From positions 18,972,001 through 19,036,000 of the forward strand of contig NC_087245.1 in NCBI RefSeq assembly GCF_037042905.1: a stretch of 64,000 nucleotides of DNA, read 5' to 3'. Origin of the DNA: Lytechinus pictus (Eukaryota). Both the position numbers and the translations under genes were made by a program. Position 1 is the first letter of the stretch. Each line of letters begins with the position of its first letter. The notes under the pieces were generated by a model. The model did not search any database and was not told the origin of the DNA. It worked only from the letters and a program-made list of their open reading frames with translations. Shown here in pieces: positions 1-64,000 of the stretch.

Positions 1-391
1 GCACCATCCCGAGTTTTCAAATTAGCGCGCTATTTCTGATCCGACAAATTATCCCGATCTGAACAATCTCGAGATTATTTGCAATGGAGACGCAATTATC
101 GCGCTAGTTCGTAGGATTAATCTCGAGATTGCAATCCCAAGTCAACTTGGGATTATTTGCAAAATAGCGGGCTATTTTACAAATCATCGCGCTAATTCGT
201 AGATGCAGACGCACTTGGGATTATTTATTCACTGCGTCAGCCCATAATGCATTGATGCCTTGCTCGAGCAGGAATAGCTCTTCTTGCGATGGTGGAGACG
301 GGGTTTCTTGAATCTCGAGATTAATCGCGAAGAGGGCCGATCGGGCTAAAATCTCGAGATTGAGCAAACCCGGGATGGTGCAGCACCGCCT
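1..391. mobile_element. MITE family A, copy 1 (left terminus cut by window edge); non-autonomous DNA transposon, possibly Harbinger-like
   Basis: Begins GCACCATCCCGAGTTT and ends AAACCCGGGATGGTGCAGCACCGCCT (TIRs). CpG-rich, with the palindrome AATCTCGAGATT at 65, 119, 311 and 350. Near-identical reverse-complement copy at 55069-55468. Confidence 0.9.
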
Positions 392-3199
392 TTTGAGTTC
401 TTTTAGTGCTTTCAGTTTTATAACTACCCTCAGTGTGGAGCTTCAAAGGGAGTTGATCTTTATCTTCTCTCCTCTTTTCAATAAAACACAGAATGTGCTA
501 CGAGGTAGAGAACAAGCACAGGCACAAACCAATAATAATACATTAACTTCTCTGCTAAACCAATCTATGACTTCCAATCTTATGAAAGCAGGGACTCTCA
601 TCTTATAAACACTTCAATTACCGATTGCGTCTTGAGAGATGTCTGATCATTTACCAGTTTGCTGTTTTGAAACACACAGGACGGAATCCTTATCCTTTTT
701 TCTTAGGTATAAAATTAGTCCACTCTTATATCATAAAATGGTATTTTGTCAAAGAGGGGTTTTCGCCTGCCAAACGCGAGTCTCCAAGGGAACCTAGTAT
801 TAAATTTGATGGGGTCGGGAGATTCAAATCTAACATAAGGGGTGCATGCTTAGAGCTATCTTCAGCAAGCTTTCACTACGGTTTCAAACTAATGCATAGA
901 ATTTAACTGTTACTAAATCTGTCTATTAGAGCACTTCCGATACCCAGCAAACAAGATGGCATCTTATACTTTATTACAAAAAACGATGATCTGGTTGGCA
1001 TTTACCCTCAACTTGTAAAAAGAAAATTGTATCACCTGTTTATCTATACAAAACCACATTTGAAGGACAAGACCTATATTTTCTCAACTTCCCTCAACAA
1101 CAGCATAACAAATTAAGCAAGCCACCTAAAGGGTTCTCTTATCATGTTCTTCAAAACTTTAAAAGATGTGTCAGGAATGATGTCACATTTGGCGATGGTT
1201 GCCATGGCAATGCCCCAAACCGCAACAAATGTTCTTTGGGGGGCTAGCGTCAGAGTAGGGTGGTGCCGGGGAATGAGAAGTGGCAGGCAACCGCTTACCG
1301 CATGACACATGTTGCAATTGCGCATGTATATCCAGTATGGGTCATTAATGACTCCACCGACTGGAATTCATGTTCATTTACAACACAGAACAAATCACTA
1401 CTAAGAATCTTGTCCAACATCCCCCTAAATAAACAAATCTATTTCATTCTATTTCACTTCTGCTGTTGAAGCCCTTTCTACAGTAGATATCAACCTAGTT
1501 TTATTCAATTGTATTCCATCATACAATAATAATAAGTATTCATATTGCACCATCTTTGTTTCGGGGGGGGGGGGGGGCTAGAGTCAATTTTGTTGGCTAT
1601 TAGCAATTTGAGTGACGTGACTGCTCTTACATGACAAACTCCACAGATAGTGGAAATTACATTGTATGCATATAAGCTTAGAAACATTGTTACAACATGA
1701 TATGCGTATATAAAACATTATTTTTATCATTACAGTTGTCATCATTATTTTGATTACCACTATTGTCATAAAGAAACTCACAATTTTGCAAAAAAACATG
1801 AAGAATTCACATTTCTGTGATTTCTTATAATTTCAAAGTCCAACTATAGCATTAATTAAAAATTTTGCTGGCATATGGGTTCACACTAATAATTGTAATT
1901 GGTGCAAATTAGAAAGTGATATACAGTTCTGTGTTACACATGATCTTACAGATAAATAGGGCTGTAACTTATCTTCATAATGAAGGCCTACATTGCATCT
2001 GATAATGGCATTTGGGAAAACACATTGCCCCAACAGAGCTCACATTACGGCTAAATGCAGGCATTAAAATCAGCGTGCAACAAGATGGTACATGGGGCGA
2101 ACATTACACCTGCGCCAAACACATGTAACTTAATATTGAACATGTATCAACTTGAATTAAGGCATGGGATAAAACGATGTTCCCGCCGATGTCCTTTGAA
2201 TGACCTTATGATACCTTGCCATAGCTTTCAGCCTACGTACATTTCACATATAGAATCCGAGCTCAAATGCTTTCTGTGCGAAGAAAATGCTTAACATGAT
2301 TCACTATCTGGGGGATATTATAGTAGAACATACTGCAGAACAAACGTAGTCAATATTTCACATAAAATATTGGGACATCTTATGAAGAGAAGACTTTGTA
2401 TGGATAATTAACGGATGTGTAATTTCAGGGAAAGTAATCAGTGCAAAAGAAGCTTCTCATTGGTTCTTGCTGATTCAAGTGTCCCATCAGTAACAAGTAT
2501 TATCTAATAATCCTCACATCTTCATTCTTGGATGAAGTAACAGAACCTAGAATTTGTTAATCTGAACTGACTGATATTCCAAAATCACAAGAGCTGAATT
2601 ATTCCTTTCAAAGAAGAATCTATATTTTTTTATCGAAGTACTACACTGCTTTTGATGAGTAGAAGTATGTCTATGAATAAATACAATGCCTACCAGTGCT
2701 GAGAGCACATCCCATCTTAATTCTGGTGATGGCTATTCATCATATAAAATTTCGTAGAAAAAAAAAACCCTCATGTGTATGACCACCCCCCTCCCCCCCC
2801 CCCCCCAAAAAAAAAAAAAAAAAACACTGGAAAATCTGTGTAAAATTTTCAGTAAATCATCAAGGAAAAAAAAGAGAAGAACACTCATATCTTTCCTTTT
2901 TTTTGTCTAATATATTTTCCTATAATTTCCTCATATTTCTGCTGATCATATATACTTACAAATGTATCTCAATTCTAATAGGCCTATTAATAATTTCCAA
3001 GAATGTGTTTCAAACACTCTTGTGTAATGTAGATTTAACACTAGCTAAGTACCCCAAGATTGAAATTATAATTTGAATAACATACTAGTAACAATACATC
3101 CTCCAGATGAATAAGAGCTAGCAGCTACACACTAGAAATCCTGAAATAAATCTTCTAGTTTAAGGAAAGATGGATTTGTGATGGTGTGAGACCCCTTAG

Positions 3200-5477
3200 G
3201 GGCATTTTCACGGTAACTAACGTTACACGGCACAATTTTGCACACCTTTCATTGTGTGTATCTCTAAAACAACATATGATGGGAGTTTGCTTTTGATAGA
3301 GTTGATAAAGTGAACCTTGCTGAATACTCTGATACTAAGTTTTTCAATGTAACCACATTTGTTACGCATCAGCAAGCAAAATTGTGTCGGTAACTGACAT
3401 TACGCAAAAAGGGCATGCAATTTCAGGGTATTCAGTAAAATTGAAATATCTCATGTCCCTGAGTAGATAGAGTAATAATTTGAATGTGTAAATATCCCTT
3501 CATTACTAGGTTAAGATGTGTCAAAATATTAAATAATTTGTTTTTGTGTTTTGAGGGCTATGATAATTTTTCCACGACCATGCTGGTAACTGACATTATG
3601 GTAACTGACGTTACACTTAATTTGCCATAGAGATAACACATGGAAGTCAAATATGTGGAATCATTGCATTGTATCTTCTGTGCAGGGCTTCACATGAAAG
3701 TGAGCTTGATGTGGAAGTATACCTGAGTTTCTGGGAACATTTCAATGAATTTTTTTTTTCTTTTTCTTAATTCCTTTTCTTTGATTTGAACATTTTATTA
3801 TTACTTATCAGTAACTGACATTACAAATTAACATTTACCAGTACCATATGTTTTCCAAAGGCATAATTTTCTTGGTACTTATATATAAGGCTTTTTAAAA
3901 TCATAAAAGTTTCATAATATTTCACATTTTAAATCATCAAAAGATAAGAAGAGGATAAGGGGGAGGTCATTGCAGCTACATGTATTCCTATAGTAATTTG
4001 ATATTGCATTGATTACACATGGATTTTTCTGACTATACACCCATTTACATATATTCATTAGTTTTATATTGACTTTTTAAACCTTTTCCTTCTCCAACTT
4101 CCCCCTCCCCTAAAAAAAAAGGCAAAATGAATAAGGGTCTCCTCCCATAGGCTACCCCTTCCCCCAAATCTCATGTAGCCATGCAGTTTTACTGCTTTAT
4201 ATTCTGGTCAGTGCAAGTAATGCTTGTTCATATCTGTCGGATTTACATTTTCTTCATAATTTTTTTAATCATTCTCTTTGCCAATTTCTTTTTTAAGCTG
4301 TCAACTAAAAATAAATTCCAGCTTCTAAACTGAAACTGAACTATTTGTAAATTAGAAAAAAACACCACAGTTTTAGTAGATCCATGCAACGTTGATCAGA
4401 ACTGTCAAATTTCACCCTTCATCTATACTTGTAAACCAAAAACAAAAATTATATCACACATCTACACAACTAACGGGTCTAAAAACCAGGAATTTACTTT
4501 TAGCTTGGCCGTGCTCAAAAGAATCCTAGAAACTGAAAAAGGGGCCCTGGAAACCCCCTTTCATCACAATGTTAAGCATATTAAATGTTGCAGATTTAGG
4601 CAGTAGGTTGGAAAAAGTACCCCTCCCCCGAAAATAAAATATATATTTGTCTGATACAAACAACTACATGTAGGTACTTGGTAAGTACATGTACATATGC
4701 AATTTCACAGTATTTTTTTTGCCTGATGGGAACGCAACTTCCTTCATAATTTTATGTAGTATTCCTTGTGAACGATACCTTTTAAAAGTCAATACCAAGC
4801 TCCTTTTGGTGTGATTTAACTAAGTGAAAGACTTAAATAACAAGTATACAATATTTCTTCACCATAAAATTTACCACATTAGCATATCACTATTGCTAAC
4901 CAACGTTTTATCATGGTAACTGACATTACATTTTCCACTTGGTAACTGACGTTACACATATTCAATGGTACCCTATGGCTTGATTGTTCATTGATTATTT
5001 TTAATTTTGGTGTAGAAGGGAGGGGTGTTACCTAAGGAGGAAATCTACCAAGTTTCATATAATATATCCTCTTTTCTGGGAAATGAGAAAAAAAAGTTCA
5101 TGTTTTTGGTAACTGACGTTACATACCATATTACATACTTCATCAATATATTTTAAACAGATAAATGAATTACTGGTGTTTCTTTCTATGGGATTTTATA
5201 AAGTGTTATTGTAGCAAACTAAATCTCAGGGGAAAGCATCATGATCAAACCTGTTCTTTAAAAATCTGTCAAAACAAAATATGTATCAATATACAATTTT
5301 TAACACTAATTTGTATCCATATTTTTTGGTGGCCATTTTGAAATAGAAAATGGTTGCCAGAGTCAGAAAAAAAATTGTCCCAGAAACTTCAGGTCTTGTA
5401 TTATTAAAAACATAAAGCATTTGACATGAATATCAATTTGATTTGTTTGCCTGTGTCCATCAGTGGTGAAAATGCCC
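3200..5477. mobile_element. Non-autonomous Sola2-like DNA transposon (element S1)
   Basis: 12-bp TIR GGGCATTTTCAC...GTGAAAATGCCC. 4-bp TSD TTAG at 3196-3199 and 5478-5481. Eight copies of GTAACTGAC(G/A)TTAC, two with one mismatch, at 3213, 3390, 3586, 3601, 3811, 4916, 4942 and 5109. No ORF. Superfamily inferred from GGG termini, 4-bp TSD and shared architecture with the element at 55782. Confidence 0.85.
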
Positions 5478-8400
5478 TTAGGGGTGTTCTATATCAGCCT
5501 GATTTTTCAAATTTTCCCACTTTTCCTAATCCAATACTAACCCAACAATAGAAGTTCAGGATTAGACTGAATGTCTAATCATGAAGGCAAAGACAGAATG
5601 TGCAAAGAAAGAATGTGCAGTTTTTAATTGGTCTCAAAATTACAATCCAACCAATGTAAATGTTGTTTTTCAAATAAAGTTGCAATATTTAGCAAATTAC
5701 TCACATATTTCACAGGTGAAGATGGGATGGTTTGGCTTGGGATTATTTACTCATGAAACCAGACGAATGAATATTGTCCAACAAAATTATGTGCACAGCA
5801 TGCATGCTGTATGGCCCCAAAGTCACTCACATTCCATGCTCAGGCAAGGATTGCCCCATTCAGGATGATCAAAACATTACAGATTTGCTTGAATCAAACT
5901 TTTTCTCTAAATCAAGCAAACTTAGACTGATGGAGAACCAACTCTTGAGAAAAGAAAATTTGTTTGCGGTAAGAAGCCTGGAAGGCTCTCCTCTCTTGAG
6001 ATTATGGAAGAAAAGTCAAACAGCCAACCTACATCTTGGTAGATTCAACAGCTTTAAGGAACATATCTAAAAAAACGTCACAATATGAAATTAAAATTCT
6101 CCACTGATTAATAAGATTAGAACTAAAATGCAATTTCCTTGAAATATCCACCTAAAGAGAAGATGGGGAAAAGCCCACAAGTGAGAAGAAATGACGGTCA
6201 TCAAGACTCAAATTGGGATAATTCAAACATTACATCACCACTCAGTTTGTAAGAGAACAAAATGCTTTCTTTAGTGTAAACCTATAAAACTAGGTACATG
6301 TTCAATCTGGAGGTTTGGAGGGCTGTGTATGCAACAGCAAGTCGAAAAACAATTTTGCTTCAATGATTTCTAATTATAAAATCACTTCCATCAGCCTCAA
6401 TATCACCATCCCCCTCCTTCTTGGCTGTTTTCATCTTTGTTTCTACTTGTCTGCTTCTCATGTTTCTCTCTCTTTCTCTCGTTTAAATCAATACTCAGGC
6501 AACATCTATCATGAGAACATACATGCAATTGAAATATGATATAAGCTGAACATGAACTCACACTTTGAAGAACTTTTTTTTTTTACCAAAGCTCAGCTTC
6601 ATAAAGAAAACATGCAAGACAGGAAGGGTGGTATGTTTTCTTCACTCCTACACACTAACTACTTCACTATTAAATTGTTCTACAAATTCTATATTGTCTT
6701 GAGATAAAATAAAAATATATGGAATGTCAAGGTTGTACTGAATAATTTCCTAACTTTCAGGAAACTCTTCTATTTTATCCACATACCAATTTGCAGCACA
6801 TTTATATTTATAACTTTATAAATTTATAGTTCCCCCCCTGAAAACCATCTTCTTGTCCAGACAAACCCAGATCGTAAATACACCTTTTTTATTACGATCA
6901 ACCTTAGTAATCACCATGATTGGAATTTAAAAGAAAATATGAAAGGATGCAAACCTGTTTTGAACTACACATGTATTAAAATCCAGATTTTTTTCCAATA
7001 AATGGGAAATATTAACATATACCCTTAACCATTCCTCACTGCAACTAAACAAGTATCAAAAGCCTGATTTTTCAGTCTTCAAATAGAAGCATATATGTAT
7101 CCTAAATCATTTTGCGTGACAGCCTGACTTTGACTTCATATTAAAAAAAATAAAAAATAAAAAACCCACATTGGACCTTAAAACATACGTGTGGTGTTAA
7201 AGTGGCCTGGATATAGGTCAAGTGTATGGATAACCCAATGTCACATGGGTGTATTTTTACCTTTAAGTGACAATGCCTGTATCAATTAACCTTTGGGTAT
7301 TACATGTCTGGAGTCAACAGGCACATCCCTACACCTGGTATGCAAATATATGCTAGACAGGTGAATCTTAGGGGACCGTTCTCACTGCCAGTACTCCACA
7401 GAGATTGTCAAGTAAGCATTATGCTACGGTGAAGTGCGGAATCATCTCCCAACATCAGAGTATTAGACATTTACGTAGGATATAGGATCCAGTATATGTT
7501 GCAAATAATTTTGTTGGAAGGAAAGCTATGCTCAAGCCCCCCCCCCCCTTCCCCCCAAATTGAAAATAATAAATTAAAACTGGTGATCATGTGCAATTCA
7601 ATCGGGTACAATACAGTGTATATATTATAGAGGTATAAACTGTCATAATATGTATTATTTTTTTCTAGTTAAGAGTCAAGTAATAGAAAACCATAAATAT
7701 CATGATTTGATATAATTCACATATGAAAATTCTGGTTAAGATAATGGTACAACAAGGATCTCAACATCTTGACAGGGTCTTGCGTAGGCCTACTTAAAAA
7801 AAATCTAATCTCTTAACTTTATAGAGGCATATCATTAAAAAATTAAATATGAAATTAAAATCTTTTCCAATTTCTAAATCCATATAATTCAAATATTGTT
7901 CATGTAAAATACACATTAATCTAAATGTTTTTGCATGTGTGCAGTGACTGTTCACATCAATTTTTCTTTAAATCTGCCAACAGAGGGCTCACTTTGACTT
8001 CAATCTATGAGGGAGACCACAACTTCATTTGACACCAGTCCTAGATGACTTTTGAAGGCTCCTTTTCATATGAAATATTTCATCTAATGAATTTACAGAG
8101 GATATGCTTTCTCATTGGAAAAAGAGCATTTTTTAGTTTGTTGGCTTAAATGAACAGATTTTTATTAACAATATTTATTAAGGTTTTGAAGATTTCAAAA
8201 CCATTAACCACAAATACTGTTCATTAACCACATAATACTGTGCAATTTGTAGGCAAGGGGAGAGGCATAGCAAATGCATTAAAACAACAGTATTTAGCAA
8301 TAGGTACCCCTGCTTAACCATATAGAAACACATTACAAAAACTGATGATAAAAATGGGTCTTGTACACTAAAAGCACTTCTCTGCCATATTTGGTAATAT

Positions 8401-11400
8401 ATAGAGATAGTTTCTCCTTCAAAAGAAGCAAGAATTGGGGCATTTATTGTTTATTGCCAGACAGCACAATGGAATTAGGCCCATTTTATCATAAAAATAA
8501 TCAAGAGGATGAAAATATCACCTTCAACAAAAGACATCATGCCATGAATCAAGCGACCGATCTCATTCTAAAAAGTCACAAGTGCAAGCATACAACTGTT
8601 TGGAGAAAGACCTAATAAATAACCGAGCAGAAATAAATTGACTTTGTGTTAAGACAGGATGAAATCGATAGCTTGGCCTCTGATTCTGTCAGAAAATATG
8701 TACACTTAACTCACAAATGACTACATTTCAATTAATTTTGTAGTGTGTGTTAAACATAGAATTTGAAGATTTTTTTTCTTTCAAATAAGTAATGACCCTT
8801 GTTACATTCAATTGTTCTACCCCCTTGTAAAAAATGTGATATTGCAATTCTAGCATTACTTCTCTACTGTGAAATTGACATTATCAAATACCGGTAATTT
8901 TACTATCATAATTCATTTAGTATAATTTATCTATCCTTTTCAATACCTGGCATTCATTGATAATGAAGATGAAAATCATCATATAGCAGCAACTTCATAA
9001 TTCCACGAAAACATGTTTAATGGGAAAATATCGTGAACCGAGGCGAAGGATTCCCATTTTCTCTCTAAATTCATAGATTATTATAATACATCATTCAGCC
9101 AGATCTGGTACTCCATTTATAGCTAATTTCTTCCCAATTTTGCCCCCTTTTTATGAATGGGCCAAGACAAATGAGACAGAAAGTGCAAAGGGGTTCGCTC
9201 TGTACTCGTCTGACATCGCCATCGGCGTAAATGATGGGCAAATAAAATTGGGAAAACGACATTGCCAGGATAAGAAAATGGGTTGTGTTATGACCGTACA
9301 AGATACGAAAATAAACTCATGATACTGTCTGATTTTTTTTTTCTTTCATTTTCCCCCCTTTTTTTTTAAACTCAGAAGGGCGATGTCCTATGAGGCTCAT
9401 GAGGTATTCGGTTGGGTGGGTAGCAGAGATGAGAGAAAGAAAGCGATGAAGAGACAGAGAGAGAGAGAAGATGGAGGAAAGTTCATGTGAACCCATAGCC
9501 ACTATAATTGTAGCCATCTTTACATAGACTCTCTAAACAGGCTCTGAATTATATGATTTACTGAGAGGAACCTAGGGGGAAAATTGCAGATAAGAGGCCA
9601 GATATGAAAAAAAATGTTTATTTCTCATACAAAAATATCCTACAGCATCTTCATCACAGTTCCTATGTACATTCAATTAATTTTCAATCAAAATTTCAAT
9701 AGTATACTGGTTATGTTTCTATGTTACTGATTCTGAAATAGCTTGTTTTTTGTTTTCTTCAAAAGGGAAATAACGATTAATTCCCACTAGAGGTTATATA
9801 AATCTTACTGAAAACAGTTTTTCATAGTTTCTAAAGAATTTCTTATTATTTTGAATTAAAAAAGGTCTTAAATAAAAACAGAATAAAGAGAAGAGATAAA
9901 TGATTAAATCTATTGAATAAAATAAATATCGAAGATACAGTAAAAATGCAGTTCATTGCTCTCTAACTTTATTACTCTTGTTGACCTTAACCAAGTATTA
10001 AGCCTTCCCAAGAACGCAGTATTTGGTGGATTAAACGTATCAGCAATTCTACAAATCTTATCCTATCTCAAAAAGATTTGTACCGATAAGGATTAAACTC
10101 TGTGTCATTAAACTTGCTCATATCCTCTGGAACTAATGATTTCTTCCCTTTCTCTAGTCATAGAGTAAGACATTCATGTTCTTCAAAAAACATAATGTTA
10201 TCAGCAAAAAAACCCTCTCTATTAAAATAATATTAAATGTTCTTTAGTCAAACAAACGACTTATGCACACTTTTATGTGCATCATGGTCAAAATATATGG
10301 ACAAAATCTGAATATAATTATCTGTACTGGGTGTTTTAAATCATGCACAATTGTCTACATGATGTATCTGTGCAGTATCACAGCAAATTGTACCAAGTGC
10401 CAAAATCGGCCCCATTCCCAACAGGCTCTAGTAAACAATTTGCTGCGCAATAAATTGAATAATGATCATAATTTTCTTGTATACCACCTTTCTTCAATAT
10501 AAAACAAAGGGAAGTAACATGCAATGAAAATAAATCCAGGTTACTCGGTTTTGTAGAACAAAGTGCAGGACTAATGATAACAAAATTAATGACAGATACA
10601 CAATAATAATAAAACAATTACATTGGATGGGTTTTCCACATGGGATACCTAAAATCATTAAGGCTAATATGGCACAAATCATGATATTGGCCTTATCCTT
10701 GATATGTGCAATATTTACGGTAGCCATTACGTATCTTACTAAGCATTATTTTGGTTTGACCCAGGAATAATAGGTCCATTTGAAATGAACACAATCTAAA
10801 AATCGAATCCTGATTGAGATCTCCTTTCAATTAAAAAGAATTTTCAAAGAAAATTCTTCAGAATGACTTTTCAAATTGCGCCATTTTGAACATATCACAC
10901 TTGTGTTTTAAAAGGTGTTTAGTACAACAGAAGAAAATTGCTTGAAAGCGAAAATGGCTTTAACTTTACATCATTAACAACTACAGTAACAGAAGTGTTG
11001 ACTGGACTGTGCCTATATGTGACAGACAACTTTGTAAAATTCTTTATCCAATATCGTCTGAAAAAATGAGGCAATGTATGTGCATTCCTCTGAAAAACCT
11101 CATATAAGAGTTCTGTGTCATATCTATGATTTCATCTGAGACATGCCTTTATTTGTCCTCAATTTCAAATCACATGACAAAATTTTCTACATATTTTTAA
11201 AGGACTCTCGCCTCTTCTTCTTTCCTGTACTTCCCCCTCCAGAGTCCCGGCCAACTTCCCTCTCTCATTCTCACATCCTCTTCTTTTATCTGAAGAAGAC
11301 AAAACGAACAAAAACTTTGACATCAGGGCTCTAACTCGCCAATCTAAACAAAGTTTAAAATTAGCCCTATCGACCTTTAATCATGCGGGGATAGGGGGAG

Positions 11401-12309
11401 AAAGGGGCTGCACAAAGGGGTGACGATACACAGAAAAAAAAAGCAAAAAGATCAATTTTGTCACTTCAAACACGAAAATCTGACAAAGTTGAGCTGAATA
11501 AAGAGAGGAGAGAGGGAATACTAAGCTGCTATTTCCTGTACAACTGATTCATCACGGAACACACGACTCTGCAAAATTATCTGCCTCATAAAATTAAAAT
11601 CAGTGACATTGAGGTTCTAGTCTACAACTAGACGTGGACTAGACATGGACTTGAAACATACATATGATTCTATACATGAAAAGTACTTGATGTCTAAAAT
11701 AACACAGCTTTGGACAGAAAGGCATATCAAGAGGTAGAAAGGTGTTGTGGAAATTTAAAAAAGTTTTTAAAAAATGATTGATAACTAGTTACTTTTTGAG
11801 GACTTTATTAACTTAAATTACATTTTCATAATAAAAAGTCACCAACTTGAGACTTATTCTCAGGACAATATTGCCCCTCCAACACCTAGTCTATTTTTCC
11901 ACACAATTCCTGGATCTGGAGTAATTCTTCTCTACAGGACTTACAATGCTCAAATGATCCATATAAAGTCTGAATCGATGAGACTATGCCAGGATCAAGG
12001 GGAGGAGGTAGACAAGGGACACCCTCCTTACTTGGATAAAATGATGTAAGACTACACAATCCGATCTACCATCCCCAAACTGATACAAAAATGGAGAATG
12101 ATATGGGCATTCCACCAAAATACTGTAAATACCAGGCCCAAATATCATAGAGACTCACAAATATCCTTACAACTTTGCAGTATCGGTGAGTACCATGGAA
12201 ATCTTAAATTTGTTCTGGTACTGAGCCCTGTATGATTACAACAATGGTGAAGTTTTAAGTTAATGGTCAGTTTATAAAATAGGCCCCGGAATCATTCATA
12301 TCATTACAA

Positions 12310-12581
12310 TTTTCTTTTCCAATCTTGAACCATTCCAATTCTTGAGACCGTCATATCGTTCTGTGCAAACCTTGCGTGTGACCTGCGGGTAACTATTTTT
12401 GCTACCAGCAGGTCGCCCGCATTGACAATATCCAACACGTATCGCACATGCAGTTGCCCGCAGAAGCGCACGCAAGTCTGATTTGCACGCAGAAAAGTTT
12501 TGAACATGCTCAAAACGTTGTTGATGGTGAGTTTCAAGCAATCACCAGCAAGGCTTACACGGAACGATGTGACAGGGCCTT
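12310..12581. mobile_element. CpG-rich MITE fragment (one terminus visible)
   Basis: Abrupt CpG-rich block ending GGAACGATGTGACAGGGCCT, with an internal inverted echo GTCATATCGTTC at ~12350. The other terminus was not found. Confidence 0.45.
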
Positions 12582-13663
12582 AACATGATTTTTTCATGTA
12601 TTCTATTGAATCGTACCTACAAAATTAAAGGTGAAAGAATGGTCTTTTCTTTTATTTCATTTATTGATTCTATATGCAAATGAGATGATGAGAGGGATGA
12701 AATTTGTTACAGGGGCAGTTTTGGATATCGTGCACAATTTTTTGAAGAATTTGCAAGTAACCCCCTCAAATCACAAATTTTTAAAGCAATAAAAGAAATA
12801 AAAATAAATATAGCATGAAAAAGGGTTAAATTTACCACATACACTAAGAAATTTCAAATGATTGTTATGTGGTTGAAAATGCAACAAGATTATTTATAAA
12901 AATATCACTTTTCACTTTTGTGGATTTTTTTTACGGGCATCCATCACAATTAAACCAAACTGCTTCCATTATAAACGATTCATTCTCACAATAAAATAAC
13001 GCTTACCGGTACAAACTGGTGCTGGTAGAAAGCAGCTTAACCGTTTAATCTTGATTTTCAGGAGTGGTTCTAGTTATGCTTCCACATGTAACATCAACAT
13101 TATGAACTATTAAAATGTGTACTTTTTATCGCAGCGCACATGTCAGAGATATGACGGGGACCGGATATTTGGCTTTAGATGGGTGCCTTACAATCTTAAA
13201 CTGTAGGCCCTAATCTTAAAAACAGGATTAAAAGGAGAACAAAATAAATAGCAATGTTGAAATCTTTAAACCATGATTTAAAATTTTGAAAAATCCCAAG
13301 GATCCATTCTATATTTAGGATAAAAGAAAGCAGATTTTGTCTTATTTTAATGCCAAAGACGTCATACCACTTCAAGGAAATTACACCAGTGCAATACGTC
13401 TTTTCATCAACCAACCTATCCTCCAGAAAAAAGTTGAACTTAACGTACTTTCTTGGTATTTGTCGAGTCAAGGGTCAAATAACTTCCTACACTAACTTGA
13501 TATTAATCATATCATGCCCAAGAATATGAATTATTCAGTTCATGGACAATACACATTCATAATCTACCTTCAACTTCAAACAGTAGATACAAAATGGTAC
13601 CCCCCACCTCTCCCCATCATCCACTGCCATTAATATTTCTTGTTCAAAATCTTGTACACGTAT

Positions 13664-14161
13664 ATGCTTTTCACACTGCATTTCCTTAACTCCATACTAT
13701 CCTTTAACCCCAGACTATCCTTAAACCCATACTATCTTTCTTTTTTTGCACTGTCTTTCTTAACCCCATAACCCCATAAAATATTTGCTTAGACAGGGTT
13801 AAGGCCTTAACTCTGGACTATCGCACAGCTCATGAATATTGATGATTTTGCCACACAGAACGAGATTAACATGCAACATGCAACTTCTGTGATTGGCTAA
13901 TACTTGGCCCCACTCTTCCTTAGCCCGGTTTCGTTTCACACTGCAGCTCTTAGCACCACAATTAGCTGGCTAACCCTGCTTTTTTGCAGGGCCAGATAGT
14001 ACTGTACTATTTACCATGCTAGCCCTCTTTGCTAAAATGTAGTGTGAAAACGAAGTGGGCTAAGCTTAACCCCTGGAAATTGGTGGGGCTAAGACCCCCC
14101 CCCCCCCTTAGCCCCACCAATTTCCCAGGGTTAAGGAAAATATATATAGTGTGAAAAGCAT
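13664..14161. mobile_element. MITE (Harbinger/Tourist-like)
   Basis: TIR ATGCTTTTCACACT...AGTGTGAAAAGCAT, extended by TTTCCTTAAC...GTTAAGGAAA. Internal repeats of CTTAACCCC/CTTAGCCCC and TTTCACACTGCA. Confidence 0.8.
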
Positions 14162-15197
14162 ATTAGATCTCAACATCAAACGATTACCAACAGATATTGA
14201 TATAATTTAAGAGGCATCCATATTATGGGTACTTTCGTTTCAGAATATTAATCACTTGTGGCTTCATCAATGAATTTTAATCATATGAATTATCGAGAGT
14301 GCCTTTATTTTGTTGTGACCATGTTAAGGGTCCTCAAAATGAGGATTAACTCACAACCAATAAAAAACAATAAGCAGAAAACCTCTGATAATTAAAAACC
14401 TTCATTCATGATACTGCCAATTTCAGCAGAGGTTATAAACTATAATTAATCACTATCAAGTCCTTATGGCACATGAATCATGAAACACTTAAAACAATTA
14501 ATAATAAATAAATGCATCCTTGGAATGGATTCTAATATTTCATTTCCTCTACCCATTTCCCCTCCAGAATAATCCCTGAACTCGATGGAACCCTCGCTAG
14601 CCTTCAAGAGTTCAAACAGTCACATCATACTTTCCACCCTTTTATCCAATTCTCCAAATGTTCCTCGCTCCTCTGGCTTGTTTACGCCATGTTTTTCGGC
14701 GAATGCCTAAATCTTGCCTTACCCAGCCTATCTCAGAATATCAATCACAGACATTTGCGAAAATAAGACGGCAAATCGCAAGTCATTTTGGAGGTAAATC
14801 CACCGAGCCAGTCTCAGGGAATTACCCTTTGAATAAGAGAACATAAGCTGATGGGAGTCCCCACTGCACCTGTTCGTGAGGAGAAGTTCATTCACCCCTC
14901 AACCTATCTGTGCTACTCTCGTTCAGATTACTTCAACCAACAGCCAGAAATTCATTTCAATTCATCATCTTTTGATCAGCCGCATTCATTTTTCCTTGAT
15001 TTCCTATTTGCACATTTGATTAATTTAAAAATTCATTATTTCTTAGAACAATTTATCACATATATGATATTGTTTATCTTTCAATATACTCCACCTTCCA
15101 GTCATGCTGTGATATGATAATAATGATGTAGGGGTGGTTTCACAAAATGATAGGCAGTAGCAACAAGGCTAACGTCATGCCTACGAAAAAACATGAC

Positions 15198-15460
15198 CTG
15201 GGCCCGTCTTACAAAGAGTTACGATTGTTACGATCAATCTCAAGTATATGGAAATCCATCAATGTCATAATTTTTTTCTTTAGGAAATTTGCTCAATGTC
15301 CTTTGAAAACAAAGAGAAGCATACTTAATTGTCAAGAAAACATTGAATGTATGAATATACATCATTTCTAGAAAATATTTTGAACAAGCATGTATTTTTT
15401 TATGTTGACGTTGCTGGCTTTCCATAGTTGCAATTGATTGGATCAATCACAACTCTTTTA
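15198..15460. mobile_element. MITE with long imperfect TIRs, right end eroded
   Basis: AAAGAGTTACGATTG...GATCAATC at the left pairs with GATTGGATCAATCACAACTCTTT at the right. A related half-copy lies at ~31448-31508. Confidence 0.6.
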
Positions 15461-18400
15461 AGCCCTGAAATTGTATCGCTTTCAAAATCTGAACAAAGGG
15501 TAACATTGGAATTCAATTTCTTATACCGGTGATTTCTTTCGTTGACACCCTCTCAACCCCCTTTCAAGCCACTCTTAAACCCCACCACCCCCCCCCCCCC
15601 AATAAAAATGAAATCCATTATGGACTTACTTTTTCCACATACCCCAACTTCAATGCTGCTATTGTCCAAGCTACATACTGCATCACTTCAGGGTTTTTTT
15701 TTTTAAAGATGTGTATTTATTTCAAAGTTGTGGGTCATTAAATTAAAGTGTTACATTATCACACCTTTGAAAGGCTAATGACTTTCTATTTCAGGGTTTC
15801 ATCAAGAGTCCATTACGCTGATATCTCCTTTGATTTAATTGTTCAGTTGACATTAAGACTCAGTCAAGGGCTATATTTTGAGTTATGAATTTGGGCGCTT
15901 TGAACATTTGTTTTCATGAAAAAGAGAGGTAGTATTGCCATCTTAAACAGAGGCACAGTGAATATGGGTGTATTTCTCTCTGTTTTGAGTAAAATAATGA
16001 GAATCATCATCAAAGGGTCATAAATGCTTGGTACAGTATATTCAATTTCTCTAATATTTTATATGGGTGTATGCAGACTAATACCCACTCCTTCCAAAGT
16101 AAGATGCTTACACACTATGCTGCAGCACAAAATACTGTCATGATTTACAATGGTTAACGAATATGTCTCCCTCTTTTGGTAAATGCATTACAGTTTGCTG
16201 TCTATTCCATTTTTTCAAATATTATCTCCCTCTTTCACAATGAAATCCTTCCCCTTAAAAACCTATAAATTATTCGTGAAAAGGTAGGCTATGAAGTATA
16301 TCTTATAAAAATACCTTTCTTGGGAACTCTCTCCTATTTCACAAAATGATGAGCACTGCAGTAAGAAAGAGAAAGAGAAAAAAAAAATACACATAAAATT
16401 TCAAAATGAAAATGTAATACAATTTTTATATAATATAAAATTGTGTACTACTCATTCCATTCAATATGATACATATAGGCCATATGTTGTATGTATGCTA
16501 TTTGGGCTAACAATAAACAATTGGTGTTGAGCATGTGAAGTAGGCAGCAAGGCACTTACAAGTCACCTGTCAAAAGCAAGTCATGATAAGGGCTGAAGAA
16601 AGCATTTGTACAGAATATAATTTTCTCAACACAAGATGGGGCTATTCTGATTGATCTAATATCAAAACATATCATACTTCAATCTGCCATTTATCTGTCT
16701 CTGAAGGAAGTAAACATGGTGACAAGTGGCAAGTGTAATAAAATGAACAAAAGAAGATAAAGGTGATGCCAAAAGTGAAGAAGTGTCAATAAATGATTGA
16801 AAAATACTTTTTCATTCATCAAATTAAATACAAAATGTACTAGATGGAAGAAGAAAGAAAACAGTAAAATGACGATGAAAATGCATCTTCATCTAAATGA
16901 TTATTGGAATTGACAGTAAATTGAAAAATTTTAATTTTGAATAAAGTTTGAAAGCTCTGACATGAATATTTCATGTTGGTTTATAAGAGTTTAAGTGGCG
17001 AGCAGGCAACCTTGGATAAAATTGTAGTTCAGCAAATAAAAGGGCAATTTGACATTATAAAAAGAGATAAGAAAAACAATGTCTTGGCCATATTGCCCTT
17101 TTACTTGTCAAACACCGAAATAGTACATTGTTGCTGCTGTTGTACCACACTTCCTGTGGATTCAAACTTTATAGAATTACTTGGAAGGATTTGGGGTTTC
17201 CCCAATATTTATTAAATCATTCAACATCGACTGCTTCCTATCCAAAAAGGTACATCATAAAATGTGGAAAAGGTTGAAAACATCATAAAAACGACAACAG
17301 AAGTGTGATTTGTCATGCTTGAAATAGCTCCATCTGGATACCTTGGAACAGGCAATTCATGCCCTATGACAAAACTTGACAATTGTAATTAAGAAGGCTC
17401 CTCAGAATAAGAGCTTACAATGTTTGATCTTTGTTAGCATCCTTTGATAAATTGGGGGCTTATGGATGACAAATATGTTGGTACTTCGACATTTCACCAA
17501 AGATCTCTATAGTATGGAAAAAGGTTAATTCCTATTACTGGTCTTCATTAATAATAGTGAGGTTCTTTTTTGAGCGCATAGGGACGCACTTGGCAGTGAT
17601 TTGCACTTTATATGCATGTTGGTATTATTTGTAGTACAAACATACTGATATTTGTCAAGAAGAATTGCTTCTTGACAATCACAAATATCAGTTATAATCT
17701 AATAAGTTATTACTGGTTTTATAAATCGCCAAATTGCAAGTTGAAGAAAATTCAATAATAAAAATAAAATTCTATTTATCAAAATGAATTTCAAACTTTC
17801 ATCTGAAAATCTATATAGATATCATAAATATTGCAAACAAAAAAAGAAATATAAAAGAAAGCTAACTACAGTACAGGAATGTTAAACATATCAAACTCCA
17901 AGGTCATTCAAATGAAATACAGAGAACTTAAAATAAATAGTCATACAGGTTATTTCCGTTTACATTTCCAACGGATATTGTATTTGAGTCATGCTACAAT
18001 TATGATAGTAGGTCTACCTATGCCTTCCTCATGATGAGAAAGATGATTCGTTTTGACAACCCTGCTCGGTTGCATTATGATTTAAGTACCTCAGAAAATC
18101 ATTTCTGCTGCCTTGACTCCTTGGATGGATTTTTGCTTAGTGTATTTAATAGAGTGAAGTGTATTTTCAGATAAGTGATTGGCAAGGGGGACGGGGAGGG
18201 GGGTGGTCATTTATTTACATTTACCTGTATAACTATCTCTAATGACTATGATTCCTTCTGCTTCCCTTTCATTTTAAACTATTTTTCACTAATGATCTTT
18301 CTTGTTTGACATATTTTGTTTGATATATATTATATTCTTTAAAAAAAAAATCATTTCTCAAAGTAATACTACAAATTATTATGAGATCTTTAATAATACT

Positions 18401-19799
18401 CTTGAGATTAATTATAACACACCCAAAAGAATTCTTCAAAATATCCTATATTTTGTCAACATTGCGCAACCCTGCACAACAAATTAGACCTATAACATGT
18501 TTAGTAGACACAACAAACAATATCCACATAACAAGCGACATAGAGAAAACCTTGATCATAACAATTAGTACTGGAACACAAACCAGGGAAAAACAACCTC
18601 ATTGTCAAGGAAGCATTACAAATAAGACTTTAAATGAAAAATACTGTGACATCCGGTGCAACCAAATGAGCAATCTACAGTGCACATCCCCCATGTCTGC
18701 ATGCCAATAAAAACAATTTTTTCCCATCTGACGTCATTGCTTGATTAACTCACACTACCTTAGCCTCACTTTCTTACACCTGTACCTTTTTCTAAAAAGG
18801 TGCATACGTTTTTGATGAAGAAGTTCATTTATGAGTATGAAGAACTGTCTCATCCAGTCCCACAGATCATATATTTGTCATTCCCATCTTGTACACTAAA
18901 TATATTGTCCCCCTTTTGATCCTTTTGCAACAAATTGCACCATATGTAGAGAGAAAAATCAATTACATACATAGTAAAAAGAAAGCAATTCTAGTTAGAA
19001 TTGTTAAATTTTATGAGAATCAAATTATCAAAATAAGAGTGTCATCTTAAAAAATAGATTTTCTGAGATCCATCACTTTCATAACTCTTTTTTTTTTAAA
19101 TGGAGAGATAAAAATTGTGACTCTTGTCCAAACCTCAGCTTTGAAATAATTGTCAGTCTGAAACAAGGCTAAACTTTGTGGTCAGATGGCCACAAAGGCG
19201 TAACCTTAAACTTGTTGCAGTAGGATGATTAAAATCAATTAAACACTAATTTTACTCATTCTATGCAAAAGGGCACATAGTCATCAAAGCTCCCAGAACA
19301 TAGGCACCAATTAAACTCCCTTTTTTTCATTGATCCATAGTTCATCCAGACTAGAGACCTTTTTAAATGGGAAAGTTCAACTTCAAAATAAATGAGAGGA
19401 ACAAACTAAACCTTGGAAGTTGTTTTGGGTGTGTTTTTTTTAATTGATAAGCAAATTGGCAAATTTGTGACAATGTAATTTTATTTCAAATTGCTCTAAG
19501 GATGATAGTCCAGAAAAAGCTTATTTTCTTGTTGAGATTGTGTGGATGAAAATAGTGGTTCAGTCCACTGATCATGTGTCAAGTATATAGTCAAGCGGAA
19601 CATTGACTACAAGTAAAAACCTACTACAGTCATGGGAAGTCACGTTGCGATGACATCATCACACATGCGAAAACCAGTGGACACTGGTGTAAATTTCCTA
19701 GATTTTGGACGGCTTGAGAATCACATTTTCACATTCTCCATTTTGATAGTGGAAGAGGGAGAGAAGAAAATGGCACATGCACAGAGAGGAAGTCACTAT

Positions 19800-20186
19800 G
19801 ACACCGTTTTCATTAGAGTTTCTATAACTGGTTTACTGGAAACTGGTTCAGGAAGCAGTCATGTTGCCATGGGAACTCTCTCAGTGGGGTGACATGTTTC
19901 ATGCAAAATTTGAAACCGCAGCATAGGCATTCCACAAACGGTGTGTGGAGTAGCGCGCTTGAAAGGTGCGAAGATTACTTTCTGAAGAACGGTTGCGTCC
20001 TCACTTACGCTAAAACCAGTTCAATGAGGCAAAGCAATCTTCAAAACTACATCGCAAGGTGGTTTTCAGAACAGGTTTAGAGATCGCTTCCAAGACCGCT
20101 TTGACCATTCTCCTTACATGTTAAACTAGTTACCACCAAACTAGTTTTCAGTAAACTAGTTTCAGGATGGTAGTGAGAACGGTGTC
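19800..20186 (+). mobile_element. MITE family C, copy 1
   Basis: TIR GACACCGTTTTCATTA...TAGTGAGAACGGTGTC, with repeated AAACTAGTTT/AAACTGGTT. Homologous to 53050-53510 in opposite orientation; their spurious ORFs align (KPQHRHST..VWSS). Strand is relative only. Confidence 0.85.
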
Positions 20187-21059
20187 TTTATAGCAGTCCT
20201 TGGTGTCAACATGAAGATATAATTCTCCATAATGATGATTAAATGAGTTTTCTTTCAATCCAAAACAAACTATGCTTTTGCTGTGTATCATTTATCACTA
20301 ATCACTGATTAAGCAATGTCAAAACAATACAAAACTGATTCACTGATTGATTAATGACAGGAATCATTGTGGAAAAGCAGTAATGTTGTTTTTTCTAAAC
20401 GAGGGATACGATTGCATGCATCCATGTCTGTTGTTTGATCCAAGGTAGATCTAGCGTGGGGGGCCAAACACTGAGTCATGAGGTGCATGTCAATACCATG
20501 CCATCGCTCCTCTTTCATCGATGACAAAGATATTTGGTTTGGCTACAATTACACTGTGTGAAGTTATTGAAATATTGGTGAGAACTCCCCGTATTGATGA
20601 TCTACCTACCTAACTACAAATACAATTCAAAACAAAATTAAGAAGTGAGATAATGTAGCTGACATTATAGAGCCACAATTCTCTGTCCATGCAGCTTGGT
20701 TAATGGGGTCTACAGGAGCATGACGTCTTGCAAATATGAATATGTCAAACATATAGATTTTGCAATAAATCTTTTTAAAATGATAGAGGATAGTATTGGC
20801 TTTATGTAAAAGCTTCAGTGGTCTTTGAAAACTGCAGTAAGATTTGCATGATAATCTTATGTCCAGTGACATATTTCTATTTCAGGCAATTTAAAACAAA
20901 ATCTGTTACATTTTTATTATAATCATTGCAGAGGGAAAATTGAATAAATCTCTCATATAATTTCTCCAATGAATATTTAAGACTTAATAAGATTGATGAT
21001 GATAGCTTTTTGTTCCTTTTAACCTGAGTAGCTATTTCAGCTATGAGCTGATTTTCATG

Positions 21060-21205
21060 CAGGCCCTGCATAATAAAGAGGTATTATTACCCTTCTCATA
21101 TTTGATATGCACGATGAAAAGAAGGTCTTTGGTATGATTTGGCCAGGATTTGATCCAAGCACCTTCCATTTGTGAGGCAGATTCTGTAACTACTGAGCCA
21201 CCATA
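21060..21205 (-). mobile_element. tRNA-derived SINE head relic
   Basis: Minus strand has A-box-like TGGCTCAGTAGTT and B-box-like GGATCAAATCC, followed by CCAAATCATACC. A similar head lies on + at ~35470-35510. Confidence 0.55.
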
Positions 21206-22702
21206 TCCAGTCTATATATTTTGTAGAAATAAGAAATATTTGATGGCCTCAAATAAATATCATAAGTAAAAATGTAGGGCATATATATTTCTTTTTGCTG
21301 GGAGTGTGGGCATTCTTAATGTATCCCAGAAAAAAAATCATTACATATCAATTCATTATAATATAGAGGCACTTTTTATGTTCCAACTGTTCACTGAACT
21401 TAACAAACAGCTTTATGAAACCCCCAACACGGCCCATTTTCATTAGTTTTATCATCCACAAGAACAATTGTGTCATCAAACTTCCTACATTTCATAATAT
21501 TTTCCTTTTTAATCCTCCCCCCCCCCCCAATAAAATAAAAGGGAAAATCTTGGTAATAGACACAGGCTCATAAAGAGGGATAAATATTAACATCCTCAAT
21601 TAATGATGACAACCAACTGAGAGAGGAATAAATTACAAAATGTTGGATTTCCTTTCAAAATATTTATTCCTTTACTGTCTCATAAACTTAGGTTATCAAC
21701 CTCAAATGATGAATGTGTTTTGCTTTCATCTTGGCTCCATTCACATCTGACACTTTCACCATAAATATCTCACTGAATAAATATATAATTTTTCGGAAAT
21801 GAAGAAATTAATGAAAACAGTTCCCCTCAGAAATCAATCTATGAAACAATTTTAGGAAAGGGTAAAATACATATACAGTATATCTTGTAGTATTTAAAAT
21901 CCTCCACTGGTCATGAATTTCAAAATGGATTTAAAAGCTTTTTTACGTTTAAAATTAGAAACCATATGTAAACAGTCTTGCCTTGATAATTGATTGAAAA
22001 GTTCCTATCAGAATTCAATGACCTAAGCTCAAAGCAGATCAAATGTGACATACTTTCCAACTCCAGGTTCAACCACTGCAGACAAAATGTGAGGTTGGGT
22101 TCAAATGGTTCCACGACCCACTTCTTACGCTTAGTTTCAAACCGGTTTTAAGCTAACAACGTCCATAAATGTCAGGTTTTTTTAAAAAGGTTGTGTTCAA
22201 CCTTTTCATGTCATTCTTAATAACAAATATCTTTCAAAATGCAAACAGGAACCGCTGGAAAGGGCGCATTTTCAGAATGTGATTCTATAAAACCATGCTT
22301 AACTAACCAAACATACTGCAAGTCCCAATCATGATTCTCTCATATTACTAGTATTTCAGATCAGTGGCATCCTACTGATTCAGACTTGCTTTGCATATAT
22401 ACTGTTGACCCATAATTCAAATAGGTCAAAGTACCCAGTATGGTTGCCTAGTGTCTTAAATCAGCATTGAATGCTCCTCTGCAGCGACCATAGATTTACT
22501 TTCTGATTTTAATTCATGTTTGTGATTTGAGCTAATAAACTCACTTGAACTTGCCCTACATCATTCGATCTGCTGTATGTTTTTATATCTTCTACTTCAC
22601 CCTACCCCAACCCAACCTCTTCTCTTCACAATCCTTTCCCCCTCTTCCACTTCCAGCTTTGTAGTCTTCCTTTGTTGAAAGAAGTAGAATCCTCCACACT
22701 TG

Positions 22703-23170
22703 AAGGGAAAGTACACCCTAACATCAAGAGGGTTTTAATATTATTAAAGGTTCAACAAAAATCAAAGAATAACAGAGATATGTATTATTTTTAAATTGTC
22801 ATTTTCTGATGTCATGATGTACATGGAATAGCTGCCGCAATGTCATGAAAAAAATAATAATTCCATGAATATCCATATATATTCTGGTTCATGATTGACA
22901 ATATTTTTCTTGCAAGAAGTGTATGACAAATAATATGTCTGATGATGAATGCACAGGTAAAGACATTTTGAAATTTTCTGAGAAAAATATATTTTATGGA
23001 ATTTATATCCCATGACAAAGGGCCTTGTATGGGACATGACTGAATTATTTCTTCTTTTTTTAGTCCTTAACTCTGCCACTCTCTGATGATTTATCTCCAA
23101 AACTTCATTAAAATGTTTCTTTTATTTCTATTTTTATAAAAACAAACTGAACATCAAAGTGAACTCCTTG
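22703..23170. mobile_element. Degenerate Kolobok-like MITE
   Basis: Left AGGGAAAGTACACCC resembles the termini of the 32092 and 52164 elements. Right end AAAGTGAACTCCTT is eroded. Confidence 0.4.
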
Positions 23171-24652
23171 TTAAATGTGATAAATGCATCACACATTCAG
23201 TATGTTCGAAATGGCAAGAATAAGGAAAGGCATGTTTCTCAAGGTAAAGGGCTGAACTTCATAAAGAGGATGTGTAGTTTATCAAACATGGATATGCATT
23301 TTTCATCCACTGGTCTGCAAGTCATTCTTCTTGTTATGAGAATAGCTGTTGTCAAATAAACTGAACATTTTAAATAAAGGATGATCACTTTTGGGTGCAA
23401 TAACATCACAACTCTCTCAATCCCTTTGGTAAAAATGTGACTGAAGAGCTCTGGCTTTAGCATGAGTCATGGCTGCTATGACAGGGTGAACGACCTCCTT
23501 ATATCAGGTTTAGATTATCTCCTTGAACATGAGATAAAACATTCTTACACATGCATGATGACTCATCAGCACACACATAAAGAATTGCATTTAAAAAGAG
23601 ATAAAATCAAGAAAACCACAAAGTGAAAAGACGCAAACAGACAGACTTACTAAGCTATATAAGTACCACCTTTGACGGATCCCCCCAAGATCTACATACA
23701 TTACATAGTACTGAAATTGACTACAAAACTTACAAACATGCAAGCATGCATAGTGTTATGCCAGGTACGCAAGCTTACATGTTATGGGAAAATTGTTTAC
23801 AGAAATTTATAAGTAGGGAACTATTCTATGAAGATACCTAATGACCAGGAAAATGTATTTGAAATTTAATCAGGAAAGTATACAAACTACGGTAGTGTAA
23901 TATAAAGCTTTAGAATTACTGCAATGATAATAATTTCTTGCAATTTTGCGTTTCCAATCATTATCCAACTATTCTAAAGCAGTGAGAATACTCCTGAAGA
24001 CAAAGTTCAATTTAAAAATAAGAAACTATAGATTTAATTTGAATAAAATAACATAGCATTATTTCAACATGGTGAAATCTTTGATGCATTGACCTTACAT
24101 ATTTATTTCTTTACTATAGGCTACTGTTATTTTACAATCTAATTGGAAATTTCAATTTCCTAGGAATTAAAGATCATCAATACATTCCATATCTACTTTT
24201 ATTATTTACCAGTAAATGGCATGATGAAATCAAACTTGAATGAAATCAGCTGGCATTGTGATGTATCAGATGGCATTGTCTACATCACAATGCCAGCTAG
24301 CTGTGAGGCAGCTCATGGCTGGGTTAGCTATATCTAATGAGGAACAGCCCCCTCTTGTGGCGACATTCTAATGACAAGCAGGATGATGTAGAAATAGAGG
24401 CCATTTGAGATGATAGATCATATTTAATCTTAGATCACTTCACATTCAGAATGTAGGTACTCGTACATGCCCTTCTAACCCTTCCACCTTCTTTTACCCC
24501 AACTCCATCTTCATCCTTTTTTTTCAATCATTATTCTTCTTTAATGTCCGAGTCCGATGCTACCTCCTTCTGTAGAACCAATCAAAAGGGTCATTTCTGT
24601 CTGAAATTTTGAAAACCAATGACAATGATTTGAGATGACCATTAAATGTTAA

Positions 24653-25047
24653 AGATAAATTCCAGTTGTGGGGAGGATCTCAAAATGACTTTTTACAGAA
24701 TTTAATATAATGATCACCAAAGTGTCTGTTTGTATGAATAAAAAATATGTGCCAAAGGATTCTGGAAGAAATTGTGTAATTGCTGAGAAATAAGCAAAAT
24801 AAGCGCGGATTCTGTCACTTCCGTCGGGTCTTTATTCCAGCAATAATAATACACTGTCCCACGTGTGCCTATCTGTGTTGGCGATCTTCAGTTTGATCGT
24901 TTTTTAGCTTAGATATTATGATTTCACAAAGTTCAGTTTATGTAACTGTACCAGATCTAGATCCACGATGATATAGTAATACTTAAGATTGGTTTTACAG
25001 ACTTTCTCATGAAATCAGTATTTTACTGCAACTACTGTCATTTAGCT
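24653..25047. mobile_element. Kolobok-like MITE
   Basis: TTAA on both sides (24649-52, 25048-51). Imperfect TIR AGATAAATTCCAGTTGT...ACTACTGTCATTTAGCT. CpG-retaining interior. Confidence 0.75.
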
Positions 25048-27149
25048 TTAACTTTTTATGCTGGACGCATCATATAACATGAAAGTTTTATTAGAATATG
25101 AGTGGTTAATTTGTCTTACCCTGTCTGACTGAATACTGCTGTTAATGTAATGTTATTGAAAACTTCTGTCAGTCATGTATGAATGAGGCTGTAGCTCTCA
25201 TCAACATGTCAAGCATTGGTGCACTTCACATTTTCTGAAATAATCTGAGTGTTGCATTTTATGTTTTACGCTGTGAATGCTGTAATTTAAAAAAAATAAT
25301 GCAAGGTTTTTCCTCTTAATAGTGACAAAACAGATGTTATTCGAGTTTGTAAGCTTAAGGCCCATATGGGATGATGGTGGGGGGGGGGTGAGATAACGGT
25401 AAACCTACATAAGTTTATCTTAAAATGAGCATATATCTTCTATGTTTACAGGTAGATCTGTTCCTTTTCAAAGGTTTTATCTCTTATGAAAAGGACAATA
25501 CCTGCACTGTGAACAGAAACCGAGCAGAGAAGCGGAGGTAAACCGTCTGATAATTGAGAATATCTCAAAAAATTGGATATGAAAAGGTCAAGGCTTGCAC
25601 ATTAGCCCAGTTCATTCCAAGGTCTGATGCACAGCTAATGTAACTAAATGGTGTATGACTATCTGAACTTATAGCTAGAGGATTCTTGTTTACAAGTTGA
25701 CTTTTTTCATATTCACTCTCAAAATTGGGTCACATCCAGAATTTAGATTGAAATTAAAGTTAAATTTTGGTTACCGGCTCATCAGGAATGTATCCCCATA
25801 ATGATAATATAAATATAGGCCTCCTGATTAATTTTGCTTGCTTTATAATATGTTAACAAAAAGATGAAAACAGGATAAACAGCATAAGAATGGAAATGTA
25901 TTTATGTTAACCGATAATGCAGACAGATTTTTTATTCTTATTTTTTTATTTTTTAGGGAGGAGAAATACAGTATTTTCTAATCATTATATTCTATATGTT
26001 TCTTTTTTTTTATGGGAAACATGGCCAAGATCATACAGTCATGGAAAGTTTTGGTGGTATTTGGAACAATACCATTGAAATCTGTAACAGGACTTGCAAT
26101 GGCAGATCTACACCCATGTGGATATATGCCACAAGGGTCATTCCAAAGAAAGAACAGAAGCAACGTCTAATCAGCATGCTTGTAAGATGTAAGCTCAGGT
26201 TTAAAAAAGAGCCTGTAACAGGAATTGTTCAAGCAAGGAAGACATGGATCTTTATCAAATATGCATCACTAAATGTTTCATATGTCGTTGCGAAGTGAAA
26301 ACTGACCGACACGGGGGAAAAAATTGCATTCAACTTGCTCAGCATATCGGGAATATAAGCCTACTAATTTCCACCTGGGTGGAGTATGGCAAATGAAAAC
26401 AAATGTCTTGCTAGATTTGAATCCCACTTAGGAATATTCTCTAGAGGTTGTTGGGTTAGAGAAAACTGGGTGGATACTATCAATTTTTGATAAAATTTGG
26501 AAGAGAAAGATAGATATTTAGATGATGTTTGTCGAGTGCCTGGTAAAAGATCACTGAAGTCTGGCAAATAATATGAACCCAGTTTTTGTCACTGTGCCAA
26601 GCCCCTCTTTTCCTCCAGTGGGGCCCCCTTTCAGCTTAAACTTTAGTCTAACTTCCAGAGTATGGTTTATTCATTCCAACAATATAAAATGTCTTCTACC
26701 AGCAAATGATTTCACAGCAATCAAACAATAGGCAGTGTCTTAGATTTGAAGACCCGACATAATCATTAATTTATATATTTTTACATATAGCTTATCGCAG
26801 CAAATAGTGTATAATCCCGCCCCCTAAAAAATAAATAAAGTACAAGAATACAAGCCAAATAGATATATGACATAGAGTTCCATTTAGAAACACAATAAAT
26901 AACGTTTTTCTCTCATTATTTACTGTTAATATTTAATTTTCACTTGTAACAGAGTGAAATTTCAAGGTTTTATTCCATCTTGCGAATGAACCAGATGAGG
27001 CTCTTTTTCAGCTAATATTTAGATTGAAAATAATGTATGTCCCAACTGCTATTTCATTGAAAAATATGATTACTTACTTCTAATAATAATTTTTTTCTAG
27101 AATTTGGATATGTTCACATAAAAGAATGTTTGTGTATTTATTAAATAAC

Positions 27150-27362
27150 AATAATACTAATTGCCACTTGTATAATAACCCTGGTCATCCGCAAGCCGAG
27201 AGCCACCAAGGAAGAACTTTGCACTCAACTTGCTCAGCATATTTGATACCCATTTTCACCTGGGTGGAGACTGGAAAATGTCTTGCCAATGGATATAAGT
27301 GATTAGGTGAGAATTGAACCCGCAACCTTACGGTTTAGAGTCTGAAGACCTATCACCAGATC
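27150..27362 (-). mobile_element. tRNA-derived SINE relic
   Basis: Minus strand has B-box GGTTCAATTC, then the core CCACCCAGGTGAAAATGGGTA. A related fragment (CAACTTGCTCAGCATAT...CACCTGGGTGGAG) is at 26330-26410, and a similar core at 48828-48852. Confidence 0.6.
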
Positions 27363-27631
27363 CAAAACACATCTACAAAGACAGATGAATGAATAAATGA
27401 TGTGAAATGAATGCAAATATACTGTGCTCCACCTCTGCCTTTTTCATTTATACCACAAAGAAACTTTGTCTGAAGTCTAGGCTAAATAACAATTTGACAC
27501 GATAGAATTACATCAAAGTGAATGACAAAGAAATAGTTCCAGTAAACTTGACACAGTAGGAAATAGACCAATGATAAAATGTCATGAAGGAATTGCATTT
27601 ACAGATGTGGTATTCAACCCTAGAATAACTC

Positions 27632-28140
27632 TAGGCTGCGTTCAATCAAACACTGAACCCCAGCAACTGGGTTATTTTTTTTTTTTGAATAAGCGTCCTT
27701 ATAATTCAAATGTAAAAAAAAAGTGTGTTACGAAAGACTTTTCTGCGGACCATTTCGAAATTTCCATGGTTTAACCATGGGCATTCCATATTATCTTTGG
27801 CGGCAATGGGGAGGGGGGTCCTTGATTTTAGAATTTCATACGGGAGCCTGTGTGAGAGGGTCATCTCGTCCCATATCAGATGGACAAAAAATCTCACAAA
27901 ATCGCCGCCTACAAACATTAAACTGTTGTAGTGGACTGCTTTCGATTGGACATGCATTGGATAAACTCACAAGTTGACCAATACTTCTTGGGTCAAAATG
28001 AAAATGTACACATGAAGAATGGCTAGGTTGAAATAAAATGGAACCATCACAATGCCACATCAACTGTGTTTTGCGTTTGCTTCTTTTTAAAATTTAAGTA
28101 ATTTTTAGTCACGTCTGCGATTGTAGCTTTCGAGAATTAT
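27632..28140. mobile_element. Probable truncated DNA transposon end
   Basis: CpG-retaining block starting TAGGCTGCGTTCAATCAAAC within CpG-depleted flanks. No matching second terminus was found. Confidence 0.35.
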
Positions 28141-29171
28141 TTAAAATCACACTAAAAGACACTTAAAGACATGCCTATAAAATCTGAAATTGCACAAACA
28201 CAGAGTAGAAATCTCATTGGTAATGACTTCTCTATAAGACAATTTACCTGGGAGATATTGGTGTGGGTCATTAATAGTTTGATAAGTATACTTTGTAATA
28301 GAAAAAAATGAAAATCTGCTGAACTTGACTCCAATAGCAAAACAGATGTTCTGCTGAAAACAATAAGCCTTCACCATTGCCTATAAAGCAAAATATAATC
28401 TTGATAAGATTTGATAGGTAAAAAAATAGCATAGCAAACTTTTTTTCCCTTTAAATCACTGTTTGAAGTTTGAGTCAAATTCTTCTGTTTTGCCAACGCT
28501 TGATTTCATATGGAGTTCTATATAAAATCATACATCATAATGATGATGGTGATTGTTGACCTTTCGGTCATTGCTATTGCTGTTGATGCAACAACTGCTC
28601 CTGCTCTTTTAGTGGAAGTGCTGCTGTAGATACTGTTGTTAGTGTTATTGTAAATTGTACAAACCATGACACTAGAAATAACATTAGAGGTCACCATGGA
28701 TGCACCATATACTTAAAACTTGCACTCAGTAATCAGGTTACAGCAATTCATCGTTCATCACCGTGGATCCCAGGACAAATACCAGGTACTTTGATAGCCT
28801 AACCCTCAGTCAAAGAAGAAAATATCAAGGTAGATATGGGGACTTGGGAGAAGGGAGATGAGGGATGAAGCCTGCATCTTTAGTTCCTTGACTTAAGATG
28901 GAGAATGAAGATTGATCAGAGTATCCTTCATTCAGTAGAGTCTTTAGAAAGGATGAGGCTTGACCTATATTATTACACAATGGCAGGTGAGAAGTGACGC
29001 ATTGACTGGCCTCAAACAAAAAAGAAGGCAGAAGAGAGTTGGGAAGGGTGGGGGGGGGGGTAAAACTGGTACAGTAATTTGACTATGGATGTGTTTAAGT
29101 GATAATTGAAGAACTAGAATCATGGTTTTGAAGATAGGAGGGGTGAACCATTGTTTGGTTACACCCCTTTG

Positions 29172-29385
29172 AAGGTGATGGAGGTGGGGGTGGCGGTTGT
29201 GGTGATGGTGTTGTTGGTAGAAGTGGTGGTGACAATGATGATGATGGTGATGATGATTATGAAGATGAAGATGATAAATTCAATAATAATGACAGTAATG
29301 AAAATGATGGTAATGATGATGATGATAATGATGACGATGACAGCGATGATGATGACGATTTTGGTGTCAGCAATCATGATATCAA
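29172..29385. repeat. Degenerate (GAT/GGT)n trinucleotide microsatellite
   Basis: Runs of GGT then GAT triplets. These explain the Val/Met- and Ile-rich ORFs on both strands. Confidence 0.9.
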
Positions 29386-29445
29386 TGGGGTGGACCAACC
29401 AATAACTCTAGTGCCCCTCAATGTCTACAGCTTAGAAAACCTTAA

Positions 29446-29997
29446 CCCTTTGAACCCAATAGGCCGGTATTCCGGCCTACCAGTGAACGAGCATATACCT
29501 GATTACTGAAGGCATGTGACTTCAAAAACATAGGTTCTAAATGTCGGGTAATCTTTTAGAAATGACGTCATCTTTCTAGTACGTGTAGGGATATTTAGTC
29601 GATAATTTCAGTCAAGATTGATATTGATTTCCAAAGGTTTCAGCATCAAAAATGGCCAAAATATGCCACTCTTCTGCGGTTGCTCGTGTGGCATGTGCGG
29701 TAATACACGGTGTAATAGTATGCGGCGAGTCACATGCTGACTATGTGGTAGCTATTGATAAATCTGACTCCAGTCAAAACAGTGATTTTGAGCCCAAAAC
29801 AGACACTAAAGTTTATATTTCTGTTTGTAGACTAGGTCTACGAGAAGCGAAACAACTTCAGCCGGCCCGGTCCGGGTACTAGCGGGGGGAAGATGCCGTT
29901 GGGGTTCGAATAATGGGAGTTTGTGAATGTGGTCAATACGAGCAAATAATTCAGGGTATGGGTCACCGCCGCCCCTAATAATTTAGGGTTCAAAGGG
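29446..29997. mobile_element. Non-autonomous piggyBac-like element
   Basis: TTAA TSD at 29442-45 and 29998-30001. Perfect 12-bp TIR CCCTTTGAACCC...GGGTTCAAAGGG, giving the CCC/GGG termini typical of piggyBac. CpG-rich. Confidence 0.9.
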
Positions 29998-31048
29998 TTA
30001 AACTTTAATACAAACGAAGAGTCGGATAAAAGTAGGATGAAACCGGATGGCAAGGAGGGCACGAGGATGCATTCAATGATTGAACAATTTTAAGAATCCA
30101 ATTCTACCTTCTGAGATAGATCACCCACACCCTAGTCATAGATAAAATGGCTCAACTTCCAATTATCAGATGCATATGAAGGAGGATTAAGGTAACCAAG
30201 TCAACTCATTGACAGACATAAGCCATATTCACACCAGCCCAATCAGGAAAAAAATATTTTGCTTGGCAATACTACCCCAATCACAATAATAGGATTTTTT
30301 AACTGGTGTGAAATGACCAACACATTATCAAGTACTTTTATGAATTACAGGACCAGTGACACTGGTCTAAGTAAATTATGAGAACTTTATTAGTGACACA
30401 AGAGGAATGTATATATTTCATTATAGGAATGCAGACGTCTTGTTTCAAGCTCATTAGCTACAAGAACTTTATCTGGTTCAGGCAGGTGTGAATACCTAAA
30501 ACAATTATTGAATATTTTTGTAACTGAAGAAATTCTTTGTAATACATGACAATTCATCTCAATTGGAAATCAATATTTCACCAAGACTTTTATTTTCATA
30601 AATTTTGCAACTAAACATCAAAAAAATTCTAAAATTCCAGATCTACATGAATGAAAAGCAATATCTATGAAATCATAGGCATACTTTTTGAATTTCTCAT
30701 CTAGGTGCAACATCAAGAAACATTATGTTTGTAAAATATATATGGTGCAATACAAGATTTTTACATTTTTTTTAGCCCTGTCTTCTGTAAACATTGAATT
30801 TTTTCAGAAAAAGAAAGGAAAAAATCTATAGCAAAAAACAGAGATCGATGTGGTCTGTTTCACACATTATTTTGAATAGCATGGACACATTGGTATGATT
30901 GTCTGATGAGTCCTGTTACAATATTAGTTGCTATAATGGCAAAGTTACATTAGTTGTAACTCTTTGCATAACTGGTCCCTCCTTACCAAGGGTTGCCAAC
31001 GATCCAAATCAAACTCAAACTGAAATTGATCTCAAATTTTGTAATTAA

Positions 31049-31426
31049 AGTGATTGGTTAACATTGGTTTGACTTTAAAAAAATCTGAGCTAGAAGGTCA
31101 CACTTGTCACCTGTGTCTGTGATATGTTACAAAAATGAAGCCCAGAAAAAATTGCGTTCGAAAATAATTATTTAGTGCTTCAAAAACTGAAATATAAAGT
31201 GACCGAAAACACCATCTTAATTTCATCCCATACACTTATGTGTACTATTTAGGCGTCTATAAGACGCCTATTTACAAAATCGGGGTTTGCCTTGTAGTTT
31301 TAGCTTTTCATTCTCAATAATGATTGTTTTCAGGGTTTATTAGTTCTAATACATGCACTTGTACACATTTTTCATCTTGGTTTGAGAATTTTTTAAATCG
31401 GCTGCTCACAAAGTTAAACAATACCT
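31049..31426. mobile_element. Kolobok-like MITE
   Basis: TTAA on both sides (31045-48, 31427-30). Imperfect TIR AGTGATTGGTTAACATTG...CAAAGTTAAACAATACCT. Confidence 0.7.
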
Positions 31427-32091
31427 TTAAGAGGTAGTAATCTAAACTAGATCAATTGCGATTTGAGTTTGAAATGAATCTCTTGCAGCTCTTTGTAAGG
31501 AGACCTGATCTGCAAGTTTGTTCAAAAGCCGAGAAAACTGTAACATATCAAACCTTGTAAAAGTGCAACCCCATGAAGTGATATTGACATAACTAATATC
31601 AGAAACATATGGAACCTCCTTCCTTCCGATATAACTCTCTACGTTACACATAACAGTCTTTCCGCAAGAGGTCATACGAAAAACAAATGAAGTGCAATGT
31701 ATTTCAAGTACAAAGTTTCAAATGAATCTCAATTATGTATTTTGATATCAAAGTACATGTCTTCAGGGGATTTGTACAGGAACTGAAATGATTGAAACTC
31801 AAGGGAATTTAGCAGAATACATACTTTGTATTGATGACAGTAGAAATGACCAACAAAGAATGAGAAAGTGAAACAAAAATACTCATACAAAAATAGAAAA
31901 GTAGTTAAATTATTGAAATTTATTAAAGAGGAAATTGCCATGGCTAAGACAAAAAAGCAGTGACATTCCAAAGAAAAGGGCATCTTGGGAAGGCAATGAG
32001 AGATGAAATGAAATAAATTATCTCCATCCTTCATCATTAAGTGTGTTCAAAGACTGCATTCACTTTCACTTTCCTGATCCAATGATCTTAA

Positions 32092-32557
32092 AGGGGAAGT
32101 TATCCCTGACAAAAAGTTTATTGTAAAAATAACAGAAAAAAATAATTAAAAAGTATTGCCTAAGTTTTGAGAAAAAACATCAAAGAATTAAAAAGTTTTT
32201 AGAATTTAGTTATTTGATTTCTGACGTCATAAGCGAGCAGCATTCCTACATAGTACATGGTAAAAAAATTAATGAAATGTCTTTTTCTCAGAAAATTGAA
32301 AATGGTTTTATTGTACCTTCAGTATATCAATAAACAAATCATTTCACACTCAATCATGAATAGAAAACAAAAATAAGTCATCAGGAACCATTAAACAAAT
32401 GAAATTAATGCATTTTATATTACACAACATATAAGCAGCTGCTCGTTTATGACGTCACAAATCAAAAAATGGATTTTCCTCAAACCTTCACCATTATTTT
32501 CTATTATATTTTCTGCTTATTTTTACAACAAACTTTTCTTCAGGGTGAACTTCCCCT
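32092..32557. mobile_element. Kolobok-like MITE
   Basis: TTAA TSD (32088-91, 32558-61). TIR AGGGGAAGTT..CCCTGA...TCAGGGTGAACTTCCCCT. Internal inverted TGACGTCATAA(G/A)CGAGCAGC. Confidence 0.9.
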
Positions 32558-32594
32558 TTAAGTAATCTTATAAACCGGATTACAAGAACAAATG

Positions 32595-32763
32595 TGATTT
32601 TTATTTGCAGATCACCCAGAGTGTACATAAAACTGTTTTGTTAAAAGAAAAGAACTTCAAATTTCTTATTTTACATCTAATTTTGATGAAATTTTCAAGA
32701 ATAGTTTATTTCGCTTTTCTCTAATTATATTCAAATCAATTTGCTGTTGAGTGAACTTGGCCT
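32595..32763. mobile_element. Right-end fragment of the Kolobok-like family seen complete at 52164
   Basis: TCTTATTTTACATC..ATTTTGATGAAATTTTCA and the terminal GTGAACTTGGCCT|TTAA match 52640-52746. Confidence 0.7.
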
Positions 32764-35700
32764 TTAAAGGTAAAATGAATAAATGATTGTGATGATTTAT
32801 TCCGTTATGTCAAAGGCTTTTGTTGAGCCTTTTAACTGCAGAGATCTCCTCCAAACCTTATATCCACAGAGATGTAACAAGCCATGCGGCATCGTGGCGA
32901 TACCAGTTACTGACATTGATGGAGGGACAGTACAGTAGCTATGGCATTTGGTGTGATGTAAACACTGTCAAATCAATTAGAATCCGTGAACAATGACAAG
33001 ATGGACAGTGTGGATGACGCATGACATGTTGTCCTCTCCAAGCCCGGCAGAGATGGCTCCATCACGGGATCCTGGTAGGTTGCCCAGGTTCGGTGGAATT
33101 CCAACACGTTCCACAGCTCAGGTGTGGAAACCTTCATCACATCCAAGGAAAGGGTAGCTCACCTATGGCACGAAAGCAGGTTACTCCATTTTCAAGAAAT
33201 GACATCAGCAATAAGCAATCGCTCCAGGTATTTTCTTGGACTTTTATGCAGAAACCCCACTAAAAGTGTACTCCTTTTTAGGTTGATCCTCACTATCTGA
33301 AAGACTGCCCAATGCTGGCCTAAATAGCAACAGGTAATGTATGCGTATTGATTTCCAGGTATAAAATTAAATAATACCAGCCCAAAATATGAAATTGTGT
33401 GTATACCTTCGTGCAGCCATATAGCACGACTGTGAATAATACATCATCTCTTTGCTAATTACTGTAACGTATGTGGACTTTCAGTGAAGGCAGGTGTGGC
33501 CCTTCAATTTCACACCCAATTGTGCTCTCCCCTCCATTTTTTGGGTCCCAGACCCCTAGACCAAGAGAGAAGAGATAAAGTTACCCAACAACTTTTCAGA
33601 TTGCATGACATGAGGGGAATTTTTCTATGACTTTACCTTTTTACATCAAATTTCTTATGTACTCTCATTGTTTGCCATGCTACAAGATTACCTTTAATGA
33701 ACCATACATTAAAAATAAAGAAACTAATTGTTAAATTATGAAAAAAAGGGGGTGTAAGAAGCCAAGTCAGGCTTTTCTCACATAATGAATGCTCTCTTCC
33801 AATCTTTATTTTCCCATTATTGTCATTCTGTCTATACTCTATGACAATGTATGAGATTACTGACAATTAATTCTTATTTTAAACAAAGAATTTCATCAAA
33901 ATGTGAACACAGTCAAATATGAATTGACTGGGATTTTTCTTTTCCTGCTAGTTCTAAATGTATACCACATATCTCTCTAATATGGGCACAGGAATTTAAA
34001 TACCAAGTCCTAGAATACAGAAATCCTGGCCTGATTTTTTGAGATTCCACTTATACCTGAGTGGAATATTTGATGATCTTTTACACATGTCTTTTATACA
34101 TTCAAAGGACACAATTTGACACTATATTTAATCATTTTCAGATCAATATTCATTTTCTACTATTTAACTAGAAATGAACTTTAATAGCTTTAGCAAGCCA
34201 CATCAATCATTGTTCCAATGAAAATTGTTCTGCTTACGAGTGTTGCAAGTGCCATAATTACACCCACTCATTTGACAAACCAAAATTCAAACGCACTGCA
34301 ACAAAATGAGCATATAAATCTGCAAGGTGAACAGGAAGACTGACTTGGCTCTCATTCAGAGATCACATAATTACAAGATAAACATGTAATTGCAGGAAAA
34401 ATGCACATCAATGGCAAACCTTGTCCCTATAATGCCTCGGCCAACCCCTTCAACCTTGATCGATTTGCAGGCTGATTCAGAGAACATGAAAGAAAAACAC
34501 TGCCATTTAGAATCATTTTCTTATAGCAATGTGCGCTTTCTGATTTGGCATCAAGTCCAAGGACCCAATTTTCCTTTCCATCTATTAATACATCCATTGC
34601 AATCAAACCAAAGCCCACTCACTTGCTGCAATCCTGCCCTTGGTATTCCCTACCCCGCGTTTCAAAGGTTATGACCGTGGCCATCTTCCAAGTGCACCAA
34701 GATCGTCAACCCATTTCCGAAAGCTGGATACACGGGGGATGGGATCGTGCATGGCAACCTCTTGGCAAAGAGACAACAAATTTCACCGCCCCCTCTAGCC
34801 GTAAAGTAACGGTGGCAGAGCGTGAACGTTCGTAGGAATGCACCGGCTACTGACACCCATGGTAACTAACAGGGGTAATTCAATTGTGAATAAACTTTCA
34901 AGAAAACACCTAACTTCTGGTTTGGAGCCAATATGTCCCTGCTCTTTATGTCAACTGCTAAATGTATAATCTTGTTCTACTTCCTTCTTCTTTGCTTTCT
35001 CATTCCTGCCATGTGTAGATTCCAAACTGTTCCTCAACAAACATCAATCTTTATATTGTTGTTGGCAGGCGTCTGACATTTTCATTTCAATGTGACAAGC
35101 TGTCAGAGAATGCATTTACACATTTTTTTTTGTACACCATACAAGCAAGCACTATATTGATTGTATCTTTTCTGTTTAAATTATTAATCTGTTGACAACC
35201 GAATTTTGCAAATAATATAGACATGGTATATGGCTCACAAGGTACGAGTAAGCAACAGGTTAATTGGCCCAGTGGTCGAGCACCTGTTTGTGGCTGAGAT
35301 GGAATCAAAGCCACTGGTCCAAAGTCTTGAGGACACTACATAAAGACTTCTCCTACAGACTTTGTACACTTGACTTGAACCATGGCCGGCAATAATGACC
35401 TCGACCCCATCATCGCCAACTGGGGGCCCAGTAACGTCAACCTAATATGTATCCCTGTATTGTGAAAGAGAGGTCATAGGTTCAATCCCCAACCAAGTCA
35501 TGCCTAACACTTTTTTGAAAAAAAATTTAAAAATAAAATTGAACCTGAAGATATTTAGCCAGGTAACCAGCACTGGATGTTGACAGGTAATGGTAGCATC
35601 TGCAAGTCTTGCTGAAAGTGGCAAACCTGAGTTACGAACACATTTTCCCCCCAAATCATGCCTAGTTTAGAAATGCAGTAGTATATATGCACTATCCTCT

Positions 35701-36364
35701 AGTTCATGACCAGAAATATTATGAAGTCCTGAGGAGTCCTTTGTCATGCAAATAGGGAGAAAAGAAAAGGGGGAGATAAAGAATGAGTAAAATTTAATCA
35801 TAAACACACCAGAGTTGGATATGCTGGAACACCATAATTCGTCCTATGTGATCAGATTTTGGTAATGTTTTTCCTTCCCTGTGTTGTGAAAACAAGTGAC
35901 AGTGCAATTCATGATTATAACAAGATCTGAGTATAAAGGGAGAAGAGGTGAAGAAGAAGAAGAGGGGAAATAGGAGAATGTAATGAACAGTAAAAAGAAA
36001 TAGCAATACAGGTGAAATGGAAAACAGCATAAAAAGCAGAATCTATTAAGAATTGATGAAGTACCCTTTCTCAGTCAAGCAATAACCAATGAATCGCAAA
36101 TATGACTTCTTACCAATCACGGGGTGTGGGAGGAGGGTATATTTAGAATTATTCTTTTTGATGAAATATGTTTCTATGGAGGTCTGGGACAGTGGTATAA
36201 TCCTCATCAATAACTGATTCTAACAGCATGCTGGCGTGATTCATTCTGCTTTGCATAATGCATAAGGCACGCGCCATCCCTCCGGGATCACCTCTCAAAA
36301 AAACCATTGCCTTTTCATACAGAGGTCAATAACACCTAACTGTCTTCCCTCCTTTCTCCTATTT

Positions 36365-36375
36365 ACCCCCCCCCC

Positions 36376-36412
<37 letters not shown>

Positions 36413-36560
36413 GTATCTATCTCTCACTTCTTCTCTTTCCCTTCTACATCTGCCTCTTTTCTCTAAACCCCCTCTCTCTAATTCTCCTTTTTTCTCTCCT
36501 TCCCCTATATCTGTCTCCTCTCTTTATTCTCTCCACATTCCCTCATTTCTCTTCCCCCAC
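36365..36560. repeat. Poly-C plus (CT)n microsatellite in a polypyrimidine tract
   Basis: C-run followed by ~13 CT units and ~150 bp of pyrimidine-rich sequence. Confidence 0.85.
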
Positions 36561-38567
36561 AACACATTCAGTACCTTTCTATGTACATGCAGGCCTATTC
36601 ATCTTAAGGTTATTAAAATTTCATATACCACTGCATGCTAGCTTGCTAATATATCAACCCTTCAACATTTACATCAATCACAGGGAATAAATCAGCATAA
36701 AATTCAACATTAACCATCCATTCCTCCTCCAATAAGAAAACAAGGGATTTTTATTATCTAACGATAAGAAATGGATGTCAATCACAGACCCAATAAGAAA
36801 ACTACTTTCAGTGGAACAAAATCAATATCAAATCGTTAAATGAAAATATGGCCTATAAATAGCTGGTTGTAAATATCTATCTCCTTTATACAATGAGTGA
36901 ATGGCTATTATAACTCAATCGATCATTCCATTGTTTTGATCACTTTTCCTTTTGTAGGGACAGAGTTCAAATCAAAGACGAGCTTCAACATTCCTCTTAC
37001 AAGATTATTGTAAAAGATAACAAATGACTGTATAAACTAAAAAATTTGATATAAAGCAAAGATAGAAATCAGCACAAATCATTTAACACATCGTCTGAGA
37101 TGATTTTATTGAATGTTGCAACACAAGAGCACATACTTGTTTGCATTCTCCACCATCCCTCCATCATAAAAAGAGGACATTTTGTATGATTTTGAGCAGC
37201 TGTATCCCTAAAAGGGACATACCTCACTGAAACATACAACATTAATGCCCAGCTGCCAGTCGCGTTTCCTCCCGCACCACAGAAACAAAACGAAACGCAC
37301 ACAGGAGTAACAATGCGCCCGGGTCTAAGATTTTTGGGCATGCCAGGTCAATGGCCTGCCATCTGGAAACATTATAATCTGCAGCTGTCTCCAGGAGGAG
37401 AAGTGCCACTTCATCATGTCCAGAAACATCACATTAGTATGCATGTTCATAGAACATGGATCCAGAGGTCACTCACACCCTGACGTGACCAGTTTACGCA
37501 GAACAAGCCTTGAATGCATCTCATCTACGCTTTACACAGCGTGATTGTTTATTGATTTTCTTCAATGTATGTTTGGCTTCTGTACTTCCAGGGTGCCTAG
37601 TCAATAATCATAACCCTTTTAAATGTATAATACATAAGGCCATGTTGGACTACAATTTATGGATAACCAAATGATACTAAGAACACGAACATATGGCAAA
37701 GACAGAATCTGAGTCAAACTCCAACAAGCCAAGATTTTTTTAAAATAAATATAAATGGAGCAGAAGATCTGAGTATATTTAAACATTTTCATGGAATATG
37801 ACTAAAGTAAACTTGAAAAAAAATGAACATATTCCTTTCAAGAGAATCAAAACAAACCACTAAGTTGGCAGGGGATTCATTAGACACACAAAAGGTTTTT
37901 TTTTAAAGCAAAACTCCATTCTTTTTTTTCTTCTTTGTGTCTTTATTAAAAACTTCTATAATAATGAGAGAACATAACAATTGAATGACATAAAAAAGTA
38001 AGTTTACAAACCAAAACTCCATTCTGCTTGAGTTTGTTACAAAATGCTAATGAATTGACTTGTTTCATGTTACAAGTAAAAAATCCCTGGAGATATGGAA
38101 GAGAATTTCCTACAATTTCCTAAAATGTATCACAAGATTCAATTTAAAACAAGAAAAAATCTTGTAAAAATGGAATGAATGAAATTTTGACACTGAAGAC
38201 TCATCATGACAGAAAATACATGGAATGCCACTAAGCTCATGAATTAGTCAATAATCTTCAATTCTTCAATAGTCTTACTCTTCAGCCTCTGCTTACCTTT
38301 GTGGATTCTTCCAATATAAATGATGTCATATTGTGTGTTGAGATGGGGAAGAAAAACTCCAATAATTTCATGTATTTTATTGTTTTCTATAGAAAGTCAA
38401 TTGGAGCATTTTACAATAGAATGATTGGTCTCATTATCTATGATCTCTCTCCTGACAACCCTATACCATAAAATTGAAGAAAAAAAATCACAAAAAAATA
38501 TTGATTGGAAAATTTACATTTACTATCTTAGGACAATTCTATAATTTTCATGTAGAAATATCTCAAT

Positions 38568-39033
38568 AGGTGGTTTCAAACCGCCTCGATCATAAGAATC
38601 CCCGTTAAATTACGAGAACTTTTTAGGCTAAAAAATACTGATTAATTATTCCTGCATTCACACCGCCCTGAAACATACCCTTCGGGATAAGTTCCTGAAG
38701 TTACGAGCATGCGCAGTATGGTCTGATAAGCAGGCAGGGCGCGAGATTCAAAATCACTAGCTGAGCAGCCACCCACGGCGCCCGCGCCCTATTACACTCT
38801 GGGCTAAAAGTTCCCGTAAATTGCTTTCACATTGCCAAAATACCTGCGACCTTGGAAAAATCCCCGCGAAAGTTCTTGTAATTTTGACAAGTACCTACTA
38901 TTTAGTGGGTATTTCCTTTCGGGGAGATTTGCTTTTACACTGCCAATATTACCTGGTATTTTCTGATCGGGGTAAATTTCCCGATCAGAAAATACCTGAA
39001 ACTGACTAACTTCAAGGCGGTCTGAAACCACCT
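38568..39033 (+). mobile_element. MITE family B, copy 1 (Harbinger-like)
   Basis: TIR AGGTGGTTTCAAACCGCCT...AGGCGGTCTGAAACCACCT. 3-bp TSD AAT (38565-67, 39034-36). Reverse-complement copy at 54484-54902. Strand is relative only. Confidence 0.92.
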
Positions 39034-39059
39034 AATTATATATTTTTTTCAAAATTATT

Positions 39060-39258
39060 GAACGTGAGGTTAATGGGTACCAAGTAATATTAATTCCTTT
39101 AAATGCACCGAGCACTGAAAGGCAGCTAGAGCTAAAGCTGGGGTAATTATAATAATGATAACAATGCACCTCGAAATAGATTATTTCTCGATAGATGGCG
39201 CAATATCAATGGTTATTATTATTATCATTATAATTATCATTATTATTATCATCATTAT
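39060..39258 (+). mobile_element. SINE 3' part with (ATT)n tail
   Basis: AATGGGTACC core similar to the other SINE relics, ending in an (ATT/ATC)n simple-repeat tail. Confidence 0.55.
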
Positions 39259-40082
39259 TGTATGTATTATTGAAGAGGCCTACTTTTGTTAGATTAGAAT
39301 GATATACACGTGGGCCTATGAGTAGAGTTATGTGCAGACTCTGAAACATAATTTTTCATACATTTTTGTTTCTTTAAATATTATGCATAATCCTTGATTT
39401 ATGGATCACATAATGTGCAATCAACAGACAGAAGAATGTGAAAGTGTGTGCTTTCCACAACTAATGCTGGTCAATGGCCTTTAGCTCAGCAACACCCATC
39501 TGCACTCGAACAAAGGAGATATGGCAATCTGGCGCCATTCGTATGTGAAGCCTGCGAGTAATGAAAAAACAGGAGGGTAGTCTTTCCAAATGACAACTTA
39601 CGGGCAAGGAGATGCTAAGATTAAATCAATGCCTCCTAGTTCTTGAATGTTAATGTATGTGGACTAAGTAAAGAAATGGATGCTATTTGCCCCGACCCAA
39701 CACTTACAAAATGTAAAGTGTGCGTTACTGCCAGCAAAACTAATGGCTGTGGCGTTCAACCAAGGAAATTGAAATTCACCCCCAGTTCAGCATTTTCAAG
39801 TTATTAGAAAACATAAAGGGATTTACATACATTCTCTATTCTTTTGAGGTACATTATTACTTTTATCTTTCATTTGTCCAATGGCCTTTTTGCCATCACG
39901 AAGCCTGCATGGCATACCATTTGATTCATTCTTGGATGCGTCCGAATTGTAGAGTAGCCATTTTGTGATTTCATTTTTTACAGATGAGTTAATATTCAAT
40001 AAGCAAGTATTTTCAGGACTATTCGAAAAGGCATTTTACATGGGATTTTTCCGATTCATAACTTATTATCTTGAATCAAGAA

Positions 40083-40198
40083 CAGGGCCCTATTTATAAA
40101 AACTTAATAAGTGTAATAATCACCTAATTGTGTACTGTGCAAGTGTGGCCTAGATGAAATTAGATGATAACATTCAGGTTTTGTGAAAATGGGCCCTG
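40083..40198. mobile_element. Short MITE
   Basis: Imperfect TIR CAGGGCCCTATTTATAAAAC...GTTTTGTGAAAATGGGCCCTG. Confidence 0.5.
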
Positions 40199-40589
40199 GT
40201 GTTTAACATGGCATGTAGGCTAATAAAAATAAAACATGCCCTATCACCTATGTACTCTCTCCTGCCAGGTTGCACACCTGACATGGTCCATCCGGCTCCC
40301 ACAGACAGGGAGCAACTTCTCTGACCTTACATTCTTAACCTGAACCTCTGCCTTTTTAACTGCCCATTTTTACCCGCTTTGAATTTTTATACAACTCCCA
40401 AACACCAGCATGCCTTCATGAAGTGATGGTTCTGAGGGAAACATCGCATGCAGCGCATATACGCAGTAATGCATGTACTCTTTTGCCGAAATTGCAATAA
40501 TTTAGGTTTTTTTGCTTACATTTTGTTTTGGAGAAAGCCATTTTCTTTGTTTCATCATGTCATTGTCACTTGACTGACAAAATCATTAT

Positions 40590-40686
40590 TCTGTAATTAT
40601 TTGTACAGGGCTCTCTCGAAAAGCAGTTTTTATGTACTGAAGAGACCACCCTGTCTAAGGAAAACAAATAAATAATAAATAAATAA
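40590..40686 (+). mobile_element. 3' end relic of a CR1/L2-group LINE
   Basis: Stem-loop ACAGGG-CTCT...AGAG-ACCACCCTGT followed by an (AATA)n tail. Confidence 0.5.
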
Positions 40687-43600
40687 TCTGTTGATTAATA
40701 TTTCATTATTGCTCTTATTTCTAATTTAGTTTATATTTTTCCAAATATTCTAATTCAGAATATTTTTCATCCTATTTCAAATTTCATAGCGATGCCCTGC
40801 ATATTCAAGTTTTCTAGTACCCTTCTTTTTTCAACAATAACATTTTATATTGCTGAACATTAGTAGACTATATCATTCTTTTGGTGCCATGCCATCTTGG
40901 TTTCTCAACAAATATTATGAAAAATAAAGATGAAAATATGTAAATAAATATGCTGGGTCTTGTTCAAATACCAGCACCTTGCCTCCAACATAACATTACA
41001 CGTCCATACTTTTACTTGGCCAGCTGTAAAATTAAATGTCTAAGTAAACAATGTGAAATTTTCTAGCTTATAACAATCATTGAATGTTTTGTAAAAATAT
41101 GCTGGTTCAACAAAATATAAAATTTAAATCAATTTTTTTTCCAATACACAATTATCAGAATCCCAGGCTGGTATTATCTACTGAAATCTCACTTATGCAT
41201 GGCTTAATCAACCATTTCATTTAAATGTAAATAATTTTTTTAAAGTGTATATACAATCTTCAAATGTAAATAATATTCAGTGTAAACATTGCACAATTAG
41301 TCTTTGGACTACAGCATTGTATTCTGTTTTATATAAATAAACCAAATTGAATTGAATTGAATTGAATAGTATTTCATCACAATAATTGTGTCCTGACAGT
41401 TGTAATAAACAATTTAGTTTTAATATTATTTTTCATTCTCCATTTTTCTCTTGGTTTACAATACAGCGCCATTATAACTACAATTCATCTTCCCATCAAA
41501 AAAACATGGAACAAATAAGCGATGCAAGAGGAGTGTCATTCAAGAAGGTCCATTGCACATTGGAAGTACATGTATGTAATAGACCCATGAATACACCTTG
41601 TGAAAAACAGCTGAAAATGAAAGAAGTTATTCAAAATAAATGATGGCCATGTAATTTTTTTTTCTTTAGGAAAACTTGATTGCTTGGAATTCTGTAAACT
41701 TATTGCTCCACAGCGTTTAATTTCCTAACATAAATCTTAAAAAGAGTAATGGGATAAATTTATATCATTCTATTGGGTACATTTCAAAACACTACATAAT
41801 CGAGGTGTTGTTATATGGGATCAGTTATGTTAGGAGTATATGTTCCGAGTTAAGTTGATGCGATTCCATGTGGAATAAGCAGCCTTTTAAACATCCAAGT
41901 CAACTTCTCTGAATCTTCTTGCATATGATGTCCTTTTATAGCCACTTTCATTGTAATATTTCAGAGAAAAGGGGATTTCGGCCTGAAAACTTGACAAAAT
42001 TTCTCAGCATTTTCTAATTATTATGATATTCCCCCCCCCCCCCCCCCCACACTCTCAAAACCAGTGGTCCTTAACAATTATCTGCACGGTCTGCAGCTTC
42101 AAGAAAAGAGGGAATATTGAGCTCAATTGTTTCCCACTCAAGCAGAATGCTCCACTGGCAACGACTGCATTGTCTTGCATTCAACAAGAGCTATCAGATA
42201 GATCATCGCTTCAAAGCTGACATCACAACACTGAATAAAAGACCTTATATGATTGGCTGATCACCCTTACACAAATATTGATCCAGCATATCAGAACAGA
42301 TGACAGCTATCTTACAATAAAAAGGATAACATTTTTGTATATTGTAAGCTTTTTTTATTTTGTGGTCAATGACAAGAGTCAGAACTATTTCAAATCGTTT
42401 GTGGAAGGTCTTCACATGGTCACGCCTAGTTTAAATGGAATTATTAACAAAGATATTCATACAAGTGCTGAAATTATCTATTTGTTCAACACCACTCAAC
42501 TGTATCATTTCCTCTCAATGGCAATCAATACCTCTTTTCTTTCTTGGCGAATATCTTCATAAATCTCTTTCGAATCAATATGACTGCCAATCAAAGATCC
42601 CCTTTTTTGCTTCATTTAACCCTAACTGAGCAGAAACAAGGTTGTTAGATGTGTTTCATTTTCCCAAATGAAAAAAAATGATACACTTCGAAGTATCTTA
42701 CACTCTTCTTTACCCCCCACTGATTTAAGTAGAATAATTTTTGAGGTGAAATTGGCATGTAATCATACAGATTTTATATAGGAATTAATGATTTGATCTT
42801 CAAGGTGCATTTTAAATTACAATAAGAACTGGACATTATTACCAGACACTCTTACATACTAAAATCTCTTTAGCTATTTCATGATATTGTATTGAAAGAG
42901 GTTGGGATTAAAAAATAGCCAACAATTGTGACCTTAGGAACATGTCAAACCAGAACTTCCTCTTTTCCCTCAGATTACATAGAAAAGGGCATTAATTAGC
43001 TACAGCCCAGAACACAAACACAAAACTTACAATATAAATTATAATCTGGGAATCAATTGTGGCATTTTCATTTGCATTGTTTTGGTTGCTTTTACAATAT
43101 CTAAAGGAAACTTCAAATGCGGATGGCGGGTTAGAATCTTCTGGAAGTCATTGTGTTATTTTCCATTTGTATAGTTTCCTTAAGTACACTATGTGGATAC
43201 AATATATCCAGTGGTTTGGCCAACTTGAATATCAAAATTTCCAGACCACAATTAAATGAATGAATAAAGGATTGAAATGGAACATGGATAGTAAATTTGG
43301 TCTGAAATAAGTTTATAATTTATAGGTTAGATGGGATTTAGTGTGTGTGCCCTTCTGCTTTTCGAAAAATTTGCTCTCTTCTGCCAGACGTGCGACGAAT
43401 TGTATTATGTTGAAGCAAGAACTGATCAATAGATGACCAAAACAATACTTCAGCTTCACTTAGCCTATCATAATGTTTAAATTTTATATACGAGATTCTC
43501 TCTCTTTTTTGTGCTGGTTTTGAAAGACATTTGGTTGATAATATGGTATTGAAGCCTTTGGAAAAAATATTAAACTGCAATTGAAACACTATGATGCAGA

Positions 43601-44311
43601 ACAGTGTGCCAAACTGGACATGACATCACTTGAATGAAAATTAGATGTGTCTATCTTGATGTACATCTAAATATACATCTAAGATAGACAGCCTAATTTT
43701 CTAACAGGTCATCACAACTTATGCTTAAAGGCATGCGGTTTTTACCGAAGGGTGTAAAGAAAGGAAGAAAAGTCAAGTTTGATTTCCTCATCATAGTTAG
43801 CTTTATATAAATATCAACCATGGCCTTTGGGTAGTAAGGCCCTAGTTGATAGGACAGGTCATCCAAGGGTGCATTCAACTCTTTTTCACTTCAGAGTAAT
43901 TGTTCTCAAAAATATTTTTATTTATTTATTTATCTACCAGTTAATCACTTTCTTTAGAAGGGGTCTTCCATACAATTGATGTATTTCAAAACGAAAAGCT
44001 GACATGCGGAGATATATTTATGCACTTCAGTAAAACCATGGTCACTAAAACTTGAAGGTAAGGGACTACATGGTTCCATGAAGTCTTAGCACTCCTGTGG
44101 AGTTCTGAGGACAATTGCTCAATGTATTATCAGTACAACTAAGTATGGTGTCCTTAATTTATGGTCTAATGTAATTCAAATTAAAGCATAAAACACTTCC
44201 AGATATATTTTGCACAGTACAAGGAATTCCCATCATTAGTATTATCATTGATATTTTCATCTTAATAATGGATATCACTTTTTTGCAAGATGAAAGTCAT
44301 ACAGCACTCAC

Positions 44312-44398
44312 CTGGATACTGTAGCCGAGTTACAAGTGGAGACTAGACACCTTCACCAGCCCTTCCTACTTGCTTTGACTGACCACTTCCAATTCAAT
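44312..44398 (-). other. Candidate non-coding (5'UTR or lncRNA) exon, 87 nt
   Basis: Minus strand has strong acceptor TTTTTCTTTTTAAATGCAG and strong donor CAG|GTGAGT. GC is higher than the flanks. Stop codons in all three frames. Confidence 0.6.
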
Positions 44399-47300
44399 CT
44401 GCATTTAAAAAGAAAAATACATGAGAAAGTGGAGAGAAAAAAAGAGGAATGTTATAAATTATTGAAAGGGTAATAAAAAATGTATAATATCACTCTTTGT
44501 ATATGTAAGGGTTAATTCAACTTGAGATTTGTTTTAAAAATATTTAAATGTTTTATTTTCTTTACTATAAAAGCAACAAAGAACACAAACCATGTGACAA
44601 AACATCATAAAAAATAGCACAAGTTCTTTTTTTCTGGTACAAATAGATCTTACACATCACAGTAATACTCATATCTGATTTTCTCTCCTTAACTTCATAA
44701 ATGCATTTTTACAGATGTTTATTATTCAATATCAAAGAATCTGCAAGAAAAGCCTCTCTTGTAAAAAAAAACATTTATTAGCTGAGTAAATCATGGAATA
44801 TGAGTATAATGCTAGAAAACTATAAATATCATAAAGAGTATGAATGTGATATGCATTGCAATGTAATATTGCAGCTTTGGTTTCAGAAAGTCAGTCACAA
44901 TTATGATGTAATTTCAACCAAAACACTCGCACATTAATCATACTTTGCTTCTAAATTGACCATAAAAAATATCTTGAAGTGTACAGATTTCTATATTTTC
45001 AATATATTTCAAAGGGTATAAAGACTAACACAATATACTTCTTACCAATAAATAGAAAGAGTTAATGGGGAAAAAACTTTCTGAAACTGCTGTAAAAACC
45101 AGACTCATATTGAAATAAAATTAACTGAGGGTTTAAAACAAGCATTTCAAATGCCAAATCACAATACCTCCGATTTATTAACATGTTCATGGAGAGAGAG
45201 TGATTATCGCATATGTGATAGAGTAAACATTACACATACACATGCAGCATTCATTGATAACTTTTGTTAATACATACATACATTAAGTACATTTTAGCCA
45301 TTTTTGTACATAGTATATAAGGGTAATATCAAAATTTTCCTGGTTTCATAAACCAGTATTTCACTTGCTGAAAAAAGCCTGAAAGGGTAAAGGCATAACG
45401 ACTGATAGGCCTCCTTTCTTTGCCCATACAATCAAATCACCTCTTCCCAACACAAATGAACTCTACAGGCAGGCAGGCAGCAAACCAACTATTGTTATCT
45501 CGCCCTCCCTCCCATTCTATCGCAAACCCTAAACAGTGGCTTCCCCAAGCCTGCTTGGATCGCGTGTCACAGTCGGTGCGTTTGCGGGGACAGGCTGAGG
45601 GGGTCAGGTAGTGGAACCGATGAATAGCCGTTCTGCAGCAGCCCCCTCGGCTTCCAATTTATTAGCCAGGCCATTGACCCACTCTGTACTTTAACTTAGG
45701 CATGCCAAGCGCACATGGTAATAGCCTTGCTTCAAGGGCACAAGATGGAATATGATTCTAAATCCAAAATAATCATTAAAGAGAGGACAGCACAGTAAGT
45801 CACAACTCCCTGAAGTTAAATGATAAAAATTTCTGCAAGATGAATCTCATAATGTAGTGTCACATATCCAATAAGTACTTAAAAGACTATTGTCACTGTA
45901 ACTACTTAATTGATATACTGCATACAAAATAATTCATTCCTTATTATTCTTTTTATCTTACCAATTGCTTGTATTTCCGTGCTTGAGAGTAATGCATTTA
46001 GTATACCCTCCTGTCTACTTGTTGGGGGAGATCTGAACTACAAAATGCTTCATAATGTTTATATCCTCTTTTGCCTCTCCCGACTCGAAAGTGAAGGTTC
46101 AATTCTTGGTAAGCCCTGATCACCTAACAAGTGGATGATTATTTCAGGAATCTGCATGAATATTTCCATTCAATATCTCTTGGAAACAGCATTGCACAAA
46201 CTGCCCAATATCAAAGCACTCATTGACCCCTCTTCCCAACGTTCATTGCCATGGTAAATAGCAATAAGATAAAAGATGTATGCTTTTCAAAATGTCAATC
46301 TGTCTGCCTCCCTAATCTGTTCAGATCCCTTATCCTGTCCTAATGCAGCTTTCGTTTTCTTTACTATTAAGCATGCATACATGTATCAATTATTAGAGTT
46401 CGATATTTCTACTAATAAACTGCTCTATTAATATTCAAAACTGAACTCACGCTGGTAAGAATAAATGTCTGGTCTTTACATTGTGTGTAGTGAACCTTTA
46501 TGCAGTTATCTTATATAAGGAAATAAAATGGGATTTCTCTTTTTTAAGCAAATTAGAAATCCAGTCTTTATTACATTTTTTTACAAAACAAACAGTCCAT
46601 AATTTAGTATTTGTTCAAAAAAGGCTTCCAGTCTTGCAGAATTATTCCATGTACATGTGTATAGTCTGAATCCTTTCAAAAATATAATTCTTAGTTCTAG
46701 AGATATCATTAGGCCCATATAATCATAATATAGGATATAGGGGATTGTTATACTTAAAAATAAAGTTTATTTTCAAATTTAAAGCTCTTTTGAAATTATG
46801 AAATGAACAAGAAAAGTGAATAATAAAACAATTTCCAATGAAATTGCCATGAACCTGTACTAAATTAGACAAAATGCTTCAAAAGTCCCTCATTCCATCA
46901 AATATTTCACAAAAAATTTAGTCTTTGAATGAAGAACAACATACGTCTAGGCAGAACAAAAGTGCCTAAATTATGAAAGGAAATGTCATACAAGTTTATT
47001 CCGGAAGACTGGTATGTTACACCTGATTAACAAATACATACACTCCATAGCCCTGACCTCCATCCAGAAATAAAAACCTTGGACAAGAATAATCTTCCAT
47101 CTATCTCATTATAGACAAATTCTATCAGTACATTAAAATAGACTTGTTTCAGTTGACCACAAACAAGGAGAAATTGATACATGGATGCTAAGAAATTCCA
47201 GTTCAGGGACTGGTTAAAAATCGCTTTGGGATCAGCTTTGACGCCATCATGCTCATCATTAATTTCAACACCATAATTTGACACTTGTTGCATTTAAATA

Positions 47301-48737
47301 TCAATTACCGAAACACGGTTTCGACCTTGTATACGTGAAGGGCAATCATGATTTGTTCGACCTAGCCCATGGCAACACAACAACGCCTAATAACAGTTCA
47401 ACAATGGTGGCCTTTGATGTTCAGTCGGTCTGCATTTCATTCCCAGCACCGGTAATTGTTTTTTCGTAATATGGCCTTAGGATTAATCACCAGAGCACGT
47501 TCAAAAACAAGCACCTATTAAAATATGTTATTACAAATAAAAAAGAATTCTGGTTGATGTTTTGTGTATCATCACTCTAAATACCCAAGTTAAAATAAAG
47601 TTTGAAAATACAAGATTCAATATTTAGAATACATGTACATTCACATATTGACCAATCATTACAATATGTCACTAAAGACTAAAATAAACTGAAAACAAAA
47701 CTACTGAAAACGAATTAAGAACTTAAGAATCAGGGAATAATTTTGCTTTACAAAGTTTAATAGCATTTTTGGTCAGAAGAGAAAAGCTCTCAACTAAGTA
47801 ATGTACAGTTCTACATTGTATGTAAAAATATGCAATACAAAAGACTTCATGCATAGCAGTCTTTAAAAAATGTGGAGCAAATTGCAATGCGATACCAGGA
47901 AAATCATTCCTGGAGAATTAATAAAAATGTTAATTCATGTTCAAATATATCACATAAACCTTGTGAGCCAATTCAGGAAGTTGAATATAAAGAAGATCCA
48001 GGTAATATTAAGTATCTGAAATTCATGATATATAATCATAAAGAAATATTATCTACATTGAAAGTTTTTTATAAAACACATGACACTCACAAATTCAGAA
48101 GAAATAGCCCCCTCTACAGTTTTCCTACACACAAGCATGATGTATCATTGATTGTGTCTTGTTGTCAACAACAGGGCCAGGGTCTATTCCTCACACCTAC
48201 CTACCCTTTCCCCTTTCACTTGAAAACTTTCCTCTCACATACACCTTTTTGTTACTATTCATACTTTTACTCCCTCTTGCCTACCAAGTTTATACTACAT
48301 TATGATTTATAATAAAAAAGATTATTCTACATGTATGTATGCCCTACAATATATTTGTATTTTCTAATACACCCCACCCCCTTCGAATGGAAAAGCTACA
48401 TGTAAAGCCGAACTTTCCTTCTCATTTCACTTTTAAATTAATTAACAAGTATTTAGAGTAGGGTAGAGACATCCAATGCCTTTATTTACCTTTCAATTCA
48501 TCAATATACATGTACATGTGTAATGTTTCTTTTAAAGTATATGCCCATCTTTCCTATAGTTTTCTTCCACTAAACTTGCCTTCATTCCCTGTTATGTTGT
48601 GTGGCATCATTTCTTGTCTTTTGTCTTATGTTGTTCTGTCTTAAGTATCTCTTTTAATAGTACGTGCATATGATATTGTAAATAATAATATATAATAATT
48701 TTGAGTATTTGTATATCACACATCCATTTCATTATTA

Positions 48738-48917
48738 GGTGCTCAAGGGGCCACTACCGTGTATTACCACGGCAAAGCTAGTCTACCATTCGGGTGCTCA
48801 CAGATTTTTTAGGAATTACTTCCTGTCGGTACCCATTAACCTCACCTGGGTTGAAAGCAGCATATTGTGGATCAATTTCTTACTGAAGAAAATTATGCCA
48901 TGGCTGGGATTTGAATG
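48738..48917 (-). mobile_element. tRNA-derived SINE relic
   Basis: Minus strand has B-box remnant TTCAAATCCC and core AACCCAGGTGAGGTTAATGGGTACC. Confidence 0.55.
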
Positions 48918-49007
48918 TGTTATTATTTCATGTACATTTTTCAATTTAGAAAAAAAAGTATTTAAAAAATCCCTTCATCACTTTTTGAGGTAAGTAAAAT
49001 GTGAATT

Positions 49008-50481
49008 AGTTTTCAGTTTCAGTTTTCAGTTTTCAGTTTAGTTTTATTTCCATTATTCATATACAGACATTAACATGCTTGACATGAGTATAACATAATT
49101 ATATTGAGTTGAAATAAATCGTTATTGAGACAGAAGTTATACGCAATAAGAATTTAAATCAGTGAAAAATGGAGGGGCCTAAGTTGAAAGCAGAGCTTGT
49201 GAGTTATAGGCCCCAATGGAAGGAGGTGATAAGACATAAGGCTATATAGCTATTAAAAATAACAAGGTAAAAGAAAAGCAAAAGTTTATGAACCAATTGG
49301 TTTAATCACATCTGTGGCACGCCCTGGAAGGAAAGTAATGTTTTAAAGGGAGGTATGAAGGTAAAATGGAGCTGCTGAAAGGTTTAGATATCTACTGCTG
49401 CCTGAACTGCATAATCATTCAAAAAAGTATGTTTAAGTTTACGTTTGAATATAAACAATGAATTGGAGTCTGAAATGTCTTTGGATAGTCCGTTCCAGTA
49501 CTTCGGTCCTGAGAAAGTAATTGTTTTCTGAGCAAAGGTTGTTCGAGTCAGTGGTAAATGATAAAATGTACTTTGTCGAGTTGCGTATGAATGAATTACA
49601 TTTCGTTTAACAAATAATAAGGTGACAATGGCTGGTAATTCATTTGTGGATAGCTGGAACATAAAAATTCCTAAATTATATCTATATAAGTCTGAGATTT
49701 TGAGAAGTTGATTTCCATGAAAGTAACGACTTGTATGGGAAAGAAAACCAGCATTGTTTATGTTTCTAACCGCACGTTTTTGAATGACAAACAACCTATG
49801 TAGTTGAGTTTTATTGCTATTACCCCAAGCAAGAATACCGTAATTGAGATAGGGCAAAATCAAAGTATTGTAAAGAGATAATAAAATTTTTTGGGGTAGA
49901 TCATGTTTAAGTTTGTTTAAAATGCCTGTGTTTCTAGCCGTTAATGTACAAAGATAATTAATATGTGATTCCCACGATAGTTTGCTATCGATATAAATTC
50001 CAAGAAATTTTGTGGAATCGACTTTAGTTAAATTTGTGTTAGCAATCAATATATCACCGGGTAAAGATTTGATAGTATTACTGAACAACATATAATGAGT
50101 TTTGTTAACATTTAAAGATAGCTTATTTGCATTAATCCAGGCTTGGACCATTTTCAATTCCTCGTTCAGGATTTCAAGGAGGCTGGTGGGGTTACGGTGG
50201 GAGAAAAAAATATTAGAATCGTCTGCAAAAAGAATAAACGACAAATTATCAGAAGAATGTTGAAAATCATTAATATACAAAATAAACAATAGGGGGCCTA
50301 ATAAGGAACCTTGTGGAACACCACATGATACTAATCTCGGGTAAGAGTCCTGTCCATTAATACTAACGAATTGTTTTCTGTCGGAAAGATAATTTCCAAA
50401 CCACTCCAAGACCTTTCCTCGAATCCCATAATGGGATAATTTATGCAGTAAAATATTATGATTGATAGTATCAAAGGCCTT
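49008..50481 (-). mobile_element. 5'-truncated LINE of the CR1/L2/Crack group
   Basis: RT ORF followed by a ~370-bp 3'UTR containing a GGGGCCTA...TAGGCCCC stem-loop (49174-49214) and an (AAACTG[A])n tandem tail at 49008-49044. Homology starts abruptly at KAFDT. No TSD seen. Confidence 0.93.
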
Positions 50482-50511
50482 ACACGAGTCTGGAGTTGTT
50501 GTTTTTTTCAC
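49384..50511 (-). CDS. LINE ORF2 fragment: reverse transcriptase C-terminal half plus C-terminal domain; 5'-truncated and not expected to be functional
   Basis: Motifs KAFDTINH..LL.KL..YGIRG, GVPQGSLLGPLLF, FADD, LSLNVNKT and FLGIYID. The first ~10 residues come from flanking DNA. Confidence 0.85.
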   Translation of the reverse strand: MKKTTTPDSCKAFDTINHNILLHKLSHYGIRGKVLEWFGNYLSDRKQFVSINGQDSYPRLVSCGVPQGSLLGPLLFILYINDFQHSSDNLSFILFADDSNIFFSHRNPTSLLEILNEELKMVQAWINANKLSLNVNKTHYMLFSNTIKSLPGDILIANTNLTKVDSTKFLGIYIDSKLSWESHINYLCTLTARNTGILNKLKHDLPQKILLSLYNTLILPYLNYGILAWGNSNKTQLHRLFVIQKRAVRNINNAGFLSHTSRYFHGNQLLKISDLYRYNLGIFMFQLSTNELPAIVTLLFVKRNVIHSYATRQSTFYHLPLTRTTFAQKTITFSGPKYWNGLSKDISDSNSLFIFKRKLKHTFLNDYAVQAAVDI

Positions 50512-50846
50512 AAGAAAGGAATATCATTATATATATTTCTTTTTCAAACAAAATAAACTTCTTATTAACTGCTCAAGAAAGGAACTCACAAGTATGTATA
50601 TCCCCAAAGTGCTTTGGGTGTTGGATAGTCAGTTGTAATATAAATCATTGATCATACCTGTCACATTGCAAGTATTTAGCTGACCAAACTCAAAAGATTC
50701 TTGGTGTCATCGCATCTAATCAAGCATACATCTATCAAACTAATATCGCTCATTGTTCTTGAAAGATACCTTAGAAGTGCGCTTCCATGATTTTCAAGAG
50801 CCTATATTAACAAGCTGTGCAAATGATTTCCATTCAAAAATCTTAC

Positions 50847-50916
50847 CTTAAACATGAAACTATCCGGGTGTTGGCAGATGCACTTTTAGAATTGAAAGTG
50901 GCATGGTGGTTTTCCT
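50847..50916 (-). other. Candidate 70-nt exon containing a short upstream ORF
   Basis: Minus strand acceptor CACATTTTCCCACTTTCAG and donor AAG|GTAAGA. Internal ACCACCATG opens MPLSILKVHLPTPG*. Confidence 0.4.
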
Positions 50917-51274
50917 CTGAAAGTGGGAAAATGTGGTTTGCTTTAAAAACATTACAGTAACTCCATCTGAAAGCAATATGAAGGTCTTTATAATATATTA
51001 AGGCTACATGCCTCCATGAATATTCTCTGATGCAAAAATGAAAATGCCTTGTAGAAATGAATTCAATGGTTAATTTTAACAAATATTGTCATTTTAAACA
51101 CGATTTGTTAATTCATTTTCATCAGCATAAAACATTCAAAGCAAGAGCAAATAATGGAACATTGATGATCATATTCAGATGTGTATTTTTAGTACATATT
51201 AAAAATGGTGCATGCACAGCAATGTACATGTATCTACAAAACTAATTCCAAGCCTTGAGAAATGCTGACACTTA

Positions 51275-51439
51275 TACCTTGGTCACATTTGCTCTACGGC
51301 GGCCGTACGGCGAGTCGAAAAAAAACAGCCGTTTTATTCATTTTTATTCAAACCACCTACATGGAGCTAGTACAAAAATGTTAAAACGGCTGTTTTCGAC
51401 TCGCCGTACGGCCACCGTAGAGCAAATGTGACAGTGGTA
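51275..51439. mobile_element. Hairpin MITE (Tourist/PIF-Harbinger-like)
   Basis: TTA TSD (51272-74, 51440-42). Near-perfect arms of ~60-70 bp: GTCACATTTGCTCTACGG(C/T)GGCCGTACGGCGAGTCGAAAA..CAGCCGTTTTA. Confidence 0.92.
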
Positions 51440-52163
51440 TTAACCTCCAAAATACAACAGATCAATGACCTAGGATGCCATCTGCCCCATATAATTCAAT
51501 GTCAGTTCATGGCCACACTAAAATGCTTCTTCTCAATCTATTTATAAGCTCCATTGCACCAATGGGTAGCAGCCTACCATAGCCATGGGCACATTTGGGG
51601 GGCACCCATGCCCCCTTCATGGGTTAAAAAATCCCAACTAATGACCCTGAACCATGAAAATTACCATCAACAAAGGGATAAAGCTGGAGAATGGTAATAA
51701 AGTGTTCATTAAAAAGCTCTCCTTTGATAACATACATGTATGATATCACAAGTAACTATCACGCTGCCGCTCCAGTCCGAAAGAAATGAGAGATGCATGT
51801 CCTCGGTATTCAAGTGATGGGTATATCAACTTGAATCTTATACTGAAGAAGAAACCATGGATTGGCAATGAATATTAATAATAATGAGGGAGAGAGGTTG
51901 GGTTGGAGTAAAGATTGATGCTGCTTTTATTTAACAAAAAAAAAACAGAACCTGAAATTTCCACTAATAAAAACAAGGACTGTATATGTATAAAAAATTA
52001 AATGTCTAAGCTGTGAAATTATATGGAATCGGCAATGATGATCTCTTCATCTTAAGCAATGCAGGTAAGCAATTAAAGTTAGGAGGTTCCATTTAGCATG
52101 CCAAGCTATGTAGAGAGTTAAGTGGTAAAAAAAAATGAATTTAAGTGTACAAAGAAAAATTAA

Positions 52164-52742
52164 AGGTCAAGTCCACCCCAGAAAAATGTTGAATTGAATA
52201 AATAGAGAAAATTCAAACAAGCATTATGCTGAAAATTTCATCAAAATCGGATGTAAAGTTTCGCTTATTTTTCACAAAACAGCGATATGCACAACTCAGT
52301 GAAATGCAAATGAGACAGTCGATGATGTCCCTCACTCATTATTTCTTTTGTTTTTTATTGTTTGAATTATACAATATTTCATTTTTTACAGATTTGACAA
52401 AAAGGACCAACTTGATTGAACCATATAGTATTAAACAATGCTAATTACGCATGTTCAGGGAGGAATTAATCCTTGTTTCACATGACAACAGAGAGAAAAT
52501 TTGAATATTTCATATTTCACATAATAAAATACAAAAGAAATAGTGAGTGAGTGATGTCATCAGTCTCCTCATTTGCATACCGACAAGGATGTGAATATAA
52601 CTGTTTTTTTTAATTACGCAAAACTGTAAAATGTCATAACTATCTTATTTTACATCCGATTTTGATGAAATTTTCAGCGTTACGCTTGTTGGATTTTTCC
52701 CTTTTTATTCGAATCAACTTTTTGTTGTGGTGGACTTGTCCT
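52164..52742. mobile_element. Kolobok-like MITE
   Basis: TTAA TSD (52160-63, 52743-46). TIR AGGTCAAGTCCACC...GGTGGACTTGTCCT. Long subterminal inverted repeats (GAAAATTTCATCAAAATCGGATGTAAA). Confidence 0.92.
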
Positions 52743-53049
52743 TTAAGTATTCCAGGGCTAGGCATAGTACTGGGTTACATGAAAGTACAGGGTTCAGAAA
52801 ACTACATGTAATACAGTAACACAAGCATAGTTTCACCGTGACCTGAAATGTGGTAGCATGGATTCTAGTAGGATCCACGGTGGTAGTAACATTCTGGTGT
52901 GTGAATAATTATATGTTGACATACTGGAATTTTGTTTTTTGTCAATAATGGATTAACTTTCACAAGGTACATGGATTAAACAATTTCCCATTCAGTCCCT
53001 GCTGCTGCACCCCCCCCCCACTCTTTTAACCCTTGCACATAGTGCTTTA

Positions 53050-53510
53050 GAGGCTGTTCTCACTACGTTCCTAAAACTAGTTTACTGGAAACTAGTTTAA
53101 CGCGTAGTGAGAACGGTCGAAGCGGTCTTGGAAGCGATCTTGGAAGCGATCTTCCAAACCAGTTTAGAAAACCACCTCGCGATGTAGTTTTCAAGATCGC
53201 TTTGCCTCGTTAAACTGGTTTTGTCGTAAGTGAGGACACAACCGTTCTTCGGGAAGCGATCTTCGCACATTTTGAGCCCGCTACTCCACACGACAGGTGT
53301 AGAATGCCTATGCTGCGGTTTCGAATTTCGCGCGAAACGTGTCACCCCACTGAGAGCGTTTCCACAGCAACAAGACCGCTTTACGAGAAGTGATTTTGAA
53401 AACCACTTTCATGCGATCAAGTGGGAACGCTAGCAAAGCGATCTTCCAAAGTGGTTTCCTGAATCGGTTTCCAGTAAACTAGTTTTAGAAAGCGTAATGA
53501 GAGCGGCCTC
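53050..53510 (-). mobile_element. MITE family C, copy 2
   Basis: TIR GAGGCTGTTCTCACTACG...CGTAATGAGAGCGGCCTC. Reverse-complement homologue of 19800-20186. Confidence 0.88.
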
Positions 53511-54483
53511 CAAGACAACTTTCACTCAGAGAGAATTAAATGTTTAAAGTCAGATGATGATTAATTCATGGACCTATAGGTCCATGATTAACTGAAGGCT
53601 GTTAGCTTTAATTTAAAAAGAGGTGTTGGGATCCTGCAGTCTGTAATGCTCCAAACAATAAATTTCAAGAGCCAGGATAAAGGACTAACAATTCTTGGTC
53701 TCTTGTTTAAATTCATACATGTTCATGAAATGTATGCACTGTCAAATTTCTGTTGAAGGAAATACAAACTGCATCAAAAGTAATACTCCTTCCAGATAAT
53801 TCCAAGAATCTGGATGAAATATCTCAACTCAAACTTTCAAACATCCCTTTATCTTTTGTTTGGTGTCAGAGCAACCATAATCACGTCTGATCCAGTTTCA
53901 CTGTGAATTTATCTGAAATTTGAGTGTGGAAATGGATTGCAGAAGTCAGTCAGCAATTAAATGGCCAGATTTCCTCGCTAAACCGCTAGTTTCCTTTAGT
54001 ACGTGCCAAGACAGGATAGGGTTTATTGCGGGACAACTCTGATACAGGGCGGAAATCACAGAGGCAGTCCGTTTGATTTCAACTTAGCAGGTCAGATTTT
54101 AAAGGGAGATGTAAAAAAGGCTTGCTTCTCAAGTTTGATGTATCTATCCAATATCATTTCGGTCCATCGTAGATTCAAATGAAGTATGCGCATGATACAT
54201 GTATGTTTGAAGGAAAGGCTACATGATTACACAAACTGCTTCTGTTTATTTAGTGAATGGATTTGAGCTGGCTTGGAGGAGAGGGTGCAACCACCAAACA
54301 TGTAGGCCTATAGTATTTCTGTACAGCTCCTACATCTTTCTGGTAAATGCTGCACAACAGGCTCAAACTGCATATGATTATAGTACTATTTTCAATCTGT
54401 TCATATATGTTGCATCAGCTGATAAACCTTTCAGTTTTACCATTAGTATTGTATTATGCCAGTTTATAGACATAAGAGGTAAT

Positions 54484-54902
54484 AGGTGGTTTCAGACCGC
54501 CTCAAAGTTCGTCAGTTCCAGGTATTTTGGCAGTGTGAAAGCAAATTACGCATAATCTCCCCGAAAGAAAATACCCGCTAAATAGTAGGTACTTGTCAAA
54601 ATTACAAGAACTTTCGCTGGAATTTTTCCAGGGTCGCAGGTATTTAGGCAGTGTGAAAGCAAATTACAGGAACTTTAAGCCCAGCGTGTAGTTGTGCGCG
54701 GCGCCGTAGGTGGCTGCTGAGCTAGCGATTTTTAATCTCGCGCCTTGCTTACATATCAGACCATACTGCGCATGCTTGTAACTTCAGGAACTTATCCCGA
54801 AGGGTATAGTTCGGGGTGGTGCGAATGCAGGAATTTTTTTAGCCTGAAAAAGTTCTCGTAATTTAACAGGGATTCTTGTGATCGAAGCGTTTGAAACCAC
54901 CT
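54484..54902 (-). mobile_element. MITE family B, copy 2
   Basis: TIR AGGTGGTTTCAGACCGC...GCGTTTGAAACCACCT, with flanks AAT/CAT. Reverse complement of 38568-39033 with small deletions. Confidence 0.9.
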
Positions 54903-55068
54903 CATGAAAGAAAGCATATCTTGGATGAGCACAAAAGGCCAGGAACAATCTGTCCAAGATAAATAGAGTGACAAGTGAGGTAGAACTTGTTAAAATTAAA
55001 ATTGACTAAAGATGGGGCTTGAGCAATTTAAATAGCAAGTTTACTTACAAAAGAAGTGGGTCATGTTT

Positions 55069-55468
55069 AGGCGGTGCTGCACCATCCTGAGTTTGCTCAA
55101 TCTCGAGATTTTAGCCCGATCGGCACTCTTCGCGATTAATCTCGAGATTCAAGAAACCCCGTCTCCACCATTGCAAGAAGTGCGATTCCTGCTCGAGCGA
55201 GGCATCGATGCATTATGGTCTGACGCCGTGAATAAATAATCCTGAGTGCGTCTGCACCTGCGAATTAGCGCGATAATTCGTAAAATAGCGCGCTATTTTG
55301 CTAATAATCCCAAGTTGACTTGGGATTGCAATCTCGAGATTAATCCTACGTACTAGCGCGATAATTGCGTCTCCATTACAAATAATCTTGAGATTGTTCA
55401 GATCGGGATAATTTGCCGGATCAGAAATAGCGCGCTAATTTTAAAACTCGGGATGGTGCAGATGGCCC
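55069..55468. mobile_element. MITE family A, copy 2 (inverted relative to copy 1)
   Basis: CTGCACCATCCTGAGTTT...AAACTCGGGATGGTGCAG. Near-identical reverse complement of 1-391. Confidence 0.92.
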
Positions 55469-55781
55469 GTGTGTGACATCAAACAGAAGTGTGATTTTGA
55501 AAGTTTTATTTCATTTTGAAATTCCTGTGAATTTCAAAATGAAATTTAACTTTCAAAATCATATTAGTGATATCTAACATTTTCAGATTGTTAACTCATT
55601 AAGTCAAGATTTGTCATAAGAATGGCCCATTTGATGAAATTTTAAGCATCTTAGGGGTCTGATTTTTCTTTATCTGTTCAAAATGAAATTACATACAGGC
55701 TGGAATACCCCTTTTATGTAACTTGAGCACTCTACAGAGTGGATTTGGTGCCGTAAAAATCTCATTATTGTTATTATATAT

Positions 55782-58356
55782 GGGCAATTCCATGGAAAAT
55801 GTTCACTTTCGAGAAAAAATGAAGTTTCAGATTTCACTTAAGCAGTCAAATTTTCTTAAAAAGTAATCTATAAAGTTTCAATTTCCAATAGAAAAATCAC
55901 AATATTGATAAAATTTTGTGTTTTTTTCCATCATCAAAAAAATAAAATAATAAATTGCAAAATCTAAAAAATGTGGCTATTTTTAAACAATTCATCTTTC
56001 CTGTCTCTACTAAAAGCAAATAAGGTCCCACAGGTCTCTTTTAACTTTTGTATCGATGATTAATGTTTAAATCAACAGAAAATCATTGTTATATTTCATG
56101 CCATTCATCAATTTTAGAGAAATCGATCTTCAGATTAATGTGATTTCTTTACCATTATCAGTGTCATGTCCGTTACGTTTTTCACTTAAAGTTTTCACAG
56201 CTTACAGGAAATTTGTCTGAAGGTACTGCAGATTCAGATTCTATGTTAGAATTAAACCCCCTACCATGTGTAGCAATCATTTTCCCTGACCACTTCTCAT
56301 TTTCATAAAAATGGCGTAACGGACATGACAATTCGCGTAACGGACATGACACCTAATATATGACAAAAGGCAGCATTCACAAAAACAAAATATTAGGCTC
56401 AGTGTCACAGACTGTGGTCAGTCTCAATTGCTTGAGGATAGCTGGATGTAATAACTCCTAGAATCTGCATGTCATTCTAGCTATTTTTAGAAGTTGGTAA
56501 ATGATGAAAGTTCAGCTCTTGTTCTGGTATATTTTTCTGAGAATTAACGGTATGCCACATAATATTAGGATAAGATGCAGCTAAATCTGGCAACATACTC
56601 AGATCACAATCTGCATCATTTGTGTTTGAACAATAATTGATTATCTTTAGGTGTTTGCACTGACAGTTTGGAGCATGATAAAACTCCAACTTGTGAATTC
56701 ATGAGATCTTTGATGACATTGCTTCAAAGTATCTGACTTTCACCAACCCTCAACTTCTTCAGTGATGGCACTGGCTCACATTTAAAACAAGTTTGTAAAT
56801 ATTCAGATATCTGTGTTACATGATGTAGCTCTATGAATCCATGAATCTACAGTGGCACTTCTTCATATCACAAAGCAAAGAGGCTGTGGAAGGAATGTGG
56901 CGCGATCAATAAATTATGTCATCATAGTATTTTGGTCAGCCATAATCATGATTTGAATGATGTATCTTCGTTTGTACACAAGCAGCGCAGACAATACAAT
57001 GAAATTAGATACAGCCACATTTGTCAGCAAGCAAGATCGTAAGATTTAGTACATCCAAGATTTGATGAAAGGATGATTATACCAAGGATCTTTATTTTGA
57101 ATGAAAAAAATCTCAGAAGCGATTTACAAACATTCCGATTACCTTATAACTCGTACATAATCGATAATGAAAGACTGGTTTCCAGGTACTGCTATTAAAA
57201 TTTAAAATACTTTTTAATATCATTTTTTTAATCTTGAAATTGACATTAATACTAGTACATATTCTTTATCATAAAATACATTTTATAATACAGGTGTATG
57301 TTCATCTTGGATTTAATCAGGTCTGGTACATTTTGTTTTCTTCTCACAAAAAATCTGATTTGCTCTTCTCAGTGTGCCTATGGTACTATTAAAGCATTGT
57401 ATTCTATATAAAATTATCATGTGGGCTATAGCTATTAAATTAATAATACCTGCCAAAAGTGCCAATAATATCTACATTTTTTTCTTAAGAATGTTAGTAA
57501 AGGTACTTTGCTGTTACATATAAATTACATTCATTATTCATATTTCTTTCATTTTGCAACTAAGAAGTGCTGATGAAGTTCACTTCGGAAGGGTGTCATG
57601 TCCGTTACGCTAGTGTATATTGTCAAATAGTAAGCCATGAATAAAAAATAATCTTTACTATCAACTTTTTCTCTTTTAATTAGATGTGGCGGATGGTAGT
57701 AACTGGAAAATAATCATTAACTGTTGTTAACTGGTGTAAAAGAAATTTTTCCAAATATTTTTTTGTTTTATAAATATTGTACGCAAAGCCCCCCTCTCAA
57801 ATTGCAAAATAATAGGAGATATTACAGATTACCAGTTATGATGTGTGTCTCTAACCTCTAGCCTTAACAAGTAACCAATTAGACTTGTACCATATCTTGT
57901 AATAAAATAATTATATACGCTTACAAAAAGTGGACGAAACTGTCATGTCCGTTACGCTTCATGTGTCATGTCCGTTACGCTACATTTTGAGCTATGAATA
58001 CAGAATGCACTGTAAAACTTTTGTTAAACACCATTTTATGGATAGAGCATGATCTTAAGGTTAAATTAACACCAGCGTCAGGTGCATGCAATCTAAGAAT
58101 TCACAGGAATTTTGATAAGCAATAGGAGGTAAAAATGCTTCGTCCATTTCGTGTCATGTCCGTTACGCTGACAAAGAGTGCAATTTCTCCGCAACTTTTC
58201 AACGAAACGATTTGAAATTTCATGTGTATGTAACTGATACTTAATTGTGTCTGATAAGCTCAGTAGCAATTATCAAAAGACTGCTAATTCTACTGTATAA
58301 ACCTTTGAATTACAAACATTTGTCTGAACGTCATGTCCGTTACGCTGGAATTGCCC
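55782..58356 (+). mobile_element. Non-autonomous Sola2-like DNA transposon (element S2) with a decayed transposase core
   Basis: 11-bp TIR GGGCAATTCCA...TGGAATTGCCC. 4-bp TSD ATAT (55778-81, 58357-60). Eight identical GTCATGTCCGTTACG motifs at 56163, 56316(rev), 56337(rev), 57595, 57942, 57965, 58153 and 58330. Transposase-like motifs inside. Confidence 0.9.
56510..56910 (+). pseudogene. Decayed Sola2-type DDD transposase fragment
   Basis: Ordered, frameshifted motifs: YFSEN* (56530-47, cf. DFSENY), *DKMQ (cf. QDEIQ), FFSDGTGSHLKQ (56755-90, cf. FSDGxxxQFK) and WHFFISQSKEAVEG (56853-94, cf. WxFFATSHGKGAVDG). Reference motifs are recalled from memory, not searched. Confidence 0.7.
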
Positions 58357-60015
58357 ATATCCTTCTCACTAAAAATAAATGTACAACTATAAATCACTTA
58401 GTAGTACAGGGATCAACTACGAGTTCCAAGCAAGAGCCCTACAATGTACACATGAAAGTCATCTGAGCAGGCACTCTTTATGGAATTGCTCCCCCACAGC
58501 AGAGGGGAAGATCAACGGTCATCTCCACCTCAACAGTTCTCCCTGCCCACACTCAACCGCACTATATCCAAACCAGTCCGTGTCTATTTCAATGCTTACT
58601 ACGCCTGTGGCTCTTTTCCCTTAAATGATTTTTATAGCTCTTGAATGTCATCGGTATTTCAAACCGATGAGAGAGCTTTGTAAAATGCAAAAATTCATCC
58701 CATTGTTGGGACTGACAAAAGGGTTTTTTCCAGCAGATTTGGCCTCTGTATTCTCATTGTGGTAGAGGATAAAGCCACACAATCTCGGAGAAAGAAAATG
58801 CTACTTTCTGTTCAAGTTATGGCGAAAAATACTGTACAGCTGCAGACGCCTTAGATTTTATCCATAGGATTTATTTTTGAGCATCTTTAGCCAATTGAAA
58901 CCGTTTTGAACAAGGTGAAATGTAATAAAATTATATGTACCATTTTTACCACATGCAGTTTTCACTTCTTAGAAAAAGTGTAGGCCTACTGGTACAAAGA
59001 GATTCACTCAGTGTATATCCCTTGATAAAATATATAGGATGGGTATATAGCTATATCTCAATCACAGTGATTCAAATCCTTATCAAATGATTGACTGAAT
59101 TCTATCACATGATCAGTCTTTCATTTCACGTATTAGCAAAAATAACTTTCCAGTGATACTACAAATATTGTTTTACACCAACTTAGACATTCAGCAATGC
59201 AACAAGCACTTGAAGATGAGGATCATTTTATCATATTATAAAACAAACGATGCACATAAATCTGTTGGGCAATAGTAATTTTTTATCCTCTTGAAACTTT
59301 TCAAAATGCACTTGGCTTCACATTATGTCTTTTAGACTGTTCCATAGTTAGGTTTGGTATATTCAACACATACCTGAAATGTTATTCTTCCAGTGCAAAT
59401 TAAGAGAATATTACAATATTTCTAATAAAAATGAAACAATAAAAGAACTACTTACCAATTCTATTGTAATTGATTGTCAATCCTTTACCCTCAGTGTGCT
59501 TTATCCAAACAAGATAATTCAACAAGACCAAGTTTCACACTGGCCAATAAGTTTATTGAATTCTTGTTATTTCACAAGTTCTTAATTAACTTCTCTTTCA
59601 AAAGCCTTCAGAGTGAATGAAAGTTCATCAATTCTGGACACAGTACATCCACACTGGGAGATGATCCAAGAAAAATGTATTTGGTTTGAAATGGCTCAAT
59701 AGAGCACACAACTGCCAAGTTCAGCAAGATTCCGTAAAAATTTTGCAAGGTTCCGAAAGGATGTTCTTGAATGTTTGAAGACGTTGCACCCTTCTAGTAG
59801 AATGCTGCGCACTGATGAATACCGTTGATCCACTCGTGCACACTCTCTACCGAAGATACAACTTTGTCTCTTCAAATATACGCATTCCCAATACAAAGTA
59901 TGAATATTCACAATGTAAACAACAATGAATATTCACAATGTTAAACATGAATATTCAATAGGTTCATCCCATCACATCAGCTTTCGAAGATAAACGTACA
60001 AAGAATGCTTCTTAC

Positions 60016-60176
60016 TGTTCAATATTTGCATGATTTAGGGGGGTCAACTGCGTAGTTTTTAGATCCTTCTGTGGTTAGGATGTCTTTCAATCCAATTTAA
60101 AGTTGCATTTCCAAGAGACTTGTTCCGTCTTGCACACTTTGATGAGGTAATTAATTACAGTTGGAAGAACACTATC
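60016..60176 (-). other. Candidate non-coding exon (3' boundary uncertain)
   Basis: Strong minus-strand acceptor TTCTTGTTTTCCCCTTCTTTCATTATAG at 60177. Possible donors ACA|GTAAGA (60015) or TTG|GTAAGT (59455). Confidence 0.45.
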
Positions 60177-61459
60177 CTATAATGAAAGAAGGGGAAAACA
60201 AGAATTTATTTTTCAAGTCTAATATCAATTCATAAAGGAACATACATGTAGGTGTACAACATTTTATGTCGTACAAAAGTAGCTTTCAAATCTATTAAAT
60301 TCCTATGGTGATACCTAATGTAGCGTTTGGCTGCGCCATCAATCTGAGTTTTGAAATACGAATATGACTAAATCAAGATGCATCAACCAAAATTATTCAC
60401 ATCACATGTCCATTGCATTCTTCTTTAATCCATCAAATAGTATGGAAGCTGGACATTTCACCTCCACATGTGCATCTCAACCTAATGCAGTAGGGCCTAA
60501 TGATGCATTAATACCAGTTCCTGCAAAGAATGATTCTGTGATTTTCATCTTTGCAACAAGAAATCGCTCGATCTAAGAACTGTCGAATCCATTACCATGA
60601 TCAAAGAACTTGCGCTCTCGTCAAATACATGTATGAAATAATGTCAACTGTCACAAATGTACGTGTGGGAAAGATCATCTCATTCTACTTTAAAATACAA
60701 TCTTCAGTCATTTTAAAGAACCTAAGGATATAAATTAATATCATCCTCTGTTCTCTTTGAAGGAAAAACTGAATCTCTAGAATATGGTTAAAATGTTATC
60801 CCCTACAATGAACCCAAAGCAATTGGCCTATTTCCTTTCACAGGGTGAGAATTGTGTATCCTTTACAAAATTTTCAAAACCTGATTTTAAAAAGTCACAA
60901 TTGTATGTATTGGGAAGACCCTTAAAAGTCACAAATGTCAGGAGAGGACATGTACAAGCTCTAATTTTTTTCAGAAATTGGAATCGAAAAAGAGGCAGGA
61001 GGCAAAAAACTAACATTTGTCCCACTGTGGTGGAAGTCAGAAGAGCGGATATAGGCGTTCTCTGCAACATGTCAAGTACAGAGGACTGTATGATACTTCA
61101 GGAAATTGTATGAATTTAACCCTATTTCAGTGTGTGTTTCTACATGCAGACTCAAGTAAATCATCAATGTATTCAAGATTATTAGTAATACACAAAATGT
61201 CCATGAAACCATACAGTTTCATTATATATGTATAATCAATATATTTCCAATGGATTTTCAACATTATACGAAACGTGTACCAAAACTATGTGCTAGCCTA
61301 ATTCAAATGCCAGTGACTCTCTTCTGTGAACAGTCAAATCTTATAGCACCGTAAATACATGTAAACTGCATGACTGCATGGGGAAGGTTGAGTTCATGGG
61401 TAAGAATATTTCATTTAAGTTAAATAAATCAAATAAAAATAAACATATGGGGAAATGAA

Positions 61460-61900
61460 TTAATATACACTCAACGTTCTCGCTACCACGCGTCACGGTT
61501 GGCGGGCGCCGACAACCCTGAAAATTTTCAGGGCAAATCCGCCAACCGTGAACTTCCCCGACAACCGTGGCCGACAACTGTAAAACAGGCCTAGATCCAC
61601 ACAAAAAACTGAATAATATATTTAAAATAAAAACAATCTGCTTTTCAGATCCTAAAATAAACTTGTCGATTATTTCTTCCACGATTTCTTCCCGGGATTT
61701 CTTTGCTTCGCTACTATGCTGTATACGATACGACCTCGACTCGAGGCCCAATTTAACTCTCTCTCTCTTATGTGGGAAGTGCGAAGATGTTTACCTCGCA
61801 TTTGCGTATCGCATTGCTCTCATTATTTACGTCTTTAAAATGGTAGTAAAATACGCTCAAAAATAAAATGAGAAGAGAGGGGTACCGTGGGTTACTGGGT
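61460..61900 (-). promoter_or_regulatory. CpG-rich candidate promoter/first-exon region of the minus-strand transcription unit
   Basis: Sharp transition from CpG-depleted sequence to CpG-rich sequence with no obvious repeat character. Minus-strand donor GAG|GTAAAC at 61794. The candidate downstream exons all lie on the minus strand. Confidence 0.5.
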
Positions 61901-63017
61901 TGGGCAATGTAATCTAGATGTTACGAATTTCAGTTGATATTGTCATTTATTTTGTCAAAAGTAAAGTGTGTCAAAAAATAATATAAAAATTCGATCGAAA
62001 TTTAGTTTCATCTCGTCCCAGGCCCCAGCCTTATTATAGCTACATCTACATGAATTCATTGAATGCATTTCTGATGACACTGCCGTAGAACGAATTGAGA
62101 AAATTATTAAAAGATCACGTTAATAATGACAAAGCCACAGCCACAGGAATGGATTGATATAATGTCCAACTCATTTACTTACAGCAAAATGATTATTCAC
62201 ATTTATATTCCAATTTTACTCCATAATTTCCAAAGTCTTGATCTCTACATCGATCTTTTGAAAGTGTTGATTAATTTCGCGACGGTGTGTCTACCAAGTT
62301 CTGTGTCACTGCACTAGTGCTCGCCATGGCCACATACATAATACAAATCGCACATGGCATCAAAATCTATCCGAGTCTTCCAAAATTAGATGGGATCCAA
62401 AACCGATTTGAATGTTTTTTTTTTCTTCAGATATTCATTGAATCTGTTATAATTTTCATAAGTAATAATCTTTATTAATTTTATTCACGCTTTTTATCAT
62501 ATTACGACTCATTTTTTTATGTGAGTTATACGTACAGTGTATTTTCATTTGTATTGTTCTTTATTACTCTTTGCCTGCCAATTAAATAATGAACGCACCT
62601 GTCACCGTCCTGAGAAATGTTTTTAGTCATTACAGTGAATGCTTCATGAATTTGTTGTACAATTGCTTAACAACTCCCGGTAACAACTACGATTTAAAAT
62701 AAAATATTATTTGAAATTAATTTGTGTAAAGGAGAAAGAGAATAATGGGAGGTGGTCGTGGGCAATATAAATTAAAATGATGGGATGTTTGTGACTTTGT
62801 GGGGGAGGGGATTGGCGAAAAGAAGTCAATGTTCGGAGCGAATTAAATTAATATTCTTTTATGGATGTGTCTACTGTGATTGTGGCTGCATAATCTTTAT
62901 GGCGAGTGGAAAATTAACCCTTGGACTTGGTCGGGAGGGGTACGTGATTCAATAGATTTCAATAAAAGTACACATTCGACAAAGTGGAATTGACAATTCA
63001 TTCACAGATATTCATTT

Positions 63018-63169
63018 CAGGGCCGCGGAAACAGGGGGGGGGGGCTGGGTGGGCTTCAGCTCCCCCACTTTTTTTTCCAAAACCGTGTACAAAAACAGGA
63101 CCACCTGATTGCGTTTTTTGCATGATGGTCAGCCCCCCCCCCACTTTCAAGACCTTTCCGCGGCCCCTG
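63018..63169. mobile_element. Short hAT-like MITE with 5-bp TSD
   Basis: TIR CAGGGCCGCGGAAA...TTTCCGCGGCCCCTG. CATTT duplicated at 63013-17 and 63170-74. Confidence 0.8.
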
Positions 63170-63429
63170 CATTTCAAGTACGAATTATTGAAGTTGATAT
63201 GTGTGAACGTTTTAGAGGATATGTATTTCGTTTGCCCACGCCCACATGAGTCGCTAGTATAATTTGAATATCGCTGGATGAATTTTTCAATTTCACTTAC
63301 GTCGTTATATATGTTTTATATCGGAATTGTGTTTTATATATAGAGTTATCTTTACAACGTCGTTAGCCTAATTACTGCGAGTGGATTATATTTATGAAAT
63401 GAGTTGGAATGTGAACGAGACGCCCCAAA

Positions 63430-63660
63430 GCCGATGGCACGTGATCTAATTAGTATTCACTTTCTGGGTTGAGCCAATCATTGTGCTTGAAAACGGGTTT
63501 CCCCGAATTCCCGCCCTTGGAATGACTGTGTACCATGTGCGTGACCTGTTAACATGTTGTACGAATGCGAATCAGCTGGTTTCGTGACCTCAAATATTCT
63601 TCATGTTGTTTACGCTGGATGGGGGCTATAAAAAGATCTTTCTGACTCTTTTTTTTTTTT
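63430..63660 (+). promoter_or_regulatory. Candidate RNA polymerase II promoter
   Basis: E-box CACGTG 63438, AGCCAATCA 63472, kB-like GGGTTTCCCC 63495, CCCGCCC 63510, Fox-like TGTTTAC 63607 and TATAAAA 63627, in CpG-retaining context. Confidence 0.5.
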
Positions 63661-64000
63661 CAATTTTAATAATCTGTTCGTGAATTTCTGTAACTTGAAA
63701 ACTGATGCAATTTATTGAATCACGTACCTCGATCTTCCCACTCATGGTGCAAGAAAATATTTTTAAAAATTCAAAATCGCCAAAATATACATGTAAAGAA
63801 AGATTATTCAGCCGTCATCATCAGTAGTAGTATAGACAAGTCTATAAATATGCATTCGCTTCGAATATTGACTTCTTCACCAATCCCACACACACGTACG
63901 ATCTCAACATCCCCTTGTCATTGTCCACGCCACGACCCCTCCCCTTTCGCGCTCCCCCTTCGACCATCCTAGCTACAACCCTCCCCCCCTCTTCCTCTCT

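Follow-up and report, generated by a model that had tools for sequence, protein, structure and literature searches.

In the 64,000-nt stretch of Lytechinus pictus DNA analyzed here (the window), two non-autonomous Sola2-like transposons, S1 and S2, carry arrays of 14-bp boxes that we interpret as putative transposase-binding sites whose spacing is under selection, arranged in a lattice with a period of about 183 bp and served by a transposase of the Sola2 group provided in trans. Judging from sequence comparisons, we give this reading a probability of roughly 70%. The spacing appears to be kept by selection, because the same box layout recurs in distant relatives though the intervening DNA is unrelated. 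Subterminal binding repeats are already a known kind of feature, but the conserved nucleosome-sized lattice appears to be new; those parts of the literature that our search covered hold no description of internal box arrays or of a periodic arm architecture for Sola2.

Box arrays and spacers of S1 and S2

Exact occurrences of the pattern GTAACKGACRTKAC in the window number 14 against an expectation of 0, and every one lies within S1 or S2. When up to two mismatches are allowed, 16 of the 18 window matches fall within the two elements, eight in each, in agreement with the eight boxes per element that an earlier, sequence-only reading had placed there. Its element ends were likewise right, being marked by terminal repeats and by TTAG (S1) or ATAT (S2) duplications, and its offsets from both ends were reproduced on recomputation (Table 1). 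The layout of the three-box end, which it had described as shared, matches only approximately, the distances in S1 and S2 being off by 26, 12, and 7 bp. Similarly, its 5 + 3 array holds for this copy of S1 with its eight boxes, but the layout of the S1 family is 5 + 4: the ninth box, decayed here, is intact in the younger S1 subfamily, where it lies 570 bp inside the right end.

The large family to which S1 belongs has at least 28 full-length copies at 86–89% identity (1294 first-look candidates), S1 itself falling in its older, CpG-type subfamily. Identical 4-bp flanks, mostly ATAT, TTAT, ATAA, AAAT, or TTAG, were found on 24 of 27 further copies. The G/A alternation at S1 box position 10 that had been noted earlier is real, but represents the state of a CpG and is split by subfamily, since boxes of the older subfamily have GACGTTAC, decaying to CA or TG, whereas the younger one has A at this position in 9/9 boxes; three 1-bp indels inside the array also separate the two. 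MITEs made of two five-box ends, each reduced to the terminal repeat and one box, also occur. As these MITEs are flanked by 4-bp duplications and have thus moved, mobility does not strictly depend on a complete array.

S2 belongs to a young subfamily. About 38 full-length copies were scored, 21 of them at 97–99% and 17 at 91–94% identity, and S2 ends number about 110 genome-wide. The S1 boxes all point the same way, whereas at the three-box end of S2 two of three are flipped, and the double box at 56316-56350 is an inverted copy of that at 57942-57978. Neither element has coding potential, S2 being devoid of any ORF of at least 100 aa. Listed five-box ends and listed three-box ends of S2, about 100 of each, were paired, and no autonomous S2 emerged; copies longer than 2.6 kb, fetched as autonomous candidates, each proved to be the 2.57-kb element with unrelated nested insertions, and no S1 or S2 ends were seen near transposase paralogues in the genome.

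The terminal repeats of S1 and S2 are related, as had been proposed, both being inverted ends of the GGGCA type. The spacers, in which no similarity had been obvious by eye, are indeed at background by every measure applied: BLAST gave a best E-value of 0.34 in either orientation, identity in register was 30% compared with 27 ± 3% in other registers, and global alignment yielded z-scores of −0.3 to 1.0. Besides the boxes, no further short words occur at matching positions of the two elements.

Table 1. Features of S1 and S2 (positions in the window) and location of the autonomous relative A1
Feature	Position	Strand	Description
S1	3200..5477	+	Non-autonomous Sola2-like transposon, 2278 bp, five-box end left
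S1 TSD TTAG	3196..3199; right copy 5478-5481	none	4 bp, read in sequence
S1 terminal inverted repeat	left 3200..3211; right 5466-5477	+ (left)	GGGCATTTTCAC, at both ends
S1 box 1	3213..3226	+	GTAACTAACGTTAC, offset 13
S1 box 2	3390..3403	+	Offset 190
S1 double box	3586..3614	+	Offsets 386 and 401
S1 box 5	3811..3824	+	Offset 611
S1 ninth box	~4896..4909	+	Decayed remnant, from family majority and sequence reading
S1 double box, other arm	4916..4955	+	548 and 522 bp from right end
S1 single box	5109..5122	+	355 bp from right end
S2	55782..58356	-	Non-autonomous Sola2-like transposon, 2575 bp, five-box end right
S2 TSD ATAT	55778..55781; right copy 58357-58360	none	4 bp
S2 terminal inverted repeat	55782..55792; other copy 58346-58356	+ (first copy)	GGGCAATTCCA
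S2 single box	56163..56176	-	381 bp from three-box end
S2 double box	56316..56350	+	534 and 555 bp from three-box end
S2 box 5	57595..57608	-	Offset 748 from five-box end
S2 double box	57942..57978	-	Offsets 401 and 378
S2 box 2	58153..58166	-	Offset 190
S2 box 1	58330..58343	-	Offset 13
A1	G000:C5:25118456-25124376		Autonomous element, 5921 bp, duplication TATA, intact 874-aa ORF, 11 related boxes

Geometry in relatives and the lattice of about 183 bp

A third lineage in the same genome, whose box GTAACTCGCGTTAC has its own variant TCGC, shows the geometry of S1 and S2, with boxes at 13, 192, 379, and 394 bp from one end and at 362, 528, 548, and 568 bp from the other, and a TTAT duplication. 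Its spacers do not align with those of S1 or S2; a faint similarity is seen between its arms and those of S1 (z-scores 2–3). Among autonomous relatives, A1 carries a box variant differing from those of S1 and S2. The genome contains at least 19 intact paralogous transposase ORFs, and apparently intact autonomous copies comprise two identical A1 ORFs plus eight copies of a 58%-identical paralogue. Boxes at the same end distances were also found in elements of Holothuria (sea cucumber), Branchiostoma (amphioxus), Mytilus (mussel), and Pinctada (pearl oyster). A1 and the Holothuria element can be aligned in the ORF and otherwise only at co-linear boxes, in islands of about 35 bp, and the geometry is common to elements whose transposases share just 42–55% identity. 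The proposed conservation of box distances thereby extends to other families, where offsets are non-random: the third lineage has the same end distances, and so do five autonomous relatives that represent at least three animal phyla. These other lineages carry different terminal repeats and were found via palindromic double boxes; a search for more families with GGGCA-N8-GTAAC-N168-178-GTAAC, S1 and S2 excluded, returned chance matches only, and a GTAACTTTAGTTAC locus on C4 was set aside as it looks like an unrelated short tandem array.

Measured from each terminus, box clusters lie about 183 bp apart, at about 13, 187, 383, 563, 732, 910, and 1104 bp, so that the earlier remark on a 177-bp first spacing close to a nucleosome repeat broadens into a lattice. 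The best period for 58 box clusters from 8 lineages, which share ancestry and hence are not fully independent samples, is 182.5 bp (R = 0.73, simulation p < 0.002). Every subgroup also reaches significance by itself, even where the data were collected after the period had been set, as for Holothuria plus Branchiostoma (p = 2e-4) and for molluscs (p = 9e-4). Different lineages occupy different nodes, and the spacing is not rigid, with node positions scattering by 6–36 bp and the best period varying between 176 and 187 bp from group to group. Units of the lattice within one element bear no similarity to each other, which sets it apart from a recent tandem array. A helical phasing of box distances was post hoc and inconsistent, and we make no claim on it.

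A nucleosome-sized period of 177–187 bp, maintained over up to nine nodes with spacer sequences left free to vary, could mean that the lattice mirrors chromatin, with boxes lying one nucleosome repeat apart in linkers and thus jointly accessible, or with a transposase that reads or sets the phase, such that nucleosomes, rather than direct protein-protein geometry, select the spacing. The Sola2 transposition complex would then assemble on, or set up, a phased nucleosome array. Weakly in line with this, the 26 spacers have an AA/TT/AT/TA periodicity of about 10 bp (0.90 versus 0.63 ± 0.09 in shuffled sequences, mononucleotide shuffles only). On the other hand, a composition test for nucleosome-favoring spacers showed a flat G+C profile around the boxes; moreover, nucleosome repeats of sea urchins are reported to be longer, above 200 bp, and repeat lengths differ among the phyla sharing the lattice. 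We consider a chromatin origin of the spacing improbable.

Signs of selection on boxes and spacing

The boxes conform to the general 14-bp form GTAAC-NNAC-GTTAC, of which the right half is conserved across phyla; four positions are identical in the majority box of 9/9 element sets (the third lineage counted as two). Letters that vary between families (box positions 5–6, and 9 and 11 in S2) are uniform across the eight or nine boxes of a family, the outcome expected from co-evolution with a family-specific transposase. A Myb-type site was considered, as TAACTG and TAACGG in S1 and S2 fit YAACKG, and dropped, since relatives have TAACAT, TAACCT, TTGACT, and others. Between the S2 subfamilies, none of 112 box columns but 61 of 2426 other columns carry fixed substitutions. 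Of the private substitutions, a single one hits a box column, where about 13 would be expected, and 277 lie elsewhere; S2 box 1 is partly fixed by the way copies were chosen, the result standing for the other seven boxes.

A box conserved in this manner might instead be regulatory, either as a host-factor site or as a site through which the transposase represses or activates its own promoter, and might have been passed on to the non-autonomous derivatives. Left-arm boxes of autonomous elements do approach the start codon from upstream to within about 120 bp (A1: box at 1509, ATG at 1632), and other transposons such as En/Spm use their subterminal sites for regulation as well. However, boxes also occupy the arm downstream of the gene, one adjoins the terminal repeat (offset 13), and at each end MITEs retain exactly the terminal repeat and a single box. 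In addition, non-coding families with no promoter to regulate still keep their boxes, and the family-specific letters co-vary across both arms. We therefore regard a regulatory role as the explanation of the arrays as very unlikely.

As to the spacing, all 15 fixed indels between the S2 subfamilies lie in the central third of the element, outside both arrays; in S2-like contigs from runs of related species, every listed indel is likewise central and 0 of 40 listed substitutions fall in a box. On decayed copies we measured 0.27 indel events for each substitution, a rate at which neutral drift would leave one spacer length exactly unchanged with a P of about 0.005. Together with spacer identity at background and the shared offsets, these findings back the earlier suggestion that spacing rather than spacer sequence is selected; every refuting condition named with that suggestion that lends itself to computation turned out in its favor. 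That the geometry was merely inherited, from arms that were once tandem one-box units of about 183 bp and whose spacing has yet to drift, would fit the common ancestry of all lineages and the faint resemblance of the S1 and third-lineage arms, but is very unlikely, given that spacers are saturated yet kept in length to 0–2 bp at the above P per spacer, that similarity between lattice units is gone, that fixed indels avoid the arrays, and that the geometry persists between elements with such divergent transposases.

Superfamily assignment, known systems and significance

The label 'Sola2-like', given before any database comparison, is supported by 4-bp AT-rich (AWWT-like) target-site duplications, present in S1, S2, the third lineage, A1, and the Holothuria element, where they read AAAT, and more tentatively by conserved protein blocks of the autonomous relatives. 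In the A1 transposase, invariant D487, D571, and D613 lie in MDFAENY, WTD, and GHGKGPCDG (D-84-D-42-D), and the blocks conserved among relatives read MDFxEN, W[ST]D, and HGKxxxD. The published Sola2_DFa-2, the one reference sequence with which they were compared by eye, has LMDFKENI, WSDG, and YHGKSDVD in the same order (D-87-D-43-D). The ~870-aa protein of the relatives thus appears to resemble it in the order and spacing of three aspartate blocks, and further likenesses to Sola2 are short terminal inverted repeats and the absence of a Pfam domain: the related transposase gave no Pfam match, including none to a Tc1/mariner domain. An AlphaFold2 model of the transposase (mean pLDDT 77.5) produced weak Foldseek matches (best E-value 1e-3), the top ones nearly all RNase-H-like folds, among them PIWI, retroviral integrase core, RNase H2, terminase nuclease, and Mos1. 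S1 and S2, which encode nothing, are indirectly tied to A1-type elements by the shared box core, the geometry, and related terminal repeats (GGGCA/GGGTCA), and are provisionally placed in Sola2 by this association. PIF/Harbinger, prompted by the GGGC-type ends, duplicates 3 bp (TWA) and was rejected on account of the 4-bp duplications, which include AGCT, ACCT, CGAT, and ATCG; a Tc1/mariner element of the IR/DR type (TA duplication, DD34E) was dismissed for the same duplication length and for the lacking Pfam domain. The Sola superfamily with its Sola2 group is credited to Bao, Jurka and Kapitonov 2009 (via PMC3627910 and PMC10741241), and the same two papers characterize Sola elements by a DDD transposase together with 4-bp duplications.

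The arms share with the IR/DR ends of Sleeping Beauty and other Tc1 elements more than one transposase-binding site per end (predicted here), a long spacer, and an asymmetry of the ends. Yet the IR/DR design places its two sites inside about 230 bp and goes with TA duplications and a DD34E transposase, whereas here, in another superfamily, up to seven predicted sites extend over 1.5 kb on a lattice. For Sleeping Beauty, spacing between the repeats matters for transposition (PMC8151067). Transposons of the hAT type (Hermes, Ac, Tol2, Tag1) have many short asymmetric sites, an N-terminal DNA-binding domain, an oligomeric transposase, and end requirements extending far past the terminal repeats (PMC10368747). 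Hermes sites differ in being 4-bp motifs crowded irregularly near the tips, compared with sparse, periodic 14-bp boxes in our case. As in transposons with subterminal repeats generally, several motif copies are present in both subterminal regions and absent from the flanks. Phage Mu, Tn7, and the TnpA arrays of En/Spm have several sites per end for a transposase or an accessory protein, with left and right ends differing in site number and arrangement, all within 100–300 bp; their multi-site ends are alike in kind, but the sites are without a nucleosome-sized lattice.

If the boxes are transposase-binding sites, an autonomous paralogue would supply a Sola2 transposase in trans, whose DNA-binding part would recognize them, with several transposase units lining 0.4–1.5 kb per arm. 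The regular spacing suggests a higher-order assembly, in which the DNA between sites would loop or wrap to bring them together, as a multi-unit version of Sleeping Beauty's two-site ends. Selection on transposing elements would keep boxes and distances while spacers drift freely, and family-specific letters would co-evolve with the transposase of the family, keeping families from cross-mobilization.

To our knowledge, the widespread Sola2 elements have never been studied experimentally. An observation on two elements has here become a specific, testable architecture, a box core repeated in steps of about 183 bp from both termini in at least three animal phyla. Putative binding sites up to 1.5 kb from the tip, fixed amid scrambled DNA, are unusual and speak for an ordered nucleoprotein complex of large size, perhaps one with nucleosomes; if nucleosomes do take part, chromatin would belong to the very structure of a eukaryotic transpososome, and the design would predate the divergence of molluscs, echinoderms, and chordates, or have spread among them. 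Since Lytechinus pictus is a laboratory sea urchin, its intact autonomous copies and the young S2 (copies about 99% identical) provide material for assays of binding and transposition and perhaps for a transposon tool.

Boxes, spacers and copy families of S1 and S2

The sequence-only reading, according to which the two non-autonomous Sola2-like transposons S1 and S2 each carry eight internal 14-bp motifs (boxes) separated by dissimilar spacers, was borne out. Exact occurrences of the degenerate 14-mer in the 64-kb window number 14, all inside S1 or S2, with 0 expected, and eight boxes per element were recovered at ≤2 mismatches (see the table). The spacers proved unrelated in every test applied: the best BLAST E-value was 0.34, in-register identity was 30% versus 27 +/- 3% at other registers, global alignment gave z-scores of -1.2 to +1.0, and no further short words besides the boxes occurred at matching positions of S1 and S2. 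Box orientation is uniform in S1 and mixed in S2, and both elements lack coding capacity. The sole window ORF of ≥150 aa, which lies on the minus strand at 49384-50511, encodes 375 aa with a match to RVT_1, a reverse-transcriptase family (E = 7e-24), and is therefore assigned to a retroelement fragment.

Both transposons belong to repeat families of the 812-Mb genome. The S1 family is large, with 491 matches to a generic terminal repeat plus box pattern and 0 in the reversed control. The 27 fetched copies are ~98% identical to their own majority and have nine boxes, every one GTAACTGACATTAC, while the window copy is a member of an older subfamily with the palindrome-like box GTAACTGACGTTAC. 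The G/A variation noticed earlier in the S1 boxes reflects CpG decay, CA and TG products both being found. Identical 4-bp flanks were seen in 24 of the 27 copies (mostly ATAT, TTAT, ATAA, AAAT and TTAG, also AGCT, ACCT and CGAT), which sets the target duplication at 4 rather than 3 bp. There are also MITEs of 110-250 bp composed of two S1-type five-box ends, each reduced to the terminal repeat and one box, and bounded by 4-bp duplications; judged from these, such a minimal end is enough for movement.

The S2 family comprises two subfamilies, the younger with copies 97-99% identical and the older with copies 91-94% identical. S2-like sequence is far commoner in DNA sequencing runs of another organism (X10, X16) than in those of the source species, and it carries many fixed differences; the S2 family is either common to related species or was transferred between them. 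One S2 copy is interrupted by a nested, 3.8-kb non-coding foldback-like element (L032:1578-5397), the overlap being 4 bp. This element lacks GTAAC boxes, but has ends (GGGTCAATCCACGTCAAATCA) similar to the terminal repeats of S2 and of the two relatives described in the next section; it may represent another relative whose boxes are of a different type.

A third lineage, an autonomous relative and the Sola2 label

Further box variants were found by searching the genome for paired palindromic boxes. A third lineage is marked by the terminal repeat GGGTCATTCCATG and by boxes of the form GTAACTCGCGTTAC; identity between its two copies is 71% and confined to the first 400 bp, and its spacers are at or near background relative to those of S1 and S2 (z ≤3). 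The complete copy (L049+L054) contains an internal 207-bp inverted repeat of 80% identity (element positions 475-681 and 859-1065). Elsewhere, GGTAACTTTAGTTACCATTAT occurs within a short array of tandem ~21-bp units (L052:780-880, G000:C4:21846447-21846547). The array shares GTAAC...GTTAC half-sites, though it is unlike a transposon arm in appearance.

When the box variant GTAACNTACGTTAC was mapped genome-wide, two clusters of about eleven boxes appeared, on contigs C5 and C15. The C5 copy, termed A1, is an autonomous relative with imperfect ends, whose limits were confirmed by the points where the C5 and C15 copies cease to match. A1 contains one 960-codon open reading frame, which yields an 874-aa protein when read from its first ATG (L055:1488-4109). 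This protein is without a match in Pfam, but its homologues, unnamed proteins of 800-880 aa, number in the hundreds (~400) among echinoderms, amphioxus and molluscs. The genome has at least 19 intact paralogues lacking introns, and eight ORF copies of ~877 aa (one 870, one 852), which share 58% identity with the A1 transposase and are in most cases followed ~830 bp downstream by a GTAACATACGTTAC box, probably constitute a currently active autonomous Sola2 family.

Among the residues invariant in the 30 homologues compared are D487 (MDFAENY), D571 (WTD) and D613 (GHGKGPCDG). The Sola2 transposase of Dictyostelium fasciculatum has the blocks LMDFKENI, WSDG and YHGKSDVD with a D-87-D-43-D spacing (PMC3627910 supplement), and, compared by eye, the A1 family shows the same block order with D-84-D-42-D. 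Sola elements encode DDD transposases and generate 4-bp duplications (PMC10741241), which are AT-rich in Sola2 (PMC3627910). Since Asp blocks and duplications agree with published Sola2, we retain the Sola2 label of the initial reading, the reference comparison being one by eye. The predicted structure of the A1 transposase (mean pLDDT 77.5) yielded weak matches only, nearly all to RNase-H-like folds. The transposase mobilising S1 and S2 was not found in the L. pictus genome, where ~100 listed S2 ends and the neighbourhoods of transposase paralogues were covered.

Elements and coordinates, with box positions in bp from the indicated terminus (L0.., fetched loci in their own numbering; G000, genome contig coordinates)
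Element	Location or length	Termini	Flanks	Boxes, five-box, left or first-listed end	Boxes, other or right end
S1 (+)	window 3200-5477	GGGCATTTTCAC both sides	TTAG	13, 190, 386, 401, 611	355, 522, 548
S2 (-)	window 55782-58356	GGGCAATTCCA	ATAT	13, 190, 378, 401, 748	381, 534, 555
S1 family (27 copies)				13, 192, 387, 402, 612	357, 524, 550, 570
S1-type MITEs	L041:101-351, L042:101-276, L043:101-283, L045:101-211				
Third lineage, copy one				13, 192, 379, 394	
Third lineage, complete copy	2282 bp		TTAT	13, 201, 390	362, 528, 548, 568
A1	G000:C5:25118456-25124376, 5921 bp	GGCTCAAACCCAC and GGGTCAAAACCAG	TATA	397, 587, 744, 758, 1117, 1139, 1509	191, 551, 573, 956
58%-identical ORF copies	G000:C20:3220914, C1:24448910, C5:48692427, C3:25850391, C2:8328892, C12:18531370, C7:29228260, C11:12815531				
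Holothuria element		GGGTCAAAACCAC	AAAT	396, 588, 756, 1141, 1318, 1490	191, 548, 570, 928
Branchiostoma element				391, 735, 752, 1114, 1277	549, 570, 702, 869
Mytilus element (termini accurate to a few bp)				379, 566, 722, 736, 1067, 1603	180, 537, 702
Pinctada element (termini accurate to a few bp)				173, 556, 727, 1059, 1078, 1425	191, 570, 725, 888

Box geometry across phyla

Loci of four A1-protein homologues were fetched from other species (Holothuria, Branchiostoma, Mytilus and Pinctada). The Holothuria transposase is 55% identical to that of A1 within the region searched, and the two elements align only in the ORF and in ~35-bp islands at co-linear boxes. In the majority boxes, A3, C8, T10 and A12 are common to 9/9 element sets and G0, A2, G9, T11 and C13 to 8/9; letters that differ among families are uniform within each, as had been proposed from S1 and S2. 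Nor are the offsets random in other lineages, as the third lineage, A1 and the elements from all four other species share the geometry. In the autonomous elements (A1, L055+L051, and those of Holothuria, Pinctada and Mytilus; L059, L061, L063), boxes near a terminus are oriented opposite to the distal ones of the same arm, so that each arm has an orientation switch point.

A lattice was fitted to 58 box clusters from eight lineages, which are related and hence not independent draws. The best period was 182.5 bp (R = 0.73), a value reached by 0/500 free-period simulations. Nodes 0-4 lie 13, 187 +/- 6, 383 +/- 14, 563 +/- 21 and 732 +/- 19 bp from the nearer terminus, and nodes 5-8 at 910, 1104, 1298 and 1475 bp. 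A 187-bp period had first been seen in S1, S2, the third lineage and A1; held fixed, it fitted the later data from Holothuria and Branchiostoma in the same phase (p = 2e-4) and those from the molluscs (p = 9e-4; mollusc termini approximate). Node occupancy varies by lineage, the non-autonomous families adding left-arm boxes at nodes 0 and 1, and a box pair ~550 and ~570 bp from the right end is found in nearly all lineages. Lattice units within a single element have no mutual similarity beyond the boxes.

Constraint on spacing and its possible basis

Shared ancestry might by itself account for common offsets. On 27 decayed S1-family copies we measured 0.27 indel events per substitution; assuming ≥1 substitution per site, i.e. 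a divergence sufficient to erase spacer similarity, the neutral chance of exact length retention is ~0.005 for the 163-bp spacer and likewise for the 197 bp between boxes 2 and 4. Between the S2 subfamilies, fixed substitutions number 0 in 112 box columns versus 61 in 2426 others, and private ones 1 in box columns (~13 expected) versus 277 elsewhere; copy selection partly fixed box 1, and the substitution result stands for the remaining seven boxes. All 15 of the 15 indel events fixed between these subfamilies fall in the central third, outside both box arrays. In S2-like contigs from runs of two other species, the listed indels are likewise all central, and 0/40 listed substitutions hit a box. 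The geometry probably reflects more than shared ancestry, in agreement with the earlier proposal of selection on spacing, although the constraint is not absolute, as three 1-bp indels inside the five-box array separate the two S1 subfamilies. A role of nucleosomes in box spacing is possible but unsupported: ~10-bp AA/TT/AT/TA periodicity is only weakly in excess in the spacers, and the G+C profile around the boxes is flat.

The most economical reading of these sequence patterns is that the boxes are predicted binding sites of the Sola2 transposase, and the distances between them would be kept because several bound transposase units must join in a single complex. The closest precedents come from Sleeping Beauty, in which the spacing of inner and outer repeats likewise matters (PMC8151067), and from the Hermes octamer, whose BED domains read asymmetric subterminal repeats (PMC10368747). 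Sola2 arms differ from both in scale and regularity, with up to nine nodes, ~183-bp steps and cross-phylum conservation, and no description of such a periodic Sola2 arm architecture was found in the searchable literature. The family-specific letters of the boxes would, on the same most economical reading, reflect co-evolution with cognate transposase paralogues.
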